Origin: an uncultured Pseudobdellovibrionaceae bacterium | GTDB taxonomy: Bacteria; Bdellovibrionota; Bdellovibrionia; Bdellovibrionales; UBA1609 | Direction of reading: 5' to 3' | Length of the DNA stretch: 64,000 nucleotides | Assembly (NCBI GenBank): GCA_963803705.1 | Contig: CAWDNU010000004.1 | Coordinates: 399,943 to 463,942, forward strand | Shown here: piece by piece, positions 1 to 64,000 of the stretch | Position numbering within the stretch: position 1 is the first letter of the stretch | How the letters are laid out: each line of letters starts with the position of its first letter | Notes under the pieces: generated by a model | The model's database searches: none | What the model was told of the DNA's origin: nothing | What the model saw: only the letters and a program-made list of their open reading frames with translations | Program-made: the position numbers and the translations under genes

Positions 1-1257
1 GTCTTTACCCACTGGCGATTCATGAGCCACTAGGTCGAATTCCCCTAAAGTTGCAAATATGTGATCAAAAATATCTGACTGAATATTTTCATATTCACTC
101 CATTTAGTTGTGTTGGTAAATACATAAATTTCTATTGGTAGTCCCTGGGCAGAAGGCGCTAGCTGGCGGACCAGCAATGTCATTTCCTGCTGGATTTGGG
201 GATGATTTTTTAAGTATGACACTAGATACTTTCTGAAAGTTCCAATATTTGTAAGTCTCCTACCATTTATAGCGATGGACATATCGACCTTTGACTCTTG
301 ATTGTATCGTTCAATAGCTTGTTTTGTTTCGGCTAAGTAAGAACCTAACAAGTTATTTTTGCCTAATCGATTGATGTCATCTTCTGTTAAAAATCTAACA
401 CTTGCAGTGTTTATCAACAGGCTTCTTTTGATTCTTCGTCCACCAGAATCAGACATGCCCCGCCAGTTCTTAAAAGAATCTGAAATTAGTGCGTAGGTGG
501 GAATAGTTGTGATCGTCTTATCAAAATTTTGCACTTTTACCGTGGTCAGGCAGATATCAATCACATCGCCATCTGCATTGTACTTTGGCATCTCTAACCA
601 GTCCCCTATTTTTAACATATTGTTTACAGAAAGTTGTATGCCTGCAACTAATCCTAAAATTGGATCTTTAAAAACTAGCATCACAACGGCTGACAAAGCA
701 CCGACCCCAGACAAAAGAATAACCGGCGACTTACCTAGTAGAATTGCGATACCTATTAAGCCGCCCAGTAAACTAACCACAAGCTTAATAGTCTGTAAGA
801 CGCCGCGTAGTGGAATATGAAGTTTGCGAATCCGCTGGCTCATCATACTTTCAAAAGCATCAAGGAATGAAAATATGGCCATCAGCCCATAGAACAAAAT
901 AAATAAGTCAGATAGCAGAATTATTGCTCGGTGGGTAAGAGAGGTTTCTGCAAACCAAGCATTAGACTGTATCTGAACAATTACACTTTGAATCATAAAC
1001 ACTAGCTCATGGAAAAAGCGGTTCGCATTTAGTGCATTTAACCAAGTGCCATCACTATCAACCAGCTGAAATTTAGCGATAATTCGAAGTACGATGTGAT
1101 GTAAAACCACATGCAGAACTAAGGCCGTAATTGCTATCCACAGTAAAACAAATCCATGAAAAAGCAGCTCTGAGTAGCCGGGTAAATATACGGAAAGCCA
1201 TTCCAGAATGTACTCGCGGACTTGAGCTCTAAAACTGTCTATGGGCATATCATTCAT
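1..1257 (-). CDS. MscS-family mechanosensitive ion channel. The N-terminus is complete and the C-terminus is cut by the window edge. It is absent from the supplied ORF track because the frame is open at nt 1.
   Basis: I translated the minus strand from the ATG at 1255-1257: MNDMPIDSFRAQVREYILEWL... Several hydrophobic helices follow. Then comes ...VVMLVFKDPILGLVAGIQLSVNNMLKIGDWLEMPKYNADGDVIDICLTTVKVQNFDKTITTIPTYALISDSFKNW..., the pore-helix/beta-domain pattern of MscS/YbdG-like channels. The frame stays open to nt 1. Confidence 0.8.
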   Translation of the reverse strand, partial: MNDMPIDSFRAQVREYILEWLSVYLPGYSELLFHGFVLLWIAITALVLHVVLHHIVLRIIAKFQLVDSDGTWLNALNANRFFHELVFMIQSVIVQIQSNAWFAETSLTHRAIILLSDLFILFYGLMAIFSFLDAFESMMSQRIRKLHIPLRGVLQTIKLVVSLLGGLIGIAILLGKSPVILLSGVGALSAVVMLVFKDPILGLVAGIQLSVNNMLKIGDWLEMPKYNADGDVIDICLTTVKVQNFDKTITTIPTYALISDSFKNWRGMSDSGGRRIKRSLLINTASVRFLTEDDINRLGKNNLLGSYLAETKQAIERYNQESKVDMSIAINGRRLTNIGTFRKYLVSYLKNHPQIQQEMTLLVRQLAPSAQGLPIEIYVFTNTTKWSEYENIQSDIFDHIFATLGEFDLVAHESPVGKD

Positions 1258-1289
1258 AAAAATCTTCTTTTGGTAAAAGTTATTTTAAA

Positions 1290-2339
1290 TTAAACCCATA
1301 ATTTCCATTTAAGGTTTTGACCTGCTAAGAATGGGATGAGGATCTCGCCGCTAGCTAATTTAATTTGCTCGGGGACTTTCCAACTTTCTTTAACTAAAGT
1401 TATCGATCCTTCGTTTCTTGGCAGGCCGTAAAAATCAGCACCAAAGTGACTTGCGAAATTTTCAAGCTTATCTAATGCATCTAAGTCTTCAAAAATCTGC
1501 GTGTATAGCTCTATGGCAACCGGCGCAGAGTAACATCCAGCGCAGCCACAAGCTGACTCTTTTTGGTGCTTTTCGTGAGGCGCCGAGTCAGTTCCTAAAA
1601 AAAACTTTTTGGACCCTGTTCGAACAATATCTTGCAGTGCCAATTGGTGGGTACTTCTTTTTAGTATTGGCAGACAGTAATTATGTGGCTTAATGCCACC
1701 AACTAAAAGATCGTTACGGTTAAGCAGCAAATGCTGGGGGGTAATTGTGGCAGCTACATTATCTGAAGCCGATCGTACAAATTCAACAGCTTGCCGGGTA
1801 GTAATATGTTCGAAAACAATTTTTAATTTAGGATAAGCTTCCACAATCTTTAACAAATGCTTTTCAATAAAAACGGCCTCTCGGTCAAAAATATCTACCT
1901 TAAGATCGTTCACTTCACCGTGTACTAATAGTAGCATACCTAAACTAGCCATTTCTTCAAAAATTGGAAAGAGCGCCTGCACACTGTCAACAGCGCTTGC
2001 TGAATTTGTTGTGACACCAGCAGGATAAAGCTTAGCCGCTAGTATTCCACTTGAAAATGCCTCTTTGATATCTTCTATCGAGGTTTCATCTGTTAAAAAC
2101 ATCGTCATAACGGGTTTAAACTGTTTACCCTCAGGAATTTCAGCCAAAATCTGTCTTTGGTATTCTAAAATTGCTGCAGGTTTAGTCAGGGGTGGGATCA
2201 AGTTTGGCATGGCTACTGCTCTGGCGAAACATCTGGATGTGGCCTCTAAGGACTCTTTTAAAATTACACCACTTCTAAAGTGTGCGTGCCAATCATCCGG
2301 GGTTCTAATAGTTAATTTTTGCATAAAGCAAATTAACAT
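1290..2339 (-). CDS. pyrC: Dihydroorotase (homodimeric class II type)
   Basis: LTIRTPDDWHAHFRSG matches the N-terminal metal-binding DDWH-x-H motif of E. coli-type PyrC. The length is 349 aa, and the HGE, FEHITT and GTDSAPH motifs are present. Confidence 0.9.
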   Translation of the reverse strand: MLICFMQKLTIRTPDDWHAHFRSGVILKESLEATSRCFARAVAMPNLIPPLTKPAAILEYQRQILAEIPEGKQFKPVMTMFLTDETSIEDIKEAFSSGILAAKLYPAGVTTNSASAVDSVQALFPIFEEMASLGMLLLVHGEVNDLKVDIFDREAVFIEKHLLKIVEAYPKLKIVFEHITTRQAVEFVRSASDNVAATITPQHLLLNRNDLLVGGIKPHNYCLPILKRSTHQLALQDIVRTGSKKFFLGTDSAPHEKHQKESACGCAGCYSAPVAIELYTQIFEDLDALDKLENFASHFGADFYGLPRNEGSITLVKESWKVPEQIKLASGEILIPFLAGQNLKWKLWV

Positions 2340-2448
2340 GAAGATGATTTTAAAACAGCTAGGAACTTAAAAATTTCAAGTGATTTACAGGTCACAGCAT
2401 ATTCACTCTGGCTAATTAAGCTACCACTTAGATCGGTCAGTCATAAAT

Positions 2449-3645
2449 ATGTCCGAAGCCTTAAGTAAACACTTGAACTTGTCTTGGATTTATAGGCACT
2501 TGATCACAATGGATTTAAAACATATCAACAAAATCATTATAAATGTTTGCCTTTTTGTTGCCTCACATGCAATGGCCGATGAAACCAATTCTGACTTTGT
2601 TCAAAAACTGTGGCCACCATCAGAATCAAGTCTTATCCAAAAATATATGCTAAATAGGTTTTATGAAGGTGAAGCGGGTTTAAATAACTATTACGCTAAG
2701 TTTCATAAACCAGATAACTGTATAAATAGTCCACTAATCATTATCACCGGAGCTGACGACCCGGTACCTGCATGGTTCGATACGGCCTTAAATGCTATGA
2801 AGCTAGGTTTCAAAAGTATTTATATTATTGAAATACGTGGACAAGGTCAGTCCCAAAGGGTTGCGGGAAACGAGGCTAAGCTTCTACATGTCGAAAAATT
2901 CGATAATTATAAACTTGATTTGATTTCAGCACTTCGAAGTATAGAAGATTTAGATGGTTTTCTAGATCCTGTTTATGTCATTTCACATTCGACTGGTTCC
3001 TTAGTCTTAGCAAATGCCTTTAAGGACATCAAACGACAACTTCCAAGTTTAAAAATAAAATCAATGAGTTTTTGGGCTCCTTTAATAAAAATGAACTTAC
3101 AGCCCTGGGTCAGCAACCCTTTTGTTCACTCAGCCATTTCCACATTCGAAAAAATTTATTCTTCTTGTTGTGGACTTTTCGTTGCTCAAAAAATCCCTAA
3201 TGTTCCATTCTCAGAAAATAAGCTAACCAGTGACGAAGGTAAATATAAACGATTACAAAAGCTTAAGAAAAGTTACGGACTAGGGTCAACGGGAGTAAGT
3301 CTTAGGTGGGCCGTGGATGCATTGACCGAAACGCAATTAGTACAAAGCGATCAGATGAAATCTTTGAAAATTCCAATATTAATAATGAAGTCAGAAAAGG
3401 ACTTTATTGTCAGTAACGAATATAACTTTGATAGCGCTAATGTAAAAGTTGAAACCATACCCTTGGCATTTCATTCTATTCACATAGAAAAAGATGAAAT
3501 TTTTGACAAGGTTTTCAAAATAACATTTGATTTCTTTTTGGGTGGAAACAACAAAAAGTGCTCTGAACTAAAAAAACCAATGACTGAATCTGAAGCTAAA
3601 AAGGCTGATGCCGATTCGGTTGATAAGCAGCCCATTTCGCCCTAA
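2449..3645 (+). CDS. Secreted alpha/beta hydrolase (lysophospholipase-like)
   Basis: It has the nucleophile elbow VISHSTGSL (GxSxG type) and the alpha/beta-hydrolase length and pattern. A signal-like segment INVCLFVASHAMA suggests the real start may be the internal Met near 2509. Confidence 0.65.
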   Translation: MSEALSKHLNLSWIYRHLITMDLKHINKIIINVCLFVASHAMADETNSDFVQKLWPPSESSLIQKYMLNRFYEGEAGLNNYYAKFHKPDNCINSPLIIITGADDPVPAWFDTALNAMKLGFKSIYIIEIRGQGQSQRVAGNEAKLLHVEKFDNYKLDLISALRSIEDLDGFLDPVYVISHSTGSLVLANAFKDIKRQLPSLKIKSMSFWAPLIKMNLQPWVSNPFVHSAISTFEKIYSSCCGLFVAQKIPNVPFSENKLTSDEGKYKRLQKLKKSYGLGSTGVSLRWAVDALTETQLVQSDQMKSLKIPILIMKSEKDFIVSNEYNFDSANVKVETIPLAFHSIHIEKDEIFDKVFKITFDFFLGGNNKKCSELKKPMTESEAKKADADSVDKQPISP

Positions 3646-3810
3646 TTTAACTTGAAATTTTAATGTGATTTACAAACTCATTTTTTTTGTTGAAGACAGG
3701 ATCACAACAAAGACCAGGAAAGCATAAGGTGAGCAAAAAAACACGCAGATTTAATTACATGCTCGTTAACACTGGATCGAGGACAACAGACATCAAATCA
3801 AATCTAAAAA

Positions 3811-5799
3811 TCAGAGTTTATAAGAGATTCCTAAAGTAGTTACTAAAATGGACTTTAGTTTTTCACTTAAGTTATCTTGCCCTAAAGATTGCGCTAACCT
3901 GTAAAAACGATAGGTATCAAGCAAACCTTTACCCCATCCGTCAAAGCTTGAACAACCAACACGATCTTCTGAATAAGAGTAAATACTTTCTATGACCTTA
4001 GACTCATATTCAGCCACCTGCGGTTCTTGGTCTTTAGAAGCAGTATAGTTTAAAATATAAACATAAAGCATATACTTTATCACCCCTGCTTGAGCATCTA
4101 GATTTTTGTCGTTAGAGAAAGCTACAAAGTCTGATGCAGATCTTAGTACCTCTTGCTTATAGCTGTCTGTGTATACGCTTTGAGCATCTAAAACCAACTT
4201 TAACTCAGCCTGAATTTTATAAATTTGTAAGTATTCATCTACGCGAGTTGATTCTGCACCTGCAGAAATATAATGATTCTTGACCCAACTAATATCATTT
4301 ACCCTTCCTTCTGCAGCGGATAACTTAAGCAGTGATTCGCAACCACGAGCATCGTTCTTACAGCTGAATTTTAACATCTCTACTGCTTCATTGATCTTTC
4401 CGAAAGAAACATAGGTAATTGCCATCAAATCTAAGTTATGTGAGTAATGCCAATCATAATTCTGTTTAAAATTATATTTTTTGCTCCAGGATTTATGTGT
4501 ACTGGCTGCCAAGTCAAATTGATCTTTGGCCTGCTGCCACTCTTGAAATCTTGGAAGAACGTGTCCTAACATATGCTGAGCATGGGAAGAATCGGTAGCG
4601 ATGGAGGCCATTACTTTTGCGTGATCTAGTGCAAACGGGTAACCTAAACTTTCTTCGTAGTGGTGAGTTAAGTAATGATTTGCCCCTAAGTGATTAGGGT
4701 TGATGATCAGTGCTTGAAGGAAAGGGGCTGGATCAGCTGCTCCTTTGGCCAAGTACTGAGCTAAGGTTAGAACTTCTAAATCGTTAGGCCTTTTTTCATT
4801 TAAATTAGCTAAAGCATCACTTATATCTAGAACATCAGTATCACCGATTAGATTTTGGGCCGTCTTAAATATATATGATTTAATAAATTGATACCAAGCT
4901 AAATCTTTACTCTTCATTCTATCTGGACGCACCTTAGATAATTCTAAATTTGCAAATTTACTACCTGAACGTAAATCAAATTTTATGTAAGCCAGGGCAA
5001 GAAAAGATCTTGCCAGATCGTTATCCGGTTCATCTTTTACAGCCATTCTAAATGCTCTGACTGCGTCGATATAATGAAAGTTATGTAATCGAGCAATTCC
5101 CGCATTGATCGCTTTATCAGTTTGAGTTTCACGACCTAAAAATCCGCTCTTTATATATGAATATTGGCCAAATTTTTCATTTAAATCTAGTGGTGTATCT
5201 AACTTATTTACCGGAACTTTAGATAACTCTGTTATTCCAGCTACGATGTCTTCCAGTGTGTTCTGAGGATCGCCATCCAATAATAATGCTTGTTTAAGAT
5301 CATTAATTTCGTATGATGCAGTCACAAATACGCTGGCTTTATTGGTGATGGGATCGACGGTAATAAAAGTTGGAAACCCACGCAAAGAGATTTTTAGATA
5401 ATCTAAAAGAGTCGACGAGCTTTTGGTCGCATTAGAATCACCAGATAAGCTGACGATAACAAATTTTTTTTCAATCTCGGCTTTAATTTTTGGGTTTGAT
5501 TTTAATGCAGCATCAACCATTTTGCATGGGGGACACCAATCCGCGCCCACTATTAAAAATATTGATCTGTTAGTAGCTTTTGCTACGGCTTCAGCGTGTT
5601 TATAAACTGTCAATTGATTTAGTTCATCTGTGTCGCATTGAGGATAAATTTTTCCACCGCATTTTTTTAAGTAGTCTTGAGTATCAAAAACTAAGTCAGC
5701 TGTAACTTCTAGTTGCCTTGCTGGTCTATCGCCGCTTTGTGCATACGTAGATATTGAGAAAATAGTCGAAAACACAATGGATACAATTAAATGAGTCAT
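3811..5799 (-). CDS. Secreted thioredoxin-fold protein with a long helical-repeat (TPR-like) C-terminal region
   Basis: It has an N-terminal signal peptide (IVFSTIFSISTYAQS) and the thioredoxin active-site motif GADWCPPCK. The remaining ~450 aa are helical-repeat-like. Confidence 0.6.
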   Translation of the reverse strand: MTHLIVSIVFSTIFSISTYAQSGDRPARQLEVTADLVFDTQDYLKKCGGKIYPQCDTDELNQLTVYKHAEAVAKATNRSIFLIVGADWCPPCKMVDAALKSNPKIKAEIEKKFVIVSLSGDSNATKSSSTLLDYLKISLRGFPTFITVDPITNKASVFVTASYEINDLKQALLLDGDPQNTLEDIVAGITELSKVPVNKLDTPLDLNEKFGQYSYIKSGFLGRETQTDKAINAGIARLHNFHYIDAVRAFRMAVKDEPDNDLARSFLALAYIKFDLRSGSKFANLELSKVRPDRMKSKDLAWYQFIKSYIFKTAQNLIGDTDVLDISDALANLNEKRPNDLEVLTLAQYLAKGAADPAPFLQALIINPNHLGANHYLTHHYEESLGYPFALDHAKVMASIATDSSHAQHMLGHVLPRFQEWQQAKDQFDLAASTHKSWSKKYNFKQNYDWHYSHNLDLMAITYVSFGKINEAVEMLKFSCKNDARGCESLLKLSAAEGRVNDISWVKNHYISAGAESTRVDEYLQIYKIQAELKLVLDAQSVYTDSYKQEVLRSASDFVAFSNDKNLDAQAGVIKYMLYVYILNYTASKDQEPQVAEYESKVIESIYSYSEDRVGCSSFDGWGKGLLDTYRFYRLAQSLGQDNLSEKLKSILVTTLGISYKL

Positions 5800-6112
5800 T
5801 AGGTCCTTTTTTTATATATTATTAATGCATTAAAACTCGTAAAATCTAATTACCGCGATCTACCACGCAGCTCAGCTAAATGTCGATATTTAGATCTAGC
5901 ATTAGTTGTGCCAGGTTCTACGCATTAGTATTGACCTTTAAACGGCAGTTACTTGTTAATCTTTTTTACACTAAGGGGTGGTTCTGAATTTATTTCATTT
6001 AGTTGAGTGTTCGGATTGGCGCTAGTTATTATTTGGAGAAAGGCGGGTTTATAGGCCGCGATCTAGGTTTAATCTAACAGATTCGATTTAATTTGTCTTT
6101 TATTAACGCCGT

Positions 6113-7114
6113 TCAAAAATTAAAAGTTAAATTGGTCCTTAAGTAAAAGTCTTCACTTAAGTTTTTTCTAGCAGACTCAATATTGAAAATACTTTCTCCC
6201 TCGTAAACCTTTCTATCAAAACTGTAACCTAAACCAATGCTTGCCTTTAAGGTTTTTGAAAGAAAGCTATTTATACCAAATTCAAGTTTTTTGTCTTCGT
6301 AAAAAAGACGATCTTCTTCTTTTATTCTATTTTCGTGCATAAATGTCTGAACCATATATCTAAATTTTGTGTAAAACATGGCAGGTCCAAAGATTCTCCA
6401 AGCTAAATCGAAACCAGCGCCTGATGGAGTTAGGAATACGCTGTAAACGTAAGATTTAAAATCCATCCACCTAAAGCTTACAAATGGAAAACCCATGGTC
6501 GCAGTAAAATACCTAGTAGGCATGTAAAGATATAAAAATGAAGGCAGCGGAATATTATTGAGAAAAGCTCTGTTGTTAGAGAAATTAGCAAGTATTGACC
6601 ACTGAGATTTAGACTGTCTTTCAAAACTGTAAAGAGCTGTTAGATTTATGGCCGAGTCTTGCTGCCGACCGAAAGGATTATCACTAGCAGATCCGTAATT
6701 CACAATGATGCTAGTGCTCTTACCCTTATCATTAATAAATTTGGTGCCAGAAATTTCAAAAGATTGGTTAGTAAGAAAATTATTTACCAAAGTGTTACTT
6801 TCGCCTATTTCTAAGTCATTTAAGCCAGTGTTTAGACTTTCGATGGCAGCGCTTAAAGTTAAAATATACTTTTTATTTTTTATTATATTTAGGTCTAGGT
6901 CAGCAAACCCTACCCGTTGCCCACCGTTAATCTGCCGAGGAGAGTTTAGCATTAACGTATCAGTAATATAATCAAAGACTAATCTTGCCTTCTTGGTTGG
7001 CGGTGGGCCACCAATTTGGGCAAACAATATATTTGGGCTTAAGAAAAGTATTAAACTTAAAAAAACTATTGTTTTGAGCTGATCCGGAATTAAACTGCAC
7101 TTTAGTCGTATCAT
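6113..7114 (-). CDS. Putative outer-membrane beta-barrel protein (hypothetical)
   Basis: It has a signal-like N-terminus, alternating hydrophobic beta-strand-like segments, and a C-terminal aromatic ending ...NLTFNF typical of OMPs. Confidence 0.45.
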   Translation of the reverse strand: MIRLKCSLIPDQLKTIVFLSLILFLSPNILFAQIGGPPPTKKARLVFDYITDTLMLNSPRQINGGQRVGFADLDLNIIKNKKYILTLSAAIESLNTGLNDLEIGESNTLVNNFLTNQSFEISGTKFINDKGKSTSIIVNYGSASDNPFGRQQDSAINLTALYSFERQSKSQWSILANFSNNRAFLNNIPLPSFLYLYMPTRYFTATMGFPFVSFRWMDFKSYVYSVFLTPSGAGFDLAWRIFGPAMFYTKFRYMVQTFMHENRIKEEDRLFYEDKKLEFGINSFLSKTLKASIGLGYSFDRKVYEGESIFNIESARKNLSEDFYLRTNLTFNF

Positions 7115-7127
7115 TTTTTTGAACAGA

Positions 7128-7733
7128 TCATTTTTTGTAAGAAGAATTAAATACGAATTCGTCTACAGACTTTCTTTCATTAGGATTTTCTTTACTTGCT
7201 AAATCTTCGGGAAGGGACTCTGGTTTACCTTGCTTACCGATAACTATGGCGCAAATAACTTCAAATTGGTCTTCGGGAACCTTGGTGATTTCATAAACTT
7301 TTTCGTTTTCGATACCGCCCATACCGTGACAGCGATAACCTAACTGCTCAGCTTGAAGGTTTAAGGACATCCAAGACGCACCTGTATCAAACTTCGCCCA
7401 CTCATTAATTTTTCCGTTTGCCGAAAACACCTTTCTTGCGAATACGTAGACTAAAAGCGGTGCTCTAAAAGCCCATTTCTGATTTCCAGGTGCCAGTCCT
7501 TGAATAAAGTTAGAATCTTTGCCGACATCTGTTGAATACACAAACATCCAGGGTTGTTCATTGAAACAGGAAGGCGACCACCTGGCGGCTTCAAAAATCG
7601 CCTTGATATGCGCTGCAGGAACTGGTTCGCTTAAAAAAGACCTGGGCGACCATCTATCTATAAAGATGGGGTTTAAAAGCTTTGAATCAGACTGTCTGAT
7701 AAACACCTCCGATTGTGAATTTGAATAAAACAC
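7128..7733 (-). CDS. Nitroreductase family protein (GTG start)
   Basis: The motifs RWSPRSF and AARWSPSCFNEQPW are typical of FMN nitroreductase-fold enzymes. Length is 201 aa. Confidence 0.8.
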   Translation of the reverse strand: MFYSNSQSEVFIRQSDSKLLNPIFIDRWSPRSFLSEPVPAAHIKAIFEAARWSPSCFNEQPWMFVYSTDVGKDSNFIQGLAPGNQKWAFRAPLLVYVFARKVFSANGKINEWAKFDTGASWMSLNLQAEQLGYRCHGMGGIENEKVYEITKVPEDQFEVICAIVIGKQGKPESLPEDLASKENPNERKSVDEFVFNSSYKK

Positions 7734-7999
7734 TTGGGCCTGTTGAAAAAGTATTAGATTCTAGGCGCCCAAGCTTAAAATCGAATGAGTCGTAGTTTAT
7801 CTACGTCGAATGAGATTTAAGCGAAGGCAACAACGAAGATGATGCTTTTTCAACAGGCCCACTTCCTTAAAAGAGTAAGATATGTAAAGGGCTACGGCAA
7901 TACTTCACCTTTATCCCCACTGTGTTAAATTCTAAAAGAAATTGTATCAAACAGAAGATACAATATAAACTGGCACATATTATATTTTAAAAAATAAGC

Positions 8000-8431
8000 A
8001 TGTCTTCACAACTTCTAACCTCTGTAGGCCTAAATATGTTGAAATCATTTATCATCAGTTTTATTTTATTTATAATCTTTGACATTGTATGGTGGGGATT
8101 TTTGGCTAAAAGCTTTTTTAAGGATACCATGGGCCATATAGCTAGAATGAAAGATGGAAGCCCCGACATCTTTTACCCTTCAGGTATTGCTGTTTATTTA
8201 ATAATGAGCGCTGTTCTAACTGTTTTTGTTATTTTGTCTCCTCAATCAAAAACTGAATTCAATGCCGCAATCTATGGAGCTTTCTTAGGGCTTGGCCTAT
8301 TTGCCACATTTGACTTGACCAATCATGCAATTTTGAAAAGCTACCCTATTAAATTTGCATTGGTGGATATCAGTTGGGGGACCTTTATGTGTGCCTGTGT
8401 TTCTTTCATAACATTTAAATTTTGTAGATAA
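8000..8431 (+). CDS. DUF2177-like small integral membrane protein
   Basis: It has four hydrophobic helices. FDIVWWGFL...YGAFLGLGLFATFDLTNHAIL...VDISWGTF resembles the DUF2177 pattern as I remember it. Confidence 0.55.
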   Translation: MSSQLLTSVGLNMLKSFIISFILFIIFDIVWWGFLAKSFFKDTMGHIARMKDGSPDIFYPSGIAVYLIMSAVLTVFVILSPQSKTEFNAAIYGAFLGLGLFATFDLTNHAILKSYPIKFALVDISWGTFMCACVSFITFKFCR

Positions 8432-8504
8432 GCGTTTGTTCGAGAAAGAATTTTGGACAGATTAATGAATTGCTTCAAGTAGAATTAAAACGATACAATA
8501 TAGT

Positions 8505-9356
8505 GTGTTAAAAATATGGATATCTTCATGGCGCTACCTTTGTTTTCTATTTCCAAGATGGATTGCAAAATCTGCTGAAAGTTTTTTTCTTTCGACGTTC
8601 AGAGTTCCGCGGCCTAGCTCTGAACTTGCATTTTATGAGACAGCAAAAAAATACAAGTTGGACTCGGGCCTTCAGGCCTTCGAGTGGGGCGCGGCCTCTG
8701 ATCCACTAGTTGTGCTTTTGCATGGTTGGAACGGGCGTGGAACACAGATGGGGCATTTTGTAGCCCCATTAATTAGTCTTAACTACAGGGTCATAGCTCT
8801 TGATGGGCCTGCTCATGGTGATTCACCTGGTTCTAAAACTGATATTAAACAATTTTCTGGCGCTTTACTAGAAACGCAGAAACAACTTGGCGATTACAAA
8901 GCAATTATATCACACTCTTTTGGCACAGGTTGCTGTGTGCTTTCAACTTCAATGGGTTTGCATGTCCAGAAACTAGTGTTGATAGCCGGACCATCTAAGT
9001 ACGACCGGATGATCCAACTTTTTGTTAAAAGAGTTGGATTAAACAGTCGGTCTAAAAACTATTTTTATAAAAGCCTAAAACAAAGAACAGGTCTTGATCC
9101 GCAAGATATTAACATTGGCTTGATTGGTTCTAAGCTTGATGTAAGTGCTTTGATTGTCCACGACATAAGCGATAAGGCTGTGGACGTGAAAAACGCAAAA
9201 GACTTACACGGCCTATGGCCAAGCACCGAACTAAAGATAACTGAGGGTTTGGGTCACTACCGCATATTGAAAGATCAATCAGTCATCGATGCCGCTGTGG
9301 AATTTATTGATCGGAAAGTGATACTGAAAAAAAAGATTTTATCTTTGGATCTATAG
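8505..9356 (+). CDS. Alpha/beta hydrolase
   Basis: LLHGWNGRG forms an oxyanion/HG-type motif, ISHSFGTG is the GxSxG nucleophile elbow, and a C-terminal GLGHY provides the His. Confidence 0.7.
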   Translation: MLKIWISSWRYLCFLFPRWIAKSAESFFLSTFRVPRPSSELAFYETAKKYKLDSGLQAFEWGAASDPLVVLLHGWNGRGTQMGHFVAPLISLNYRVIALDGPAHGDSPGSKTDIKQFSGALLETQKQLGDYKAIISHSFGTGCCVLSTSMGLHVQKLVLIAGPSKYDRMIQLFVKRVGLNSRSKNYFYKSLKQRTGLDPQDINIGLIGSKLDVSALIVHDISDKAVDVKNAKDLHGLWPSTELKITEGLGHYRILKDQSVIDAAVEFIDRKVILKKKILSLDL

Positions 9357-9516
9357 CTAGCCGGAGTTAATTTACCACTAGTATAGAAAATGGCTTTGTA
9401 TATCTGCCGAGATACTATAGACGAAGAATTGTAAGAGAACAGTACTTTAAAGGCATTGCCATTTCATTTAGGTGGTATTTGGTATGGCAATTGCTAGCCA
9501 TTGGCTAGGAGCTTTT

Positions 9517-10251
9517 ATGAAATTGAACCTAGCAATAATCTTCTTACTATTATTTCAGTTTAGTAGTAGCTCTTACGGAAATTCTTGCGAGAATTTTATT
9601 TCTTCCAAAACTGTAGACAGCGCAGTCGTAGATAATTTAGTTTCACGAAACCTATTGGTAAATCAAAATTCGGTAAGAGGACGTTCAGGTCTATGCGGGA
9701 TTACTTGCGTTTTTAACGCCCTACAAATCCTCTTGGTTCATGATGGGCACTCACCTAGATTGGATCTGCAAGAGCTCTTAATTGAAGGAGCACTGAAATG
9801 GACCCGTCCCACTGGGGGGTTGAGCCAAGATGGCTTAGTTCATATGATCAAAATAGTTAAGAAAACATACTTCCCCTACATGAGCGCCGTAGCGATTAGT
9901 GGTAAGTATACTGGCAATATTACAGAGTCGTTTTACTTCAGAAAAGTCGAACGACTAAACCTTGGGGATCTCAAGCCAAAACCAGGTAGTGTTTTGATGA
10001 TGTCAGTTGCAGGACTAAAAAGCACAGGTGAGATAGGCTACCATATTTTTATAGTGAAGAGTTTTAACGGAAACACCCTAGAGCTTGTCGACCCGAATGC
10101 ACCGGAAATAGACAAAAAAGCATTACTCAGTAGCTACGGCGAATACAGAGGTAGTAGTGTCCCAGTTTTTTCCTTCAGCGGGAAATATAAATATAATAAT
10201 TATGATCGAATTTTTCCATATTCTTTAGTCCAAATGGAAATTCACAACTAG
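9517..10251 (+). CDS. Secreted hypothetical protein, possibly a papain-fold (C39/C70-like) cysteine peptidase
   Basis: The signal peptide MKLNLAIIFLLLFQFSSSSYG begins at the internal Met; the ORF track starts at 9472. A candidate nucleophile sits in GLCGITCVFNALQ and a candidate His/Asp in GYHIFIVKSF...LELVDPN. Confidence 0.4.
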   Translation: MKLNLAIIFLLLFQFSSSSYGNSCENFISSKTVDSAVVDNLVSRNLLVNQNSVRGRSGLCGITCVFNALQILLVHDGHSPRLDLQELLIEGALKWTRPTGGLSQDGLVHMIKIVKKTYFPYMSAVAISGKYTGNITESFYFRKVERLNLGDLKPKPGSVLMMSVAGLKSTGEIGYHIFIVKSFNGNTLELVDPNAPEIDKKALLSSYGEYRGSSVPVFSFSGKYKYNNYDRIFPYSLVQMEIHN

Positions 10252-10386
10252 ATTATCCAAATTGAAAACACGACTCGTCAAAGCATTATTAGTCTACATT
10301 TTTGATCCAGATCATAATAAGCTAACGCTTCTGGCCCAAAGTGTTACCTATGTCAGAGGGCCCTTGCCATGTGATACCCTTTAGCA

Positions 10387-12750
10387 ATGTCAGATCTAGA
10401 TTCAAAAATTGTTAGAGCCTTAAATAATCAGCTGAATTATAAGTCAGAGCAAATATTAAAATCTTTAGAACTTTTGATCACTGAAAAATCCACTATTCCA
10501 TTTGTTTCAAGATACAGAAAAGAGGCCACAGGTGGACTGGATGATGTAGCATTAATTGAAATATTAGATACTTACAACGACACTGTAGCTAAAGAAGATC
10601 GAAGGTCATTTATTTTAGAAACCTTAAAGAAATTAGAAAAACTGACTTCAGAATTAGAAAATTCAATATTAGCAGCCAAAACCTTAAATCAACTAGAGGA
10701 TTTGTACGCCCCTTTTAAAAGTAAAGTTAAAACTAAAGCTCAGGTGGCAATTGAGCAGGGTTTAAAGCCTTTGGCTGAACTTATGAAGACCACAGCACTA
10801 AAACCCAAAGAATTAGAAAAAGAAAAAGCAGCTGAATTTATAAGTAAAAACAATAAAGTTGATTCTTTCGATCAAGCCATAGAAGGCGCTTGTGACATTG
10901 TCATAGAAGAGATTTCGAATAACCCTGAACTTAAAGATGAATTTAGAAAATTTTATTGGGAACAGGCCACACTTAAGTCTAACTTAAAAAAAGGTGCAGA
11001 AAAGGTCGAACAGCATTTAAAGTACAAGGACTACTTCGAATTTGAACAGAAGCTGTCTACACTTAAAGAGCCTAAAAGTAATTTTAGATTTTTAGCCTTA
11101 AAAAGAGGTGCTAATGAAAAGATCTTAAACTTGAGTTTAGTCGTTGATTCGGAGCACTTGGTGGGACTTGTTCTAGGCAAAACTTTTCCAAATTTAGACA
11201 GGCTTGGATTTAAAGATATACTTAAAGTGTGCGGCCAAAAGGCATACTCTCAGTATATCCATCGAAGTTTAGACAACGAGATTAAAAGTGAACTTAAAGA
11301 TCTGGGTGACGATTCTGCTATACAGATTTTTAGCGAAAACTTAAAGAGCTTATTGCTACAGCCTTACATAGGACAAAAGGCAATATTAGGGATCGATCCC
11401 GGCGTTAGGACAGGTTGCAAAGTGGTAGCTATTGATCAAAACGGCAACTACTTGATCGACTCTGTTATTTACCCTCATCCACCTAAAGTGGATAAAGTAG
11501 GGTCTGCTAAAACAATTTTGCTTTTCTTAGAAAAATTTAAAATCGATTTCATAGCTATAGGCAGCGGAACTTACGGACGAGAGACTTTACAATTTTTGCA
11601 AGAAAGTATTCCCGATGTAAAGTCAGGCAAAATTAAGGCCGTACTGGTTAATGAAGATGGTGCCAGTATCTATTCAGCCAGCCAGGTGGCCCGGGAAGAG
11701 TTTCCGGACAAGGACGTAACTGTTCGCGGGGCCATTAGTATTGCTAGAAGATTTCAGGACCCCTTAGCCGAACTGGTAAAGATCGACCCAAAATCTATCG
11801 GAGTTGGGCAGTACCAGCATGACGTTAATCCTATTAAATTAAAAAAATCTTTGGGATACGCCGTTGAAGCCTGTGTAAATCATGTGGGCGTTGACTTAAA
11901 CACCGCTAGTTACTCGCTTTTAACCTATGTATCAGGCATCGGCCCTGGAGTCGCAAAGAGCATCGTTAAAACTCGCGAAAAGATTGGTGGTTTTAAAGAT
12001 AGAAAAGAGCTATTGAAAGTTTCCCGCTACACCGCTAAAACATTTGAACAGTCAGCCGGTTTTTTAAGGATCCATGGTGGCAAGAACCCATTAGATGCAA
12101 CCTTTATTCACCCCGAGGCCTACCCAATTCTAGAATCTTGGTGCAAAAAAAATGATATAAAATTAAGTGAGCTTCCACAAAATAAAGACAACATAGAATT
12201 GCTAATAAAAGATAAAGATCTTCAAATAGAAATCGGAAAGTACACCCATGATGATATTATAAAGTGCTTAACAGCATCCAAACAAGATCCACGCACAGAG
12301 TTTGAAAGCTTTAAATACCGAGATGATATTAAAGAAATGTCTGATTTAAAAATTGGCCAGACTTACCCCGGGCTAATCACTAATATCACTCAATTCGGGG
12401 CGTTCGTGGATATAGGAATTAAAGAAAATGCCTTAATTCATATCTCGCAAATTTCAGACCAATTTGTAGATGACCCACTTAAGGTGTTAAAAGTAGGTCA
12501 GTCTGTGAAAGGGCGATTAATTGATTTGGATCCAACTAGAAAAAGAATTTCGCTATCGCTTAAATCCAATCCCGAAATAAATTCAGGTCATGCAAAAAAC
12601 AAATCAAACACAAACAGCAATTCAAAATCTTTAAACCAAAAAATAAATCAACCCCGAAATAATTCATCCTCAAACGAAAGAGTTAAAAATGATAACAGTA
12701 AAGTCGACGACAGTAATCCTTTCGCTGCTTTAAAAAAGTTAAAATTGTAG
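10387..12750 (+). CDS. tex: Transcription accessory protein Tex (S1 RNA-binding domain protein)
   Basis: The N-terminus carries IPFVSRYRKEATGGLD. GIDPGVRTGCKV marks the YqgF/RuvC-like domain, a HhH region follows, and the C-terminal S1 domain reads GLITNITQFGAFVDIG...IHISQISDQFV. Length is 787 aa. Confidence 0.92.
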   Translation: MSDLDSKIVRALNNQLNYKSEQILKSLELLITEKSTIPFVSRYRKEATGGLDDVALIEILDTYNDTVAKEDRRSFILETLKKLEKLTSELENSILAAKTLNQLEDLYAPFKSKVKTKAQVAIEQGLKPLAELMKTTALKPKELEKEKAAEFISKNNKVDSFDQAIEGACDIVIEEISNNPELKDEFRKFYWEQATLKSNLKKGAEKVEQHLKYKDYFEFEQKLSTLKEPKSNFRFLALKRGANEKILNLSLVVDSEHLVGLVLGKTFPNLDRLGFKDILKVCGQKAYSQYIHRSLDNEIKSELKDLGDDSAIQIFSENLKSLLLQPYIGQKAILGIDPGVRTGCKVVAIDQNGNYLIDSVIYPHPPKVDKVGSAKTILLFLEKFKIDFIAIGSGTYGRETLQFLQESIPDVKSGKIKAVLVNEDGASIYSASQVAREEFPDKDVTVRGAISIARRFQDPLAELVKIDPKSIGVGQYQHDVNPIKLKKSLGYAVEACVNHVGVDLNTASYSLLTYVSGIGPGVAKSIVKTREKIGGFKDRKELLKVSRYTAKTFEQSAGFLRIHGGKNPLDATFIHPEAYPILESWCKKNDIKLSELPQNKDNIELLIKDKDLQIEIGKYTHDDIIKCLTASKQDPRTEFESFKYRDDIKEMSDLKIGQTYPGLITNITQFGAFVDIGIKENALIHISQISDQFVDDPLKVLKVGQSVKGRLIDLDPTRKRISLSLKSNPEINSGHAKNKSNTNSNSKSLNQKINQPRNNSSSNERVKNDNSKVDDSNPFAALKKLKL

Positions 12751-12753
12751 CTT

Positions 12754-13641
12754 GTGGGTGTAGAGAGCCAATCTTACCTATACGCGTTTTCTGCGGTATT
12801 TTCGTTTTCGATTTCCGCAGTTGGATTTACGTATTTCACACAAAAAATTTCTGCATTATGGATGAATATCTTTAAGTGCATAATTTCATTTCTAATTAGC
12901 TTACCAATCATTTTATACTTAAACCACCACGCACTTTGGTCCTTTGAACAGTCGTGGCCTTTTTACTTAAGTGGAATTATTGGTTTGAACTTAGGCGACT
13001 GGATGTTACTAAGCGCTTATAAAAAAATTGGTCCGGCCAGAACTTTGATGCTTTTTGGGTTTCAGCCCTTAATAGCTGGGGGATTTTCTTTTTATGTTTG
13101 GGGCGAAACAATTTACCCAAGAAAACTTATCGCCATCATTTTTTTTATAATATGCTTATTTATTTTTAGCTTTGAAAAATTTAAGGTCAATAGAAAATGG
13201 GATTTTACTGGACTTCTATATGCCCTTGCCGGGGTAACCCTGGATAGCGTTGGCGTAATTTTAACCAGATACGGTTTTAATGAAAGCCCCGATATCAGTG
13301 GATTGGACGCACAATATATCAGAACTTTAGCAGCACTTGTAAGTTTTGTTTTTTTCATTCCATTTGTTAAAATAGACGTGATCGCTAACTACTTTTCACT
13401 GACCCAAAAAGAAAGAGGTGTCGCCGTACTATCAAGTGTATTTGGTACATTCTTATCGTTAGCATTTTACATGCAGGCTATAAAAATTGGAAAACTTGCT
13501 GCAGTGACTTCCATTGTTCTAACTGACCCGATGATGTCTACTTTTTTCGAGTCTATCTGGCTTAAAAGGTGGCCATCAAAATATCTTTGGCTTGCGATGC
13601 TAAGTTTTATATGTGCAATGTATTTTTTGTTTTTATCTTAA
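12754..13641 (+). CDS. EamA/DMT-family transporter (GTG start)
   Basis: It has about 10 hydrophobic helices arranged as two EamA-like halves. Length is 295 aa. Confidence 0.7.
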   Translation: MGVESQSYLYAFSAVFSFSISAVGFTYFTQKISALWMNIFKCIISFLISLPIILYLNHHALWSFEQSWPFYLSGIIGLNLGDWMLLSAYKKIGPARTLMLFGFQPLIAGGFSFYVWGETIYPRKLIAIIFFIICLFIFSFEKFKVNRKWDFTGLLYALAGVTLDSVGVILTRYGFNESPDISGLDAQYIRTLAALVSFVFFIPFVKIDVIANYFSLTQKERGVAVLSSVFGTFLSLAFYMQAIKIGKLAAVTSIVLTDPMMSTFFESIWLKRWPSKYLWLAMLSFICAMYFLFLS

Positions 13642-14448
13642 AAAAAGGGCACAGGATCTTGGATTATGAATTTTGTTCTTTTGATTGTGATTAAGAGCTT
13701 TCATAACCATTTCGAAAGCTCTTGGTCGAAGTAGAGGTTTCCAATTTTGAATTAAATCGTAAACAGAGCTACTTAAATCTGAGGAGTGTTTTATTTTTAC
13801 CCCCAGGCCGTAGTCCATTAATACCCAACCGCGTCCATTAACATACCCAATTTGAAAAGGTAAAAAATCAGGTAACACTTTAACTTTTTCGAATGACTCT
13901 AGGAATAAAATTAGGTCAATAAATCTTGGATCAAAAGAATTAGGTGCTACACTCAAAAACGTGTTTAAAGTCATTGTAACCTTCAAGTATTCTACAACTG
14001 TTACAAAGTCAGATTGGTATTGAAGGTCTAAGATTTTTACAAGGCTTTTTGGATTAACAACAGATCTAAGCAAATAGTAGGATTCCATAAATCCAAGCGC
14101 CATTTGAACAGAATGGCTAGCTTCTAAACCACTGGTTGATATTTTAAGGTCATTAGAGCCGACGAACTGAGCTAAACGAACCGCGTTTCCCCTATCGTCT
14201 TCAAAAACAATTGTGTTGTTTCCTGACCCTAAAAACTGATTGAAAACAATGATGTCTCCAGATTCAAGCACCAGGTGATCCCCGGAATTTACCTTACGTC
14301 CATTAACAATAAGCTCGGAATTATTGTAGATATAATACCCTGGCGTGACTCTATCTTGACCAAACAAAACATGACTTTGCAAACCAAATGCAAGAGAAGG
14401 TACACACAACATTATAAGGACTATTTTAAACACGTGAAGTATTTGCAT
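13633..14448 (-). CDS. Secreted hypothetical protein
   Basis: It has a signal peptide (VLIMLCVPSLAFG). I recognise no family. A Gly-rich LGSGNNTIVF...AVRL segment is faintly kinase-like, which is speculative. Confidence 0.4.
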   Translation of the reverse strand: MQILHVFKIVLIMLCVPSLAFGLQSHVLFGQDRVTPGYYIYNNSELIVNGRKVNSGDHLVLESGDIIVFNQFLGSGNNTIVFEDDRGNAVRLAQFVGSNDLKISTSGLEASHSVQMALGFMESYYLLRSVVNPKSLVKILDLQYQSDFVTVVEYLKVTMTLNTFLSVAPNSFDPRFIDLILFLESFEKVKVLPDFLPFQIGYVNGRGWVLMDYGLGVKIKHSSDLSSSVYDLIQNWKPLLRPRAFEMVMKALNHNQKNKIHNPRSCALFLR

Positions 14449-14670
14449 AAATTATACCACCCCAACTTGGCCATCACGGAACTACACCATGGTCTAACCA
14501 CCATAGACCTGACGATATCCTGAAAATTTTTAACCAATTAAAATTTTAAAAAGTGACTTTCTTGAGCTTTATTGAATTTCCATCGTAAAAACCAGAACAA
14601 AGTGATGATTAATTAGGAAAGTAATTAAGTGGTCTAAATATTGCTTATTATTAAAAGATCGAGGATTTAT

Positions 14671-15858
14671 ATGAAATTTACTATTATTTTTATATTTTTA
14701 ATGCTTATTAGCACTATCATTCAGGCTCAGAGAGAATCTTGGAAAGACTATCAATGTATGCTTCAAAAATTCGATTTAGTTATTAGTAAGACTGTAGGCG
14801 AATGCTCAGGTACTTTTTTAAATAATAATATTTTTTTAACAGCGGCGCATTGTATTGATATACTATCTGCAGGCAATTCTGAGGACGTAAATTTTGAATA
14901 TTTAGTGGACTGCCCAAACTTAAAAGATTTTGTAAGCGTTAAAAATATCGCTGTTCACCCTAATTATTTTCTTAATGACGAAGACCTTGATGCATTTAAC
15001 TCGACCGCGTTGAATACTAAATATTTAATTGATCCTCAATCATTCGCCAGCTTAGTTAAGTATAATGACATCGCTCTGCTTTATACTAGCCATACACCTT
15101 TTGATGATTATCCGTCATTGGAGACAACTTCTAATAATACTTATAAAAACTGTAGCTTCTTAGGTTTTTCCAGGGACTATTGCCACAGTCCAGGCGGCGA
15201 AGGATGTCTTCGTGAACAAAAATCTATTTCCCCTTCAGATTATGGCGATTCTTATATGGATATTATGTGTAACCTTTTAACGGGTGAAAATTGTTATTTG
15301 CGATCTCAAGAAAAATTACGCTTACCTGTGCATCTTCAAACTGAAAAACCAAAATTTAGCCATGGTGACTCAGGAAGTGGTTTAATATGTAAGGTAGGCA
15401 ATAAAAATAAAATTGTTGGTTTAATTATTGGTCATGATCAAAAAACTGGTATTTTATCTTTAGCCCATAAAAACAGTTTTATTAGCGACTTTATTGGATT
15501 AAATGAGATTGAGTTTAAAACAAAATCGATGAATTTTTCTATCGAAAATCAGTATCGTAAAATCTTACAAAAAGCTCTTGATATCAAAAGGCAGTTATAT
15601 CCAATCAGCAGAGTCTTTGTTGGAAACCAAGGAATTGGCATTTTAACTAAGTTAGAAAATTGGATTTTGAAAAAAGGAAGTTTAATTAACTCAGGGCTTG
15701 AAAGAAAAAAAATAAAATTTATTAGCATCGTGGCGTCTGGGTCTGAAAACGCAAAGCAATCTGAAAAGCCATTTATTCATAAACCCACTGGATCTTACGG
15801 AATACTATATATTTTCACAAAATCAGACATAGACGATATAGAAAACATATTATTTTAA
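14671..15858 (+). CDS. Secreted trypsin-like (S1 family) serine protease with a C-terminal extension
   Basis: The catalytic triad motifs are LTAAHC (His), YNDIALL (Asp) and GDSGSGL (Ser). A signal peptide is present, and the ATG at 14671 follows a GAGG RBS. The ORF track starts at a TTG at 14641. Confidence 0.85.
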   Translation: MKFTIIFIFLMLISTIIQAQRESWKDYQCMLQKFDLVISKTVGECSGTFLNNNIFLTAAHCIDILSAGNSEDVNFEYLVDCPNLKDFVSVKNIAVHPNYFLNDEDLDAFNSTALNTKYLIDPQSFASLVKYNDIALLYTSHTPFDDYPSLETTSNNTYKNCSFLGFSRDYCHSPGGEGCLREQKSISPSDYGDSYMDIMCNLLTGENCYLRSQEKLRLPVHLQTEKPKFSHGDSGSGLICKVGNKNKIVGLIIGHDQKTGILSLAHKNSFISDFIGLNEIEFKTKSMNFSIENQYRKILQKALDIKRQLYPISRVFVGNQGIGILTKLENWILKKGSLINSGLERKKIKFISIVASGSENAKQSEKPFIHKPTGSYGILYIFTKSDIDDIENILF

Positions 15859-16054
15859 TAATTTTCTTTAAAGTTATAAACTTACAAAGTTAAACTTTTT
15901 AGATGTGGTAGTTTAGACTTGTATTTAAATAACTTATTTTCCGAACCATCGAATTCAATTCGTGTAGAAATCCACTCAATATTTTTCAAAAATTTCGACC
16001 ACATTACCTGAAGTCATCTTAATTAAATCGTCTCTAGTATCCGGAATTTTTCAA

Positions 16055-16945
16055 GGAAGATGTCGCATTTAATTTTTATGACGCCTGCTGAGCAGCTGCC
16101 AAGTCTTGTACTTTCTTAGTTTGCCTTCCTGAATTTAGCTCCAGAATATTGGGACGAGACCAATTTCTCGTATCCTTCGTCCAACGAATTGAATTTTGTC
16201 TTCGACCATTTTCGAAAACAGACTTTCGATTCTCCAAAATTTTTTATCTTTTTCAAAATGCCAAGATGCAGGTGTAACCCAATTAATACCACTATATAGA
16301 TGTTCGTTATTATACCAATTAACAAACTTTTCCGCCCATGCTCGTGGATCTTTTATACCTGAAAAGCGATCTCCTTGCGGGTACAACGGACAATACTTTA
16401 GCGTCTTAAAAAGGGCTTCAGAGTATGGATTGTCTTCTGAAACTTTAGGACGGCTAAAAGATGGTGTAACTCCAAGTTTGTGAAGGGTTGCAAGCATTGT
16501 TGCACCCTTCATCGGTCCACCATTATCTGAATGAAGCGTAATTTAATTTCTGTGAGTATTGTGCTTAATACGGGCTGCTTCGATCATCTCACTTGCTAGG
16601 CTGGCATTTTCTGTTGGGTGAATGTCCCAAGACAAAATTTGATTTGGACTCATAGCTAAGAATTCTTCTGGTTTCGCATACGGGCGCGGCTGTGACTTAC
16701 TTCTGTGGGCAAGCATACTCTCCGAATTCAAAACCCGGTTGAAAGTGCTCTCACTGGCAACGTACTTACCTTGATCTGCAAGTCTAGGAACGATCTGGCA
16801 TTTTGGTAAATTTGCAAACTCTGAACTGTTGGCAGTACTGTAGAACTAGGGTTTTCCGCAAAAACAACAATTTTTGTCATAAATTTAAGATTTTTGTTTT
16901 TCTGACCAACCTACATTGAAACCCTCTTAATTTTGAAATGCGACC
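16055..16945 (-). mobile_element. Decayed IS3-family (rve/DDE integrase) insertion sequence remnant
   Basis: Transposase-derived reading frames lie between candidate imperfect terminal inverted repeats. GTCGCATTTAATTT lies at about 16062-16075, and the reverse complement of GAAATGCGAC lies at about 16936-16945. The ~0.9 kb size is too short for an intact IS3 element. Confidence 0.55.
16076..16840 (-). pseudogene. IS3-family transposase (orfB/integrase core) pseudogene
   Basis: Recognisable pieces occur in three frames: QIVPRLADQGKYVASESTFNRVL..., SPNQILSWDI, and LHSDNGGPMKGATMLATLHKLGVTPSFSRPKVSEDNPYSEALFKTLKY...WYNNEHLYSGI. There is an in-frame TAA at 16543-16545. An internal deletion follows WDI. 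A frameshift precedes the C-terminal ...SIRWTKDTRNWSRPNILELN... segment that stops at 16076-16078. The N-terminus and orfA are missing. Confidence 0.75.
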
Positions 16946-17035
16946 TCTAAGCTTCATACTTTGAATCTGAACTCTAATATAAGGCTTCATTCTTGAGATT
17001 GGGTTTTAAGGAACAGATTTTGCAAAAATAAACAC

Positions 17036-17824
17036 ATGAAATTTATAGTTCTTTTTGCTGTCCTAATAAATTCAGCAATTTGCTTCTCGATGACCTGCGT
17101 TTCGTTATTAGCAAATAATGGTGGATACACATACCTAGATAAAGGGTATACAGGAGTTGTTTTCGTTAGAGAGGACAAGGCGTTTAAAGTACCATATAAT
17201 CCTGATGCCGTTGATACTTATTTGAGAGACGGCTATCAAGTAGTTAGTCATGAATTTCAACTACTCTCAACACTGAACTCTATAATTATTAAGTCAGGAG
17301 TTGAAGGTATAAGACCTCTGAATTTTGTTAGAGCTTCAAAGCTTGAAGATCCTATTCTATCTCGATTAGCCTAGCATAGAATTGAAACAGCTCTTGAAAC
17401 TGAAACATGGGTGGATCGAATAGATTTAAATGGAGTATTGGTGAGTGAGCATATCAAAGGCCGGAACTATTATCATGATATTATCAACTCACCTTTAGTT
17501 TCAGATGATGAGAAGCGGCGATATGCTACTAGATTTCATGAAATACTCCTGGCTTTGGAGAAATACATATTAAGCAATCCAAGTGACTTTAGTTTTATTA
17601 TGCGCGAAAAAATAGAAGATAGCGAGTCTGATGAATATGACTATTACAACTTTATTCAAACTGTTCTACCTAATTTTGAAGGTATTCCTAACAGTATGAA
17701 TCTAAAGCTTTTGAATCCATTTGGAGAAAGTGGATTATTGAAAACATTTACTATAAGTGTTCATGCTAGCCCAAATGTAATTGTCGACGAAAATGATGAA
17801 TTCGTGATTATTGACCCACACTAA
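17036..17824 (+). pseudogene. Secreted hypothetical protein interrupted by one in-frame TAG (two track ORFs, 17036-17374 and 17411-17824, share a frame)
   Basis: Both ORFs are in the same phase (17036 and 17411 are each 2 mod 3). The only interruption is the TAG at 17372-17374. Read through, it gives a ~262-aa protein with a signal peptide. Confidence 0.5.
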
Positions 17825-17857
17825 AATCACTTAGTTTTGATCAAAACTAAATGTAAG

Positions 17858-17891
17858 GAGGCTTGCGTTTCCGCAGGCTTTTGTTTTTTTT
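17858..17891 (+). terminator. Rho-independent terminator after the 17036-17824 gene
   Basis: The stem GCTTGCG (17861-17867), loop TTTC and stem CGCAGGC (17872-17878) pair with one G-U. The run TTTTGTTTTTTTT follows. Confidence 0.6.
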
Positions 17892-18253
17892 CGTATGATA
17901 GCTAGCTCTTATGAACACTTTACTCATCAACCCCTTTTTGCAATTTCTGAGCATTAAATTAAATCCCTTTCAAAAGTTTTAGAGCCTGTGTTGTTGATCC
18001 AGTCCCAGACTTCTTTTTTAAGCTCGGGGTCTTCAGGTTTCGATTTTAAGCGAGGTTTTGTGACTGTTTTAATTTCTCCAGTTTTCATATTGGTTACTTT
18101 GCAAGGCCTTTGCTTTTCATAATGTTTTTCATAATGTTAAAAGGGCCCAAAATTGTCAGCGAATCTGTTGGGCGCCATTTTCAAGCAGCTTAAAACTGTT
18201 ATGACCTATTTTGGCTAATCAAAAGTGGGTCCTAGATTTGCAGTTTTACAGGT

Positions 18254-18844
18254 ATGAAAAACTTAGAACCAAAAGTTATCAGTAAAGTGGGCGCAGTGTT
18301 AATGACTATTTTTGCCATGAACCTAATTGGGTGTGGCGGCGGCGGTGGTGGAAGTAAAGCAAGCACCAAAGCATGTCCAAGTAATCCATACTATGACTCT
18401 TATGAAGACGAGTGGTATAATTCCAGACACGATCTGACCTCTTGTAACCCTCTTCCGCAGACCTCAAGTGGCAGGTGTAGAAAAGGCGAAACTGCTGTTA
18501 GATCTCCGATTAGCTTTAACCTTGAATTTGAAATCAAAGTTTCAGCGGGTCTAAATGTTGGACCTAATTATCATCGAAATCCAGGTCAGTACGAAGAAGT
18601 TTGCGTGTTTGATAATAATGGACGCAGAGATGGAAGAGAGTGGGCCTATATAGATCATAACAGCAACTACGACTATATTGATTTTGATAGAATTCAAAGA
18701 ACTCGTCAAAGACCACCGGTTGTTCATCAGACACAAACAGTTTATAGAACTTCTGGAATCATTGCCGAACAAAGACCAGTGACTACAACAGACGTGCTTG
18801 TTGGTGTCGGAATACTTGGTGTTCTAGCTGTTTTGTTATTGTAA
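18254..18844 (+). CDS. Hypothetical lipoprotein with poly-Gly linker and C-terminal hydrophobic tail
   Basis: The lipobox NLIGC is followed by GGGGGGS. The C-terminus VLVGVGILGVLAVLLL ends the protein. Confidence 0.5.
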   Translation: MKNLEPKVISKVGAVLMTIFAMNLIGCGGGGGGSKASTKACPSNPYYDSYEDEWYNSRHDLTSCNPLPQTSSGRCRKGETAVRSPISFNLEFEIKVSAGLNVGPNYHRNPGQYEEVCVFDNNGRRDGREWAYIDHNSNYDYIDFDRIQRTRQRPPVVHQTQTVYRTSGIIAEQRPVTTTDVLVGVGILGVLAVLLL

Positions 18845-18967
18845 TAATTTTTTTTAAAAATCTAGCATTGAACCTTTAAAGGCTCGCAATTTTTTTTTAA
18901 CTGATGGGTGAATATTTTAATTTTAATTTTTAAATTTCAACTTTCAACTTTCAGTTTCCGCTTAGCA

Positions 18968-19627
18968 CTAAAGTCTAAAATGAAATCCACATACCACACC
19001 AAATTCTTCTAAAGTAGCTGGAGTATCTGAAACGTCTACGATTGAAGACGAGGTAAAAATTTCTGGCCTTAAAATTAAGTTAGGTGAAATTTGGTAATCA
19101 AAACCAATATGAACACCCATATAAATTTGTGAAGAGGTCACATCTTGAATCACATCTGTTTCGCGTTTCGTTTTAGCAATTGCTAATCCAGTGCCCAAGC
19201 CAATAAACGGAGCCCAAGTTTGCACTGTTATAGCCGATCCTAATCCCCCAGTCGGTATGATGGGCGGAGAATTATAAAAATAGCGCCTTAGAATTAAGCC
19301 AGAAAAACTGACCCCGGAACTGAAAGGTCCTAATCTAAAACCCCGTCTGTGACTAAATGCCAAAGAATACTTTGTGGCTATAAATGTTTCAATGCTTACA
19401 CCTAGCATGCCTGGGGTTTCGGCTCTTGATAAATCAAAAGTTTGAGTTTCAACTATCACCTCTTTATCTATGCCCGATCCACCATATCCAATCATCCCGC
19501 CGTATATGAAATCGGGTTTAAACCTTAAAGCGTGGGCTTCATTGATTAATAGAAACTGAAATATCAGAAAAAAAATATAAAAGCGTTTACGACTAGGCTG
19601 CAACTGACAATCCCTTAGCGTTATCAT
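18968..19627 (-). CDS. Hypothetical envelope protein, possibly a small OM beta-barrel
   Basis: The signal-like segment FYIFFLIFQFLLINEAHA is followed by Gly-rich amphipathic strand-like segments. The likely start is the internal Met (MITLRD...). It overlaps the 3' end of the upstream gene. Confidence 0.4.
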   Translation of the reverse strand: MITLRDCQLQPSRKRFYIFFLIFQFLLINEAHALRFKPDFIYGGMIGYGGSGIDKEVIVETQTFDLSRAETPGMLGVSIETFIATKYSLAFSHRRGFRLGPFSSGVSFSGLILRRYFYNSPPIIPTGGLGSAITVQTWAPFIGLGTGLAIAKTKRETDVIQDVTSSQIYMGVHIGFDYQISPNLILRPEIFTSSSIVDVSDTPATLEEFGVVCGFHFRL

Positions 19628-21380
19628 CTTTCTTTTTAATCGCGTCTTCCAATGAAATAACATTAGTTAAGACTAGATTTTCAAGCCTATTATGTAAAGA
19701 ATAAATTAAGCGCTCTTTTTCAACCACAGCCACCAAATCACTGCGAGATAGATCGTCCTCTAGAATTTGCTTAGCCCTAGGGGAGATTAAACCTAAAATT
19801 GTATCTGTCATATTTGGAACAATCCTTAAGTAAGCCATCAACTCTTCGTTAGTAGAACGCTTGATTACCACCTCTTGAGACTCTTTTTTCCAATCAGCAA
19901 AAAAACCTATATGTGGATTTTTTTGCTTGAAAGTTTCAACTACGGGTCCTTCGACTTTCGGTAAAATTTTGCAAGCGTCAATGTAGGACATACTTTCAAC
20001 AAGCTTATTTAGTGTCATTGACATTGATACCTCAGATTCGGCAACCTTTTCTTCGAAGTAAGGTGCAATTTGAGTTTCTATATCGTTCAACTTATCTTGA
20101 CTGATGGAACTTAATTTTGCTGCTGTATTTAAGAGCTCAACTTTTTTATCATCAGCTAGTTTGGAAAAATAATTCTTTCTTAAAGACTCTGGCATATACA
20201 GCGATACGACGGTTTGAATATCGATATCGTTACCTAGCAGTACCTGATTTACAGTGCCAAGCGAGCTGCTACCTAAGAAAGAAAAAGGTCTGTGTAAAGT
20301 GTCAGTACCAAGATTTAGTGAAGCCACTAGATCCCAGTAAGTACGATTTGTTACATCTAATCTTTTTTCTAATGGCAACTCTGACATTTTAGAAAAAACA
20401 TTACCCATTTCCTTTTTATGTTCCTTTGGAATAGGCAAGCTTCCTAAGACACTTCCAGAAATTTCTGCAAAACACGCTATTTGCATTAAACCTGTTTCGC
20501 CCTGCTCGCACCACTGTGCCACTAGCTGATCCAATTGCGTTACAAGTTTAGGCGATAGGTCTTTTATCTGATCAGATACGGCTTCAATTTTGGTGTCTAA
20601 AGCCAAGTCTATGGCAGCTAAGTTAGATTCTTTCGAAGGGCTTGAACCACCTAGACCTTCTGTTGCAGTCATCTCGGATTTACTTTCAATATTAACAGAT
20701 GCGGCCTGGGCTTGATCTTTAGATTTGCCACCACTTAAAAGTCGCCACAGTACAACGCCCAACAGTATGGCCAGTGCCAAAATAAGCTGTCCCACCAAAC
20801 CCTGCATCTGAATGATGCGGTCTAAGGTTGATGGATTAGTTGTTTCAGATTGGATAAATTGCACTTGGCTTTTACCCAAAGCGCCAAACTCTTCTTTAAC
20901 CCGCGCTTGCAACCACTCTTCAATATTACTTTTAATTTTATTGCCCATACGCTCTTGTAAGCCTACATTAACCATTACAGACTTAACTGCATACTTGGCT
21001 AAAGGACTTACGCTTGCAGCATCAACACTTTGGTAGCGATCAAACAAAGTGTCGGCGTCTAAATATCCCAAGTCTAAATCTGTGTACTGATCGTTTTGGC
21101 TTGATAGCTTTCGGTTTTTATCCTTGCTCTCATCCATAGTTTCTAATTCAAACCTTGCGCCTACATTAAAACGTTCAAAAGTGATCAATGCAGAAAGTTC
21201 TTGAGAATACCTGCGAACAATCATGTCTTCAAGCGCAGCTTTCACGCTAATCTCATCAGCTCTTTTTAGTGGTGAAACAGCGTTGACCGACTTGTTGCTA
21301 CTTATTTTTTTTGTGTTTTGGGAAAAGCCATGACTTGAAAAAAAAATAATCAAAATTGGTGCTGCTAACTTTAATTTCAT
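19593..21380 (-). CDS. Membrane-anchored protein with a FliG-like middle/C-terminal (rotor torque-helix) domain
   Basis: The signal peptide is MKLKLAAPILIIFFSSHGFSQ. A ~190-aa extracytoplasmic region precedes the TM helix LVGQLILALAILLGVVLWRLL. The cytoplasmic part contains PFSFLGSSSLGTVNQVLLGNDIDIQTVVSLYMPESLRKNYFSKL and NEELMAYLRIVPNMTDTILGLISPRAKQILEDDL. These resemble the FliG FxFL...LL and ...MSxRAAxMLREDL segments as I recall them. Confidence 0.55.
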   Translation of the reverse strand: MKLKLAAPILIIFFSSHGFSQNTKKISSNKSVNAVSPLKRADEISVKAALEDMIVRRYSQELSALITFERFNVGARFELETMDESKDKNRKLSSQNDQYTDLDLGYLDADTLFDRYQSVDAASVSPLAKYAVKSVMVNVGLQERMGNKIKSNIEEWLQARVKEEFGALGKSQVQFIQSETTNPSTLDRIIQMQGLVGQLILALAILLGVVLWRLLSGGKSKDQAQAASVNIESKSEMTATEGLGGSSPSKESNLAAIDLALDTKIEAVSDQIKDLSPKLVTQLDQLVAQWCEQGETGLMQIACFAEISGSVLGSLPIPKEHKKEMGNVFSKMSELPLEKRLDVTNRTYWDLVASLNLGTDTLHRPFSFLGSSSLGTVNQVLLGNDIDIQTVVSLYMPESLRKNYFSKLADDKKVELLNTAAKLSSISQDKLNDIETQIAPYFEEKVAESEVSMSMTLNKLVESMSYIDACKILPKVEGPVVETFKQKNPHIGFFADWKKESQEVVIKRSTNEELMAYLRIVPNMTDTILGLISPRAKQILEDDLSRSDLVAVVEKERLIYSLHNRLENLVLTNVISLEDAIKKKDDNAKGLSVAA

Positions 21381-22091
21381 TTAGCATCCTTAGCTTTTGT
21401 ATTAGTTTCGTCTTCTGGTTTATCTTTAATATTTGTGTTTATAGCTGGATTGTTTGCAGGCAATCGTGTTGGAATTCTTAGCGTGTCTCTTACTTTACCG
21501 GCCATATCAATAGCAGTTTTTAGTTCAGGATTAACGGCAAGGGCATTTTCGTACCATTTTAAACTTTCTTGAAACTCGCCTTTGGCATAATGAATGGCAG
21601 CCTTCATACTTAGCGCTCGATCAAACTTTGGAAAGACTTCTAAAAATCTTATCAATTTCTATCAGCGCGCGTTCAAGTTGCGAGGTGCGTGCAAATTGCT
21701 GGGATAAAAATAACTTTTGCAGTAAGTCTTGGGCTGTTTTCAACTCATCGGTGCTACTAGTTGTTGGATCTAATTTTAAAACCAGCTGAGTTCCTAAATT
21801 TCCACCAGCATTTATAGGCACCCATAAATCTTTAGTTTTAAAACCATCCTTACGAATAATTATATTAACTAAACCACCTGGATAATTCTGACCTTTTAGA
21901 TGCTCATCTAATTCTTTACTGGTTTTCAACAAAGGAGTTTGGCCTAGGTTTTTTTCATCTTTAGTTTCTGGATTAACAACGAAGACTTCTGCCAGCTCGG
22001 GGTCAGTAACAACTTTAAAAGACGCTGTGCCGCAAGAAGTAGTACCTAAAAGCAACAAAACTAACTTAAAACCATATAAAAATCTATTCAT
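21377..22091 (-). pseudogene. PEGA-domain lipoprotein fused to TPR repeats, split by a 1-nt frameshift in a homopolymer (track ORFs 21621-22091 and 21377-21655)
   Basis: The upstream part has the lipoprotein signal LLLGTTSCG and the PEGA-like FKVVTDPELAEVFVVNPET...GQTPLL. Its tail ...ARTSQLERALIEIDKI continues as LEVFPKFDRALSMKAAIHYAKGEFQESLKWYENALAVNPELKTA (TPR) in the other frame. That continuity requires removing one base of the A5 run at 21642-21646. Confidence 0.55.
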
Positions 22092-22220
22092 AGAAAACCC
22101 TTCTTTCTCCTATATTTTATCGAGTTTTTAGGCCTTTTGCTTGATACATAAAACAGGTATTCTATACCTAAGGCAGGTCTGGAAATTTAAGATAAAATTG
22201 TTGCACCAGAATCGAAAGTT

Positions 22221-25200
22221 TTACAGACCAACGTCGACACGAATAGACGACTGCTTAAGAGTTAGATTTCCTGCACTTGGACTAACTTTGGTAACAAAGT
22301 TTTGGTTTACCGGAAAACCTGTTAACTCTGGACTTACATAGAGAGTTATATTGTCTGAATTTACAGAACGCTCTGATAATCCAAGGTCTATTAGATTCAT
22401 ACTTCCGCTATTTTGATTGTGATATTGTAAACTTACCAGTCCATCAGAAAATCCGTTGTCTTCAACCAAAGCCTGAAAATAAAACTTAGGGGCTAAAAAT
22501 TGGTTAGAATCAATCTGAACTTTTTCATCGAAGTAGGTTGTATCAGAAGACGTAAAATCTTTTTGGTTAGTGATTCTGTAAGCAACACTGGCTTTAGACA
22601 AATTAGTAAGTTTTACCCACAGCCCTGCTTTATGCACTTTAACCTGTCCAGATGAGCAATAAAATTCACACCTCATCACAAGTCGGTACCTTTGGCCATT
22701 ATTTGCCGAATCAAAGTGCTGCACTCCCTCGTTAAATGGAACCTCGGCTAGCCGTAAACTAGTGTCAGTAAAGCGAGTCTCTGTGAATGGAACAATCTGA
22801 GAATTTCCAACATTTTGAAGAGCTATTTGACCCTCTGCTCCGCCGTCAGTTGAAACTACTGCTTCTAAAGTCCATCCATTGAAATTAGAAATTTTAGAAA
22901 GTAGATTTGAATTTTTGATCCACCTGCTTGAGCTGGAATAGTCATTATATATATTTTGATTAGTTGATGATGCATAAATGTCAGAGTCCGTATTCGAAGG
23001 TGAAACCAAGGATGAAATAAGTGGGTAGTATATTTTTGTTTTTGTAGCGTTAGTTTGGTTCACTAAAAGCTTTGCGGTTAAAACGCTTAGTTCGCCATCA
23101 CTTGTTGTTTGCTCTAACTGAACTCTGTAAATGTCTTTTCCTGTAAAACCACTTATAGTTGATTTAAATCTTGTAAAGTCCAAGGTGTTTGCTGGAACGT
23201 TTATAGAGTCAACCACTGCATCCGAGCTGTCCACAATCACAACTGCGCGAGAAACACTGTCAGCATTTTGAGCAATAACCTCGATCTGGTAGCTTGTAAT
23301 GCCATCGTAATCACTGACATTGAACGTTGTCTGACTTCTTTCAAAAGCTAGATCTGTAATGCTACTTGAAGACATCGGAGTGTCAGTCAACTCTATCGGG
23401 ACCTGAAGTTTAAGTGAGCCGTCTCGAAGAATGGAGACTACATTTGACGACAAAGTTTTTCTTCCGTCAGCATAGACACCTTCAACCCTGTAGTGGTAAG
23501 TCGTGTCAGAAATCAGATCAGTGTCTTGGTAGCTAAGTATTGATGCAGTCCCAACCACGCCGAATGGTCCCGTAATACTTTTTGATCTTAAAATATTATA
23601 ACTAGCTACACCAGCTAAACTGTTCCAATTTAAATCAATTGAGTTAGAACCATTAACTGCAGTCAAACTTGCCGGGCCACTCACTAAGATAACGCCCACT
23701 TCATTAGAATTTGCAGACATAACCCCTGAAGAGTTAGTTGACCTAATAACATAGTAATAACTTGCTCCGGAAGTTACGGTGGTATCGTTAAAATTTACAT
23801 CGCCGGATGTCGGCAAAGCTATTTGTGCATAGGGTCCACCTTTCACTGTAGATCTAAGCAGCTGATAGTTTTTAATATTAGGAACTGCCGACCAGTGAAG
23901 GGTTAAACTACTATTTGAGTTGATTACTGCATAGAGTGCTCGCGGTACTTCAGGCACAACGGACAAATTAATCGGGTCACTAATTTGCGACACGCTCATT
24001 TCGGTGCCGCTAGCATTGAAAGGCTGATATTTATAAAAATAAGTTAAGCTAGGATCTACAACCAAGTCTGTGTGAGTTAAAGCAGTTAAATTAGTAGCAA
24101 TTTTTTGAAAGGTGACCCCATTCGTCGACCTTAAAATATCATAAGTTGTAGCACCTAAAGTTGCATCCCAATTCACCCTAACTTCATTAGCAGAAAGAAA
24201 TTGAGCCTTAGGTTTATCTGGCCTTAAAGAGGGTATGATCTTTACTTCATTTGAAGCAGGGCTTTCGTTAGATCCATTTAATGCAGTTACACGAAAAAAG
24301 TAAGTTGTACCATTCGTTAAACCAGTAATTCTAGTCCCACTTGAAGTATTAGAACTTTGAATTGGCGCTCCATATGATCCCGAAGTGGTGGACATATATA
24401 CATTAAATGAGTTTCGATTTGATATCTCGCTCCAAGTTAAAACAATCTCTGTACCAGTGTTATTGTTCTCTGCATTTAAGTTAGATGGCGCTAAGGGTAT
24501 AATTCCGGGACTAAAACCCAAACTTACAGGTGATTCTTTATCAAGCACACCAAAGTGAGCGATAACTTTATAGAAGTATATTTGTCCGTTAGTGGCTGCT
24601 AAATCTGTAAAATTGGTCATAGAATAATTTGTAGCTATTGTTGAAAAGTTGACTCCGTCAGTAGACCTTAACAGATCATAACTAATAGCTCCGCCGACGG
24701 CAGACCAAAACACTTGAACTTGATTATTGCCCACTGTTCCCGCTGGCTGCTGAGGTAAACCAAAAGTGTATGCTGACACTACATCAGAATCAGAAAATGA
24801 CATACCTATGATAGCCCGAACTTTAAAGAAATGTTCAGTCTGCGGGCTTAGTCCGAAAACATTTCGGGTGGTGCTTAGCGAATTTGAAACTAAAGTAAAG
24901 GGTCCAGAAAAATTTAAAGCTTTAAAAACTTGATAACTAGTTGCACCACTGACACTTGGCCAGTTTATGACCGCCGAGGTGTTCCCCGTGACTGTCACTG
25001 ATACATTTGAAGGCCTAGTTGAATCTGATCGTTGTCCAGTCACTACATTTGATTTTTTTCCTTCCGTTAAGTCTGAAAATCTAGCCCGAACCTTGTAGTA
25101 GTACCCGGTATTAGTGACAACCCCTGTATCAGAATAAGTTGAACTCACCGATGTGTCGTAATTAACAAATGGACCCGTTATAGTATTGGACCTAGAAATA

Positions 25201-28200
25201 ATGTAGCCAGCTGCTGCGCTGACGTCGGACCAATTTAAAACTAGTTGGGTAGTTTGCACCATTAAACTTAAGTCACCAATGGGCGCGTGGCGATACTCTA
25301 CAGTGTTAGAAGCTGGAGTTTCATATCCACCCCATAAAGCCGTGACTCTAAAGTAATTTAATCCTACAGATAAAGGGGCTGAAATTATGTTTGCATTCAG
25401 CGATGTGCTAACAACTGTAAATGGGCCCAAAGGGTTAGAAGACCTATAAATATTAAATGAATTGAAATGACTTGGGGATGTCCAAGACAGCTGAGCTCTG
25501 GCTTCTTCTTCTATATAATTTATGACTAAGTTACTAGGCAAGCTAGGATTGGTAAATGATCGACCAGAACTAAGGGTAGAAGGATAAGCTACGTAGATGT
25601 AGTCGCCATCCCCATCTATTAAGTGTGCTTGGACATAATAGTAAGCGCCTGATCCATTGGGACTTGTATCCGCAAAATTTCTTGATGAAATATTGTTAGC
25701 TATTTTTGTAAAGGTTCCATCGGGATCTGTGGATTTAAAAACATCATATTTCAAATCACCCGAGAAAAATCCTGAAGGAACATTTGGAGCATTCCAGCTT
25801 AAGTTAATACTTGCGTCACCTGGTCTAACTGTTAAGTTCGGAGCATCGGACGAGTAAAAACCGTACAACTGAAATTCACCACTTACGCCAGATCCCCAAT
25901 CGGTTGCCAATTTATAATAATAAATATTATTCGAATTAAAACTACAGTCATTATAAAAAGTTGTGGACACGGTAGCAATAGTATTTGTAGTGCCCTTATT
26001 GTTTCCTCGATAAACTCTAAAGCTTTCGAAATAAGGGGGGGCAGTCCATGCGGCCCTTACTCCTCTTGAACCAGAGCACTGCTCTGAGCTGCTCACAGGT
26101 GTTATAGTAAAATTGATAGGCGGGCTAGGAATTTGTTTTGGGGTGGCCGTCACAATATTAGACTGCATACTTTCACCAGCGGGGTTACTTGCAACAACGT
26201 AGTAATAGTAGGTTTGGTTATTAGTTAAACTTTGGTCTCTGTAGGATGTTGTCGATGTGCTAACAGACAAATCGGTAAAAGGGCCACCAAATTGTATGGA
26301 CCTAAACAACCTATAAGTCATGTTTTGAGGAAAGCCACTCCAAGATAAATTTACCTCGGCATCAGAAATAACAGCTGACAAACTATTGATTTGAACAGGG
26401 TTTGGGGCTGTCACTAAAATTGAAACTTCAGAGGAATTTTGACTTCGACCTGTAGAATTATTTGAATACACTCTATAAAAGTAAGTTGTGTTATCAGAAA
26501 CCTGAAGGTCAGTAAAATTGTTAGAAATTTGTGAGCCACTGATTAAGGTAAATGGACCACCCGAAGATAAGCTTCGTTCTACATTATACATAGGCGCAGG
26601 GTTAGAAAATGTGTCTGGAAACCAATTGATTCGAACCGTTCCATTTACATTTAATGTCGCTGTTATATTTGAAGGCGGTAAGTTGTAGTGTGTGAAGTTT
26701 GTTAGAAACCTGCAAGCAGAGCGTGTTCCAACTTCATTAATTGTTTGGCCATATATTGAAGTTAGTTGGTTCAAAGCTAAAGTCACAGGCACACCTGTTG
26801 AGGTAAGTAAGCTAGGGTTATGATTAGAAATCAAGTTTGAACAACTAGAATTAGAAAAAATTCCTAACCCAACCCTATTCATAAAATCTGTGCTAAAGCC
26901 ATAGGATCCGCGAATCAAAATATTTGGACTGTAAGAAGGTGAACCTGGGTTCGTCGATAAAAAATTCGGCACCGCTGGCACTAAATTATTGAAAGTATAG
27001 AAAGTTAAAAAGGTGCAATCACTCGCATTACCAGCATCATCAAAGGCGCGGGCATAAATTGAACTTTCAGCGTTTTCCGCTACATTGATCAAAATACCCG
27101 CGGTCTCAAACTGTGCAGGAGTTCCTTCACCAAGCTTACTTACGCAAGACATGCTGTCATAAAAATCTACTCTTGTAGGTTGAAGTTGACTAGTAGGCTT
27201 CATTAAAGACTGACCTAAAATTGTTGGAGCAGAAGACTGATTGTTAGGCGAAATTGGAGTAGTAGATGTAAAGGTCGGATTTTCTGGAGGAACCGTATTA
27301 TGAATATAGTTTGTAAGAAAAACGCAAGACGAGTAGTTCCCAAAAACATCTAAAGCGCGCCCATAGAGTGCATTTGTTGAATTTTGAGGTAGTGTAACTA
27401 TAACCCCAGAAGATGTAAACTGACCCCTTGATCCCGAACCTATTTGCATCGGCCCAGAACAAATATTGTCTCTGTAGATGATCACTGATGCGATGCTTGA
27501 GTCAGCTGTGCCTAGTACTGAAGGCGTAAAAGATCCACTTGATGGTGATGCTGGAAAAGTTGAAACAAAAACTGGGTTTGGTGCAGGGTTCGCAGAGTGA
27601 GCGTAGCTTGCGTGAAAGAAACATGCAGATACGTTGCCCTCTAGATCTTTTACTTGCACGTAAATAGGAGTAGTATCATTGGCTTCAGCAGTGATTAAGA
27701 TACCAGATCCTTCGTAATCATCGGTCATCCCTTGGCCAATTTGTAGAGTGCATGATTCATTCTTAAAAAAAGTAAGTTCTACTGTTCTGTTAGAAGCATC
27801 ACCCTTTATTATTGGTGTCGTGGTGATGTTCGACGGTGAATTCGGAGTCAAAGATGTAAAAACTGGGCTGTCAGGAGCAAAGGTATTGTGGACGTAAGTA
27901 GTTAAACTGTCGCAGGTAGTTGTGTTTCCTGCAGCGTCGAAAGCTTTTCCAAAAATAGACGTGGTATCATTATCTCTTACATTAACAACAACGCCGTTCG
28001 AATTATAGTCTACTCGGCTACCTGAACCGATCACATTTAGACAAAGCGATGAGTCATAAAAAACAATAGATTCAGTGTCACTACTGGCAAATCCTAGCAT
28101 TTTAGGAAGAGTGGTCTGATTGGTCGGAGACACAGGATCGGCTGAGTTAAAAACCAAGTTTTGTGGCGAAATATCATCATGAGTGTAAGTAGTCAGTAAA

Positions 28201-29135
28201 GCACATAAAGAAGGCTCACCCATGCTGTCGACTGATTTTGCATAAAGCGTCGTAGTGCGATTTGCTCCTACAGTGATTTGATAGCCATCGTTAAGAAATG
28301 TAACAGGATCTCCGGCTGCAAGTTCGGTTTGGCAACCCGAATCCGAATACAGTGAAACAGAAACTGAACTGGCATCTGAAGACACTCTGACCACAGGTGT
28401 TGTACTTTGGTTACTTGGTGATTCAGGGGTTAACGATACTAATTCAGGAAATGGGCTAAAGGCGTTCGAGTGGGCGAAGTCGGTCATAAATGTACAAGCC
28501 GATGGAGTGCCAAGAGGATCTAAGGTGCTGGCATAAATAGATGTTGTATTATTCGCATTAACTGGCACGGCAATACCTATCTGAGAAAAGTCATTTGCCG
28601 ACCCGCTGGATAGTGCAACAGAGCAATTTAGGTCGCTAAAGAATCTAATCGTGGCAGAAATTGGTAGGGCCTGTCCAAAAAGCCCTGGGGTTGTAGTCAC
28701 TCGTGACGGCGACATAGGTGAAACGGCTGTAAATACAGGAGCACTCGGGATTAGAGCTGGATTAGAATAGGACTGTAAGAAAATGCACTTGCCAACAACT
28801 TGGGATTTTGCATATAGATCAACTGCTACATTAACTTCGACTTGTACCAAGGCACCTTGAGACTTAAAATTATTTACCAAAGACTGCCCGATCACAGAGC
28901 TTGAACAATCATCGTTGGTGTAAAAATCCAATCGATCAAGATTCACGTATTTCGTCCCACTGGTTTCACCCAAAATACGAAGCTGAACAAAGGTCGAATT
29001 GTAATCAATAACTTCTATAGAACTTACTGAAAGTGATGAGCCAGAAGAATCAGACGCACGTTTGCCCTCTTGACACCCCGTCAAAAAAAACAAAATCACA
29101 ATAAATTCTTTTAACAAATTACGTTCCACAAACAC
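22221..29135 (-). CDS. Giant surface lipoprotein (2304 aa): ~8 Cys-pair Ig-like repeats, ~12 fibronectin type III domains, and a unique ~450-aa C-terminal domain
   Basis: The lipobox is LFFLTGC with a GTG start. Eight ~95-aa repeats end in C-x(5,6)-Y/F-x-H/F...P (for example CALLTTYTHDDISP). The Fn3 signatures include VRINWFPD, VNLSWSGF, INLSWNAP, LVLNWSDV, AVINWPSV, IVLTWSEI and IDLNWNSL, each followed by ...Y.Y.V.A. Confidence 0.8.
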   Translation of the reverse strand: MFVERNLLKEFIVILFFLTGCQEGKRASDSSGSSLSVSSIEVIDYNSTFVQLRILGETSGTKYVNLDRLDFYTNDDCSSSVIGQSLVNNFKSQGALVQVEVNVAVDLYAKSQVVGKCIFLQSYSNPALIPSAPVFTAVSPMSPSRVTTTPGLFGQALPISATIRFFSDLNCSVALSSGSANDFSQIGIAVPVNANNTTSIYASTLDPLGTPSACTFMTDFAHSNAFSPFPELVSLTPESPSNQSTTPVVRVSSDASSVSVSLYSDSGCQTELAAGDPVTFLNDGYQITVGANRTTTLYAKSVDSMGEPSLCALLTTYTHDDISPQNLVFNSADPVSPTNQTTLPKMLGFASSDTESIVFYDSSLCLNVIGSGSRVDYNSNGVVVNVRDNDTTSIFGKAFDAAGNTTTCDSLTTYVHNTFAPDSPVFTSLTPNSPSNITTTPIIKGDASNRTVELTFFKNESCTLQIGQGMTDDYEGSGILITAEANDTTPIYVQVKDLEGNVSACFFHASYAHSANPAPNPVFVSTFPASPSSGSFTPSVLGTADSSIASVIIYRDNICSGPMQIGSGSRGQFTSSGVIVTLPQNSTNALYGRALDVFGNYSSCVFLTNYIHNTVPPENPTFTSTTPISPNNQSSAPTILGQSLMKPTSQLQPTRVDFYDSMSCVSKLGEGTPAQFETAGILINVAENAESSIYARAFDDAGNASDCTFLTFYTFNNLVPAVPNFLSTNPGSPSYSPNILIRGSYGFSTDFMNRVGLGIFSNSSCSNLISNHNPSLLTSTGVPVTLALNQLTSIYGQTINEVGTRSACRFLTNFTHYNLPPSNITATLNVNGTVRINWFPDTFSNPAPMYNVERSLSSGGPFTLISGSQISNNFTDLQVSDNTTYFYRVYSNNSTGRSQNSSEVSILVTAPNPVQINSLSAVISDAEVNLSWSGFPQNMTYRLFRSIQFGGPFTDLSVSTSTTSYRDQSLTNNQTYYYYVVASNPAGESMQSNIVTATPKQIPSPPINFTITPVSSSEQCSGSRGVRAAWTAPPYFESFRVYRGNNKGTTNTIATVSTTFYNDCSFNSNNIYYYKLATDWGSGVSGEFQLYGFYSSDAPNLTVRPGDASINLSWNAPNVPSGFFSGDLKYDVFKSTDPDGTFTKIANNISSRNFADTSPNGSGAYYYVQAHLIDGDGDYIYVAYPSTLSSGRSFTNPSLPSNLVINYIEEEARAQLSWTSPSHFNSFNIYRSSNPLGPFTVVSTSLNANIISAPLSVGLNYFRVTALWGGYETPASNTVEYRHAPIGDLSLMVQTTQLVLNWSDVSAAAGYIISRSNTITGPFVNYDTSVSSTYSDTGVVTNTGYYYKVRARFSDLTEGKKSNVVTGQRSDSTRPSNVSVTVTGNTSAVINWPSVSGATSYQVFKALNFSGPFTLVSNSLSTTRNVFGLSPQTEHFFKVRAIIGMSFSDSDVVSAYTFGLPQQPAGTVGNNQVQVFWSAVGGAISYDLLRSTDGVNFSTIATNYSMTNFTDLAATNGQIYFYKVIAHFGVLDKESPVSLGFSPGIIPLAPSNLNAENNNTGTEIVLTWSEISNRNSFNVYMSTTSGSYGAPIQSSNTSSGTRITGLTNGTTYFFRVTALNGSNESPASNEVKIIPSLRPDKPKAQFLSANEVRVNWDATLGATTYDILRSTNGVTFQKIATNLTALTHTDLVVDPSLTYFYKYQPFNASGTEMSVSQISDPINLSVVPEVPRALYAVINSNSSLTLHWSAVPNIKNYQLLRSTVKGGPYAQIALPTSGDVNFNDTTVTSGASYYYVIRSTNSSGVMSANSNEVGVILVSGPASLTAVNGSNSIDLNWNSLAGVASYNILRSKSITGPFGVVGTASILSYQDTDLISDTTYHYRVEGVYADGRKTLSSNVVSILRDGSLKLQVPIELTDTPMSSSSITDLAFERSQTTFNVSDYDGITSYQIEVIAQNADSVSRAVVIVDSSDAVVDSINVPANTLDFTRFKSTISGFTGKDIYRVQLEQTTSDGELSVLTAKLLVNQTNATKTKIYYPLISSLVSPSNTDSDIYASSTNQNIYNDYSSSSRWIKNSNLLSKISNFNGWTLEAVVSTDGGAEGQIALQNVGNSQIVPFTETRFTDTSLRLAEVPFNEGVQHFDSANNGQRYRLVMRCEFYCSSGQVKVHKAGLWVKLTNLSKASVAYRITNQKDFTSSDTTYFDEKVQIDSNQFLAPKFYFQALVEDNGFSDGLVSLQYHNQNSGSMNLIDLGLSERSVNSDNITLYVSPELTGFPVNQNFVTKVSPSAGNLTLKQSSIRVDVGL

Positions 29136-29202
29136 CTTGAATTAAAACTTTTACTATTTATGCCAATCTCACTGATAAATTCCCCACGAGTCAAAGGCTG
29201 TA

Positions 29203-32200
29203 TCACTGTCCTACTATTATCTTCATCACTGCATTAATATCGTCTAAAACTGTAATATCTAATTTTTCATCATTGTTAACGTCATCCACAAGCAAAGCAT
29301 TTGTGCTTAGTCCCGTTGGCAAAGTTTGATTACTTGAAAAATCACCCGTAAAAGAACCAAACAGCAGAGTCAAAGTTTGATCAGTCCCATTTCCGACTGC
29401 CAAATCCAGACGTCCGTTAGAGTTAAAATCACCTTTCACCAAACCGTTGGGTGATGAGCCTGCAAAAAAACTTAAAGTTGGTTCAAATTTTCCATCGCCT
29501 TTCCCTTTCAAAATACTTACTGATGAAGACAGGCTATTTGAAACTGCAAGGTCCAAGAATCCATCTGAATTTAAAAAACCAGAAACGATTCCATTAGGTC
29601 CTGATTGCACAGTGGATAGAGAAGTTAAAAAACCGCCACTGCCATTAGACAACATTGTCGTGATAGTACCGTCAGATTGATTAACGACAGCTGCGTCTAA
29701 AATAAAGTCCTCGTTAAAGTCACCAGTTGTTATATGTGTCGGTTGCGCCCCCACTGAAGTGAAGGAAGAAGCACCAAAATTTCCATCGCCAACTCCAGGA
29801 TAAAAATAAACCCGGTTTTGGCCGCTGGACGTCGCTAAAATATCTTCATGTCCATCTTTGTTAAAATCGCCATGCACCAGGGATGTGGGCTGTAAACCGG
29901 CACCGTAACTGTTGCCTGGGGTAAATACAGCGCTACCTTGACCGATAAAAACTCTGATAGCGTTACCACCATTTAATACTGTGACGATGTCAAGAATTCC
30001 ATCCTCATCCAGATCTACAAAAGTAACGTCAGTAGGACTGTTTCCAACCACTATGTTTCCATTCGCTGAAAAGAGCCCGCCGCCATTACCCATGTAAAAC
30101 GAAATCAATCCAGCTGAGCGACTTACAACTGCCTTGTCTAGGATTCCATCTGCATTTAAATCTGCGCTTATCACCTTCACCGGTCCACTAGCAACTGAAG
30201 TTACAAAGCCAAGTCGGCCATTAGACTGTCCAGGTAAAACTTGGAACTTAGATTCGCCACTTGAAACCACAAGCACATCATTTAGAGTGTCAGAATTAAA
30301 ATCACCAGTAGAAATATTAATTGGATTTATTAAAGTTTGTATTGGTTGCTGAACATTAAATCCACCATTATTTAATCCATAAAGAACCGAAACTGTGCTG
30401 TCCCCAATATTTGCAATAATTAGATCCGCAATATTATCAGCGTTTAAGTCAGTGGGTTTAACTGCGATAGGGCTTAAACCTGTAGGCGTATCTATAGCCA
30501 AATCAAAACTGTCATTCTGTAAATTTAAGAAAACTGAAACAGTATTATCAATATTATTGGTGACAATAATATCTAAAAAGTTATCGCTATTTATTTTACC
30601 CACTTCAATGTCCGAAGGTGCAGAACCAGTGCCGTAAACATCTTGGGTTTGAAAGGTTCCATTGCCGTTATTTATAAAAACACTCATTGTATTGTCAGTT
30701 GAATTTAGTACTGCAATATCATCAAATGAGTCATTATTAAAATCACCGACCACACTTTTAGTAGGTGCCTGTCCGGTGCTATAGATTGCTGGCGCCTGGA
30801 AGGTACCACTACTGTTTCCCATACGAACTGCAATCACATTGGCTGCCACTGAAACAATGACTGTATCTAGATATGCATCTGCATTAAAGCGCCCTGTAGA
30901 TATAGAAACTGGAAAATTTTCAAAACTGCTTACAGCTGTATTTTGTGGCGGATCAAAAGCACCGTTACCTCGACCAGCTAAAAACGAGTACTGTCCGCTT
31001 CCACTACCTGTACAGGTCATTATAAGATCCATATTGGCATCACTGTTAAATAATCCGTAGCTCATACTAGAGGGGCTATTACAAAGCCCATTGATTTTTG
31101 GAGGACTAGCAAATAAACCGTTTCCTTGCCCAAGCTTCACACTGACTGAAGGTTCTCCTTTATTTAAGACCAACACATCTGAAAATCCGTCATTGTTAAA
31201 GTCAGCAACTACAGCGTCGTCAGGACTGTTACCAATCTGAAAATTTAAATCAAAAGATCCAGAATTTCTAGACTGGCTTAATAGTAAAAATCTAGCCTTA
31301 GCGTTTCCAGTTCCAGCTAGATCAGGTAATAATCCTGTTAGTGGTAAAACTGATACGTAAGACCTGTTGGCGGTGTAGCCCTGAATCACCGAGACGGTAG
31401 CTAGGCCACTAGCGTTAGTAGTGCGATTAAGGTTACCAATCAAATGGACATCACCTGACGTATTTTGAAAAACCAAAGGGAAATTACTTACTCCGTTTCC
31501 AAACCGGTCAGCAACTTTTATTACAAGTGGCTCTGAAAAACTTTGACCAACGTAAGAAGATTGATTGTCACCATTTACAGTAGGAAATTCAAAGTGATCA
31601 GGTACGTCAGCTAAAACTTGAACATTTATATTCCGAGTGAAGCCTTGATTGTCAGTGACTCTTAAAACATCTGTTACGCCAGCAGTTGTTCCTGCGGTGT
31701 AGGTCCTTATTCCTGCATTATAAGTTGCACCTGATGGGTTTGCTGTAAATTGCACATTGTAAGGTGGTGTGCCACCTGTGATGCTAAATACTTCATCAGA
31801 ATTTACCGCAACTTGGGGGTTAGCTGGAATTACATTTAAAGAAAGCTTCTGCCAAACAAAATTAGCGCTCGCCTGATTTCCAGCCTGGTCAGTCTGGCGA
31901 ACTTCAATATTGTAGTTGGCGTCTACAAATTTTGGAAGATTGATACTAAATCTGGAGCTTGCACATTTAACACTTCCAGCACCATCTAAATGCAAACTAA
32001 TAGTTGCTCCGTTTTCGCATCCTCCGGTAATATTTAGCACGGCTTCACTTGAACTGTATGGATTTCCGATCGGATTTGTTATAGAGGGAACAGAAACACT
32101 AGTCTTTCTGTTCCAGACAAATACTGCTGGTGAAGATATTTTACCTGCAACATCTTGGGTGATAGAAAAGGTGTAAGTCCCATCAATACTTGCTAACAGA

Positions 32201-32454
32201 TCAAACGAATATTCGGAAGCTTCGCAATCAACCTGGGCGGATTGATTTCCACTTAAAATAACTCGACTGTCGGTTTGACAAAGCCCTTGAATATTTAAAT
32301 TTGAACCTTGCGAGTAAAATGGATTGCTTGTAGGCATAGAGATAGTGGGCTGGCCAATACTTGGCCCTAAACTACCCGATTTTACATCTAAGTTACCTTT
32401 ACAACCGGGCAGGACTAAAATAGCTAAAAGTGAAAGTAATAAATAATTTAACAT
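29203..32454 (-). CDS. Surface lipoprotein (1083 aa) with N-terminal Ig-like domains and 14 FG-GAP/VCBS repeats (two predicted 7-bladed beta-propellers)
   Basis: The lipobox is LVLPGC. Ig-like modules with Cys pairs and a Big_1-like segment (GQSFSEPLVIKVADRFGNGV) precede the repeats. I counted 14 repeats of the form GDFN(N/S/K)DGxxD(I/V/L), for example ADFNNDGFSDV, ADLNADGILD, VDLDEDGILD and GDFNKDGHEDI. Confidence 0.8.
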   Translation of the reverse strand: MLNYLLLSLLAILVLPGCKGNLDVKSGSLGPSIGQPTISMPTSNPFYSQGSNLNIQGLCQTDSRVILSGNQSAQVDCEASEYSFDLLASIDGTYTFSITQDVAGKISSPAVFVWNRKTSVSVPSITNPIGNPYSSSEAVLNITGGCENGATISLHLDGAGSVKCASSRFSINLPKFVDANYNIEVRQTDQAGNQASANFVWQKLSLNVIPANPQVAVNSDEVFSITGGTPPYNVQFTANPSGATYNAGIRTYTAGTTAGVTDVLRVTDNQGFTRNINVQVLADVPDHFEFPTVNGDNQSSYVGQSFSEPLVIKVADRFGNGVSNFPLVFQNTSGDVHLIGNLNRTTNASGLATVSVIQGYTANRSYVSVLPLTGLLPDLAGTGNAKARFLLLSQSRNSGSFDLNFQIGNSPDDAVVADFNNDGFSDVLVLNKGEPSVSVKLGQGNGLFASPPKINGLCNSPSSMSYGLFNSDANMDLIMTCTGSGSGQYSFLAGRGNGAFDPPQNTAVSSFENFPVSISTGRFNADAYLDTVIVSVAANVIAVRMGNSSGTFQAPAIYSTGQAPTKSVVGDFNNDSFDDIAVLNSTDNTMSVFINNGNGTFQTQDVYGTGSAPSDIEVGKINSDNFLDIIVTNNIDNTVSVFLNLQNDSFDLAIDTPTGLSPIAVKPTDLNADNIADLIIANIGDSTVSVLYGLNNGGFNVQQPIQTLINPINISTGDFNSDTLNDVLVVSSGESKFQVLPGQSNGRLGFVTSVASGPVKVISADLNADGILDKAVVSRSAGLISFYMGNGGGLFSANGNIVVGNSPTDVTFVDLDEDGILDIVTVLNGGNAIRVFIGQGSAVFTPGNSYGAGLQPTSLVHGDFNKDGHEDILATSSGQNRVYFYPGVGDGNFGASSFTSVGAQPTHITTGDFNEDFILDAAVVNQSDGTITTMLSNGSGGFLTSLSTVQSGPNGIVSGFLNSDGFLDLAVSNSLSSSVSILKGKGDGKFEPTLSFFAGSSPNGLVKGDFNSNGRLDLAVGNGTDQTLTLLFGSFTGDFSSNQTLPTGLSTNALLVDDVNNDEKLDITVLDDINAVMKIIVGQ

Positions 32455-32455
32455 T

Positions 32456-35400
32456 CTATTTAGGCACCCTAACGACTCGGTTTGCGTCGCCGTCAGTCAC
32501 ATAAAGATAATTTGCATCGCCTGAAATCATGCCGCGAATGCCGCTCCATTGCCCAAGTAAAACTCCACTTGCTATACGCCCACCTTGACACCAACCGGGT
32601 GTAGAAGCGGTCGCTCCAACACAACCTGGGTCACCGCCGGTTGGTGGAACGCTAGAAGAAATTCCACCTTTCCAACCTACCATGTTACCAGTGGCTTTAT
32701 CCATTTTCCACAAACTCATTCCATCACTTTCTCTTTGGCACGGGTAAGAGTTTAAGCCATAAATAAAGTTTGTGTCGACCCAAATACTTATTGGTCTAGA
32801 ACAGTCAGAACTATTTCCTACGTTATTAACGTTGGTGCGACCAGTCTCCCAAGTATTACTATATTGACCAGTGTCTTCTCTTGTTCTGGCAGCAGAATGA
32901 AAGGTACCGTTGTTAATATTGAATCTATCAACTCGGTTGTTTCTTGTGTTAGTAACAAATAGAAATACTCCATCAGTGTGGATGCTTGACGTTTCATTGC
33001 TGTTTTCGAAAAAAAATCCCCCACCATTATCACTTCTGGTTGTTCCTGCTCGTGACGTTCCACCAAAGCACCAGCCAGTAGTTCCAGAATAAGGCTCGTA
33101 ACCGTTAGCGATATTGTAGTCCCCGTTAGAGGCAACACCACACCCAGACGTTGGATTAGAATTTACTCGCCCAATCCATCCTTCAAAATTACCAGTGGTT
33201 GCATTGTACTTAGAGACCCTATGGTTTGAAATATCGATTACAAAAAGCGAACCCGCATAGTAGGTCATGCCCCCAGGACTATTTAGCATTCCGTCTTCAG
33301 ACCCGCTAGTGCTTCTACCACCAAAACACCAACCTGGGGTAAATGTACCTGATGATGCTCCCGAACAACCTGCAGCTCCGCCGGTTGGGCTTGAACCACT
33401 ACTAGTACTAATTCGACCGATCCAACCGCCATAACTTCCACTATCAACCCGGAATCTTTGGATACGGTGTAAACTGTTATCAGTGATATATAACCAAGTA
33501 CCATCTGAAGCTAAACCTTGTGGTCTATACATAATTCCATCTACTAAATCATCTATTAGGTTATTATCGTTCCATGTAAACGTTGGGTAACTACTGGCCC
33601 CTAAACACCAACTTGGTGATGGACCCATAGCATTTGCAGATAAGCATCCTGCTGTCTGACCACCGGTTGGAACAGATGTGATACCACCTATCCATCCCAC
33701 TAACTGACCAGTATTTTTACTAATCTTTTTAACCCTAGATCCTTCTCTTTCAGTTACGAATAAAAAATCCCCAACTACCAGTGAACCCACAGGACTGTAC
33801 ATTGAGTTGTCATCTAACCCATAAAACTCTGCAGGTTTAGTCCTGTCGGATGTCCATGTTTTAGGGCTTTTGCTTTCTAAACCAATAGCCCCTTGGTAGA
33901 CACCTGTTGCCGTACTAAATTTTTTCAGCATTGCAAATTCACGACTGATTGCTAAAAATGAACCCGCACCATCAAATGCAATACCGTAATTATTTAGAAA
34001 TGATCTTTCACCTAATCCTGGTTTATGGGATCCACCCAAACACCAACCCGGTGTATTATCATTGGGCTGAAGACTACTACATCCTGCATTTCCCGACATA
34101 CCGGAATTGTTAGACACTTTACCCATCCAAGATTCGATCAACCCTGTTGTACCGACTTTCAAAATTCTTTCATCGTCAGAAACATAAAAATAAGTACCGT
34201 CGAACGAAAACTGCTGGGGATTAGTCCAGGTAAAGTTCAAATTAGGAAGTCTTTCTACAAAAGCGCCAGTGTCTTTATTATACCGGTTAATAACACCACC
34301 ATCACCACTGTTTAATACATACATATTTGTGCCGTTGATAATAATGTCTCTGGCTTCTCTTACGCCACCTTGAACACCACTCTGGCTTCTAGCATTTACT
34401 GATTTGTAACTACCACCAAAACACCAACCTGGTGTCAGTTGATCTCTCGAGCTTAGGGTGCAACCTGCAGAACCGCTACTAGGTGTATTGTCAACCATAC
34501 CAATCCAACCTTGAAATGCACCTGTGGTTTTATTGTATCTTAAAACCGCACCAGCAACGCCAACATATAAAAACGTGTTGTCTATTTCTAAACCTTGAGG
34601 GTTTAGCATGCGGCCATCACCAACTCTACTATCATTGTTTGTTTGGTTTCCACCAATACACCAGCCCGGTGTAACAGCGCCGTTACTGACAGATGTACAA
34701 CCTGCGGCCCCACCAGTGCCTGTACCACTTGGCGTAGAGTTATTAACTTGCCCAATCCAACCATCAAATGCACCGGTGTCTACTCTATGCCTTGTGACGG
34801 AATCACCACTAACATTAGAGACATATACATAGGTGTCATCAGAAACTAAACCCCAGGGTTGATAAAGTCCACCAGTAGTCGTAGATCCTGTGGCTCTTGA
34901 ACGTCCACCTACACACCAACCAGGTAGGTCCTGATTATCATTTGTGGAAATACAAAGTGCATTACTAGGCACCGGCTGCTTACTTCCATTCGACCCGATG
35001 CCATTTTCTTTAAGCATTCTACCAATCCAGCCACGATATTCTAAATTCTGATAGTCATACTTAATAATTCTATGGGCATCTGCATCTGCAACAAATAGAA
35101 ATTGTTTATTTGGAGTGAAGGCAATTTGTTGCGCTCCGCGAATACCATCATATCTTGCAGAAACAGGCTTTAAGCCCATTCTAAAAGGAAGTAGGTTTCC
35201 ACCAGCGTCTTCTTGGGTCGAATCAGTCCCTAACCAACCCCAGTCACCAATTACTGACCAAGCCTGTGTGGCAGGAGTCAATACAGCTGCGTTATCAGTA
35301 GCGGTTAAAGTCAAAGGCGCCTCTGGATACTGACCTTTAAAATAAAAAGTTTTTGAGCTTTGACCGGGTAAAAAAGTCACTGAAGTTATTCCAATCTCAC

Positions 35401-38350
35401 AAATGCTATCGTTGTAAAAACCAGCAGCTGCACCTGCTCCGGTAAGATTAACTATAGTGTTAGCCACAACTGGAGCCACCGTTGAGTCACCATCTAAAGT
35501 TTCCACACGAAAGGGTCCTCGGCACGCACTTGTCAAAGAGCTTGCAGGCGCTGCAGGTGCCGTAATGCGTAAACCTGAAGGACTGATTGTTAACTGTCTA
35601 GTTGCGGACTGACTCATTAAACCAGCTTGATCAGAAATAAAAATGTTTAGAATTTCTGCCTGTTGGCCTTTAAAATAAACTATTACCGTTGATGATCCCT
35701 CTGGGACAGTAACACTAGTGTTAGAGCCACCACCAGAACATGATGCTGAAGTATAAAAGCGACCCGTAGAGGATGCCCCTTGCACACCATTAACATTTAA
35801 GTTGAAGGTTCTATCGGCAGGCACGTTATTATTTAATGTATCTCTTAAACGAATTGTAAATGCTGTTGAACACTGTCCAGCCACAACGCTTGATGGTCCG
35901 CTATAAATAATTTTTGAAGCCAGTACTTTGACATCTTGAAACGGTGATATAGTGGCTATATTACCCAGTGGATCTGAGGCTGTAATGACTAAGTTCTCTC
36001 CCTTAGGATCTTTTAAGTACACAAGTGTTTTGTTATTTGGTGATACACCCTGGCTCATTGGAAAACCAGCTGGCGAAATTTCTGTAGTACAAGTGTCATT
36101 AGAATAAATCTTTGCGTCCGATCCAGTGATACCTGTCATCAAAATGTTCGTGGCTCCAAAAACCTGTCCTGCCGAGTTATCTTCTGCTAGCGGAGAAATA
36201 ACAATTTTAGTAGAACACTCACCGGATAAAACAGTTAGTGTTGAACCTGGAGCTGCCGGCGGAGCGGCTTCTGCTAAAACACTTATTTTACTTGGAGTCA
36301 CATTTAAAGTGTAATTTGCCGGAGTCAAAACAGCAGATGAATCCGAGGCTACGATATTTAAAGCTAGTGACTTGTTATTTCTTAAGTAAACAGTTCTTGT
36401 GTCAGTGCCAGGTGTGAAAGTCACATTGGTACTTAACGCTGCACCTCCACAGGTGCTGCTAGAATACAAAAGTGATGTTCCCAATCCTGTAAGCTGCACA
36501 GTTGTATTAGTTGTAGCTTTTGAAGGGTTACCTCCAAAATCTCTTAGTTGTAAAGTGATCGCAGAACTACACTGTCCCGATCTGACGGACGAAGCTCCTT
36601 GCATTGATATAACTCTTGGAATACCTGCGGTTATATTGAAGTTATTGCTAGTAGCAGGACTTAAAGCACCTGAGCTTGCGACCAAACGAAAGCCACTTCC
36701 CGTTTGATCTATTCCAAGATTACTAAATGTAGCCAGGCCTCCAACTGCATTTTTGGGATGAGTTCCAGTTAAATTAGCAGCCCCGACATTATTAGAAATA
36801 GATAATGCGATGGATCCGATACTTGAAGGTCCGGATGAGATTAAGTTTCCTTGAGCATCTTGAACAGCCACTTGAATTTCGTTCATCCCATTATTTCCAG
36901 CTGGGGAATTTTGCGGCTGAATGATAAACGCCAATCTGCTGGGCGAACCGGCCTTAAACGGAGCCGCCACGGCAATTCCAGTAAGACCAGCGGGTGAAGT
37001 GATATTTAAAGTTCTTGCAGGGTTGGTATCAGCTGTAGTTGTCGAAATCGATCCTGATGTTACACCTAATGCATTTGTTGATAGTAAAGGTTGATTTAAA
37101 AAATCACCAGGAACACTGGAACTAAATTGTGGTCTTACCCCAGGCACTGCATTGCCGTATCTATCTTTTAAGTTAAATATAACTTGGTAAGAGTCTGTTC
37201 CATTAGCTACTAAAGCATCGAAAGGGGGCTGAATAGGCGGATCAATAGTGATTGTGGTAAAGTCTGGATGAACAGCTCCCGGGGTTATATTAAAAGCATT
37301 AGAATTTACAGTCATCACCGGTGTGCCAAAGCTAAGCGAAGAGGTATCGGATTTCTTCGCTGTTAGAATTTTAGAACCCGCTTCTTCAAAAAAAATATCG
37401 TTGAAAGTAGCAACCCCTGCAACCGCGTTGATTGCAAAAGTCCCTCTGACTGTTCCACCCGTTGGTGAAGCGGTTGAAATTTCTAAAGTGATCAGAGCTG
37501 TTGCATCTGGACCACCAGAAACAATATTATTGTTTTCATCTAAGACATGCACTACTGGCTGTACATTTAATAAATCACCGGCTGCTGCGTTACCTGGCTG
37601 TGTTAAAAATACCAACCGATCTGCACTGCCTAACGCGGTAAAGTTTACTGTCTGCAAATTGTTATCTTCAATCCCATCAACTGACACATTTACTTTACAT
37701 GTGTATTGAGTGTTTGTTTGCAAACCTGATATGATTACAGAACTTAAACTCATGTCTGTAATAGATTCGTAAAGTTGATAACCAGGGTTTATATTTGTAA
37801 AGCAGTAGGCAGCTGCGTTTAAAGCTTCTCCGCCACTAGTAGTGCTATAAAAAATTTGTGCTGAAGTACTTGAAACAACACTTACAGACGTTGCTCCGCC
37901 GTAGGGGATCCCTGGCGCGTCATTAATATTTATGTCTTCATTGCCCAAGTCATCAACAGCTTTAACCCTAAAACGATATAAGATATTTCTATTTAAACCA
38001 CTGATCGTCGTCGATGTCGTATCTGCATCAACTGTCTTAAGTAACACTGGGGCCGTGGGCAAAGTGGCATTATAAATATTGTATGAAACGACTTTATCTA
38101 ATGGTGATCTGACCCAACTGACTCGGACTTGATTGGCAGACAAAGTCTGAACAACATTAACACCAGTGAAACCACCAAAAGTTGTATCTCCGTCGATGGA
38201 CTCTTGAGTTAGGCTTTTTTCTGAGGGCACGCATGAGATTAAAAAGAAAACGGATAAAAGAATTAGAAAACCACTTTTTATCAACTTAAAAAACGACAGA
38301 GTCTTATCAATATTGTGGGCTTTCATATTTCTAAAGATTACTTCTATCAT
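32456..38350 (-). CDS. Giant surface lipoprotein (1964 aa): Fn3, Big_1-like and Cys-pair Ig-like modules, then an NHL-like beta-propeller region with repeated Cys-containing inserts
   Basis: The lipobox is FFLISC. Fn3 is marked by VRVSWVRSPLDKVVSYNIYN...YRFRVKAVD. Big-like segments include LVFLTQPGNAAAGDLLNVQPVVHVLDENNNIV and LAFIIQPQNSPAGN...VAVQDAQGNLI. NHL-like blades include MYRPQGLASDGTWLYITDNSLHRIQRFRVDSGSYGGWIG. The stop is 1 nt from the downstream gene's start at 32454. Confidence 0.75.
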   Translation of the reverse strand: MIEVIFRNMKAHNIDKTLSFFKLIKSGFLILLSVFFLISCVPSEKSLTQESIDGDTTFGGFTGVNVVQTLSANQVRVSWVRSPLDKVVSYNIYNATLPTAPVLLKTVDADTTSTTISGLNRNILYRFRVKAVDDLGNEDININDAPGIPYGGATSVSVVSSTSAQIFYSTTSGGEALNAAAYCFTNINPGYQLYESITDMSLSSVIISGLQTNTQYTCKVNVSVDGIEDNNLQTVNFTALGSADRLVFLTQPGNAAAGDLLNVQPVVHVLDENNNIVSGGPDATALITLEISTASPTGGTVRGTFAINAVAGVATFNDIFFEEAGSKILTAKKSDTSSLSFGTPVMTVNSNAFNITPGAVHPDFTTITIDPPIQPPFDALVANGTDSYQVIFNLKDRYGNAVPGVRPQFSSSVPGDFLNQPLLSTNALGVTSGSISTTTADTNPARTLNITSPAGLTGIAVAAPFKAGSPSRLAFIIQPQNSPAGNNGMNEIQVAVQDAQGNLISSGPSSIGSIALSISNNVGAANLTGTHPKNAVGGLATFSNLGIDQTGSGFRLVASSGALSPATSNNFNITAGIPRVISMQGASSVRSGQCSSAITLQLRDFGGNPSKATTNTTVQLTGLGTSLLYSSSTCGGAALSTNVTFTPGTDTRTVYLRNNKSLALNIVASDSSAVLTPANYTLNVTPSKISVLAEAAPPAAPGSTLTVLSGECSTKIVISPLAEDNSAGQVFGATNILMTGITGSDAKIYSNDTCTTEISPAGFPMSQGVSPNNKTLVYLKDPKGENLVITASDPLGNIATISPFQDVKVLASKIIYSGPSSVVAGQCSTAFTIRLRDTLNNNVPADRTFNLNVNGVQGASSTGRFYTSASCSGGGSNTSVTVPEGSSTVIVYFKGQQAEILNIFISDQAGLMSQSATRQLTISPSGLRITAPAAPASSLTSACRGPFRVETLDGDSTVAPVVANTIVNLTGAGAAAGFYNDSICEIGITSVTFLPGQSSKTFYFKGQYPEAPLTLTATDNAAVLTPATQAWSVIGDWGWLGTDSTQEDAGGNLLPFRMGLKPVSARYDGIRGAQQIAFTPNKQFLFVADADAHRIIKYDYQNLEYRGWIGRMLKENGIGSNGSKQPVPSNALCISTNDNQDLPGWCVGGRSRATGSTTTGGLYQPWGLVSDDTYVYVSNVSGDSVTRHRVDTGAFDGWIGQVNNSTPSGTGTGGAAGCTSVSNGAVTPGWCIGGNQTNNDSRVGDGRMLNPQGLEIDNTFLYVGVAGAVLRYNKTTGAFQGWIGMVDNTPSSGSAGCTLSSRDQLTPGWCFGGSYKSVNARSQSGVQGGVREARDIIINGTNMYVLNSGDGGVINRYNKDTGAFVERLPNLNFTWTNPQQFSFDGTYFYVSDDERILKVGTTGLIESWMGKVSNNSGMSGNAGCSSLQPNDNTPGWCLGGSHKPGLGERSFLNNYGIAFDGAGSFLAISREFAMLKKFSTATGVYQGAIGLESKSPKTWTSDRTKPAEFYGLDDNSMYSPVGSLVVGDFLFVTEREGSRVKKISKNTGQLVGWIGGITSVPTGGQTAGCLSANAMGPSPSWCLGASSYPTFTWNDNNLIDDLVDGIMYRPQGLASDGTWLYITDNSLHRIQRFRVDSGSYGGWIGRISTSSGSSPTGGAAGCSGASSGTFTPGWCFGGRSTSGSEDGMLNSPGGMTYYAGSLFVIDISNHRVSKYNATTGNFEGWIGRVNSNPTSGCGVASNGDYNIANGYEPYSGTTGWCFGGTSRAGTTRSDNGGGFFFENSNETSSIHTDGVFLFVTNTRNNRVDRFNINNGTFHSAARTREDTGQYSNTWETGRTNVNNVGNSSDCSRPISIWVDTNFIYGLNSYPCQRESDGMSLWKMDKATGNMVGWKGGISSSVPPTGGDPGCVGATASTPGWCQGGRIASGVLLGQWSGIRGMISGDANYLYVTDGDANRVVRVPK

Positions 38351-38699
38351 ATATCGCCTTTTTAAATTTATATAAAGATTTCGTTAATGGGGCATAACCT
38401 ATATAGTATTTATCGACTTTTATAGAAAATCTCTCTAGCTTTTTTTACAGTAAATTTAAGTTATCTTAATTTTCATGGCTTAGATTAATACAGTAAACTT
38501 AGGTCAAGGTTCACTTAGTTTGGCAAAGATTAAGCAGGGCTTACAGCTTAATAAAATATAGAAGTTCGACAACTTAGTTGAATAAGTTTCGAAAATTCTC
38601 AGTATGAAACACTATTTTAAGGAGAATCTTTTAAATTGATGGATGGGGCTGCAAATTGAATTTAAGATTAATTTTTAAATTAAATATGAATTTACTTTT

Positions 38700-39773
38700 T
38701 TAAAAACTAAGTGATATAAAGGCGTTGAACTGATCAGCATTTATACTTTCATTTTTATCTGAAAATTTGTGACTAGCGTATGACAAACCGTATTGCAAAC
38801 GCCTTAAATTATTTAAATTTTTAGTCCAATCCAAATTAAGTTTAATTGTCCGTTCCCCGAAAGGATCTGAAAAATCGTAAGGTGTAATTTGTAATTCCGC
38901 AGAGTAGCTGTCTTTTGCAGATCTGTAAAGTTCTGTTCGAAGACCAAAATTAGCACCATATAAACCCGAGAAACCAAAAGAGCTGCCTAAAGAAAATAAA
39001 TTTATTGTTGATGCTCCGAAGGTTAATCGACTTCTATACTTAGGATTTTTAGTTAATTTGACCAGCAAACTTGCTCCGGCCCTAGCGTCAAAAAATTGAG
39101 GGTTCTCATCCACTGGCGATGAGGAATAGGTAAATAATGTTAAGTTGGCGTCTGCGAAGTAGCCAATTTTTCGTCCTTTTTCTGGAGTGATATATTTAAC
39201 ACCAACTAACATAGCTTGAGAAACAAAAGTTCCAAATGAGGTTTGTCTATAAATTAAATATGAATGACCAATACTAAAGAACACAGAGTCAAATAGTGAC
39301 ACCATCTTAAATTCTCTAGCCTCTGGAGCAAACAGGTAAAATGTTTCTGTCTGCACTTCATTTTCTGGACCTACAGACGTCAAAAAAAGTGTGCTTATTC
39401 TTGATCGCAAATAAGCGTAAACGACATGCGTTCCTTCTGCATCTAGTCTTCTGACAGGTTCCTTATCGCTTAAAAACAGTTGCCATCCAGGTTTATTATA
39501 ATCAAGTTTCATCTTTACCATTGGCCTGAAAGATTCGCCTTGAGGCACTAAATAAACTGGCAGCTGCACCTGCGAAAGCTTTAGCTCAGGTAACCGACTT
39601 GGTGCCTGCTTGTCTCTTAGAATGTGCGCCACCCACAAAGCTTGTTTAGTTTTTAACGCTTCAGGTTCCACTGTTTTTTTTTCCGAAATTCCAACGGCAG
39701 CTTTGGTTTCACCATTTGCAGTTGAAATAAACTGGCTAATTACTACAAATGAAAAGAAGGCTTTCAAGAACAT
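38700..39773 (-). CDS. Putative outer-membrane beta-barrel protein
   Basis: It has the signal peptide FSFVVISQFISTANG, alternating strand-like segments in the C-terminal ~200 aa, and the terminal aromatic ending ...FISLSF. Confidence 0.5.
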   Translation of the reverse strand: MFLKAFFSFVVISQFISTANGETKAAVGISEKKTVEPEALKTKQALWVAHILRDKQAPSRLPELKLSQVQLPVYLVPQGESFRPMVKMKLDYNKPGWQLFLSDKEPVRRLDAEGTHVVYAYLRSRISTLFLTSVGPENEVQTETFYLFAPEAREFKMVSLFDSVFFSIGHSYLIYRQTSFGTFVSQAMLVGVKYITPEKGRKIGYFADANLTLFTYSSSPVDENPQFFDARAGASLLVKLTKNPKYRSRLTFGASTINLFSLGSSFGFSGLYGANFGLRTELYRSAKDSYSAELQITPYDFSDPFGERTIKLNLDWTKNLNNLRRLQYGLSYASHKFSDKNESINADQFNAFISLSF

Positions 39774-39814
39774 AGTATAAGGGTCTCAAAAAGCAATTGT
39801 TTATACAAGTTTCT

Positions 39815-40822
39815 TTACTCAATTCTATTGGGTAGCTTAGGCTTAGGGTCAGACGAAGGAAGTCGAAGCTCAGGATTTTCAAATGTTGCTTTAATCGGAT
39901 AATAAAGCGTAAATCCAGCGTAAATCTTTTTAGGGTTTTTAACCAGTTGGGGGTTGTTCTTCCAAATGTCCTTCCAACGGTCCGGTGTTCCGTAAAGTTT
40001 TTGCGAAATAGATTTTAAAGTGTCCATTTTTTTGATTAAGTAAGGTTTTCCATCTCGCTTGATGTAAATATATTTGACGTTTCTGATGGTCAATTCAGTT
40101 CCTACTTGCATAAGCTCAGGTTTTTTAATTTTATTTTTATTCACTTTGTATATATCTTTCCACTTCAAATAATTAGCATATTTTTCGAAGGCTATTTTCA
40201 TTAACGTGTCACCCAATCGGACTATATAGCTTACCGTTTTCACGTCATTATTGGATCCAGAAGCTACTCCATTTATACCTGATCTAAAGCTTAGCGGTCC
40301 CTGTTTTTTTCTAACTAATGACTTTCCCAGTGGACCTTCTGATTTTAAGATCATTTCATCTTCTGTAAGCACAGCGTTTTGGTCAGCACCAGCCACAAAC
40401 TTATTAGAAGTGCTTATTCTTTCAGGTTTAGCTTCAAGACCGGTAATCTTCTTTGCTAGATCATAGTTTCGTTTAGCAAGTTCATAGCTTTGCCTAGCTG
40501 CTTCATAACTTTGTCTTGCATCTTCACTTAAAAATCTAGTCTCGCCGTTTTCGGTTTCGAAGCGGGAATCTGTGTCTATATGACTTTGCAAAGTCCGTAT
40601 CGCTCCAGAGTAAGCTGGGGTATCAGAATAAATCAGCAATCCTTCTTCTGTAATGCGTTCAATATCTTTTGCAATTTCAACTGGGATCGGAACTGCATCT
40701 GTTGCTGCTGTAGCTCTTTGCCGAAAACCCGGGTCTTCTAACTGTCCACTTGATGAACATCCAGCAAGAAAAAATAGTGACATCAAACAAATAATTATAA
40801 TGCTAAGTAGTTGATTAAACAT
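39815..40822 (-). CDS. Lipoprotein with two C-terminal LysM peptidoglycan-binding domains
   Basis: The lipobox is FFLAGC. The LysM-like segments are YIVRLGDTLMKIAFEKYANYLKWKDIYKVNKNKIKKPELMQVGTELTI and YLIKKMDTLKSISQKLYGTPDRWKDIWKNNPQLVKNPKKIYAGFTLYY. Confidence 0.75.
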   Translation of the reverse strand: MFNQLLSIIIICLMSLFFLAGCSSSGQLEDPGFRQRATAATDAVPIPVEIAKDIERITEEGLLIYSDTPAYSGAIRTLQSHIDTDSRFETENGETRFLSEDARQSYEAARQSYELAKRNYDLAKKITGLEAKPERISTSNKFVAGADQNAVLTEDEMILKSEGPLGKSLVRKKQGPLSFRSGINGVASGSNNDVKTVSYIVRLGDTLMKIAFEKYANYLKWKDIYKVNKNKIKKPELMQVGTELTIRNVKYIYIKRDGKPYLIKKMDTLKSISQKLYGTPDRWKDIWKNNPQLVKNPKKIYAGFTLYYPIKATFENPELRLPSSDPKPKLPNRIE

Positions 40823-40910
40823 AAGTACTACTTCGGACTATTAGCCCGTATAATCTATGGTCTAGGTAGTATTTCTAGACGAAAATGCGGGCAAATAAGT
40901 TTGACAATTT

Positions 40911-43900
40911 TTATGAACTTGGAATTTCAGTTTCACTCGGTTCAACTTTGCCAGGCGGCAAAGGCGGCACGGGTATAAATTCGCTGGACTTTAAGCTTAA
41001 AATTAAAGATTGAGCCTTTTTGTCGACTTCCTGATTGGTTTTAACCAACAACTCTTTAACCTCATCACGCTGCTTAACCAATTGTTCATATTGGTTTTCA
41101 AGTAAAGCTCGCTGAGGTCCAAAAACATTAGACTTAGTCATTAAAACTTCAATCTTAGAGATCTCTCTTTCGGTTATTTTCAAGTAAGGATTTAGTGGAT
41201 TAAACTCTTTGGTAGCACGTAATTCCGAAGAAATTTGTATTATCTGTTTTTGTAAACTGCCTTTTTGTGAATCAACCCATCTAGAATACAGACTCAATTG
41301 CTCTTCCCTTTTCTTAATACTGTGTAATGCAGCATCAAGTTCATGATTTTTCTTCTTGATCTTTGCATATAGGTCCTTGTTTTCGTCTATCTCATTTTGT
41401 AAACTCTGTTTTTGATTAAATACAGATTCGTACTTAGTCCCTGCGTCCACAATTTTGGACCCTAGATCGACGGATCGAAATTCAAGATCTTTAATGATGC
41501 CCGCCAACTTAGCATTCTCGTGCTTTTGGATTTCTATTTTTTTTGTCTTTTCAGAAAGATCGATAGTGGTTCTTCTTTCAAGCTCTTTATAATCTTTTTC
41601 TTTTATCTCAGCTTCATCTTTTAACTTGGTTAAGGTCGCATATTGAAGGTTGAAATCAAAATCTTTCTGCTTTAAGTTTATGTTTAAATCTATAATTTCA
41701 TCGCTTAAACTTTGATTTTTTTTCAAAAGCTCATCAGATTCATCAGATTTTACATCCAACACTTCTTTAAGTGATAAAATTTCAGTGTTCTTATTATCTA
41801 AGGTGGCCTGAAGCCCATTCAATTCTAGTAGCTGTTCTTTTTTATCATTCATAAGCAGACTTATATCAGCTTGTAAAAAACTGTTTTCTTCAATAAGTCC
41901 ACTAATTTCAATATTTAGGTCCACTATCTTATCATCAAACTCTTTTTCGCACAGTTCTAATTTGTAAAGATGAGCATTTTGAATCTCTAGGGTACGACTT
42001 TTGTTAGCAATTTGACTTTCTAAGTCTGTGATCCGGTTTTCCAAATTTTTATTTATACCAATCAAAACACCATGTTCTTCAGAAGATTTATTAATAAGTC
42101 CTTGCTTCGAATCAGCTTCTGCTTTTTTATCTTCATAGCTTAAACCTAATAATCTTTTTTCTTCTAACAGTGATTCTTTTTCTAAAGCTTGCGAACTTAA
42201 ATCCTTTTGCAGGGAAATATTCTTCTCTTTTAAATCATGAATCTTATCCTGTAAGCCAGTGGCTTCAGCAATTAGGTCCTTTTTCTCGAATTCTAATTGA
42301 TCAAATAATATTTGCTGTTTTTCAAGCATACTATTTTTGTACTCTAACTTCTGATTTAAACCTAAAACCTCTTCCTTCAGCCCATCATTAAGTGTGACTG
42401 AAGATTTATGGTCCCTAATAGAATCATCAATTATCTTTTGCTTGGAAATAAGCACGGTCTCTTTTGATGACAACTGAATTTTAAGCTCTTCAATTTTTTG
42501 ATGGGCATCTAAAATTGTTGAATTTAGCGACTTTTGTCGCTGTTCACTTACACTCATGCTTTTTTTGTTTTCAATAATCTCTAGTTGAAGCTCATTTAGT
42601 TGAACGTTTACAGCAGATATTTTATCTTCAGACTCAGCCCTAAAATCATCTGATTTTAAAACTTCATCCTGGTACAAAGAAAGTTCCGCAGTTAAATCCT
42701 CATTTTTTTTCTTTAGCAAGACTTCTTGCGTTTCCAATCCGTTAATTTTAATCTCTAGCAATTCTAAATCTCTTAAATTATCTGCTATCTTTTGATGAGC
42801 CTGAACTAGAATTTCAGAAATTTTATCAATCTCAATTTTTTTATCTTTTTCTAGTTTTGAAATTTCTGTTTCAAATTCTATTTTCTGATCTTTAAGGCTT
42901 AGTTCTAACTTTTTATTGTTAGCCGCAAGACTCTCACTTTGCTTTATACTGACGCCATAATCTTGTTCTAAAAAATCTATTTTATTTAAAGCCACAGACA
43001 ATTTTTCCAGTACAGATCGATTTTGTTCTTTTTCGTAACTTAAGTCTTTGTCTAAATTTTTAAACTTCACCTTCAGTTCTGAAAAATCTTTTAGTTGTCT
43101 TTCAAGCTCAACCATCTCGTCAGTTTTACTTTCAAAGGTTTTTCTTAAAACAGACATTTGGTGCCCGACCATTACTATCTGCTCTCTTAAATTTTTATTA
43201 TCTTCTAAAGCTGTTTTTAAATCCAGGCTCTTGTTTTCTAGGTCTGTGTCTGAAGCCTTTATGCTGGCTTCAAAACGATCGATTTTTTGTCTTTGGACTT
43301 GCAACTCGTTTGATTTTTTTCCTATTAGCTCTTCAGCTTTTTTTAGATCGGTCGCCACTAAGTCAAAAGACTCTTGTAGTTCTGATTTTTGAAGTAGTAT
43401 TTTTTCAGACTGTTGTTCGTGTTCCAAAACCAAGTTGTCAAATCGCTCTGTCCAACTTTTGTTTTCGCGGTTTAAGTATTCGATTTCAGCTTTATATTCG
43501 TTGATTTTTTTAAGGTTTGTTTCACTCTCTACCATTAGTTTCTTATATTCAGATTTTGATAAACTAAGGTCTTTGCTTACTAAAATAACTTTTTGATTTA
43601 AACTTAGCCGCTCTTGTTCAAATGATTTGAATTTTTCTTGATAAGAAAGAAGGTCATCAATTTTTTTATTTAAGTAATTAATTTCTTTTGTTTTCTCGTT
43701 CAACTCAGTGTTGAGTGACGACATTATTTTTTTTGAAACTTCTTTATCTTTATTAAATTTAAGTTCTAACTCTTTTTTATCGGATTTTAATGATAGATTT
43801 TGGCTACTTATCTCTTCGTTAGTTTTATTTACTTCAGCTAATTGATTACTTGATTTAGTATTATTTGCAGCAAGTTCAGAAATATAGGTTTGTAGCTGTT

Positions 43901-44510
43901 CTTTTTCAGCTTGAATTCTTTTGCTTTTTGCCTGGGCTAACCTTTCTTTGTCCTCTGACTTTTTCAGCAGTAGAGCCTTAGTCTCTAGCATCGTCTGCTC
44001 ATAACTTTGAGTAGCTGCTTCTATCTCTTTATCTTTTCTCATTATTTGCTGCTGATAGTCATTAAGCTTAGCTTCTTTAGATTTAATAACTTCTCGAAAC
44101 TGGTCAATCTTGCTTTCGCTGGCTTGCTTCTTATTATTAATATCTTCAAATTTTTCTAAAAGATCGTTTCTTATTTTAAGCAGCGTATCTACTCTTTCCT
44201 GATACTTTCTCCTGATCGAAAGCAGCTCACTCTGTTTTTCGTCTAGTTTTTTGCCTAAAAAACTAATTTTTTGATCACTTTTTATCAATTCAGAGTGAAT
44301 CTTTTGTTTTTCACTCTCGATCATTTTTATCTTTTGATTGTTTTTTTCATGCCCTTCAATAAACCCATTAATATCATTAAATAAACTTTGATGGTTCCAA
44401 TTGACACCCTCCAAAGCCTGTTTAATCTTGGCCAACTTGTGATCAGTTGCGCTAAGGCTTTTCTTGTCTTTTGTCTTCAACTTTTTTTGCACGACCTGTC
44501 TTTTTTCCAT
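40911..44510 (-). CDS. Very long cytoplasmic coiled-coil protein (1199 aa)
   Basis: It has no signal peptide or TM segment. Composition is E/K/L/Q/N-rich and heptad-like throughout, with a short Pro-rich C-terminus (IPVPPLPPGKVEPSE). Confidence 0.7.
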   Translation of the reverse strand: MEKRQVVQKKLKTKDKKSLSATDHKLAKIKQALEGVNWNHQSLFNDINGFIEGHEKNNQKIKMIESEKQKIHSELIKSDQKISFLGKKLDEKQSELLSIRRKYQERVDTLLKIRNDLLEKFEDINNKKQASESKIDQFREVIKSKEAKLNDYQQQIMRKDKEIEAATQSYEQTMLETKALLLKKSEDKERLAQAKSKRIQAEKEQLQTYISELAANNTKSSNQLAEVNKTNEEISSQNLSLKSDKKELELKFNKDKEVSKKIMSSLNTELNEKTKEINYLNKKIDDLLSYQEKFKSFEQERLSLNQKVILVSKDLSLSKSEYKKLMVESETNLKKINEYKAEIEYLNRENKSWTERFDNLVLEHEQQSEKILLQKSELQESFDLVATDLKKAEELIGKKSNELQVQRQKIDRFEASIKASDTDLENKSLDLKTALEDNKNLREQIVMVGHQMSVLRKTFESKTDEMVELERQLKDFSELKVKFKNLDKDLSYEKEQNRSVLEKLSVALNKIDFLEQDYGVSIKQSESLAANNKKLELSLKDQKIEFETEISKLEKDKKIEIDKISEILVQAHQKIADNLRDLELLEIKINGLETQEVLLKKKNEDLTAELSLYQDEVLKSDDFRAESEDKISAVNVQLNELQLEIIENKKSMSVSEQRQKSLNSTILDAHQKIEELKIQLSSKETVLISKQKIIDDSIRDHKSSVTLNDGLKEEVLGLNQKLEYKNSMLEKQQILFDQLEFEKKDLIAEATGLQDKIHDLKEKNISLQKDLSSQALEKESLLEEKRLLGLSYEDKKAEADSKQGLINKSSEEHGVLIGINKNLENRITDLESQIANKSRTLEIQNAHLYKLELCEKEFDDKIVDLNIEISGLIEENSFLQADISLLMNDKKEQLLELNGLQATLDNKNTEILSLKEVLDVKSDESDELLKKNQSLSDEIIDLNINLKQKDFDFNLQYATLTKLKDEAEIKEKDYKELERRTTIDLSEKTKKIEIQKHENAKLAGIIKDLEFRSVDLGSKIVDAGTKYESVFNQKQSLQNEIDENKDLYAKIKKKNHELDAALHSIKKREEQLSLYSRWVDSQKGSLQKQIIQISSELRATKEFNPLNPYLKITEREISKIEVLMTKSNVFGPQRALLENQYEQLVKQRDEVKELLVKTNQEVDKKAQSLILSLKSSEFIPVPPLPPGKVEPSETEIPSS

Positions 44511-44520
44511 TAATAAACCC

Positions 44521-45990
44521 TTATTTAAAATCTTTTAAATTCAAACCTGTCTTTGGCGGCAGCGCTTTGGACCCATCATAATTAACTTTCATTAGATCTA
44601 CTTGTGATTTCAAATAGGTTGATTTTAGTTTAATGTTTTGGGCTAAATTATTAATTTTGCCAGCCAACTCTAAACTTTTATCTTTCCCATTTAGAAAGCT
44701 ATCTTGCAGTACATGAAGTTCGAAAATCATTTGAGTCACTGTCCCGTAAGCTTGGTATAGAGTTAAATAGTAAATTTTTGATTTCAAGTCAGCGGACTTA
44801 AGCTGCTCAAACATTTCTACGATATTTTTCTGTGTTCCAAGCCAGTCTACTGAAAAACGATTCCAGGCGGCTAAATTTTTGCTACTCAGCGAGCGATTAT
44901 ATATATTCAATGACTTTTGATACTGTCCTAATAAAGTTTCATTTAGATCAATCAGTTCATTTAACTCTATCGACGCGCTTTCTCTGGCTTTAGAATGAAA
45001 ACTTTCCAGTTGTTGATTATAACTACTAAGTCCCGACAGACCAAACTTATGGGTAGAGCTATACAGTTCTAAATTTTTCTTATCACAACTCAAACACGTA
45101 ACAGACACGTTGTACTCTCCTGCAGGTAGGTACTCGCCTTGATCGCCTCGAATTGCGCCGGTTTGAAAATATGGGCTTGTTAGGTTTATTTCTACCGACT
45201 TACCAAACCTAAATGCATTTAAAAGAGAATCAGGATTGCCCTGAATGTCCACCCTAATTTTAGATGCTGAAGGCAAATTTACGCTACCGACAAAAACCGG
45301 GTCTTTAAATGGCGTATCCTTTTCGTAAAAAACTAAGCTGGGGTCTTTTGTTGTAGCCGGTTTTTTTGCATTTGATATCAATTGAGCTTTAATCTCGGTG
45401 GGTAAGTCGCTGATAAATGATTTCGCTGAATACAGATTGTTAATTAAAATCCCGAAAAGAAAAAGAAGGGCAATTGATGAAAGGCCCAATCCAACTTGGT
45501 AATACCTTATGTTATCTTTGTTAAGTCCTAACTGACGTCCTAATAAAAAAGCACTTTGTTTCATTATAAACTTGAAGCTATTCATTTTATCAACCAAACC
45601 ATCTTGGCCTTTAATGCTGACTACTTTTACCGAGTCTAAATTTGCAAAGCTCATTTCTTTGTCTTGAAATTTAATTCGATCGATAGACCCAAGTTGGGCC
45701 TGAAACGAAAAGTCATTATCTGAAATGTTTTCGATATCAAAGGTCCCGCAAGAACGAAAACTTTCGATGCACTTTAATGAAATCCATGCTTTAAGTCCTG
45801 GTCGCCAAATATGGTGATCAATTGATATCAGCCTATTTAAGAGCAGCTGATTTACCTGCTTGGTTGTAAGTGGACCAAAATGCCTAGTCTGGCGAAATAT
45901 AAACCAATCACCTAGTTCGTGGCCGAGCTCAATTTGCTTAGGGTTTAGAAAATTTTCATTACCAGTGTCTGGTGCTTTATCTGTATTCAC
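44521..45990 (-). CDS. GYF_2 (DUF4339)-domain membrane protein with a large extracytoplasmic C-terminal region
   Basis: The N-terminal WFIFRQTRHFGPLTTKQVNQLLLNRLISIDHHIWRPGLKAWISL fits the GYF_2 pattern. There is a single TM helix (GLGLSSIALLFLFGILINNL). The gene is 10 nt from the downstream gene. Confidence 0.6.
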   Translation of the reverse strand: MNTDKAPDTGNENFLNPKQIELGHELGDWFIFRQTRHFGPLTTKQVNQLLLNRLISIDHHIWRPGLKAWISLKCIESFRSCGTFDIENISDNDFSFQAQLGSIDRIKFQDKEMSFANLDSVKVVSIKGQDGLVDKMNSFKFIMKQSAFLLGRQLGLNKDNIRYYQVGLGLSSIALLFLFGILINNLYSAKSFISDLPTEIKAQLISNAKKPATTKDPSLVFYEKDTPFKDPVFVGSVNLPSASKIRVDIQGNPDSLLNAFRFGKSVEINLTSPYFQTGAIRGDQGEYLPAGEYNVSVTCLSCDKKNLELYSSTHKFGLSGLSSYNQQLESFHSKARESASIELNELIDLNETLLGQYQKSLNIYNRSLSSKNLAAWNRFSVDWLGTQKNIVEMFEQLKSADLKSKIYYLTLYQAYGTVTQMIFELHVLQDSFLNGKDKSLELAGKINNLAQNIKLKSTYLKSQVDLMKVNYDGSKALPPKTGLNLKDFK

Positions 45991-46230
45991 ACTCTAAATG
46001 CTATCAAAGATTGATGAAAATAGTATTGGGACAAGGATAAACCCAACTTAGGTAGTTATGATTTTATTTGAACGACCTTAAAACCGGCAGATAAACACCT
46101 GAAATCTAGAACAGAGGCCTGGTTTAGGCAATTGACTTGTGTAAATACAAAAAAAAATCCTCAACCTATGAAGCTCTTTTGTCATTTTTTTAATTAGATC
46201 AATTTAATTAGATTAAATAGATGAGCAGAT

Positions 46231-46962
46231 TTATATGGGAAGTTTATTCAAAACCTTAATGACGACCCTGCGATTTTGCTCTTGGTTTTTTTGAATGGCT
46301 CCGCCACTTTCAGTCCTATTGGGTAAAATCGGCCTGGTCTCACCCAGACCAATGGTCAGTATTTGATCTCGGTTGAAACTGTAGTCTTCAAATAATCTAG
46401 CAACAGCATTAGCCCGAAGACTCGATAGCTCCCAATTGCTGGCAATGATGCCTCTACTTATTGGAGTGTCATCTGTATGTCCTTCAATTAAGTATTTTTT
46501 GTCACCAGCTTCATCGCTCAAGACCCTCAGTAATTCACTCATAAGGATTTTAGCGTCTGCGCGAGGCTTGTATGAGCCAGATAAGAAAAACAAAGTTCCT
46601 TCGAAAGTAATGGTAACTCCCGATTGTGCAATTGCTACATTAACTTGGTCTTTTAGCCCTCTTTCTGCAATTAAGTTTTTTATAGCTTTACCTGCTTTTT
46701 CAAAAGGCTCTACAACTTCGCCACCGAAATATAAGGCAGTTTGACTACCAACGGCTTTAAATTTGTCTTCGTCAAAACTAGACATTGAAAGCATCAATGC
46801 GAAAAAACCCATTAACAAAGTCATCATATCGGCGTAGCTAATAAGCCAAACGCCTTCTGTGTCTTCGTGTCCACCGTGCTCTTCTTCTATCTCTAAGAGC
46901 TGTTCTCCGAATTCCTCTTCGTGTGAAGTGTCATCAACTGAATATAAAGGTTCTTGACTCAT
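46231..46962 (-). CDS. motB: MotB-type stator protein (OmpA-like peptidoglycan-binding C-terminal domain)
   Basis: WLISYADMMTLLMGFFALM is the TM helix carrying the conserved Asp. The C-terminal IEGHTDDTPI...SNWELSSLRANAVARLF is the OmpA/MotB motif. Confidence 0.85.
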   Translation of the reverse strand: MSQEPLYSVDDTSHEEEFGEQLLEIEEEHGGHEDTEGVWLISYADMMTLLMGFFALMLSMSSFDEDKFKAVGSQTALYFGGEVVEPFEKAGKAIKNLIAERGLKDQVNVAIAQSGVTITFEGTLFFLSGSYKPRADAKILMSELLRVLSDEAGDKKYLIEGHTDDTPISRGIIASNWELSSLRANAVARLFEDYSFNRDQILTIGLGETRPILPNRTESGGAIQKNQEQNRRVVIKVLNKLPI

Positions 46963-46976
46963 CTTATCGGCTCCAA

Positions 46977-47795
46977 CTAGGCGGCTTTCTTCGATTTATT
47001 AGACAAGCTGCTGGCAACTTGCTTTAAAGCGTCCCTTTCACTTGGAAGTAAATAACTTTTAATGTTTTCTTCTACTAATAGAGGATGCTTTTTTGCACGT
47101 ATCATTCTCATACCATCAATGATCATTTGCCGTGTAATTTTGTCCTGACGGTTAAACTTAGATAAATTTTCACCAATAGGTATGAAGATAAAATTTGATA
47201 AGGCTATACCATATAGCGTTGCAACCAGTGCCACGGCCATCTTAGGCCCAACGTTTTTAATTGCATCTGCACCACCTAAGCTTTCCATCAGACCAACCAT
47301 TCCCACGACTGCGCCTAATAAGCCAAATGCTGGTGGAAATTTGGCTAAAGTTGTAAACATACTGGCGTCTTCTCCGTAGCGTTTAAAATGGGTAGAAGCT
47401 CTTTTTGTTAGTATCAGATCAATCTCTTTTTCCGATAGCCCTCCATCAATAGTAAGTTCAATAGCTTCTTTTAAAAAAGGGGTCTTTATATTCGAAACAG
47501 CTTTTGAAAGATAAGTGTCATCATTTCTGTAATTAGTCGCTAGATCGACCATTTCTATGATGACGTCTGAGTATTGCTTTTGCGTACTTTTTAGCACTTT
47601 ACTGGCAAAAACTTTACAAAGTAAAACAATGTTTTTCGCTGAAAAGCTTAACATTGCAGCGGCTGCCGTTCCGCCAATTACTATTAAACCCGCGTGCCAA
47701 TCTAAAAAAACTAAAGGGTTTTTTGTAGATGTTAATGCGATTGTCAAAAACACTAATAGTGCTAAAATTAGCCCTGAAGCCGAGGATTTATTCAA
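46977..47795 (-). CDS. motA: MotA/PomA-type stator protein
   Basis: FPPAFGLLGAVVGMV and MAVALVATLYGIALSNFIFIPIGENL match the conserved TM3/TM4 of MotA/PomA. The gene lies 14 nt upstream of motB. Confidence 0.85.
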   Translation of the reverse strand: MNKSSASGLILALLVFLTIALTSTKNPLVFLDWHAGLIVIGGTAAAAMLSFSAKNIVLLCKVFASKVLKSTQKQYSDVIIEMVDLATNYRNDDTYLSKAVSNIKTPFLKEAIELTIDGGLSEKEIDLILTKRASTHFKRYGEDASMFTTLAKFPPAFGLLGAVVGMVGLMESLGGADAIKNVGPKMAVALVATLYGIALSNFIFIPIGENLSKFNRQDKITRQMIIDGMRMIRAKKHPLLVEENIKSYLLPSERDALKQVASSLSNKSKKAA

Positions 47796-47938
47796 GCTTT
47801 TGCTCCTTGTTAGTTACTTTTTCGGCTTCATAAATTAAGTGCATGAGTCTAGAACACTGATCATTAATTTTGAGTTGTCCTACAAGCCAGACTTTTGTAG
47901 GGTCAACTCAGAAAATTTGTTTAATTTGGGATCAAAAA

Positions 47939-48412
47939 ATGGTTGAGAATGACACAAAAGCTAAAAACCCTGATCACGGTCTGACAGGTCATTCATCTAC
48001 CACAGATGAGATAGCACGACTTATTAAAGCAAACGGCTTAAGGATGACAACTCAAAGACGCGCTCTTATCGAAGTTTTAAACCAATCTAAAACAAGCTTA
48101 TCTATTAAAGAGCTATTTATTAGAATGTCCGATAAAAATGTTAAAATTGATGAGGCCTCCGTTTACCGAATTACAGAAGCTTTTAAGGATCTGAATATTG
48201 TCCACGTGCACTTGAATGGAAAGGTTAAACTATGCTCTCATTTAGTTTGCGAGCAAGCTTTTCATTTAAGTTTGGAGTGCAACAGGTGTAGTAAAGCTTT
48301 AGAACCTCACTTAAGTTCCGCTGATGAGCAAAAAGTTGCCAAAATCTTAAACCTTCAAGCGAATACTATATCCTATTTACATGTAAATTATGTTTGTGGT
48401 CAGTGTTTGTAA
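47939..48412 (+). CDS. Fur-family metalloregulator (Fur/Zur/PerR; subtype not determinable)
   Basis: RMTTQRRALIEVL...LSIKELF...ASVYRITEAFKDLNIV is the winged-helix region. Two CxxC pairs are present (CNRC and CGQC). The ATG at 47939 is preferred over the track start at 47870. Confidence 0.75.
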   Translation: MVENDTKAKNPDHGLTGHSSTTDEIARLIKANGLRMTTQRRALIEVLNQSKTSLSIKELFIRMSDKNVKIDEASVYRITEAFKDLNIVHVHLNGKVKLCSHLVCEQAFHLSLECNRCSKALEPHLSSADEQKVAKILNLQANTISYLHVNYVCGQCL

Positions 48413-48515
48413 GTTTGCAACCCACAAATCGGTAACCAACTAAGAAAATTATGATAGGGCCTGTGGAAGATTCATGCCTTGATACTGCAATTCATATCTT
48501 ATAGTATTTGCTGCT

Positions 48516-49337
48516 ATGGATAACTTATCTTTAAATCAAGAAACAATCGACAACCTAATGACTATGGCTATAGGCTATGCCCCTAAGCTTTTGCTTGCAC
48601 TTTTGACTCTGATCGTTGGATTTTGGATTTCACGAAAGATAGCGAACGCAATACAAAAAGTTTTAAGTGTTAAAGAGATCGACCCATCGCTTGCCAAATG
48701 GCTAGGCTCCTTTTTATCAGTCACTTTAAAAATTCTGGTTATTATTTCTGTGGCAGCGATGGTTGGAATTGAAACCACTTCTTTTATTGCGCTTTTAGGT
48801 GCTGCAGGCTTGGCTATAGGGCTGGCGCTGCAAGGAAGTCTTGCAAATTTTGCGGGCGGACTGCTTATACTTTTCTTCAAACCTTTTAGGGTGGGAAGCC
48901 ACATCAAGGCTCAAGGAGAAGAAGGCATTGTCGAGATCATTGATATTTTTTTCACTTATGTCAGAACTTTTGACAATAAGATGATTGTTCTACCAAACGG
49001 TCCGTTGGCTGGGGATAAAATTGTAAACGTCACCAAGCTTGAAAAAAGAAGAGTCGATATAGAAATTGGTATTAGTTATGAAGATGATTACAATCTTGCC
49101 GCCAAAGTTTTAAAAGACTTAGCATTAAGTAATGATAAGGTCTTTAAGACACCAGAACCCTTCACTGGCATCAAAAATTATGGAGACAGCTCCATAAATA
49201 TTATTCTAAGAGTCTGGTGCAAAACTGAAGATTATTGGGAAGTTTATTTCCATATAAACAATAGTCTTAAAGAAAAATTTGATAATGCCAAACTATCAAT
49301 TCCTTTTCCCCAGAGGGATGTACATATTTACAATTGA
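48516..49337 (+). CDS. mscS: Small-conductance mechanosensitive channel MscS
   Basis: It has three TM helices. LLGAAGLAIGLALQGSLANFAGGLLILFFKPFRVGSHI is the canonical MscS TM3/beta-domain signature. Length is 273 aa. Confidence 0.9.
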   Translation: MDNLSLNQETIDNLMTMAIGYAPKLLLALLTLIVGFWISRKIANAIQKVLSVKEIDPSLAKWLGSFLSVTLKILVIISVAAMVGIETTSFIALLGAAGLAIGLALQGSLANFAGGLLILFFKPFRVGSHIKAQGEEGIVEIIDIFFTYVRTFDNKMIVLPNGPLAGDKIVNVTKLEKRRVDIEIGISYEDDYNLAAKVLKDLALSNDKVFKTPEPFTGIKNYGDSSINIILRVWCKTEDYWEVYFHINNSLKEKFDNAKLSIPFPQRDVHIYN

Positions 49338-49438
49338 TTTTAGCCTGGTCGGATAATATAAATCAGATAATATAAATAGGAGATGAGTTAAAACCCTTTT
49401 TAAGGTATCTTTCTTTTGAACTAGCCAGGAGCTTTTTT

Positions 49439-50137
49439 TTGCACATTAGAAACTTAAATTCATTTTTTGGTTTGCTATTGATGTCAGCTGTACTTTTTTT
49501 AGCCAGCTGCTCTCATCTAAATTTTAAATCTAGTAAGGAGCCAGAACCAGATCCAATAGAACTACTAAAAAAAGACCTGAAATCTGACAACGAAATCTTT
49601 AGAAAAAATCTTGAAGAAAAAATATCTAGGGTCATTCGAAATGAAATAGTTCCTGAGTTAAGAGAAATATCTATCTACTCAAGAAGAACGATAAAAAAAC
49701 AAAATGAAATTAAAAGTGAGGCTCTACAAAAAATTATTATCGGAAGAGTAGAATGGATCAAAACTACAGATCCCGAAGTAAAATTTAGAGCCAGAATAGA
49801 TACCGGTGCCCAGACCTGTTCAATCCACGCCGATAAAATCACAGAGGTATCCAAAGAGGGTGTGCCCTACGTTGAATTTGTCACAACAGACGAACAAGGT
49901 GAACGGCATTCGTTTTTAAAAAAAATTATTAAGACTACTATTGTTAAAAGCACTTCTGGTGCGTCCAGAAAACGCTACGTCATCAAATTAGATTTACTAT
50001 TTGGTGGCCGTCAAATTTCAACAAACGTTAATTTGAACAACAGAACCCACTTAAAACATAATTTTTTGGTGGGTCGCAATCTTTTACTTGGTGACTATAT
50101 TGTAGATGTTTCTCAATCACGCCTACTGGACAAATAA
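49439..50137 (+). CDS. Lipoprotein with a retropepsin-like aspartic peptidase domain (COG4067 / 'ATP-dependent zinc protease' / RimB-like family)
   Basis: The lipobox is FLASC. FRARIDTGAQTCSIHA carries the D-T-G-A aspartyl motif, and the tail reads ...RYVIKLDLLFGG...NFLVGRNLLLGDYIVDV. Confidence 0.7.
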   Translation: MHIRNLNSFFGLLLMSAVLFLASCSHLNFKSSKEPEPDPIELLKKDLKSDNEIFRKNLEEKISRVIRNEIVPELREISIYSRRTIKKQNEIKSEALQKIIIGRVEWIKTTDPEVKFRARIDTGAQTCSIHADKITEVSKEGVPYVEFVTTDEQGERHSFLKKIIKTTIVKSTSGASRKRYVIKLDLLFGGRQISTNVNLNNRTHLKHNFLVGRNLLLGDYIVDVSQSRLLDK

Positions 50138-51751
50138 ATGATACCAATTAAGCTACTAAAAAAAATAATAATTTTCATATGTATCGCTTTACCAATTTAT
50201 ATGTTGATTTACAAAAGTCAGAAGCTAGGTTTACCAATTATACCAAGACAGGCTTTAGACCTGTGGCAAGTTGAAATAAAAGCTAATCATAAAAATTTAA
50301 GAAAACTTTTGGTAGGACAGCCAAGAGAAATTGTCATTCCCGTTCCAACTTCGACAAATTCTCAGACAATCAATAGCATAGAGCTTGCACCAGAAAAAAA
50401 TATTAAACTTCTCCAAGAGATTGAAGGCGGACCGGTCTTATTTTTATCTTCTGACTACATTAACAAAAATGTTCAGACCTTAATCACGGCAAAAATTCAG
50501 CTCTACGAACTAAACTCTAGAACTAACGTTGTAAAAAATGAGTCCTTAGATGATTTTCAATTAGGTAAGTATAAGAATCTTAGTGGTTACTCTGTCGCTG
50601 AGCTTGAGTCCCTTAAAAAACTCTCTTCATCACTTAGCTTTAGTCAAGACGGTCCACTTGAAAGACTACAAAAATTTTTCTTTTACGTTTCTGATGAAAT
50701 TGTTTTACAACCAGGTTTAGATTCAATTGAGGACACTTTAACTTTGTCATCCGGAAGTTTGCTAGGACAAGCAAAACTTATGACCGCACTTGCAAGACTA
50801 AACGGTATTCCGTCAAGGGTTGCTTTTGGCATTCAAATTCTAGATCCAAGAACAAACAGAAAAAGTAAATATAGTCGGGTCTTTTATACTGAAGCTTTGA
50901 TGAACAACAAGTGGATACCTATTAGTCCCCACTATAAATTGTTTGGTCAAACAAACAAAGACATGATTGTAATTCACAGGGATAGCGAAAAGTATATGGA
51001 TCTGTTTAATGACAGAAACATGCTATCAATAATGATCGAGCCTCTGAAATTTATGAGTTATTCGTCTGAATCTTATATGAAAAAACTTAAGACGCAAAGC
51101 ACATTTTGGTCTTACTTTTCCCTCCACAGGTTTTCGCTTTCTATTCAAGCAATTTTTCTTGGGATTTTGCTGATACCTTTTGGCACTATTATCCTTTCTT
51201 TTAGCCGCGTATTTTTAGGTATAAACACTTTTGGTATTTTTACGCCTATACTGTTAACTCTATTTTTTCTTGAAACTTCATTTGTCTTTGCTTTTACACT
51301 TTTCTTTTTCGTAGCCATCTTAGGATTCACTCAAAGATATTTACTTGATCGCTTTCACATTTTGGCCGTACCTAGACTTTCAATTTTACTGACCATGACG
51401 ATAATTGTTTACACACTTTATATCATCATTGCAGATAGCACTGGACTATTAGTTGTTAATAACCAAACTGTAAACTACTTCCCTATTGTAATTATAAGTA
51501 TTCTGATCGAAAGATTTTCTGTCTACTATATTGAAGAAGGCTTAGTTAACACTATGAAAACCGCAGTAGGAACTCTATTTGTGTCAACCTTATGCTACAT
51601 GCTACTTTCTGTGCACTGGCTAAAGGCTTTAATTTTTAACAATCCAGAACTACTTCTTCTTTCAATTGGCCTAAATATTTTGATTGGAAGCTACAAGGGC
51701 TACAGATTAAGCGAGTATTTTAGGTTCTCTGGGCTTAAGGATTCTAAATAA
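50138..51751 (+). CDS. Transglutaminase-like extracytoplasmic domain fused to a 7-TM module
   Basis: An N-terminal TM precedes a ~300-aa soluble domain (GSLLGQAKLMTALARLNGIPSRVAFG is transglutaminase-core-like). Seven hydrophobic helices follow. The start abuts the upstream stop. Confidence 0.6.
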   Translation: MIPIKLLKKIIIFICIALPIYMLIYKSQKLGLPIIPRQALDLWQVEIKANHKNLRKLLVGQPREIVIPVPTSTNSQTINSIELAPEKNIKLLQEIEGGPVLFLSSDYINKNVQTLITAKIQLYELNSRTNVVKNESLDDFQLGKYKNLSGYSVAELESLKKLSSSLSFSQDGPLERLQKFFFYVSDEIVLQPGLDSIEDTLTLSSGSLLGQAKLMTALARLNGIPSRVAFGIQILDPRTNRKSKYSRVFYTEALMNNKWIPISPHYKLFGQTNKDMIVIHRDSEKYMDLFNDRNMLSIMIEPLKFMSYSSESYMKKLKTQSTFWSYFSLHRFSLSIQAIFLGILLIPFGTIILSFSRVFLGINTFGIFTPILLTLFFLETSFVFAFTLFFFVAILGFTQRYLLDRFHILAVPRLSILLTMTIIVYTLYIIIADSTGLLVVNNQTVNYFPIVIISILIERFSVYYIEEGLVNTMKTAVGTLFVSTLCYMLLSVHWLKALIFNNPELLLLSIGLNILIGSYKGYRLSEYFRFSGLKDSK

Positions 51752-51752
51752 C

Positions 51753-52703
51753 ATGTTCAAGTATTTGAAAGATTTAGGCATATTAGGAAATAATGGCCGT
51801 ATCACAGATTTTATTCTGCCCCACAACAAGCGTAAGTCTTACCCTTTTGTAGACAACAAACTTTTGACTCACGAATTAGCAATAAAAAACAGTATAGCGG
51901 GGCCCAAACTTTATTTTAATATTAGGACGTTTGGTGACCTAAAATTTTTGCATTCCTTTTTTAAAGATATTGAGTCCGCTGTTATAAAGCCAGCCAGGGG
52001 TTCTCAGGGAAATGGCATTTTAGTTTTAAACCAAATTCTTTGGGACCCAAAGCCTAATAAAACTAAATTTATGACCTCTAGGAAAAACATGACTAGTTTT
52101 TCGGAGGTCGAATATCATATCAGTTCAATTTTAAGTGGCCTTTACTCTTTAAACGGAGATATGGATCAAGTGCTGGTTCAAGAAAAGTTGGATTCAACCG
52201 AGAATTTAAAGCGTATTAGCTTTAAAGGTTTGCCAGATATTCGAGTGATTTTATTTTATGGGATACCTGTTATGGCGATGACCCGGCTGCCCACCGAGCA
52301 ATCCTCTGGACGAGGCAATCTGCATCAGGGTGCAGTAGGGCTTGGTTTAAAAATATCTGATGGATCTGTCGTTGGTGCCATACAAAGCAACCGGTTGATC
52401 ACAAAGCACCCTGATTTTGATATCTCGATTTTTGACCTTAAAATCCCCGAGTGGAAAGACGTACTTAATCTAGCAGCAAAATGTTCTGAACTGGTTGACA
52501 TCAAATATCTTGGTGTAGACTTAGTAATTGATCCAGTAAAAGGACCAATGCTTTTAGAAATGAATGCGAGACCTGGTCTTTCTATTCAACTAGCCAACAA
52601 GACCGGACTACTACCAAGATTAAAACAAGTAAATGAATTTTTAATCAAAAATAAAAATGCCACAACTGATGAAAAAATAGACTTCGCTATTTCAAATTTT
52701 TAG
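51753..52703 (+). CDS. RimK-related alpha-L-glutamate ligase-like ATP-grasp protein
   Basis: KPARGSQGNGILV is an ATP-grasp motif, and GVDLVIDPVKGPMLLEMNARPGLSIQ is the RimK-type C-terminal motif. The gene starts 1 nt after the upstream stop. Confidence 0.75.
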   Translation: MFKYLKDLGILGNNGRITDFILPHNKRKSYPFVDNKLLTHELAIKNSIAGPKLYFNIRTFGDLKFLHSFFKDIESAVIKPARGSQGNGILVLNQILWDPKPNKTKFMTSRKNMTSFSEVEYHISSILSGLYSLNGDMDQVLVQEKLDSTENLKRISFKGLPDIRVILFYGIPVMAMTRLPTEQSSGRGNLHQGAVGLGLKISDGSVVGAIQSNRLITKHPDFDISIFDLKIPEWKDVLNLAAKCSELVDIKYLGVDLVIDPVKGPMLLEMNARPGLSIQLANKTGLLPRLKQVNEFLIKNKNATTDEKIDFAISNF

Positions 52704-52772
52704 TTAGGGCCTGTGGAAGATCTTGCATCTAAACTCAATGATGAAAGCTAAAAAATACAATATTCAAAGCCG

Positions 52773-53288
52773 CTACTTGTTGATCTTATCCAAACCAAAG
52801 TGGGTTTCAAAGTCGTCATCAAAAACACTTGATAGACTGTAGTGAGCCAAACATGTCATATCCTGAAGTTGTCCTAACCTTTCAGAATCTACATCAAGCT
52901 CTTTCAAGGTTTTTTCGTCACAAGATTTTAAGTGATCGGCAAGATCTTTAACTTTTTCAAGCATAACCAGTTCACGTCGCTTCAGTACGTTCAAGATCAC
53001 TTCTAAAACTTTAGGGTTAGCGTTATAATGTTGAAAGACAGAGGGTGAATCTAATTCGACCCTACATATCACCTTATTTTTAATTAAGTCTTTTATCGCC
53101 AAGCTTACTAGCCCCTTGCTGACTTTTAAATTATCAATAAAGTACTGGGCATCCCTGGGTACTGAGGACAAATAAAGCAAACACCATATTCTGCCATGAA
53201 TGGACTTAAAACCCCAATACTTCATAAACTCGCCAACTGCGTGGGCAAGATTAAATTGAGAGCTTAAACACTCATTTTTAAGCGGCAT
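52773..53288 (-). CDS. GbsR/MarR-like winged-helix transcriptional regulator
   Basis: EFMKYWGFKSIHGRIWCLLYLS...LKVSKGLVSLAIKDLIKNKVI resembles the GbsR-type (COG1510) N-terminal wHTH. Confidence 0.55.
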   Translation of the reverse strand: MPLKNECLSSQFNLAHAVGEFMKYWGFKSIHGRIWCLLYLSSVPRDAQYFIDNLKVSKGLVSLAIKDLIKNKVICRVELDSPSVFQHYNANPKVLEVILNVLKRRELVMLEKVKDLADHLKSCDEKTLKELDVDSERLGQLQDMTCLAHYSLSSVFDDDFETHFGLDKINK

Positions 53289-53300
53289 GCAAACAACTCC

Positions 53301-54668
53301 TTATTTGAACGTGCTATTAAGCACCTGAGTACGATATTTAAAAATTTTATTTATATCTCGACGCACTTTCCACCCAGCGAAGATTAAACCGATAATTCCC
53401 AGTGGCAAACTATAATCTACTTGATCTTTCACAAGGGTGCCGGCACCCAATGGCTCAAACAAGTGGGTGTGATGCCATTTTTTGTAAGGACCCTTTTCTT
53501 GCATATCTGAAAACGAATTCGGCGGATTCCAAGTTGTGATAAGAGTTTGCCACTTCAATGGAATAACTCCGTCTAGCCATAATTTGTAGGTGATTAAAGT
53601 GCCTTTTTCAATTTTATCTGTAGTCTTAGAGATCACTTTAAACCTCATAGCTGGCGGGGTTATTTTTTCCAGATTATCTACATTTGAAAAAAATAAAAAA
53701 ACCTTATCTACAGACTCGTTTACATAAAGCTCGGACGCAAACCTTGCCTCTGCGATTTTAAGCTTTGGGATGTTTTTCTCTAAACTTGATTCCGCTGTAT
53801 CAAATTTAAATTTATAACCAAGGCTCACTATCTTCTGTGCAGAAACATTTTGTGACATTAAAAGATACTTAGTAAATTCGCCTACTATAATCTTAAGTGA
53901 GAATCGGGGCACGGGCACTAGAACAGGCCTAGAAATTCTTTGTCCAATAATTTTAGTGAATTTCTTATTAGAAATTGGATTTGGCGCAACACCATTGATT
54001 GGTCCAACTACATCTTTATTTTCTAAGGCGTAAAGATAAATGCCAACGATATCCTGAATATCGATCCAGCTCATGATTTGCGTGCCGTCTGCAAGGGGTC
54101 CACCAAGACCACTTTTCAACGGAGGAAGCATTTGTTCTAAAGCACCACCCTGTGCTGACAACACGATTCCGGTGCGGATGTGACACACCCTTGTTGCTGG
54201 CTGACCTGAAAGCATTTGGTATGCCATGGCTTCCCAATTTTTACATAGCTCACCAAAAAAATTATCCGCCGGAGCAACGCTTTCATCCATAGGTTTTGAA
54301 TTTTCTGGATAATAACCGATAGCCGAAGCGCCGATAAAAAATTTAAGATTACTTGGGGCGTTTTTTAAAAGATTTTTTGTAAGCAAAATACGACTGTTTT
54401 CAAGACGAATTTTAAACTTATCTGACCATCTTTTTTCGGCGACACTTACGCCAGCAAGATGAATCACCCCATCTATGCCTTGGAAGTGCTTTGAGTCTAA
54501 AGAATCTTTTTCACCGTCCCACTGTATGGCTGTGTGCGGGTAAGGGCACTTAACCGAAGAGGTTTTTGCATTTCGAGTCAGAACAAATAGATGGTGCCCC
54601 TTTCTAACAAGGTCTTTACCCAATTCGCTACCTATTAGGCCTGTTCCACCCGTCAAAAGAATTTTCAT
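53301..54668 (-). CDS. YfcH/TIGR01777-type NAD(P)-binding epimerase-family protein fused to a C-terminal SRPBCC (START/cyclase-dehydrase-like) domain
   Basis: MKILLTGGTGLIGSEL is the Rossmann motif, and the DUF1731-like segment is LGYKFKFDTAESSL. About 150 extra residues follow (FASELYVNESVDKVFLFFSN...KWHHTHLFEP), typical of SRPBCC ligand-binding domains. Confidence 0.7.
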   Translation of the reverse strand: MKILLTGGTGLIGSELGKDLVRKGHHLFVLTRNAKTSSVKCPYPHTAIQWDGEKDSLDSKHFQGIDGVIHLAGVSVAEKRWSDKFKIRLENSRILLTKNLLKNAPSNLKFFIGASAIGYYPENSKPMDESVAPADNFFGELCKNWEAMAYQMLSGQPATRVCHIRTGIVLSAQGGALEQMLPPLKSGLGGPLADGTQIMSWIDIQDIVGIYLYALENKDVVGPINGVAPNPISNKKFTKIIGQRISRPVLVPVPRFSLKIIVGEFTKYLLMSQNVSAQKIVSLGYKFKFDTAESSLEKNIPKLKIAEARFASELYVNESVDKVFLFFSNVDNLEKITPPAMRFKVISKTTDKIEKGTLITYKLWLDGVIPLKWQTLITTWNPPNSFSDMQEKGPYKKWHHTHLFEPLGAGTLVKDQVDYSLPLGIIGLIFAGWKVRRDINKIFKYRTQVLNSTFK

Positions 54669-54761
54669 AGTTTGATGTTAGCACAGGTTAAAGTCTTAAA
54701 CCAAGAGTCCTAAATTAAATGAAAGTAATTGATCTATCGCTACTCGCTAAAGCTTTTAAAA

Positions 54762-55058
54762 TCATTTTATCTCCCAGGCTTGCTCGTTGATGTATGCTGC
54801 CATATCTAGGTCTTTACCGGTCACCCCATCTGCATCGTGAGTTCTTAGCTCAACCCATAGATTATTATATATATTTTTCCATTCTGGGTGGTGCTCTTTT
54901 TTTTCAGCATATAGAGCAACCTGGGTCATAAGTGAAAACGCCTGAACGAAATCCTTAAAGACAAACTTTTTTTGAATGCACTTTTTTTGGGCTGAATATG
55001 ACCAGCCCATCAAAACCTTAAGCTTAGTTTCAATATCATTGGGACTCAGTGAATTCAA
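54762..55058 (-). CDS. Pterin-4-alpha-carbinolamine dehydratase
   Basis: It is 98 aa. FVFKDFVQAFSLMTQVALYAEKKEHHPEW...LRTHDADGVTGKDLDMA matches the PCD/DCoH signature. Confidence 0.85.
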   Translation of the reverse strand: MNSLSPNDIETKLKVLMGWSYSAQKKCIQKKFVFKDFVQAFSLMTQVALYAEKKEHHPEWKNIYNNLWVELRTHDADGVTGKDLDMAAYINEQAWEIK

Positions 55059-55237
55059 AACAGCCCTCCTATGTAAAGCTATTAGAAGTCTAACAATAGA
55101 ATTCTTGGTTTCAAAAGATAATTATTATTTTATCGCTTAACGACATTTTTTAAACTGAGGCTTTGTCTTCAGACTCTTTTACGATACCCTTTATCGTAAC
55201 TAAATAATCTAACCAACCATTAAAAGGGGCTATCACA

Positions 55238-55864
55238 ATGTCTTCTAAAGCTTTTTTTTCATATTCATTTTTTGCAGTGCTAACTATTTTAAGCTTCAAC
55301 TCAGCTCATGCTTACAATTCCATAATTAACTCTGGAGCTGTCACCGAATCCGGCAGCTATAAACTTGGATCCGAACTTCAGATATTGACCGACGAACCAT
55401 CTGGAGCAAACCTTTTACTGTTTATCGATCTTCCAACGAAATCTCAATCCGTAGATTACCGTTTTAAATTTGGAACAGGAGCAACCGATGTCAACTTGGG
55501 GGTCGCTGCTAAATGGATTCCAATTCCAGATTTACAAAAGCAACCCGCACTAGGTTTTATTTTTGATTTTGATTGGATCAGCGATGAAGACACTGATTTT
55601 TTAACTTTTAGAGTAGCGCCAATCATCAGTAAAGATTTGAAGTGGGAGTACGGCTCAATGACTCCCTACGCCGCCTTGCCATTAGGGGCTCGCCAAATAC
55701 TTAAAGACACTTCAGGTGACAAATTTGATTTTACGGCACAACTAACTTTCGGTGTTGAGGTCAACTTTGAAGCTTACGACGATTTAACATTCTTCGGCGA
55801 GGCCGGTTTTGATATTGAAGAGTCAATCACTTACTTTAGTTTTGCAGCTCGCTACAAAATGTAA
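55238..55864 (+). CDS. Hypothetical secreted protein, possibly a small OM beta-barrel
   Basis: It has the signal peptide FFAVLTILSFNSAHA and alternating amphipathic strands. Confidence 0.4.
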   Translation: MSSKAFFSYSFFAVLTILSFNSAHAYNSIINSGAVTESGSYKLGSELQILTDEPSGANLLLFIDLPTKSQSVDYRFKFGTGATDVNLGVAAKWIPIPDLQKQPALGFIFDFDWISDEDTDFLTFRVAPIISKDLKWEYGSMTPYAALPLGARQILKDTSGDKFDFTAQLTFGVEVNFEAYDDLTFFGEAGFDIEESITYFSFAARYKM

Positions 55865-55879
55865 TTTCCCGAGGCCTTT

Positions 55880-57034
55880 TTGGATAGTAATTTAGACTTA
55901 CCGATATTAGATAACGAAAGGAATAAAGAAGAAGCTTTATTCCTTTCAGACGTTTATTTTTCTATGGTGGAGCTTATAAACATAAGTTGCAAAAAGACTT
56001 TGTTAGATATGGGGCTTTATCATTTCAATAAACCTGGAAAGATGATTCGATCAAAAATTATTTATGAGTTAGGACTTAGTTACAATATTCCACTTACACA
56101 ACTGCTCAAGTGGTCTATGGCATGCGAGCTTTTGCACGAGGCAAGCCTAATCCATGATGATCTGCAAGATGGCGATAAGATCAGGCGAGATCAAAAATCG
56201 GTCTGGTTTAGATATGGTGCTGCTCAGGCCATAAATTTGGGTGACTTTCTACTTATGCTTTCTTACCAACCCTTAGGGTCTTTATCATCACGCTTAACCA
56301 GCCTTCACGTGCAAACGTCTTTGAAGCTTGTTCAAGGCCAGGCCAACGAGTTTGATATGGGTAAAACTAAAATTAATTCCACATTAGATTTAGAAACTAA
56401 AGTTTTAAACGAATCCATCACAGACGAATATCTTGACTGCGTACGCGGTAAAACTGGAGCTTTATTTGCAAGTCTTGCAACTGGAATTTCATTTTTGGCG
56501 TCCACTGGCGAGTTCGAACGCAGGTATCTAGATGATATATTTTTAGAATTGGGCGTAATTTTTCAGATTCAAGACGACTTGCTAGATTTATTCGGTGATA
56601 AAAAACGAGGGGCACAGGGTGCAGATATTGGGGAGGGCAAATGTAGCGTTTTAATCGCTATTCACTTTGACTCTTACCCAGAAGATATAGCCTATATTAA
56701 TTCAATATTAGAAAAACCAAGAAATGACACTACAATCGAAGACATTGAAAACCTAAAGTGTATTTTTATCGAAAAAGGCACTTTGAATAGCTGTATTGTG
56801 TTTTTAAAAACTAAGATAAACGAGCTTAAGGCTCACATGTCAGACAGGCAAGATTCTGGTTACAATGCAGACATCGTTAGCAAAGTCTTAACTTTTATAG
56901 AGCAAATTTTAGCTCCTATTCAGCATGTTTATGAACAAAACAGATATAAGTTCGAATCTGAAATCGATGCATTAGACAATAATTTTGAAGTCGATAACCA
57001 AACATTTGCAAATTTGAAAGATTTAAGTTCGTAA
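55880..57034 (+). CDS. crtE: Polyprenyl (geranylgeranyl) diphosphate synthase, CrtE-like (TTG start; start uncertain)
   Basis: The first Asp-rich motif is LLHEASLIHDDLQDGDKIRR and the second is FQIQDDLLD. The gene heads the carotenoid operon. Confidence 0.75.
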   Translation: MDSNLDLPILDNERNKEEALFLSDVYFSMVELINISCKKTLLDMGLYHFNKPGKMIRSKIIYELGLSYNIPLTQLLKWSMACELLHEASLIHDDLQDGDKIRRDQKSVWFRYGAAQAINLGDFLLMLSYQPLGSLSSRLTSLHVQTSLKLVQGQANEFDMGKTKINSTLDLETKVLNESITDEYLDCVRGKTGALFASLATGISFLASTGEFERRYLDDIFLELGVIFQIQDDLLDLFGDKKRGAQGADIGEGKCSVLIAIHFDSYPEDIAYINSILEKPRNDTTIEDIENLKCIFIEKGTLNSCIVFLKTKINELKAHMSDRQDSGYNADIVSKVLTFIEQILAPIQHVYEQNRYKFESEIDALDNNFEVDNQTFANLKDLSS

Positions 57035-57036
57035 AG

Positions 57037-57930
57037 ATGACGACTTGCCCTGCTTTAAAATTTCAAAACGTTTCTAAAAAATATGGTACCCAACTAGCGC
57101 TTCAAAATATAAACGTAACCATCGAGCCCCATGAGCAAGTCGCTCTACTAGGCTGTAATGGTGCTGGTAAATCAACTTTTATTAATTTAGCCACTGGGCT
57201 TAGGCAGCAAACTTCTGGCGACATATCTGTATTCGACTCAAAAAACCTTATCCCTAGGGTAAAGTCTAAAATCGGCTACCTGCCCCAGGTGTTGAAGTTT
57301 CCGTCGTATTTAAAGGTAAAAGAAATTATCAATGTCGTTGAAGCACACTTTAATGACAAAGTTTTAAAAGACCTTTTAGAAAGGTTAGACCTTTATAGAT
57401 TAATGGACAGGTACTGTTCAGGACTAAGCGGCGGCGAGGAAAGAAAACTAGGATTAGTTTTGTCTCTTATAGGTCACAGGCCTTTGCTAATCCTTGATGA
57501 GCCGACCGCTAACGTAGACTTGGTGGCTAAGTCCGAAATTCACAAAATTATTGCTGAACATATCAAGGATTATAACCAGTCTTTTCTATTTTCCTCTCAC
57601 GAAATGAGTGAAGTCGAAAAACTTGCTAAAAGAGTTATAGTACTCAATCAGGGACAAATCGTTGCAGATGGAAATGTTCAGCAAATCAAACAGTCTTTTG
57701 GATCTATGACAGTGAAGTTCAGTGCAGATTCTTTTGATTCAATTCTTACTTCATCGACAAAAATCGAGCGGCAAGCAGTCATCGATGGAACGATTAGCTA
57801 CAAAATTTTTGGTGCAAGCAGCGATAAAATTATCAAAGAGATTATTGAAAGAGAAATAGATTTTAAAAATCTGACTGTTGAGCAAACATCATTAGATGAG
57901 GTTTTTTTAAAACTTTGGAGTAAAAGCTAA
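57037..57930 (+). CDS. ABC transporter ATP-binding protein
   Basis: It has Walker A (GCNGAGKST), the signature (LSGGEERK) and Walker B (LLILDEPT). Confidence 0.9.
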   Translation: MTTCPALKFQNVSKKYGTQLALQNINVTIEPHEQVALLGCNGAGKSTFINLATGLRQQTSGDISVFDSKNLIPRVKSKIGYLPQVLKFPSYLKVKEIINVVEAHFNDKVLKDLLERLDLYRLMDRYCSGLSGGEERKLGLVLSLIGHRPLLILDEPTANVDLVAKSEIHKIIAEHIKDYNQSFLFSSHEMSEVEKLAKRVIVLNQGQIVADGNVQQIKQSFGSMTVKFSADSFDSILTSSTKIERQAVIDGTISYKIFGASSDKIIKEIIEREIDFKNLTVEQTSLDEVFLKLWSKS

Positions 57931-58664
57931 TGAGATTAATTTTGACACACGCTAGTTGGATGGTTTTAGAGCTTTTACGCCAACCAGCATATATAGTGTC
58001 AACTTTAGCCTTCCCTGCTTTGTTCTACATTATATTTGCCATTCCTGAATCCAACACAGAGCAGTCTTCGAATTTCCTTTTGGCTTCATTCTGTGGGTTT
58101 GCAAATTTTGGAGTTTTATTTTTGCAGTTTGGTGTTGGCGTGGCTCAAGAGCGATCTAAATCCTGGTATCACTATTTAAGAACTCTACCGTTAAATTATT
58201 TTCAGTTGATTATGGCAAGATTTCTATCTTCTTATGTTTTTGCTATTTTATCCATATTGGTTCTTGTATTTTTAGCTAAACTGTTCACCTTAGCAAGCTT
58301 AACCCCTTTGCAGTGGTTATACTTTTCATTGGCCCACTTAGGTTTAGGTCTGATATTTTGTTTGATGGGTTTAACATTGGGTTACTGGGCTGAAGAAAAA
58401 ACAGCTTTACCTATTGGTAATCTTATTTATTTACCTCTTACTTTTGCTGGTGGCCTATGGAAACCACCTTCTCAGTTACCCCTCAGTATTAAAGGGGTTT
58501 CCGAGTATTTACCCACAAGACACTACGGAGAAGTCTTGTGGGCTATAGTGAGTGAAAAAAATGTTGATACTGAGTATCTTTTTGGTTTGTTTATTTATGG
58601 ACTGCTCTTTCTTGCTTTAAGTTATGCTGGTTTAAGCAAGGATTTAAAATCTAGGATGTCTTGA
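57930..58664 (+). CDS. ABC-2-type transporter permease
   Basis: It has six hydrophobic helices. Its start overlaps the ATPase stop (TAATG). Confidence 0.65.
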   Translation: MRLILTHASWMVLELLRQPAYIVSTLAFPALFYIIFAIPESNTEQSSNFLLASFCGFANFGVLFLQFGVGVAQERSKSWYHYLRTLPLNYFQLIMARFLSSYVFAILSILVLVFLAKLFTLASLTPLQWLYFSLAHLGLGLIFCLMGLTLGYWAEEKTALPIGNLIYLPLTFAGGLWKPPSQLPLSIKGVSEYLPTRHYGEVLWAIVSEKNVDTEYLFGLFIYGLLFLALSYAGLSKDLKSRMS

Positions 58665-59803
58665 TCGTGTCTGCCAATTTGAATTTAGAACATTTTGAAA
58701 CCTATAGCTCTTATATTCCGGTGAGTCTTAACCTACTTAATCTACATGGATTTATTGTCGTTAACCTAACCTTGAGCGCCTTTATTATATTCAGGTATTT
58801 TCTGATGGTTTCACCCTTTCACTTTCTAAGAAATGTTTTGGTAAAGTCTAAGTTAAAGCATAAACAAATTAGGCATGAAATCAGATATTCGATCTTGTCC
58901 ACGGTTTTTTTTAGCTTAAGTGGTTACTTGATAGCGCTTTTATGGGACTTAGAACTCACAAAAATTTACTTAAAGTTTGATGAATTTGGTTATACCTATC
59001 TTCTAGTTAGCTTTTTCATTTTTGCTTTTTTTCACGAAGTATATTTTTACTTCACTCACCTTTGGATGCATCAACCCAAAATTTTTAAAAAAGTACACAG
59101 CGTGCACCACTTTTCCAATCCTACTTCACCCTGGGCCTCATTTTCGTTTCATCCTTACGAATGCCTCATTCATGCAGCATTTCTACCTTTGATGGTTATA
59201 GTTATTCCAATCCACCCTACTGTTTTAATTGGTTATTTAACTTTTATGACTTTGACTGCGATTTTTAATCATTTAGGTTTTGAAATTTTTCCCTTCAAAG
59301 CGTTCAACAAACACTTTATTTCTGGAACACACCATAGCCTTCACCATAAACACTTTAAAGGTAATTACGGGCTGTATTTTTGTTTGATTGATCGACTGCT
59401 AAAAACTGAAATTAGGCCTCTAAGTGAAACTGTGAAGCCGGGGCCGAAAAGGCCTCAACGCAACGCTATGAAGCCGGGGCCGGGAAGGCCTCAATGCGAC
59501 GCTATGAAGCCGGGGCCGGGAAGGCCTCAATGCGACGCTATGAAACCGGGGCCGGGAAGGCCTCAATGCGACGCTATGAAGCCGGGGCCGGGAAGGCCTC
59601 AATGCGACGCTATGAAACCGGGGCCGGGAAGGCCTCAATGCGACGCTATGAAGCCGGGGCCGGGAAGGCCTCAATGCGACGCTATGAAACCGGGGCCGGG
59701 AAGGCCTCAATGCGACGCTATGAAGCCGGGGCCGGGAAGGCCTCAGTGCGACGCTATGAAGCCGGGGCCGGGAAGGCCTTTAAGTGAAGCTGCGAAGTCT
59801 TGA
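58661..59803 (+). CDS. Fatty-acid-hydroxylase/sterol-desaturase-family di-iron enzyme (candidate carotenoid-modifying hydroxylase) with a tandem-repeat C-terminal tail
   Basis: The His boxes are HLWMH, HSVHH and HHSLHHKH. The core ends near ...LIDRLLKTEIRPLSE. About 10 copies of MKPGPGRPQCDA follow in frame. Confidence 0.7.
   Translation: MIVSANLNLEHFETYSSYIPVSLNLLNLHGFIVVNLTLSAFIIFRYFLMVSPFHFLRNVLVKSKLKHKQIRHEIRYSILSTVFFSLSGYLIALLWDLELTKIYLKFDEFGYTYLLVSFFIFAFFHEVYFYFTHLWMHQPKIFKKVHSVHHFSNPTSPWASFSFHPYECLIHAAFLPLMVIVIPIHPTVLIGYLTFMTLTAIFNHLGFEIFPFKAFNKHFISGTHHSLHHKHFKGNYGLYFCLIDRLLKTEIRPLSETVKPGPKRPQRNAMKPGPGRPQCDAMKPGPGRPQCDAMKPGPGRPQCDAMKPGPGRPQCDAMKPGPGRPQCDAMKPGPGRPQCDAMKPGPGRPQCDAMKPGPGRPQCDAMKPGPGRPLSEAAKS
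59432..59781. repeat. 36-bp perfect-to-near-perfect tandem repeat, ~9.7 copies, GC-rich
   Basis: The unit is ATGAA(G/A)CCGGGGCCGGGAAGGCCTCAATGCGACGCT. Full units start at 59432, 59468, 59504, 59540, 59576, 59612, 59648, 59684 and 59720, and a partial unit starts at 59756. The array is flanked by the direct repeat AGGCCT(C/T)TAAGTGAA(A/G)CTG(T/C)GAAG at about 59413 and 59773. Confidence 0.97.
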
Positions 59804-59819
59804 AACTAAAGGAGAAGCT

Positions 59820-61292
59820 ATGAAGAAAGCAATTGTGATAGGATCGGGCTTTGGCGGATTGGCGAGCGCAGTCCATCTGATTAAAAAAGGTTATGAAGTC
59901 ACTATTCTTGAAGCCAGAGACCAGTTTGGTGGCCGCGCTGGAGTTTTCAGAAAAGAAGGATTCACCTTTGACGCTGGCCCTACGGTTATCACTGCCCCCC
60001 ACCTTATCTCTGAACTTTTTGAATCACTTGATGAAAACCCCGACGAGTATTACAGATTGCTTCCCATCGACCCCTTTTATAGAATTATGTTCGATGACGA
60101 ATCTATATTCGATTATGTCGGCGAAGAAGAAAGGATTATCGAAAACGTAAGAAAGCTTAGCCCTAAAGACGTTGATGGATATAAAAAGTTGGCAGATCAC
60201 GCAAAACGTATATTCGATGTTGGTTACACAGATCTTGCCGATCAACCATTTGACACTTTTGCATCAATGCTTCGAGTAGCACCCGATATGATTAGGTTAC
60301 AAAACTATAAAAGTGTTTATTCATTGGTTTCAAAGTATATAAAAGACGAGCGTCTAAGGCAGGCATTTAGCTTCGAGCCATTACTTGTAGGAGGAAATCC
60401 TTTCAAAATTACTTCTATTTATCTTTTGATACATTGGTTAGAAAGAAAATGGGGAGTACATTTTGTTGAAGGTGGTACCACTGCGCTTATTTCAGCTTTT
60501 GTAAAATTGCTTCAAAAAAAAGGAGCAATCCTTAAGACGAACCAAAGTGTTAGTCGAATTGAAGTCCAGAACAAATCTGTTACCAATGTAATTACAACCA
60601 CAGGGGAAGTTTACTCGGCAGATGTGGTCGTGAGCAACGCAGACCCCGTAAGAGTCTACCGGGATATGATTGATTCATCCAGCAGACCTTCGATGTCTAA
60701 CAGAAAGCTAAACAAAAAAACTCATTCCATGAGTTTATTCGTAGCTTATTTTGGCACCCATAAGACTTATGAAAAGTTAGCCCACCACACTATCATTTTG
60801 GGACCTAGGTACAAAGGTCTGCTAAATGATATTTTCAGCAAAAAAATTTTAGCAGAAGATTTCAGCCTATATCTACATGCTCCAACACGAACTGATAAGT
60901 CCCTAGCGCCGGCTGGAAACGAATGTTTCTATGTATTATCACCTGTACCTAATTCACTGGGTAAGGTTGATTGGTCCACAGAAGAAAGTATTTACAAAGA
61001 AAAAATTTATAACTTTCTTGAATCAAAAATTTTAGAAAATCTTAAGTCCAACCTAAAAGTCGACCTATCAGTAACCCCTAAGTATTTTGAATATGATCTT
61101 CAAAGCGAACACGGGGCTGCTTTTGGAATTGAGCCAAGCTTTACCCAGTCAGCTTACTTCAGGTTTCATAACAGATGTAAGGATATTGGTGGTCTATACT
61201 TTGTAGGTGCTAATACGCATCCCGGCGCAGGGGTGCCTGGTGTTTTGAATTCAGCCAAAGTTATAGACAGAGTTGTACCAATGGCTTTTTAG
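59820..61292 (+). CDS. crtI: Phytoene desaturase
   Basis: MKKAIVIGSGFGGLA is the FAD-binding fold and the C-terminal motif is GANTHPGAGVPGV. An AGGAG RBS at 59810-59814 precedes the ATG at 59820. The track start at 59784 lies in the repeat flank. Confidence 0.9.
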   Translation: MKKAIVIGSGFGGLASAVHLIKKGYEVTILEARDQFGGRAGVFRKEGFTFDAGPTVITAPHLISELFESLDENPDEYYRLLPIDPFYRIMFDDESIFDYVGEEERIIENVRKLSPKDVDGYKKLADHAKRIFDVGYTDLADQPFDTFASMLRVAPDMIRLQNYKSVYSLVSKYIKDERLRQAFSFEPLLVGGNPFKITSIYLLIHWLERKWGVHFVEGGTTALISAFVKLLQKKGAILKTNQSVSRIEVQNKSVTNVITTTGEVYSADVVVSNADPVRVYRDMIDSSSRPSMSNRKLNKKTHSMSLFVAYFGTHKTYEKLAHHTIILGPRYKGLLNDIFSKKILAEDFSLYLHAPTRTDKSLAPAGNECFYVLSPVPNSLGKVDWSTEESIYKEKIYNFLESKILENLKSNLKVDLSVTPKYFEYDLQSEHGAAFGIEPSFTQSAYFRFHNRCKDIGGLYFVGANTHPGAGVPGVLNSAKVIDRVVPMAF

Positions 61293-61374
61293 TGACTTTT
61301 TTGTTGAAAAAAATTTGGTAATTACATTTGGCAGTCACAGCTGTTGCTATCATTTAAATGCATGAAGGTTAAAC

Positions 61375-62313
61375 GTGAAAAATCTTAAGATTCAAAATCC
61401 TGAACTGATGATGTTTAAACATGGCAAGTCTTTTCATTTTGCAGCTCAGGTATTTTCTAGAGATACATTCCAAAGAATAATTTATTTGTATGCTTTCTGT
61501 AGATTTATCGACGACACAGCTGATGAGCAAAAGCCAGAGTCAGCACTTAAAGATTTGACAGCCATCAATCAGATCTTAAATTCAGGACAGACTGTTGCAA
61601 GTTCAAGAGTCCCAACTGAAGCTTCAGAAATAACTGTTAAGGAATTGATTCAAAAACTTTTTGATTTTAATTTGAAAAGATCTTACTTACAAGTTTTAGT
61701 CGATGGTGCTTTATTCGACGTGAACTCTCAGAAAATAGTCACTCTAAAGGATCTTTTAAGATACTGCTATCATGTGGCAGGTGTTGTAGGTCTTATGATG
61801 TGCCCATTAATTTTAGTCTTTAAAAAAAAGGCTTTTGCTTTTGCAATTGATTTAGGGATCGGGATGCAGATCACAAATATTTGCCGGGATGTCCTTGAAG
61901 ATGCCAAAAATAACAGAACATATCTACCTTCAGATGATCTTCATATTGCTGGGCTTTCGATCGAGGATTTGAAAGTTTCAGGCCCTACCCCTGACAAGCT
62001 TAAAAACCTTATAGAAAACTATTTAAATTTAGCTGACGTTTATTATGAAAGCTCATTTTATGGTTTTGCTTACATACCTTTACGACCACGTATTGCCATT
62101 TTATATGCGTCTGAAATCTACAAAGCTATAGGCAAAAAACTAAGGCGTCAGGACTATAACGTACTGCACGGCCGAGTCTACCTTTCAAAAACTGAAAAGT
62201 TTTTCGTGTGCTTTATATCAACTTTTAAAATGCTGCATCCAAGATTCTGGTTTGCCGGCATTCATAACCCAAAACTACACACGTCCCTTCACGACCTACC
62301 CGAAGTCGATTGA
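61375..62313 (+). CDS. crtB: Phytoene synthase
   Basis: YAFCRFIDDTADE is the first Asp-rich motif, followed by YCYHVAGVVG and QITNICRDVLEDAKNNRTYLP. The start is GTG; the ATG at 61405 is an alternative. Confidence 0.9.
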   Translation: MKNLKIQNPELMMFKHGKSFHFAAQVFSRDTFQRIIYLYAFCRFIDDTADEQKPESALKDLTAINQILNSGQTVASSRVPTEASEITVKELIQKLFDFNLKRSYLQVLVDGALFDVNSQKIVTLKDLLRYCYHVAGVVGLMMCPLILVFKKKAFAFAIDLGIGMQITNICRDVLEDAKNNRTYLPSDDLHIAGLSIEDLKVSGPTPDKLKNLIENYLNLADVYYESSFYGFAYIPLRPRIAILYASEIYKAIGKKLRRQDYNVLHGRVYLSKTEKFFVCFISTFKMLHPRFWFAGIHNPKLHTSLHDLPEVD

Positions 62314-62478
62314 CAATTGACGATTGGCTGTTGGCTAAGCCTGTTAAGGATAACTAGGCCCAAATAGCGAACTACGCACAGCGTATCTAAGTTATATTTG
62401 TGCCCGTTGAAGCCGAGGTCTACTATATAAAAAGTTCGTTATTTTTTAATAACTAGTATTTTTAAAAGGCATCCAACT

Positions 62479-63225
62479 TTGACCTATTTTGATTTCTTAC
62501 TGAGTTTTATCGCAATACCTTTAGCTGTCTTAGTTGTATATACCACGCATTATCCAAATAAAGACAAAGCTTATATTCTAAAAGGTGTTGCTGTTTTATG
62601 TGGACTGGCTTTTGTGTACACAACTCCTTGGGATAATTATTTGTTGGCCAAAGAGGTATGGTGGTACGGCCCCGACCGAGTGATGTTTACTATTGGTTAT
62701 GTTCCTATAGAGGAATATAGCTTTTTCCTGCTACAAACTATATTAACTGGGCTTTGGACTCATTTAGTTTTAAATCACTCGCCCTCACTTAGACCTGCAA
62801 AACCTGATGCAAAAACTATAAATAGATTTAAATTTATAATTGCAACCGCCATTGCTGGACTGTGGATTTATGGAATCAGGTCACTATTTGTTGAACAGTC
62901 TTTTTATCTTGGACTTATATTGGCATGGGCTACACCCATAGTTTTGCTGCAATTTGTAATTGGTGGGCAGCACATTCTTAACAACATGAATTCATTTTTT
63001 TTATGTGTCATAACCCCTACTTTATACTTATGGTACGCAGATCTTTACGCTATTAATGATGGCATTTGGAGCATTTCTAAAACGTACACTATCGGTCTTG
63101 AGTTTTCAGGTTTACCCATCGAAGAGATGATATTCTTTTTGATTACCAATATCATGGTCGTTCAAGGTCTTCTATTATTTGTAATAATGAGGGACACTGT
63201 TAAAACAGTATTTAATCGCAACTAA
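62479..63225 (+). CDS. crtY: Lycopene cyclase, fused heterodimeric (CrtYc/CrtYd-type) lycopene-cyclase-domain protein
   Basis: It has seven hydrophobic helices and two copies of the cyclase-domain motif (PIEEYSFFLLQ and PIEEMIFFLITN). Length is 248 aa. Confidence 0.8.
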   Translation: MTYFDFLLSFIAIPLAVLVVYTTHYPNKDKAYILKGVAVLCGLAFVYTTPWDNYLLAKEVWWYGPDRVMFTIGYVPIEEYSFFLLQTILTGLWTHLVLNHSPSLRPAKPDAKTINRFKFIIATAIAGLWIYGIRSLFVEQSFYLGLILAWATPIVLLQFVIGGQHILNNMNSFFLCVITPTLYLWYADLYAINDGIWSISKTYTIGLEFSGLPIEEMIFFLITNIMVVQGLLLFVIMRDTVKTVFNRN

Positions 63226-63243
63226 AGCAGATGGCTCAAATCA

Positions 63244-63708
63244 ATGGTCGAATTTACCTTAGAATGTTTTTTGATTTTTTTAATTACTTTTTTAGGTATG
63301 GAATTCGCCGCCTGGTGGCTTCATAAATATGTGATGCATGGTTTTTTATGGAGCTTGCACATAGACCATCATGTGATTAACAAAAAGCGCTGGTGGCAGC
63401 TCAATGATTTTTTTGCTATTTTTTTCGCTATACCTAGTTTTTTTAGCATCCTTTTGTCATCGATCTACGGACTACCATTACTAGGGGCATTTGGTTTCGG
63501 CATCATGGCCTATGGCGGGGCTTACTTCTTTGTTCATGAAATTATAATTCACCGAAGAATCAATCTAAAAGGCTTAAACAAAGGGTTTTATATCAATGGT
63601 GTGAAAATGGCTCACCACATACACCACTCTGTTCGAACAAAAGATGGTGCTAAAAACTTTGGGATGCTGATTGTTTCATTTTCATATTTTAAAAAAAAGC
63701 CCCGCTAG
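63244..63708 (+). CDS. crtZ: Beta-carotene 3-hydroxylase
   Basis: It is 154 aa. The His motifs are HKYVMHG, HIDHH, HEIIIH and AHHIHH, in the arrangement typical of CrtZ. Confidence 0.85.
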   Translation: MVEFTLECFLIFLITFLGMEFAAWWLHKYVMHGFLWSLHIDHHVINKKRWWQLNDFFAIFFAIPSFFSILLSSIYGLPLLGAFGFGIMAYGGAYFFVHEIIIHRRINLKGLNKGFYINGVKMAHHIHHSVRTKDGAKNFGMLIVSFSYFKKKPR

Positions 63709-63792
63709 TCAAGCTGAACAGGCCAAGGCATTTGGTTTGCTTTAAGGCTAAAATATTTACCGTACTATGAGCATGTTTGGCTCTAAGATAAT

Positions 63793-64000
63793 CTAAAGTA
63801 TGTCACCAACTAAGTCTTTAAAAAGGCTATCTGAAGATTCAATTTGAGGGGATGACCAAAGTTCGCTTAAGTTTTTGTCGATTTTTATGTCTGATCTTAA
63901 ATCCGAATTTTTTATAACATATTTTATAGTTACGTCTGGATTGTCTTCTTTTAAATTCAATGCTTTTTTGTAGTCGCTAAATAATTTGTCTAATACTAAA
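63793..64000 (-). CDS. Hypothetical protein, C-terminal fragment (N-terminus beyond the window)
   Basis: My translation of the minus strand gives ...LVLDKLFSDYKKALNLKEDNPDVTIKYVIKNSDLRSDIKIDKNLSELWSSPQIESSDSLFKDLVGDIL with the stop at 63793-63795. I recognise no family. Confidence 0.3.
   Translation of the reverse strand, partial: LVLDKLFSDYKKALNLKEDNPDVTIKYVIKNSDLRSDIKIDKNLSELWSSPQIESSDSLFKDLVGDIL

Follow-up and report, generated by a model that had tools for sequence, protein, structure and literature searches.

Organization of the Gene Cluster

The window analyzed here is a 64,000-nt stretch of contig CAWDNU010000004.1 (GCA_963803705.1, positions 399,943-463,942, forward strand) from an uncultured Pseudobdellovibrionaceae bacterium. 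Positions 18968-47795 of the window hold 12 tightly packed minus-strand genes, which appear as 13 open reading frames (ORFs) because one gene is broken by a 1-nt homopolymer indel:

46977-47795, minus strand: motA, 272-aa PomA/MotA-type stator A subunit with four transmembrane (TM) helices
46231-46962, minus strand: motB, 243-aa stator B subunit with TM Asp (SYAD), plug and OmpA-like peptidoglycan-binding domain
44521-45990, minus strand: GYF-TM gene, 489-aa protein (Pfam GYF_2, 5e-6)
40911-44510, minus strand: coiled-coil gene, 1199-aa cytoplasmic protein rich in K, L and E
39815-40822, minus strand: LysM lipoprotein gene, 335 aa, two Pfam LysM stretches, lipobox FFLAGC
38700-39773, minus strand: 357-aa OMP gene, secreted, putative outer-membrane beta-barrel ending in ...FISLSF
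32456-38350, minus strand: 1964-aa giant lipoprotein gene with fn3, Big_1 and NHL-type repeats and a lipobox
29203-32454, minus strand: 1083-aa lipoprotein gene with 13 FG-GAP repeats, Ig-like domains and a lipobox
22221-29135, minus strand: 2304-aa giant lipoprotein gene with Ig-like repeats, many fn3 domains, a C-terminal domain and a lipobox
21377-22091, minus strand: PEGA/TPR lipoprotein gene, PEGA-like region plus TPR (Pfam matches), 237 aa when intact
19593-21380, minus strand: FliF/FliG-like gene, 595-aa rotor-like membrane protein
18968-19627, minus strand: barrel gene, 219-aa putative outer-membrane beta-barrel, last of the TPR / FliG-like / barrel triad

The initial annotation had counted 13 genes. 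Their tight packing on the minus strand stands, but the count does not, since the PEGA ORF (21621-22091) and the TPR ORF (21377-21655) are one gene, broken in the window where a T-run at about 21646 has one T too many. The gene is unbroken in another assembly of this organism, which is otherwise identical over 21.8 kb, and all relatives have it as a single unsplit gene. The start of the last gene, previously placed at 19663, is probably at 19627 instead (219 aa). The reported spacings were reproduced, with gaps of 14 nt between motA and motB, 10 nt between the GYF and coiled-coil genes and 1 nt between the 1964-aa and 1083-aa genes, as was the 4-nt overlap (21377-21380) between the end of the TPR ORF and the start of the FliG-like gene. 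Other gaps inside the cluster measure 240, 349 and 129 nt and thus leave room for several transcription units. Two of the gaps contain possible promoter motifs, which we regard as weak evidence:

38410-38437, minus strand: sigma-28-like motif TAGAG-N15-GTCGATAA, upstream of the 1964-aa gene
22117-22144, minus strand: sigma-28-like motif TCAAG-N15-CTCGATAA, upstream of the PEGA/TPR gene

The pattern has two matches in 64 kb against 0.2 expected, although it was fitted after the sites were seen, and the sites are poorly conserved in relatives.

The domain calls made earlier were recovered with Pfam and NCBIfam, namely MotA_ExbB, MotB_plug plus OmpA, GYF_2, two LysM stretches and TPR, together with fn3/Big_1/NHL, 13 FG-GAP repeats and fn3 in the giants (Pfam). 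Each of the three giants has a lipobox, as do the LysM and PEGA/TPR proteins. The giants do sum to 5351 aa (1964 + 1083 + 2304). Orthologues of the first share 55-64% identity, those of the second (Pfam FG-GAP_3, 4e-58) are 1088-1098 aa long, and those of the third (Pfam fn3, 2e-24) measure 2300-2310 aa in all relatives. These constant lengths (2300-2310 and 1083-1098 aa) suggest that the giants are structural parts rather than fast-evolving adhesins; a role as moving adhesins would be purely speculative. The 357-aa protein retains its signal peptide and C-terminal Phe in five orthologues; it has no match in Pfam or NCBIfam, and we therefore treat it as a putative barrel. In relatives, a barrel gene of about 220 aa always follows the FliG-like gene, and three of six members of this family match Pfam OMP_b-brl (best E 2e-4). 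The earlier statement that the 64 kb carries no other flagellar gene was upheld by a Pfam scan of window ORFs of at least 120 aa.

Conservation of the Gene Set and Its Stator

The set compared among genomes comprised motA, motB, the GYF-TM protein, the coiled coil, the LysM lipoprotein, the 357-aa putative OMP, the PEGA/TPR lipoprotein, the FliG-like protein, the barrel of about 220 aa and the giant lipoproteins. These genes stay together in 13 related contigs, mostly metagenome bins, and the records that name an organism are all Bdellovibrionales, Bdellovibrionia or Pseudobdellovibrionaceae. Linkage of the genes, which the initial annotation had set as a test, is thus kept in relatives, at identities down to about 30%, in four different gene orders and with differing flanking genes. 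Because it is conserved across relatives, the grouping lies far beyond chance, and this comparison shows the gene set to be inherited together. The motAB pair adjoins or sits inside the cluster in all 12 related contigs showing that part. In contig L018 it directly follows the barrel gene on the same strand; in L014 and L015 it is divergent from and adjoins the TPR/FliG-like genes; and in L019 a compact block reads motBA / GYF-coiled coil-LysM-OMP-TPR-FliG-like-barrel, with the giants located outside it. Among called genes at the relatives' loci, the only flagellar genes are a separate flbD-motA-motB set that L015 carries alongside the cluster stator.

MotA and MotB make up a flagellar-type (PomA-like) stator. 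MotA matches Pfam MotA_ExbB (5e-20) and NCBIfam MotA/PomA (about 1e-40, under the equivalog cut-offs), and its best PDB matches are C. sporogenes MotA (6ysf, 8e-29) and PomA (8brd, 8e-28); MotB matches Pfam MotB_plug (1e-16) and OmpA (2e-13) and PDB MotB (6ysf/6ysl, 4e-20). The Arg equivalent to PomA R88 and E. coli R90 is invariant in the 12 cluster MotAs examined, and the counterpart of E. coli MotA E98, a Glu, has been lost in the cluster MotA. Cluster MotAs form one clade of their own, with 49-88% identity to the window MotA; outside it fall the flbD-linked MotA on the L015 contig (23%) and PDB MotA/PomA sequences (28.6%). By this phylogeny, the stator lineage is cluster-specific.

A Rotor-Like Protein with FliF-Like and FliG-Like Regions

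The resemblance of the 595-aa protein to rotor parts extends beyond FliG. The protein consists, in order, of a signal peptide, a periplasmic FliF-RBM3-like domain (residues about 33-186, nt 20823-21284), one TM helix (about 190-214, nt 20739-20813) and a full cytoplasmic FliG-like N/M/C region (about 249-586) with a conserved C-terminal Ala-Ala. Single-sequence support is weak (Pfam FliG_M E 0.038, below threshold; NCBIfam FliG E 6e-6, residues 378-548). The FliG-like call of the initial annotation was nevertheless upheld, as a family profile matches the FliG MC domain structure 1lkv across both domains (E 1.7e-5) and the top four Foldseek matches of the AF2 model of this region are all FliG (best E 4.5e-5). 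The model of the N-terminal domain (pLDDT 80.7) has the fold alpha-beta-[insert]-beta-alpha-beta, and its top 16 Foldseek matches are all FliF (MS-ring RBM3/S-ring) or the T3SS inner-ring protein PrgK (best E 4e-3, probabilities 0.57-1.00, TM about 0.5); at the sequence level this domain had no PDB match. The likeness to both FliG and FliF is remote. An exhaustive search at E <= 0.001 yielded only 224 proteins, the representatives that define the family, and canonical FliGs were not among its best 150 matches.

Alignment by HMM to T. maritima FliG places the torque helix as follows:

19743-19784, minus strand: torque-helix segment SPRAKQILEDDLSR, residues 533-546

In this alignment, R535 occupies the position of E. 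coli R281, and D542/D543 those of D288/D289. The acidic pair is conserved family-wide (D or E in 109/117 members at the first position and 107/117 at the second), distant loci included, and matches the invariant Arg of the cluster MotAs, which argues for a driven stator-rotor contact; the R281 equivalent is R or K in only 55/117 members. The FliM-binding EHPQR motif is absent from the FliG-like region.

The GYF Protein and Its Candidate Coiled-Coil Partner

In the GYF-TM protein, the GYF domain is N-terminal and cytoplasmic (residues 29-74, nt 45769-45906). A single TM helix (about 163-181) follows, and the C-terminal region, which is periplasmic, carries a CxxC conserved in the family alignment; the N-terminus has no Cys and no zinc-ribbon. 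In a PDB profile search, the nearest solved relative of the domain is the GYF domain of Myxococcus GltJ/AgmX (7z3c, E 1.1e-3). The coiled-coil gene adjoins the GYF gene in all relatives, and its product lacks a signal peptide, TM helix or Pfam domain. It ends in a candidate GYF ligand:

40950-40982, minus strand: proline-rich C-terminal tail EFIPVPPLPPG

The tail is present in eight coiled-coil ORFs from relatives and also in L019 (as PIPPLPP), and L004 encodes a paralogous GYF and coiled-coil pair ending in MPIPPMPP. Binding of an AglZ proline-rich sequence by the GltJ GYF domain has been shown experimentally (PMC11135422), and the pair here, known from its sequence, parallels GltJ-AglZ.

A Putative Envelope-Spanning Machine

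Based on these findings we lean, with modest confidence, toward reading the 12 genes as the parts of a single conserved machine of Bdellovibrionota that spans the envelope, works independently of the flagellum and is powered by its own MotA5B2-type stator. MotB would hold the stator on the peptidoglycan while ion flow rotates the MotA pentamer, whose cytoplasmic-loop Arg would engage the FliG-like acidic pair and drive the 595-aa protein, oligomerized through its RBM-like domain into an inner-membrane ring or chain. Motion could then be relayed via the PEGA/TPR lipoprotein, which is translationally coupled, and the barrel of about 220 aa, and with help from the LysM protein and the putative OMP of 357 aa it would reach the three giant outer-membrane or surface lipoproteins. 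Binding of the PVPPLPP tail by the GYF-TM protein, in the style of GltJ-AglZ, may position or scaffold the machine.

Alternatively, the cluster may be an accessory of the flagellar motor, with its motAB one of several interchangeable stator sets, its TPR, barrel, LysM and FliG-like proteins a periplasmic/outer-membrane scaffold or a stator-parking or clutch device for a sheathed polar flagellum, comparable to Campylobacter PflA/PflB/FlgP/FlgQ or Vibrio MotX/MotY/FlgT, and its giants sheath or surface components. TPR proteins and lipoproteins typically serve as stator scaffolds in the Campylobacter and Vibrio motors, and the flagellar type of the stator, with plug and OmpA domain, and the possible sigma-28-like motifs fit as well. 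Moreover, a passage in PMC3526173 citing Morehouse 2011 reports that each of the three MotAB pairs of B. bacteriovorus (strain HD100) contributes to swimming with the single flagellum, a caveat on any dedicated, flagellum-independent stator, and genomes of Bdellovibrio and like organisms carry one to four motAB pairs mostly apart from other flagellar genes (PMC11323537). Annotation suggests that the HD100 counterpart of the cluster adjoins motAB2. However, several Pseudobdellovibrionaceae that swim have no motAB2, while motAB3 is universal; L015 has a second stator set; no other flagellar gene was found among the scanned ORFs of the 64 kb or the called genes of the relatives' loci; and the motif tying FliG to FliM is lacking. 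In addition, we know of no flagellar scaffold that includes another FliF/FliG-like membrane protein, a GYF protein resembling GltJ together with a coiled-coil partner, or lipoproteins adding up to 5351 aa. We consider this explanation unlikely.

Somewhat less likely still is a divergent Agl-Glt-type (focal-adhesion) gliding machinery in which MotAB replaces AglRQS and the FliG-like protein is a static adaptor rather than a driven rotor. The GltJ relationship and the conserved proline-rich tail, which strengthen the analogy drawn by the initial annotation, speak for it. The Glt parts list (GltA-K) includes TPR, OM-barrel and large surface proteins, as does the cluster (PMC11135422), and Bdellovibrio glides, according to a passage in bioRxiv 2022.06.13.496000 citing Lambert 2011. 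Yet the Agl-Glt motor is the TolQR-type AglRQS, in contrast to the MotAB type with plug and peptidoglycan anchor found here; the GYF protein lacks the zinc-ribbon; neither a TonB-like domain nor MglA/MglB nor a receiver domain was detected among the cluster products with Pfam and NCBIfam; and the conserved acidic pair and MotA Arg favor a driven rotor. A juxtaposition, by chance or history, of an adhesin/envelope gene island and an ordinary, functionally unrelated stator operon is disfavored and seems very improbable. Gaps of 129-349 nt permit independent transcription, direct signs of co-expression were not found, and in the HD100 proteome the candidate homologues correlate with MotA2/B2 no better than the few unrelated envelope proteins compared, but the same set recurs in four orders amid varied flanking genes even where identity drops to about 30%, motAB is attached to it in different ways in L018, L014 and L015, and MotA phylogeny tracks the cluster.

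The stator-powered apparatus proposed in the initial annotation is thus partly supported, in its linkage, its FliG-like component and its Agl-Glt analogy, and the tests of it that were run (gene linkage; profile and structure searches with the FliG-like protein) all favored it; a stator dedicated to it and an output in gliding, adhesin movement or prey contact remain proposals. For the dedicated machine that we favor, the most likely output would be movement of, or force on, the surface lipoproteins, for gliding or prey-surface handling. Our literature search found no paper describing this system, and the cluster, carried in the genome of a predatory bacterium of the Bdellovibrionota, suggests an ion-driven machine of the envelope that has yet to be described.

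Gene Content of the Cluster

The cluster consists of tightly packed minus-strand genes that extend from motA to the gene for a ~220-aa barrel protein.

Open reading frames (ORFs) of the cluster (window coordinates, strand, product)
46977-47795, minus, motA, 272 aa
46231-46962, minus, motB, 243 aa
44521-45990, minus, GYF-TM gene, 489 aa
40911-44510, minus, coiled-coil (CC) gene, 1199 aa
39815-40822, minus, LysM lipoprotein gene, 335 aa
38700-39773, minus, putative outer-membrane protein (OMP) gene, 357 aa
32456-38350, minus, giant lipoprotein G1964, 1964 aa
29203-32454, minus, giant lipoprotein G1083, 1083 aa
22221-29135, minus, giant lipoprotein G2304, 2304 aa
21621-22091, minus, PEGA ORF, 156 aa
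21377-21655, minus, TPR ORF, 92 aa
19593-21380, minus, FliG-like gene, 595 aa
18968-19663, minus, last ORF (barrel), 231 aa

The ORF listing reproduces the spacings given in the initial annotation, with motA and motB 14 nt apart, the GYF-TM and CC genes 10 nt apart and the genes for the 1964-aa and 1083-aa lipoproteins 1 nt apart, as well as the 4-nt overlap of the TPR ORF with the FliG-like gene. Its domain assignments likewise hold in Pfam and NCBIfam. Of the thirteen minus-strand genes that it counted, all are present as ORFs, but PEGA and TPR are not separate genes: the two ORFs are a single 237-aa gene broken by one extra T in a T-run near 21646. This run (21640-21650) reads GATTTTTAG in the window and GATTTTAG in a second assembly of the same organism (L003), in which the PEGA/TPR gene is intact and the rest is identical to the window over 21.8 kb. 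Either the frameshift is a sequencing error in the homopolymer, or it reflects on/off variation of a core machine gene by strand slippage. The barrel gene probably starts at 19627, which gives a product of 219 aa. Lipoboxes are found in all three giants, in the LysM protein and in the PEGA/TPR protein.

A single operon is not established because the cluster contains internal gaps of 240, 349 and 129 nt. Promoter and terminator scans of the cluster yielded counts at or below shuffle expectation and hence no operon map, and the window gave no match in tRNA or Rfam scans. A sigma-28-like two-box motif, T[AC][AG]AG-N14-16-[GC][CT]CGATA[AT], has only two matches in the 64 kb (38410-38437 and 22117-22144), both on the minus strand, correctly oriented and in two large gaps of the cluster, 60 nt upstream of the 1964-aa start codon and 26 nt upstream of that of PEGA/TPR. 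These sites are weak evidence; the pattern was derived post hoc from them, and they are poorly conserved in relatives. At the motA end of the cluster, a Fur-family regulator gene (47870-48412) is divergent from motA and only 74 nt away, so that there is scant space for a motA promoter, and motA could possibly be under shared or metal-dependent control with the Fur gene. This arrangement occurs in this lineage only, and relatives have other neighbours.

Two further groups of genes in the window deserve mention. At 49439-52703 a putative ATP-dependent zinc protease, a 7TM-transglutaminase-like fusion and a RimK/sugar-transfer-type ATP-grasp protein form what looks like a conserved peptide-ligase/modification triad, unrelated to the cluster. 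What seems to be a carotenoid-type isoprenoid cluster, unexpected in a bdellovibrio-like genome, lies at 55880-63708; its genes encode a polyprenyl synthetase, an ABC-2 transporter pair, proteins of the fatty-acid-hydroxylase family, a phytoene-desaturase-like amine oxidase, a squalene/phytoene synthase and a lycopene cyclase domain.

Conservation of the Gene Set in Relatives

Word-indexed searches of 5.8 billion sequences returned 33 relatives of the 595-aa FliG-like protein and 27 of the GYF-TM protein, and a second such search with an alignment of distant members returned 16 proteins only; the breadth of the family was taken instead from an exhaustive HMM search. By that measure the FliG-like family comprises 224 representatives at 50% clustering, 142 of them with E <= 1e-30, and nearly all members are 580-650 aa long and match end to end. 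Those with a taxonomic name belong to Bdellovibrionaceae, Bdellovibrionales, Oligoflexia and one 'Pseudomonadota' bin, and a few are labelled 'FliG' by JGI's pipeline. A genome scan with the GYF alignment identified eight loci, all in metagenome bins assigned to Bdellovibrionales, Bdellovibrionia or Pseudobdellovibrionaceae.

Linkage in relatives was the main test proposed in the initial annotation. We mapped the window proteins by tblastn, together with called genes, onto 17 further loci on 13 related contigs, and the gene set of the cluster recurs there in four gene orders.

Gene orders of the cluster
Type A (window): motAB - GYF - CC - LysM - OMP - G1964 - G1083 - G2304 - PEGA/TPR - FliG-like - barrel
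Type B (L014, L015): motB<-motA<-; ->PEGA/TPR->FliG-like->barrel; <-G2304<-G1083
Type C (L018): G2304->PEGA/TPR->FliG-like->barrel->motA->motB->GYF-like; <-CC-like; ->LysM->OMP
Type D (L019): motB<-motA<-; ->GYF->CC->LysM->OMP->PEGA/TPR->FliG-like->barrel; <-G2304

Within type A, motAB is co-directional in the close relatives L006, L007 and L011 and inverted in the more distant L004/L005, L008/L001, L010, L012 and L013. The type B locus L014 lies on a 3.9-Mb contig and has a GC content of 53%. The stator genes are inside the cluster in all 12 contigs in which that part is visible. Flanking genes vary from locus to locus, with Fur and MscS at the window cluster and SerRS with an S49 peptidase, an MFS transporter, Suf genes or an FKBP isomerase elsewhere, and the lowest identities across loci are ~30% (FliG-like protein) and 23% (GYF protein). 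Recurrence in four orders with varied flanks and with identity down to ~30% disfavours chance juxtaposition. Type D, which keeps the set together with the giants displaced, defines the core. The PEGA/TPR lipoprotein, the FliG-like protein and the ~220-aa protein constitute an invariant triad whose genes overlap or abut.

Tol-Pal and ExbBD sets near the cluster in L001 and L005 were set aside as separate systems that are not conserved with it. Just past the 3' end of the window cluster lie a fragment of an integrase core (rve_3) and, on the plus strand, three small ORFs without a family match (16135-16512 and 17036-18844). The region beyond the barrel gene is different in every relative and may be a rearrangement or insertion hotspot.

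A Stator Lineage Specific to the Cluster

MotA has four TM helices and a MotA_ExbB channel domain (Pfam, TM scan), and MotB has the TM aspartate in a SYAD motif, a plug and an OmpA-like peptidoglycan-binding domain (Pfam, PDB alignment). The closest solved relatives of MotA are flagellar MotA (6ysf, 8e-29) and PomA (8brd, 8e-28). Both proteins miss the NCBIfam equivalog thresholds, MotA with 137 bits against a cut-off of 340 and MotB with 135 bits against 283 for MotB/MotD; the TolQ model, whose cut-off is 221, gives the MotA-type motor protein only 33.8 bits. In a neighbour-joining tree the MotAs of types A and B form a single clade, 49-88% identical to the window MotA, and by tblastn the identity to the window MotA is 49% for type C and 59% for type D. 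In L015 a separate flbD-motA(MotA_N)-motB set lies 7 kb from the type B cluster, and its MotA, with 23% identity, clusters with the reference flagellar proteins. Since this organism carries both the flbD-linked set and the cluster stator, the two are distinct stator paralogues. The flbD set, with a gene for a cNMP-binding protein before it, is found at L015 1-1321.

The arginine equivalent to PomA R88 and E. coli R90 is invariant across cluster MotAs. The glutamate equivalent to E96/E98 (E98 in E. coli MotA) is replaced by K, Q, A, T or V in every one of them, and an acidic residue is found two to four positions after the invariant arginine. A Zorya (ZorAB) reading of the stator was dropped, given that the A subunit is a 272-aa PomA-like protein and that no helicase- or nuclease-type (ZorC/D-like) domain occurs in the scanned cluster proteins.

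A Protein with FliF-Like and FliG-Like Parts

The assignment of the 595-aa protein as FliG-like is upheld by both profile and structure searches. A profile of 28 family members matches the structure of the M and C domains of T. maritima FliG (1lkv) over its whole length with an E-value of 1.7e-5. The FliG_M score of 14.6 bits is below the Pfam gathering score of 25 and there is no FliG_N or FliG_C match at gathering, and three relatives have a precomputed PF01706 match. In the AF2 model the mean pLDDT is 68.8, with ~88-91 in the C-terminal third, and the four best Foldseek matches are all FliG, among them 4fhr_B (4.5e-5), 3ajc (2e-4) and, from C-ring structures, full-length FliG (9n49_G, 9e-4).

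The torque helix of the window protein reads SPRAKQILEDDL, its T. maritima FliG counterpart in the HMM alignment is MSKRAAALLKDELEY, and the E. coli helix reads SQRAADILRDDL. The two acidic positions (D288/D289 in E. coli) are D or E in 109 and 107 of 117 family members, respectively. The equivalent of K264 is R or K in 71/117 and that of R281 in 55/117, and the position aligned with R297 is alanine in the window protein and variable across the family. Alignment to FliG did not reveal the FliM-binding motif EHPQR, in place of which the protein has LLGNDxDTQ, and no fliM, fliN or fliF is found near the gene. The arginine of MotA and the acidic pair of the FliG-like protein are kept in both partners, and the MotA-Glu/FliG-Arg pair is relaxed in both. 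This pattern of residues speaks against a decayed relic and in favour of a stator-rotor contact that still works.

The FliG-like region is preceded by a signal peptide, a periplasmic domain of 150 residues and one TM helix; flagellar FliG, by contrast, is a soluble protein that docks on the C-terminus of FliF. Modelled alone, the periplasmic domain (pLDDT 80.7) has the order alpha-beta-[low-confidence insert]-beta-alpha-beta, and its best 16 Foldseek matches are all FliF (MS-ring RBM3/S-ring) or T3SS PrgK (E 4e-3 to 0.3, probability 0.57-1.00, TM ~0.5). A YscJ_FliF match is absent in Pfam, and the N-domain has no match in a sequence-level PDB search. The model predicts an RBM (alpha-beta-beta-alpha-beta) fold in the periplasm, with an insertion at the place of the beta-collar in FliF structures. 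Together, the RBM3-like domain, the TM helix and the FliG-like region point to an architecture of FliF(RBM3-like) - TM - FliG(N/M/C-like) in one chain.

The FliG-like protein ends in Ala-Ala (19593-19601) in 26 of 28 close relatives and in 79/114 of the wide family, the rest ending mostly in -AS, -VA or -SA. The C-terminus of MotA (46977-46985) is -(K/E)AA in 9/9 type A sequences and lacks this ending in types B, C and D. Both C-termini are cytoplasmic, and the terminal AA may be a ClpXP degron of the ssrA type or a docking motif common to both.

The GYF-TM and Coiled-Coil Pair and the Outer Parts

The best solved relative of the GYF domain is that of Myxococcus GltJ (AgmX; 7z3c, E 1.1e-3). 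The GYF-TM protein carries a TM helix, and inspection of its sequence found no Cys-rich zinc-ribbon at the N-terminus. The CC protein, encoded directly downstream, has the C-terminal sequence EFIPVPPLPP in all type A orthologues and PIPPLPP in L019. In Myxococcus, the GYF domain of GltJ binds a proline-rich sequence of AglZ, and this contact is needed for focal-adhesion assembly (PMC11135422). By analogy, the simplest reading is that the GYF domain would bind the proline-rich tail of CC as GltJ does AglZ. In L004 there is a paralogous pair whose CC-type partner ends in MPIPPMPP. Between motA and the main GYF gene (L004 6388-9859) are an extra 313-aa gene, a GYF-TM gene (434 aa) and a CC gene (381 aa, ending in MPIPPMPPVL), and this extra pair indicates that the GYF protein and its proline-tailed partner duplicate as a module.

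Three of six members of the ~220-aa family match Pfam OMP_b-brl, and a sequence-level PDB search with the family gave no meaningful match. The 357-aa protein has a signal peptide, a conserved C-terminal Phe and no family match, and is a putative OMP. The lengths of the giants are almost constant across relatives (2300-2310 aa and 1083-1098 aa); by this criterion they look more like a structural component set than like variable adhesins.

Comparison with Known Motors

Like the flagellar motor, the cluster has a MotA/PomA-type stator (ion-binding Asp, plug, OmpA-like anchor), a partner protein that combines an N/M/C organisation like that of FliG with a torque-helix acidic pair, and a predicted periplasmic fold of FliF RBM3 type with an insertion. 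Unlike that motor, it has no export apparatus, rod, hook, filament or FliM/FliN, and the absence of other flagellar genes noted previously is confirmed among the scanned window ORFs of at least 120 aa. Its FliF-like and FliG-like parts are fused in one protein that carries a signal peptide and only one TM helix, EHPQR is absent, the equivalent of MotA E98 is lost, and the accompanying proteins are giant lipoproteins, a GYF-TM protein and a CC protein. Artificial FliF-FliG fusions work in Salmonella.

With the Agl-Glt system of Myxococcus xanthus the cluster shares a motor of the inner membrane, powered by ions and connected to a complex that spans the envelope, a GYF membrane protein with a long coiled-coil protein that has a proline-rich sequence (GltJ-AglZ), and a TPR protein, lipoproteins, OM barrels and, as the presumed output, a surface adhesin. 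However, its MotAB is peptidoglycan-anchored and has a plug, in contrast to the TolQR-like AglRQS; no zinc-ribbon, TonB-like domain or MglA/MglB was found in it, nor any Ras-like GTPase among the window ORFs scanned; its FliF/FliG-like protein has no Glt counterpart; and its proline-rich sequence is at the extreme C-terminus of a protein without a receiver domain. What the cluster has in common with GldLM/SprB of Bacteroidota is the principle that a 5:2 rotary motor, powered by ions, moves huge surface adhesins with no flagellum involved. Here too the parts differ, as no homology to GldL, GldM, GldK/N, SprB or Por was detected in the scanned cluster proteins (Pfam, NCBIfam), and energy would exit at the cytoplasmic face via the FliG-like domain rather than through a periplasmic GldM shaft.

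Judged from its sequences, the cluster is a member of none of these three systems, given the scores below the MotA, MotB and FliG thresholds, the lack of EHPQR and of other flagellar parts, the presence of MotAB in place of AglRQS and the absence of Gld homology. At the inner membrane it would operate much as the flagellar stator and rotor do. The parallel drawn in the initial annotation with Agl-Glt and GldLM/SprB is sound as regards logic and does not extend to membership in either. A full-text literature search found no description of such a cluster.

A Possible Second Rotary Motor and Its Alternatives

The cluster probably encodes a machine that is independent of the flagellum and powered by a 5:2 ion motor, and there is a real possibility that this machine is a second rotary motor. 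We envisage that a peptidoglycan-anchored MotA5B2 unit would turn on ion flow and that the arginine of the MotA cytoplasmic loop would push the acidic pair of the FliG-like protein. The latter, oligomerised via its RBM-like domain into a ring or chain, would move within the inner membrane, and this motion would pass through the TPR lipoprotein and the OM barrel to the giant lipoproteins. The LysM protein and the 357-aa OMP would be wall and outer-membrane fixtures in the path of motion, and the GYF-TM/CC pair would tie the machine to a cytoplasmic scaffold. Sequence comparison demonstrates the conservation of the gene set and of the contact residues, the domain architecture and the stator lineage peculiar to the cluster. 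Ring formation, the contacts between the parts and the output are what we infer; the output is likely to be the movement of surface proteins for gliding or prey-surface work. In its full form, this proposal is that Bdellovibrionota have a flagellum-independent second rotary motor in which a FliF-FliG single-polypeptide rotor ring or track, turned by a dedicated MotAB, drives the giants through the TPR-lipoprotein/OM-barrel link, and in that form we offer it tentatively, as one possibility. Such a motor could be the engine of Bdellovibrio gliding, or the 'rose-like complex', an envelope-spanning structure with a 17-nm cytoplasmic ring that cryo-ET has revealed at the pole where prey is contacted (bioRxiv 2022.06.13.496000).

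The alternative that the cluster is a flagellar accessory or scaffold, which we regard as unlikely, draws on the predator Bdellovibrio bacteriovorus HD100, all three MotAB pairs of which reportedly aid swimming with its single flagellum (PMC3526173, citing Morehouse 2011). In HD100, according to proteome supplements and annotation, the genes that come after motB2/motA2 (Bd3020/Bd3021) encode uncharacterised proteins, some of them very large and one with an Fn3 domain (Bd3023-Bd3028), and all proteins of this locus are detected in the proteome. By annotation, Bd3020-Bd3028 is a candidate and may be the same cluster in the type B order of L014. If so, the flagellum may use the cluster stator as well, or the reported influence on swimming could be an indirect one. 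It has been reported that motAB2 and motAB1 are missing from epibiotic Pseudobdellovibrionaceae and that motAB3 is universal (bioRxiv 2025.02.19.638989), a distribution that fits an accessory role for motAB2, and that the 'extra' motAB pairs of Bdellovibrio affect lifestyle switching (PMC11323537). In the literature motAB2 counts as a flagellar stator. A full-text search for Bd3022-Bd3028 gave nothing relevant, and no discussion of the neighbours of motAB2 was found. HD100 abundance profiles were rejected as evidence; the candidates correlate mutually, but equally with some unrelated envelope proteins.

A Glt-like machine in which the FliG-like protein is a passive adaptor would accommodate the likenesses to Agl-Glt, and the retained Arg/Asp-Asp pair argues for a working contact; we consider this reading improbable. 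Mere juxtaposition of the genes is highly improbable in view of their retention as a set at such divergence. Among these explanations, we favour the envelope machine independent of the flagellum and driven by its own stator.

MotAB/PomAB-type stators are treated as exclusively flagellar, for instance as the 'FIT' clade (PMC12505986). If the cluster does couple such a stator to a FliF/FliG-like membrane protein away from any other flagellar part, the torque-generating interface would have been re-used or retained outside the flagellum, and stator-rotor coupling could be studied in a simple model. It would also bear on whether the rotor-stator module predates, or is separable from, the type III export apparatus. 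As a second motor, the cluster would be a living example of a stator-rotor pair at work with no such apparatus, with implications for the evolution of the flagellar motor. For the 'extra' motAB pairs of Bdellovibrio, which are lost in some lineages, it would suggest a testable alternative role, and for predatory bacteria it would provide concrete candidate genes for an unexplained envelope machine in gliding, prey scouting or attachment.

Follow-up and report, generated by a model that had tools for sequence, protein, structure and literature searches.

A FliF–FliG-like fusion protein of a Pseudobdellovibrionaceae bacterium, from a family linked to flagellar-class MotA/MotB: candidate rotor of a non-flagellar envelope machine

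The 64-kb stretch of Pseudobdellovibrionaceae DNA analysed here (the window) carries an open reading frame at positions 19593–21380 whose translation is 595 amino acids long; this gene and all other features given with coordinates below lie on the minus strand. Sequence, profiles and structure models describe the product as a fusion of a periplasmic domain resembling the third ring-building motif (RBM3) of FliF, a transmembrane (TM) helix and a part resembling the FliG M and C domains. A signal peptide is followed by a periplasmic domain of ~150 amino acids, one TM helix and a helical cytoplasmic part of ~345 amino acids. From our reading of the sequence, residues 1–21 (MKLKLAAPILIIFFSSHGFSQ; 21318–21380) are a signal peptide or possibly a first membrane anchor. 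The TM helix spans residues 188–215 (20736–20819) and is oriented N-out/C-in according to the AF2 model, topology prediction and the charge bias of the family. All segments quoted in a first-pass annotation of this DNA were present: LVGQLILALAILLGVVLWRLL forms residues 195–215 within the TM helix, PFSFLGSS...FSKL residues 365–408, IGFFADW residues 491–497 and LISPRAKQILEDDL residues 531–544, the last encoded by nucleotides 19749–19790 (given there as about 19745–19790).

Clustered at 50% identity, the family of the fusion protein comprises at least 225 clusters; nearly all are full length, with 580–700 amino acids. We found one internal TM helix across 146 full-length relatives and a hydrophobic N-terminus in 102 of them, and the signal segment of the family consensus ends in AQ. 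The net charge was –0.43 in the 15 residues before the TM helix and +1.22 after it, and lysine and arginine were richer on the C-terminal side in 90 members, compared with 21 showing the opposite tendency. Because positive charge is concentrated C-terminal of the TM helix family-wide, the FliG-like part is predicted to lie in the cytoplasm and not in the periplasm. The architecture read from the single sequence (signal peptide, extracytoplasmic region, one TM helix, cytoplasmic FliG-like part) is kept throughout the family. The full-chain AF2 model reached a pTM of 0.39, which we counted against the explanation favored below.

Canonical FliG is found in the cytoplasm as a soluble protein, and its gene has flagellar neighbours; the fusion protein has a signal peptide and a TM helix, and its gene has, MotAB apart, no such neighbours. 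The single fusion protein matched the NCBIfam FliG model with E = 6e-6 and 25.5 bits (equivalog cut-off, 550), and its Pfam scores fell under the gathering thresholds (14.6 versus 25; FliG_M, E = 0.038). Family profiles gave far stronger matches. A close-family profile matched the Thermotoga maritima FliG-MC structure 1lkv with E = 2e-5, and a broad-family profile matched it with E = 3.9e-17, aligning profile positions 370–585 with residues 3–220 of 1lkv. The broad-family profile also matched full-length Aquifex FliG (E = 3.3e-11) and Salmonella FliG (E = 4e-7); all 13 of its PDB sequence matches were FliG, and the M domain was covered by alignments to 1lkv, 3hjl, 3usy and 4fq0. Among 31 family members, Pfam FliG_M matched 18 (best E = 3.7e-5) and FliG_C 12, and no MgtE_N signal appeared in the Pfam or PDB profile searches of the family. 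In a Foldseek search of the PDB with the structure model, the top 14 matches were FliG; the C domain 1qc7_B superposed with a TM score of 0.77 and an rmsd of 2.2 Å, the MotAB-bound C domain 8ucs_H with 0.76 and 1.9 Å, and full-length FliG chains aligned over 308–334 columns. These profiles and models indicate that the cytoplasmic part is homologous to the FliG middle and C domains, far beyond chance, as the first-pass annotation had proposed. An unrelated helical-repeat protein resembling FliG by accident might have been suspected from the sub-threshold Pfam matches of the single sequence; the profile alignment over both domains, the uniformly FliG matches and the superposition at ~2 Å on FliG_C refute this idea, and we give it practically no weight.

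The FliG_M-like armadillo domain (residues 365–450; 20031–20288; Pfam and profile alignments) opens with the invariant PF of RPFSF, corresponding to KPFSF in T. maritima FliG. In the FliG_C-like domain (residues 453–580; 19641–20024; pLDDT 83–91), defined by profile, AF2 and Foldseek, H490-x-x-F493-x-x-x-W497 aligns with the MFxF hinge of FliG. The equivalent of the torque helix is PRAKQILEDDL (residues 534–544; 19749–19781), identified by profile alignment and modelled by AF2 as a helix. The HMMER alignment, which agrees with the earlier alignment by eye, places R535, D542 and D543 at the positions of E. coli FliG R281, D288 and D289 (for the E. coli FliG–MotA contact pairs, see PMC12505986). 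Position 542 is D or E in 137 of 146 relatives (94%) and position 543 in 135 of 146 (92%), whereas position 535 is R or K in only 56% (n = 146). The acidic pair is thus conserved across the family, and we counted the weaker conservation of the arginine against the favored explanation. The helical cytoplasmic region at the FliG_N position (residues 250–364; 20289–20633; model and conservation) is itself conserved, with W290, G294, G297 and Y348-W349-D350 nearly invariant, and PDB profile and Pfam searches with residues 248–364 returned neither FliG_N nor any other sequence relative. The FliM-binding EHPQ of T. maritima FliG aligns with NDID in the fusion protein and QNPK in the broad consensus. 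Both the replaced motif and the failure to demonstrate an equivalent of FliG_N weigh against the favored explanation.

On the other side of the membrane, residues 35–176 (20853–21278) are modelled as a split ring-building-motif domain with the order helix, strand, insert, strand, helix, strand. When this domain was modelled alone (core pLDDT ~90), its nine best Foldseek matches in the PDB were FliF RBM3/S-ring chains (E from 1.6e-3 to 0.2; TM 0.38–0.56), of which the top four had probabilities of 0.99–1.00 and query-normalised TM scores of 0.52–0.56. Chains of a Vibrio FliF–FliG fusion (8z4d/8z4g) were the best structural matches, and PrgK and SpoIIIAG ranked lower. The insert (residues 82–129; 20994–21137; AF2 and conservation) carries the conserved motif D101-L-x-L-G105-x-L-D108; it is modelled with low confidence, and its position between strands 1 and 2 matches that of the β-collar insert in FliF RBM3 and SpoIIIAG (PMC4768692). 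At the sequence level, Pfam YscJ_FliF matched none of 31 members at E ≤ 0.1, and the broad-family profile reached FliF only in a fusion chain, by aligning with its FliG portion. The resemblance to FliF RBM3 thus lies at the level of the fold only, with modest E-values, a point against the favored explanation; to that extent the description of the protein as a minimal FliF–FliG fusion found support. The model contains a single RBM, one periplasmic domain of ~150 amino acids, and so lacks RBM1 and RBM2 (the SctJ-homology region), which FliF of the canonical, ~33/34-mer MS ring has in addition.

The window also encodes a stator pair. MotB (46231–46962; Pfam and NCBIfam) has a plug (MotB_plug, 1e-16), the channel sequence ISYADMMTLL with the channel Asp, and an OmpA-type peptidoglycan-binding domain (2e-13). 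MotA (46977–47795; PDB, NCBIfam and Pfam) has four TM helices and a MotA_ExbB domain; it matched the NCBIfam MotA/PomA models at about 1e-40 (MotA, 4e-40), compared with 3e-8 for TolQ, scores that lie under the equivalog cut-offs. Its nearest solved relatives are Clostridium MotA (6ysf/8ucs, solved bound to FliG; 1e-28) and PomA (8e-28), which place it in the flagellar stator class. A Fur-family gene lies divergent from motA.

R90 of the window MotA aligns with R88 of PomA and R90 of E. coli MotA, and this position is Arg in seven of eight partner MotAs; at the exception, locus L013, the FliG-like partner has ESD instead of EDD. The equivalent of E. coli E98, the Glu with which the FliG arginine pairs in flagella, is S, K, A or N in the partner MotAs and never a conserved acid. 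Of the two flagellar charge pairs, the aligned sequences thus indicate that only one is kept by MotA and the fusion protein, a point that we also counted against the favored explanation.

The stator genes lie on the same strand as the fusion gene, as the first-pass annotation had noted, at the head of an uninterrupted minus-strand gene run; the distance of 25 kb was again counted against the favored explanation. Of 12 gene arrangements sampled, 11 have MotAB in the cluster of the fusion gene, and the order of the genes takes at least five forms among them (the window, L010, L011, L012, L013, L014, L015, L016/L017, L018, L019 and L021). Between these loci MotA is 43–57% identical and the FliG-like protein 21–32%. 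Because the linkage survives rearrangements of gene order across the family, the association is stronger than could be known from the window alone. These comparisons of sequence and gene order support the view that MotAB is a dedicated flagellar-class stator of the fusion protein, and that the latter founds an unannotated family inherited with it.

Two further genes overlap the fusion gene. A predicted small outer-membrane β-barrel of 219 amino acids (18968–19627), with weak PorG and OMP_b-brl matches, overlaps its end and is predicted from this overlap to be translationally coupled to it; overlaps of 11 nt occur in L012, L015 and L018. On the other side, the stop codon of a gene for a TPR lipoprotein (21377–22091; 237 amino acids when intact) overlaps the fusion-gene start by 4 nt. 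One extra T in the assembly splits the latter gene into products of 156 and 92 amino acids, which was counted against the favored explanation. Three giant lipoproteins are encoded at higher coordinates: one of 2304 amino acids with fn3 domains (22221–29135), found beside the module in L002–L011 and L016; one of 1083 amino acids with matches to FG-GAP (integrin-α-type propeller) and Ig-like repeats (29203–32454); and one of 1964 amino acids with fn3, Big_1/invasin-like and NHL repeats (32456–38350), with relatives in L020, L021 and L018. These proteins look like adhesins. We included three tentative members: a secreted protein of 357 amino acids ending in SLSF (38700–39773), whose terminal Phe is a signature of outer-membrane proteins and for which Pfam and NCBIfam gave no family match; a LysM (peptidoglycan-binding) lipoprotein of 335 amino acids, assigned by domain match (39815–40822); and a cytoplasmic K/L/E-rich coiled-coil protein of 1199 amino acids, assigned from sequence features (40911–44510). 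A protein of 489 amino acids (44521–45990) crosses the membrane with one TM helix and carries a GYF_2 domain in the cytoplasm; a homologue follows MotB in L010.

At the sampled loci, the TPR lipoprotein and the small barrel usually, and lipoproteins of 1000–2300 amino acids often, lie beside the fusion gene. Because the giant lipoproteins are absent at L012, L013 and L019, they are not a universal output. The minimal locus, L013, consists of the fusion protein and MotAB only. Signalling genes are found as neighbours at some loci: GGDEF in L012, HD_5 and SpoIIE in L019, and the Fur-family gene in the window.

The Zorya anti-phage system likewise employs a 5:2 motor of the MotAB family outside flagella, and MotB matched ZorB models with E = 4.6e-16, while the 1199-amino-acid protein showed a weak match to the ZorA tail (E = 6e-4). 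However, MotB fits the flagellar MotB/MotD models better (3e-39), and the tail match, which falls within the K/L/E-rich coiled coil, probably reflects composition. MotA has neither a ZorA match nor the long tail of ZorA; ZorC, ZorD and ZorE, with which ZorA works, are absent from the module, and PADLOC gave no match for the fusion protein and its partners. We therefore consider a Zorya-like or other MotAB-based defence system very improbable.

The homology to FliG, the likeness to FliF and the flagellar class of the stator raise the question of whether the protein, though highly divergent, belongs to a flagellum: it could be the FliF/FliG of the organism itself in fused form, or it could serve a second flagellar system. 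Laboratory FliF–FliG constructs such as the Vibrio chains 8z4d/8z4g do assemble MS rings, so that covalent linkage is compatible with ring assembly there; in these constructs FliF and FliG are both complete, as is the flagellar system around them. However, the window and about 12 flanks, each of 10 kb, yielded no gene for an export gate, rod, hook, FliM/FliN or flagellin, the protein has a single RBM and has lost the EHPQ motif, and its score lies far under the FliG equivalog cut-off. In addition, Bdellovibrio swims by means of a conventional polar sheathed flagellum (PMC13104615). A flagellar component is accordingly a quite improbable reading. The module shares with the flagellum FliG M/C homologues, a torque helix with its acidic pair, an RBM3-like split domain, a topology equivalent to the second TM helix of FliF followed by FliG, a MotA with the R90-equivalent Arg and a MotB with plug, channel Asp and OmpA domain. 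It differs in combining in one polypeptide what the flagellum divides between two, in having no detectable FliG_N and no MotA E98 equivalent, and in its partners, a TPR lipoprotein, a small outer-membrane barrel and giant lipoproteins.

The closest precedent, compared here by its published description, is the natural FliF–FliG fusion of Chlamydiaceae, a protein of ~330 amino acids with RBM2 and one further RBM, whose cytosolic part matches only FliG_M; the chlamydial flagellar genes listed are only FliF, FliL and FlhA, and a link to the injectisome has been proposed (Bergeron 2016, PeerJ, PMC4768692). Both are natural single chains that occur outside flagella and join a FliF periplasmic region, in shortened form, via a TM helix to a FliG-like domain. 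By that description, the protein reported here is longer and has an RBM3-like domain, both M and C domains with the torque helix, and linkage to MotAB.

Taken together, we consider it probable that the fusion protein combines in one chain the equivalents of the MS ring and the top of the C ring, and that it serves as rotor, or driven element, in an envelope machine that is powered by MotAB and is not a flagellum. MotB would fix MotA5B2-type units to peptidoglycan, and ion flow through the channel at the MotB Asp would turn the MotA pentamer. The conserved MotA Arg (equivalent to E. coli R90) would then engage D542/D543 on the torque helix and drive an oligomer of the fusion protein, most likely a ring, within the inner membrane. 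Because rotor and periplasmic domain are one polypeptide, motion would cross the membrane directly and reach the RBM ring with its conserved insert, passing from there to the TPR lipoprotein and outer-membrane barrel and, in the lineage of the window, to the fn3, FG-GAP and Ig-like giant lipoproteins. Our leading guess for the output is the movement of surface adhesins for gliding or prey contact; physical contact between MotA and the FliG-like part, ring formation and rotation are likewise inferred from the comparisons above.

The same evidence of homology, charge and linkage would also fit a membrane-anchored array or mobile unit that forms no closed ring and is pushed laterally by peptidoglycan-anchored MotAB wheels. 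In the manner of a rack and pinion or conveyor, it would take its partners in the periplasm and outer membrane, and the lipoproteins of the surface, along the cell. No axial structure to be rotated, neither rod nor export gate, was found in the window or flanks; a conveyor-belt model of the type IX secretion system (T9SS) offers a parallel (PMC13104615), and the adhesin-like lipoproteins and GYF-TM protein recall the trafficking gliding machine Agl-Glt of Myxococcus. Two points speak against such a track. In flagella, ring polymerisation relies on the M and C domains of FliG. The known ring-building motifs, to which the periplasmic domain is similar, form closed rings (PMC4768692). We consider the lateral arrangement unlikely.

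The likeness to Agl-Glt, the bacterial focal adhesion complex, extends to an ion-driven 5:2-type motor, TPR lipoproteins, outer-membrane barrels, a lipoprotein adhesin of the outer membrane that has an integrin-type domain, and the trans-envelope design. GltJ has a cytoplasmic GYF domain (PMC11135422). However, the Agl-Glt motor is the TolQR-like AglRQS, acting via the TonB-like GltG/GltJ, whereas the module has MotAB and a FliG torque helix, and beyond the GYF_2 domain we found no homology to Glt proteins in the module. The resemblance is analogy and not membership. The GldLM/PorLM-T9SS machinery of Bacteroidota also combines an ion-driven inner-membrane motor, motion across the periplasm to the outer membrane, a small barrel (compare the weak PorG match) and giant surface adhesins; it has no FliG-like element, the module contains no T9SS genes, and GldLM is not homologous to MotAB (PMC13104615).

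A further alternative is that no mechanical work is done, the fusion protein being a static partner that docks, activates or sequesters MotAB for a signalling output, for example as a sensor of ion flux or envelope stress, a stator reservoir or a brake. The signalling genes adjoining the module, the Fur-family gene included, the reduction of L013 and the loss of the second flagellar charge pair could be read in this way. However, the conservation within the MotAB subfamily, the intact plug, channel Asp and peptidoglycan anchor and the acidic pair suggest that force generation has been selected, and the predicted translational coupling to the barrel and TPR lipoprotein suggests a trans-envelope structure. 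We judge this static role to be as improbable as the lateral array.

Returning to the rotor model, its fullest form is a free-standing non-flagellar rotary nanomachine, in which a ring of single-chain FliF–FliG subunits would be driven by its own MotAB stators, and a TPR lipoprotein together with an outer-membrane barrel would connect it with giant lipoproteins of the surface. We put this forward tentatively, as less likely than not. Such a machine could be the sought gliding or prey-contact motor of Bdellovibrionales; alternatively, it could be a surviving relative of a pre-flagellar rotor predating the recruitment of the type III export apparatus. A 2026 review states that the gliding machinery of Bdellovibrionales 'remains unidentified' and describes the finding of its motor and adhesins as 'a major open challenge' (PMC13104615), for which the module, with its adhesin-like lipoproteins, would be a concrete candidate. 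In the literature searched we found no FliG–MotA torque generation outside flagella. If the rotor model is true, the interface that generates flagellar torque would for the first time be seen at work outside the flagellum, and the rotor–stator core would be a portable module working without export apparatus, rod and C-ring switch. A locus such as L013, with the fusion protein, MotA and MotB, would then offer a minimal system of two or three genes for studies of torque, and would bear on motor-first versus secretion-first views of flagellar evolution.

The family of at least 225 clusters thus appears to pack a rotor into one polypeptide, retaining the stator and dropping all else flagellar. Every named member is annotated as 'hypothetical protein' and the partner stator as 'chemotaxis protein MotA', which exposes a systematic annotation problem.

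The 595-aa open reading frame at 19593–21380 (minus strand) is genuine, and all peptides quoted for it in the first-pass annotation were found where that annotation had placed them. Its product, the fusion protein, begins with a signal-peptide-like N-terminus (MKLKLAAPILIIFFSSHGFSQ) and contains a single strongly hydrophobic internal segment (residues 188–215). An AlphaFold2 model with 31 homologues as input comprised a periplasmic alpha/beta domain (helix 37–65, strand 71–81, low-confidence stretch 82–129, strand 130–141, helix 143–168 and strand 169–175), a TM helix (residues 185–215), a disordered linker (217–249) and an all-helical region (250–580), the last being most confident at 460–580 (pLDDT 83–91). 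Because the mean pLDDT was 67 and the pTM 0.39, the arrangement of these domains is unreliable. Across 146 full-length relatives, we found one internal TM helix per protein, with a mean net charge of –0.43 in the preceding 15 residues and +1.22 in the following 15; Lys and Arg were richer on the C-terminal side of the helix in 90 members and poorer in 21. These flanking charges, together with the N-terminal signal sequence, indicate that the N-terminal ~190 residues are extracytoplasmic and that the FliG-like part lies in the cytoplasm rather than the periplasm, which supports the topology proposed earlier (signal peptide, periplasmic part, TM helix and cytoplasmic FliG-like part). The N-terminal segment may be cleaved, or may remain in the membrane and provide a first anchor, like that of FliF.

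The cytoplasmic part consists of FliG M and C domains, as the first-pass annotation had suggested. Searching PDB sequences with the fusion protein alone recovered no FliG and only a spurious Sel1 match (E = 1.4); profiles were therefore required, and the evidence for FliG grew as they were broadened. The single sequence gave E = 0.038 against Pfam FliG_M (14.6 bits, cut-off 25) and E = 6.4e-6 against NCBIfam FliG (residues 378–548). Thermotoga maritima FliG-MC (1lkv) was matched at E = 2.2e-5 by a profile of 31 close homologues and at E = 3.9e-17 by a profile of 66 diverse members (profile 370–585 on residues 3–220). The 66-member profile also matched full-length Aquifex FliG (E = 3.3e-11), H. 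pylori FliG (E = 4e-8) and Salmonella FliG (E = 4e-7), and all 13 of its PDB sequence matches at E < 1 were FliG. When the model of the fusion protein was compared with the PDB using Foldseek, the first 14 matches were all FliG chains, with superpositions on the isolated FliG C domain 1qc7_B (TM 0.77, rmsd 2.2 Å) and on the MotAB-bound FliG_C 8ucs_H (TM 0.76, rmsd 1.9 Å). The comparisons that the annotation had proposed, by profiles including MgtE_N and by AlphaFold model and Foldseek, thus matched FliG; an MgtE_N identity was ruled out, as neither the Pfam scans of 31 members nor the profile searches of the PDB gave a match.

Several local features of FliG could also be located. RPFSF (364–368) corresponds to the KPFSF that opens T. 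maritima FliG_M, and H490/F493/W497 match the MFxF hinge in the alignment; in place of the FliM-binding EHPQ, the fusion protein has NDID and the broad consensus QNPK. Residues 248–364 are strongly conserved (W290, G294, G297 and YWD 348–350). A profile of this region, searched against PDB sequences and Pfam for FliG_N, yielded only coiled-coil or compositional noise (for example haemagglutinin HA2 and a designed repeat), and the sole hint that it replaces FliG_N is that full-length FliG chains span 308–334 Foldseek columns.

The torque-helix-like segment LISPRAKQILEDDL (residues 531–544; nt 19749–19790), which had been aligned to FliG by eye, was modelled as a helix at 534–544. The HMMER alignment set SPRAKQILEDDL opposite MSKRAAALLKDEL of T. 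maritima FliG, and R535, D542 and D543 therefore correspond to R281, D288 and D289 of E. coli FliG, as the by-eye pairing had implied. In E. coli, FliG R281 touches MotA E98, and D288 and D289 touch MotA R90 (PMC12505986). Asp or Glu was found at position 542 in 137 and at position 543 in 135 of the 146 members; Arg or Lys occupied position 535 in only 82.

The periplasmic part is FliF-like at the level of the predicted fold. We modelled residues 35–184 in isolation (core pLDDT about 90) and compared them with 350,542 PDB chains; the best nine matches were all FliF MS-ring chains (RBM3/S ring), with E-values from 1.6e-3 to 0.2 and, for the top four, probabilities of 0.99–1.00 and query-normalised TM scores of 0.52–0.56. 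The ring-building-motif (RBM) proteins PrgK and SpoIIIAG appeared lower in the same list. The domain is a split RBM: an insert separates its strands 1 and 2, exactly where FliF RBM3 and SpoIIIAG also carry one (PMC4768692). At about 48 aa this insert is short, and its structure in the monomer model is of low confidence. Of the periplasmic motifs it contains the best conserved, D101-L-x-L-G105-x-L-D108, whose G105 is present in 93% family-wide. At the sequence level, a YscJ_FliF Pfam match was sought in 31 members and none was found. The description of the protein as a minimal FliF–FliG fusion accordingly held for the fold and not for sequence similarity to FliF. The E-values are modest, and we regard the designation 'RBM3-like' as supported by the model and only infer that the fusion protein forms a ring. 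The fusion protein may otherwise serve as a linear track, working in a rack-and-pinion mode.

A word-indexed search returned 33 full-length relatives at 44–73% identity, and a repeat with broader alignment returned the same 33 and nothing more. When 1.84 billion representatives were searched exhaustively with a profile, 225 clusters (50% identity) were identified at E ≤ 1e-3, 142 of them at E ≤ 1e-30. Nearly all clusters are 580–700 aa long and match end to end, indicating that the fusion architecture itself is conserved; all named members are annotated 'hypothetical protein'. This full-length conservation in 225 clusters, together with the tight linkage described below, rules out a degenerate flagellar remnant or pseudogene. 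In a collection of species-representative genomes, the close relatives were all Bdellovibrionales, Bdellovibrionia or Pseudobdellovibrionaceae MAGs (NCBI Pseudobdellovibrionaceae includes the genus Bdellovibrio); the scan shows only these groups because its peptide patterns were specific to close relatives. The true taxonomic range is wider, since the loci of distant members span 37% to 59% GC.

In the window, twelve minus-strand genes follow one another without interruption between 47795 and 18968, and the fusion gene is the second-last of them. The run opens with the stator pair MotA (46977–47795) and MotB (46231–46962), followed by a GYF-domain membrane protein (cytoplasmic GYF_2 domain, one TM helix), a K/L/E-rich coiled-coil protein of 1199 aa (40911–44510), a peptidoglycan-binding LysM lipoprotein, a 357-aa secreted protein with a C-terminal Phe, and lipoproteins of 1964 aa (fn3, invasin-like Ig, NHL), 1083 aa (FG-GAP propeller, Ig) and 2304 aa (fn3). 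A TPR lipoprotein gene (21377–22091) follows, the stop of which overlaps the start of the fusion gene by 4 nt, and the last gene, encoding a 219-aa small protein, overlaps the end of the fusion gene. Upstream, the run is bounded by a Fur-family gene on the plus strand (47870–48412), divergent from motA across a shared 74-bp intergenic region and a possible regulator of the cluster. A promoter and terminator scan of 18000–23000 returned sites no commoner than in shuffled sequence. About 2.5 kb past the downstream end of the cluster lies an insertion-sequence remnant, a 125-aa C-terminal fragment of an IS3-family transposase (rve_3; 16135–16512, minus strand).

Three products of this run deserve comment. 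The TPR gene is split into ORFs of 156 and 92 aa by one extra T near 21630, where the window reads TTTTT and two close loci (L001 and L002) read TTTT; in the near-identical Logan contig L001 the gene is intact (237 aa). An error of assembly or sequencing probably accounts for the extra T, although the frameshift could be genuine, and then either inactivating or phase-variable. The small protein has a signal peptide, alternating Gly-rich and aromatic-rich segments and, usually, an aromatic C-terminus; judging from these sequence features and weak matches to PorG (window protein) and OMP_b-brl (the L012 homologue), it is likely a small outer-membrane barrel. The 1199-aa protein has no signal peptide and is composed of 14.5% K, 13.5% L and 12.5% E, and its gene lies in the part of the window where GC is lowest (0.315) and AT skew strongest (–0.27). 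It matched SMC-like coiled coils and, weakly, the tail of ZorA; homologues were sought in distant loci and none was detected. A Zorya-type or other defence role is unlikely.

Genomic context provided the decisive evidence. The order 1083-aa protein, 2304-aa protein, TPR, fusion, small protein was held in every close locus long enough to contain it. In two loci at about 31% identity (L010 and L011), MotA, MotB and the GYF protein directly follow the small protein. Around ten further family members, located by exact sequence, we observed TPR, fusion, barrel, MotA, MotB, GGDEF (L012); fusion, MotA, MotB (L013); (MotA), MotB, fusion (L014); TPR, fusion, small protein, MotA, MotB (L015); MotA, MotB, TPR, fusion, small protein, with a convergent 2308-aa fn3 protein (L016/L017); giant proteins, TPR, fusion, small protein, MotA, MotB (L018); HD-domain protein, fusion, MotA, MotB, with convergent TPR and small-protein genes (L019); and MotB–MotA divergent from fusion, TPR, small protein (L021). 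No MotAB was in view on L020, a 5.4-kb contig that ends too early. The link to MotAB, noted earlier for the window, therefore extends to 11 of 12 arrangements in at least five gene orders. Other flagellar genes were sought in the flanks of the fusion loci and none was found, so that a true flagellar role is unlikely.

Signalling genes adjoin some of these modules: a GGDEF protein right after MotB in L012 (14132–15274), and an HD-domain protein and a SpoIIE phosphatase in L019 (8866–9852 and 14690–16195). They hint at second-messenger or phosphorylation control, and they favour an alternative in which the fusion protein may have a non-mechanical docking or sensor role. Unannotated gene pairs of ~390 and ~410 aa also flank the module in the unrelated loci L014 (3205–5590; 387 and 410 aa) and L018 (6923–9348; 396 and 412 aa), and may encode further conserved components.

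The MotAs are 43–57% identical among loci, far above the 21–32% of the fusion proteins, which indicates a dedicated, slowly evolving stator subfamily. The window MotA matched flagellar MotA/PomA models at 1e-40, compared with 3e-8 for TolQ, and its nearest structures (1e-28) were Vibrio PomA and Clostridium MotA (6ysf; 8ucs, solved with FliG). MotB has a plug, the channel Asp (ISYADMMTLL) and an OmpA-type peptidoglycan-binding domain. In a PomA-anchored alignment, seven of eight partner MotAs carry Arg at the PomA R88/E. coli R90 position, and the E96/E98 equivalent is never conserved as an acid, in agreement with the family-wide pattern on the FliG-like side. Because the Arg is kept and the Glu lost, one flagellar charge pair (MotA Arg with the FliG acidic pair) is retained and the other (MotA Glu with FliG Arg) is not. 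As a single anecdotal covariation, the L013 MotA lacks the Arg and its fusion protein has ESD instead of EDD. A conserved Ala-Ala closes the fusion-protein family (A595 in 87% of the 146 members; window 19593–19598), and ...KKAA is also the C-terminus of the window MotA (46977–46985) and the L013 MotA; this ssrA-like 'AA' could be a candidate protease-recognition signal.

The most economical reading is that the fusion protein and MotAB form a flagellar-type rotor–stator with a fused rotor, used outside the flagellum. Peptidoglycan-anchored MotAB units would rotate with ion flow, and the cytoplasmic Arg of MotA would grip the acidic pair of the FliG-like torque helix and so drive a fusion-protein oligomer. 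With the FliG-like module, TM helix and RBM domain in a single polypeptide, movement would pass directly to the periplasmic face. The obvious next recipients would be the translationally coupled TPR lipoprotein and the putative outer-membrane barrel and, in the lineage of the window, motion might then reach the three adhesin-like giant lipoproteins. Of this scheme, the analysis demonstrates the homology, the topology and the conservation of charges and gene linkage, and the contact with MotA, the ring, its rotation and the output are inferred.

Among homologous systems, the flagellar FliF/FliG/MotAB core is the nearest. The nearest architectural precedent is the chlamydial FliF–FliG fusion, a protein of about 330 aa with RBM2, one further RBM and a match to FliG_M only; FliF, FliL and FlhA are the only chlamydial flagellar genes named (PMC4768692). 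The Myxococcus Agl–Glt gliding machine, in which GltJ too has a GYF domain (PMC11135422), and the Bacteroidota GldLM/T9SS gliding motor are functional analogues whose coupling is not homologous. A 2025 survey of MotAB diversity regarded the flagellar clade as flagellar. Our full-text literature search, the coverage of which was incomplete so that an earlier description is possible, found no FliG-like membrane protein with MotAB outside flagella. The chance that the machine as a whole is categorically new is substantial.

Two further groups of plus-strand genes were observed in the window. An adjacent, recurrent-looking triad at 49439–52703 encodes a putative ATP-dependent Zn protease, a transglutaminase-like and 7TM fusion, and a sugar-transfer-associated ATP-grasp enzyme, and is unconnected with the fusion gene. 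At 55880–63708 lies a carotenoid-type biosynthesis cluster with an interleaved ABC transporter pair, encoding a polyprenyl synthetase, a phytoene-desaturase-like amine oxidase, a squalene/phytoene synthase, a lycopene cyclase domain protein and two proteins of the fatty-acid-hydroxylase family (carotene hydroxylase-like).

Follow-up and report, generated by a model that had tools for sequence, protein, structure and literature searches.

A probable coding minisatellite in the last codons of a carotenoid-operon hydroxylase gene of an uncultured Pseudobdellovibrionaceae bacterium

The last codons of an FA_hydroxylase gene, at its junction with crtI in an uncultured Pseudobdellovibrionaceae bacterium, hold a tandem array of GC-rich 36-bp units that is probably a young, recently expanded, and tolerated coding minisatellite (VNTR). 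The array was analyzed within a 64-kb stretch of DNA, referred to here as the window, and compared with a second assembly that lacks one 36-bp register at the left edge of the array. Of the three readings put forward in the original prediction (a hypervariable VNTR, a functional tail, and a foreign insertion), the first is best supported, since a second allele lacking one register was found. Such an array would arise by replication slippage or unequal recombination within the last codons of the gene, with one short GC-rich seed amplified about tenfold and a 72-bp amplification step marked by an alternating variant; this amplification alone would yield an island of 63% GC. If the gene is expressed, translation would run through the array and produce a tail of about 116 amino acids rich in Pro, Gly, Lys, and Arg, which may be tolerated because the C-terminus of the enzyme is naturally variable in length and sequence. 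The tail would then have no dedicated function, and copy number would drift between cells and strains. We regard the array as real and lineage specific and as very probably generated by ordinary repeat dynamics.

Units of the array and their reading frame

TRF reported one strong array in the window, at 59433-59779, with a period of 36, 9.6 copies, 96% matches, no indels, and a score of 638; every other row for the 64 kb scored 57 or lower. The 36-mer consensus matched the window eight times with at most one mismatch and not once in 100 dinucleotide-preserving shuffles. Phased on AGGCCT, the array resolves into 11 in-register units, designated U0 to U10, which occupy window positions 59414-59803 (Table 1). 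The spacing between units is exactly 36 bp, and the units abut head to tail with no spacers. Their GC content is 63.4%, against 37.7% in the remainder of the window, so the description of a spacer-free, GC-rich unit in an AT-rich genome was accurate. With a unit in the range of 10 to 100 bp and spacer-free copies far above the number expected by chance, the array has the properties of a minisatellite.

Table 1. Positions of the array units, the host gene, and the crtI junction in the window
Feature	Position	Strand	Details
Host ORF, FA_hydroxylase-superfamily membrane di-iron enzyme	58661-59803	+	380 aa from TTG 58661
U0, diverged first unit, RPLSETVKPGPK	59414-59449	+	28/36 vs consensus unit
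36-bp register deleted in the ERR12040027 allele	59447-59482	+	L025 vs window
U1, variant unit, RPQRNAMKPGPG	59450-59485	+	34/36 vs consensus; absent from the Logan allele
U2-U9, eight homogenized interior units, RPQCDAMKPGPG	59486-59773	+	35-36/36 vs consensus
U10, diverged last unit, truncated by the stop	59774-59803	+	RPLSEAAKS + TGA (59801-59803)
AGGAG Shine-Dalgarno sequence of crtI	59810-59814	+	5 nt upstream of the ATG
crtI (phytoene desaturase), next gene of the operon	59820-61292	+	TIGR02734, E 3e-172

Divergence among the units follows a gradient, from the old edge units U0 and U10 through the intermediate U1 to eight near-identical interior units (97 to 100% identity). U1 differs from the interior units by two transitions, both of them nonsynonymous. 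The first 24 nt of U0 duplicate native C-terminal codons that recur at the start of U10, and the two 24-mers (59414-37 and 59774-97) agree at 21 of 24 positions. These 24-mers had been interpreted as a pair of sequences flanking the array; the match between them stands, but they are themselves its outermost, diverged units, so the array comprises about 10.8 units rather than the 9.7 counted previously. The residues RPLSEAAKS encoded by U10 are presumably the native C-terminus.

Variation within the interior is confined to two types, both A/G transitions: AAG/AAA and a single CAA/CAG. The alternation claimed for the first type is present, its order along the array being G A G A G A G, a pattern that fits amplification of a putative 72-bp dimer. 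Neither U10 nor the relatives contain a counterpart of the GC-rich part of the unit, CCGGGGCCGGGA. Across the middle of the interior unit, about 6 to 7 of 14 positions are unlike those of U0 and U10, so that simple duplication of the native tail cannot be a full account. At the crtI start codon (59814-59825), GAAGCTATGAAG agrees with the unit segment GACGCTATGAAG at 11 of 12 positions. Derivation of the unit from this crtI start region is a possible lead, for which no convincing duplication path could be built.

The array lies in frame with the host ORF, as originally proposed, and contains no stop codon in that frame. Because the 36-bp unit corresponds to 12 whole codons and is stop free, the gain or loss of units stays in frame, and any copy number preserves the native last residues, the stop codon, and the ribosome-binding site of crtI. 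The further claim that all six frames are open across the array was incorrect. Three of the six are open (the host frame, one other on the plus strand, and one on the minus strand), and each of the other three has a stop in every unit. By our estimate, chance leaves a frame open over 12 codons at 63% GC about 70% of the time. Translation frame by frame confirmed that neither AAG/AAA nor CAA/CAG alters the peptide in the host frame, and this is true of no other open frame.

The host enzyme, its operon, and its extended tail

The host protein has a PF04116 domain at residues 119-249 (E = 3.8e-22; 79.6 bits against a cutoff of 31), and its histidines H125, H133, H137, H146, H149, H150, H224, H225, H228, and H229 are invariant in our alignment of the family (A1). 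A Pfam match above the gathering score, together with the His-box histidines, places it in the FA_hydroxylase superfamily. The catalytic core extends over residues ~20-250 and the repeat tail over residues 252-380; because the core and the His boxes are intact, the enzyme is probably active. The corresponding database protein, P0001, is 378 aa long and would start two codons downstream of the TTG.

Upstream of the host gene are genes for a polyprenyl (GGPP) synthase, an ABC ATPase, and an ABC-2 permease, and downstream are crtI, crtB, a gene for a lycopene-cyclase-domain protein, and a second, small FA_hydroxylase (CrtZ-like) gene. This order is conserved around the closest homologues (L013, L014, and L015). 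Judged by its neighbors, the host gene belongs to a carotenoid operon, in which the carotenoid reaction that it catalyzes is putative. The crtI start was said to follow closely on the extended ORF, and indeed the ATG at 59820 lies 16 nt past the end of the stop codon; the stop codon, the AGGAG, and the ATG are all intact beside the array. At the same junction in L013, L014, and L015, the hydroxylase stop either overlaps the crtI start (ATGA) or lies 13 nt from it, with no GC-rich unit, and an AAGGAG ribosome-binding site is found in the same place, within the last codons of the hydroxylase gene.

After the NYGLY motif the window's protein continues for 141 aa, compared with 13 to 45 aa in 114 homologues (the median is 24 aa over 115 sequences, the window's own included). 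Its total length of 378 to 380 aa contrasts with ~226 to 301 aa among the 119 homologues listed of 549 (E ≤0.001), and none of those 119 has a repeat tail. The nearest hydroxylase homologue among the matches listed is 73% identical and has no array; the homologues that carry names come from Halobacteriovoraceae, Pseudobdellovibrio, and Bdellovibrionaceae MAGs, so that the source probably belongs to the Bdellovibrionota. In alignment A1 the relatives end 3 to 10 aa past a conserved KTE(I), and we infer that the ancestral protein ended in ...KTEIRPLSEAAKS*. With the array removed, the tail ending in KTEIRPLSEAAKS would be 21 aa long, typical of the family and within the range of the 114 homologues, which makes the ancestral terminus ...EIRPLSEAAKS* suggested earlier plausible.

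The array adds about 116 aa, close to the 120 first estimated, and the Pro- and Gly-rich character attributed to the tail is borne out: from residue 252 onward, its 129 aa comprise 24% Pro, 15% Gly, and 8 Cys, with a net charge of +14. AlphaFold2 modeled the core with a pLDDT of 82 to 92 and residues 270-380 with a pLDDT of 33 to 41, from an alignment that is uninformative for the tail, in which the single secondary-structure element is a short, low-confidence helix at residues 374-379. In this model the tail is probably disordered. As no membrane helix separates it from the third His box that precedes it, the tail would lie on the cytoplasmic side. Its codons are rare in the genome (CCG, GGG, and AGG account for 13%, 12%, and 18% of their codon families, respectively), and its GC3 is 0.67, versus 0.32.

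These properties could be taken to describe a functional, recently evolved C-terminal domain acting in metal binding, in electron exchange, in the docking of a partner (an electron donor or Crt enzymes), or as a tether to acidic lipids, a reading that we consider unlikely. It would account for an array that is in frame and stop free behind an intact catalytic core with its His boxes, for the regular spacing of Cys (one per 12 residues) in a strongly basic tail, and for interior variants that are of two types, each synonymous in the host frame alone. However, the synonymous signal amounts to two events, with a P of ~0.09 under neutrality, and with two independent variants the signal of selection on the peptide is not significant. 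Moreover, U1 carries two changes that alter the peptide, the codons are rare and the product is predicted to be disordered, an open frame is the common outcome at this GC content, nothing similar occurs among the homologues listed, the peptide is unmatched among 5.8 billion proteins, and an allele with a different unit content coexists. The metal, redox, or docking function originally suggested for the tail is possible but unsupported. The more elaborate proposition, that a domain has been born de novo as a basic, Cys-studded, disordered cytoplasmic arm on a carotenoid hydroxylase, is improbable; such an arm would already be under selection for recruiting an electron donor or Crt enzymes or for binding metal, and stepwise changes in its length by whole units would tune pigment output between cells.

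Distribution of the unit and evidence for a second allele

Neither the 36-mer nor its 18-mer core has a further copy in the 64-kb window at three or fewer mismatches, and blastn-short searches with a unit dimer and with U0+U1 against the array-masked window gave chance matches only, of 12 nt or less. We also searched species-representative genomes (596 Gb, which may not contain the source genome), JGI metagenomes, and the viral contigs of IMG/VR with a degenerate 21-mer core, which gave 11, 9, and 1 single matches in the three collections, respectively. None of these extends past the pattern, and all are unrelated chance singles. Several fall within a gene that is conserved in Verrucomicrobia. 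Searched in the viral contigs, the other half of the unit had no match. When the concatenated translations of the three open frames were compared with 5.8 billion protein clusters (E ≤10), the window's own protein was the sole match. Since the window's own proteins are present in that collection, this result suggests that, within the limits of a word-based search, the source genome encodes no second predicted protein with a multiunit copy in an open frame. In the window and the collections searched, the unit appears to be specific to this gene rather than dispersed. A search for close relatives in which copy number could be compared found none, the 90% identity clusters of five operon proteins being singletons.

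Several known classes of element were considered and rejected. The single locus in the window and in the collections searched, the absence of a palindrome or terminal inverted repeat, and the lack of a stable fold speak against a dispersed small repeat of the REP, MIRU, RPE, or MITE type. A recurrent peptide module or foreign gene fragment was set aside because the peptide search returned the window's own protein and nothing else, and a CRISPR array was set aside because the units have no spacers, lie inside a coding frame, and form no significant hairpin.

The original prediction also raised the possibility of a foreign insertion, in which foreign or mobile GC-rich DNA would have inserted at the end of the gene, with duplication of a 24-bp target (AGGCCTYTAAGTGAARCTGYGAAG) and subsequent amplification. 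The elevated GC content (63% within a genome of 38%), the imperfect 24-bp direct repeats (21/24) on either side of the homogeneous part, and the presence of a segment, CCGGGGCCGGGA, without a native counterpart are all in keeping with such an event. We nevertheless judge it to be improbable. U0 is itself a copy of the unit at 78% identity, so what looks like a target duplication is no more than the array's edge, and GC-rich 30-mers are native to this genome (there are ~15 occurrences elsewhere in the window), so the GC anomaly needs no foreign DNA. In addition, the genomes, metagenomes, and viral contigs yielded chance singles and no donor, the window has no second copy, terminal inverted repeats and palindromes are lacking, no mobility gene is adjacent, and the operon is syntenic with those of relatives. 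No positive evidence for a foreign origin emerged from these comparisons.

A Logan assembly (k = 31) of run ERR12040027 provided an independent view of the locus. The exact ABC-2 permease and crtI proteins of the window are also encoded on two of its contigs, of which L025 (26.6 kb) ends inside the array and L026 (5.3 kb), with a crtI protein identical to the window's, starts inside it. L025 ends at the last unique 31-mer and L026 begins at the first, the neighboring 31-mers occurring 4 to 5 times in the window; such breaks are what a de Bruijn assembler is expected to produce on a genuine tandem repeat that has two or more interior units in the reads. Beyond the array, no mismatch separates the two assemblies over ~9.8 kb, which makes the array the sole variable site seen in ~10 kb. 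With 59447-59482 removed, the window contains the 5533 nt of L025 in full and without a mismatch. The Logan allele lacks U1 and has U0 followed directly, in register, by a unit of the interior type, the product expected if slippage or unequal exchange took place in the shared AAGCCGGGGCCG segment. At the left edge, the assemblies differ by one whole unit, and the array appears to be polymorphic in this single comparison, in which both assemblies may share one sample.

An error of assembly or polishing that created the array outright, or that falsified its copy number and edge variants, is very improbable. Tandem repeats are named as a source of assembly error in PMC6868369, and the two assemblies do differ solely inside the array. 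Against this, the k = 31 assembly of ERR12040027 holds both unique-to-repeat junctions, which require at least two interior units in the reads, and the structured variants (U1, the alternating A/G, and one CAG) are unlike those of a collapsed or hallucinated repeat. The check for an assembly artifact that had been called for thus came out in favor of multiple copies.

Predictions of nucleic acid structure and of cis elements were negative throughout. The RNA fold of the array was not better than those of shuffled sequences (z = -1.6), nor were the DNA folds of the unit dimer on either strand (z = -0.4 and -1.4) or the fold of the array-crtI junction (z = +0.2), in whose centroid the crtI Shine-Dalgarno sequence is not sequestered. 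Rfam and tRNA scans of the array had no match, and no promoter-like or terminator-like site was found inside it. There are no canonical G4 motifs in the array (four tracts of three or more G, separated by loops of 1 to 7 nt); allowing a central loop of up to 30 nt gives 16 motifs, and a central loop of 29 nt would be needed for a G4 to form. That hairpins (a 6-bp GGGGCC/GGCCUC hairpin in each unit), such long-loop quadruplexes, or protein-binding sites tune hydroxylase-crtI coupling or transcription of the operon is hardly credible, even for an array 16 nt upstream of crtI, where the stop and start of relatives overlap, given these folds and scans, a free Shine-Dalgarno sequence, and the fact that the array is conserved in no relative examined.

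Significance and comparison with known repeat systems

If the array is a coding minisatellite, then tandem expansion at a permissive C-terminus has made a protein about 45% longer (from ~260 to 380 aa) while leaving the downstream gene of the operon undisturbed, and at face value the locus is a clean and datable example of such an expansion. It would also illustrate how a compositional island can come from one seed without horizontal transfer. In practical terms, the locus is likely to serve as a strain-typing marker in a lineage not sampled otherwise and is a point at which short-read assemblies break, and annotators will encounter the 380-aa protein as an outlier of its family. A new biological question would be opened only if the tail were functional.

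Bacterial coding VNTRs, or minisatellites, are in-frame tandem repeats of 9- to 100-bp units that are used as MLVA markers. The array resembles them in its spacer-free, head-to-tail copies, in a unit whose length is divisible by 3 and which has no stop in the host frame, in its homogenized interior and diverged edges, in the low-complexity extension that it encodes, and in the whole-unit change between two assemblies. It departs from them in its host, which is a pigment enzyme at the cytoplasmic face of the membrane and not a surface or secreted protein, in a unit far more GC rich than the genome, and in the number of alternative alleles seen, which is one. Among eukaryotic minisatellites, human CEB1 is GC rich and forms G-quadruplexes. 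The array shares with this type a GC-rich, G-skewed tandem unit of ~36 to 39 bp with two G-tracts per unit, whereas it has no canonical G4 and lies in a bacterial coding sequence. A length of 36 bp is also typical of CRISPR repeats, but CRISPR arrays differ in that the present array is coding and has neither spacers nor a significant hairpin.

By position, the closest parallel is provided by the MIRU-VNTRs of mycobacteria, which have units of 40 to 100 bp at ~40 to 50 loci per genome and lie between the genes of operons, with ORF ends overlapping the neighboring genes (PMC3184786). As in those loci, the array occupies an intraoperonic junction, its frame is continuous with that of the flanking gene, the downstream start is intact, and the repeat is GC rich and variable in number. 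MIRUs, however, are a dispersed family with imperfect terminal inverted repeats, whereas the unit described here was found at one locus and has none; there is no sequence similarity between the two, and the organisms belong to different phyla. In-frame extension of 3' gene ends by small repeats was described by Ogata (2000), Delihas (2007), and Croucher (2011), as cited in PMC3184786. As summarized there, the elements are likewise short, open-frame repeats that lengthen a C-terminus without destroying the protein, but they are dispersed, usually palindromic, single insertions, in contrast to the nonpalindromic tandem units at one locus that we observed. Taken against these systems, the array appears to behave like the in-frame VNTRs of other bacteria, and its expansion would represent a known kind of event.

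Point changes and possible relatives of the repeat unit

A 12-nt part of the repeat unit closely resembles the start of crtI, the gene immediately downstream of the array. Compared with the crtI start region, GACGCTATGAAG in the unit (e.g., 59498-59509) is identical at 11 of 12 positions; the equivalent position reads GAAGCTGCGAAG in U10 and GAAACTGTGAAG in U0, the diverged edge units. The exact 9-mer GCTATGAAG has only two further occurrences in the window, one of them being the crtI start site, 40 nt 3' of the array. The unit and the translation-initiation region of crtI may share common ancestry.

Wherever near-identical copies differ by a scorable point change, the change is a transition; the comparison took in U0, the variant unit U1, all interior units, U10 over its first 24 nt, and the copies in L025, a Logan contig from run ERR12040027 ending inside the array. 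This pattern could reflect ordinary transition bias, or hint at a deamination-type or sequencing-related process.

Several genomes of Verrucomicrobiota (Roseibacillus and Akkermansiaceae; contigs L001, L002, L003, L005, L007, L018, L022, and L023) share a conserved segment that a degenerate 21-mer core of the unit also matched. Because the surrounding sequence is near-identical from one of these genomes to the next and bears no relation to the unit, these matches were rejected as kin of the unit and attributed to chance overlap with a conserved gene.

Coordinates of features in the window and on related contigs
Feature	Location	Strand	Description
GC-rich island	8660-8706		Within ORF 8505-9356 (GGACTCGGGCCTTCAGGCCTTCGAGTGGGGCGCGGCCTCTGATCCAC)
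Three giant ORFs in succession	22221-38350	-	2304, 1083, and 1964 aa; fn3, FG-GAP, Big_1, and NHL domains
1199-aa ORF	40911-44510	-	No Pfam match
AT-rich stretch	41200-44800		GC 0.29-0.35; AT skew -0.2 to -0.35
Carotenoid operon	55880-63708
Transitions in array	59414-59803; L025 5490-5533		AAA/GGA; C/T and A/G in U1; AAG/AAA; CAA/CAG; three U0/U10 mismatches
crtI start region	59814-59825		GAAGCTATGAAG
Syntenic operons	L013 3290-10521; L015 3241-9203

Compositional extremes and giant ORFs

Besides the array, the window has a single GC-rich island longer than 45 nt, in which AGGCCT and GGCC motifs are also present. The 1199-aa ORF falls where the window is richest in AT; AT skew is strongly negative there, and GC skew is negative. 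The three giant ORFs appear to form a cluster encoding proteins of surface or adhesin type.

Layout of the carotenoid operon

In this lineage, two ABC transporter genes, one for the ATPase and one for an ABC-2 permease, separate GGPP synthase from the crt enzymes in the carotenoid operon. The order GGPP synthase, ABC ATPase, ABC-2 permease, crt is kept in relatives that are ~70% identical (L013 and L015, contigs of the closest hydroxylase homologues); the L015 operon, lacking the cyclase and the crtZ-like gene, continues into Omp85 and TamB.
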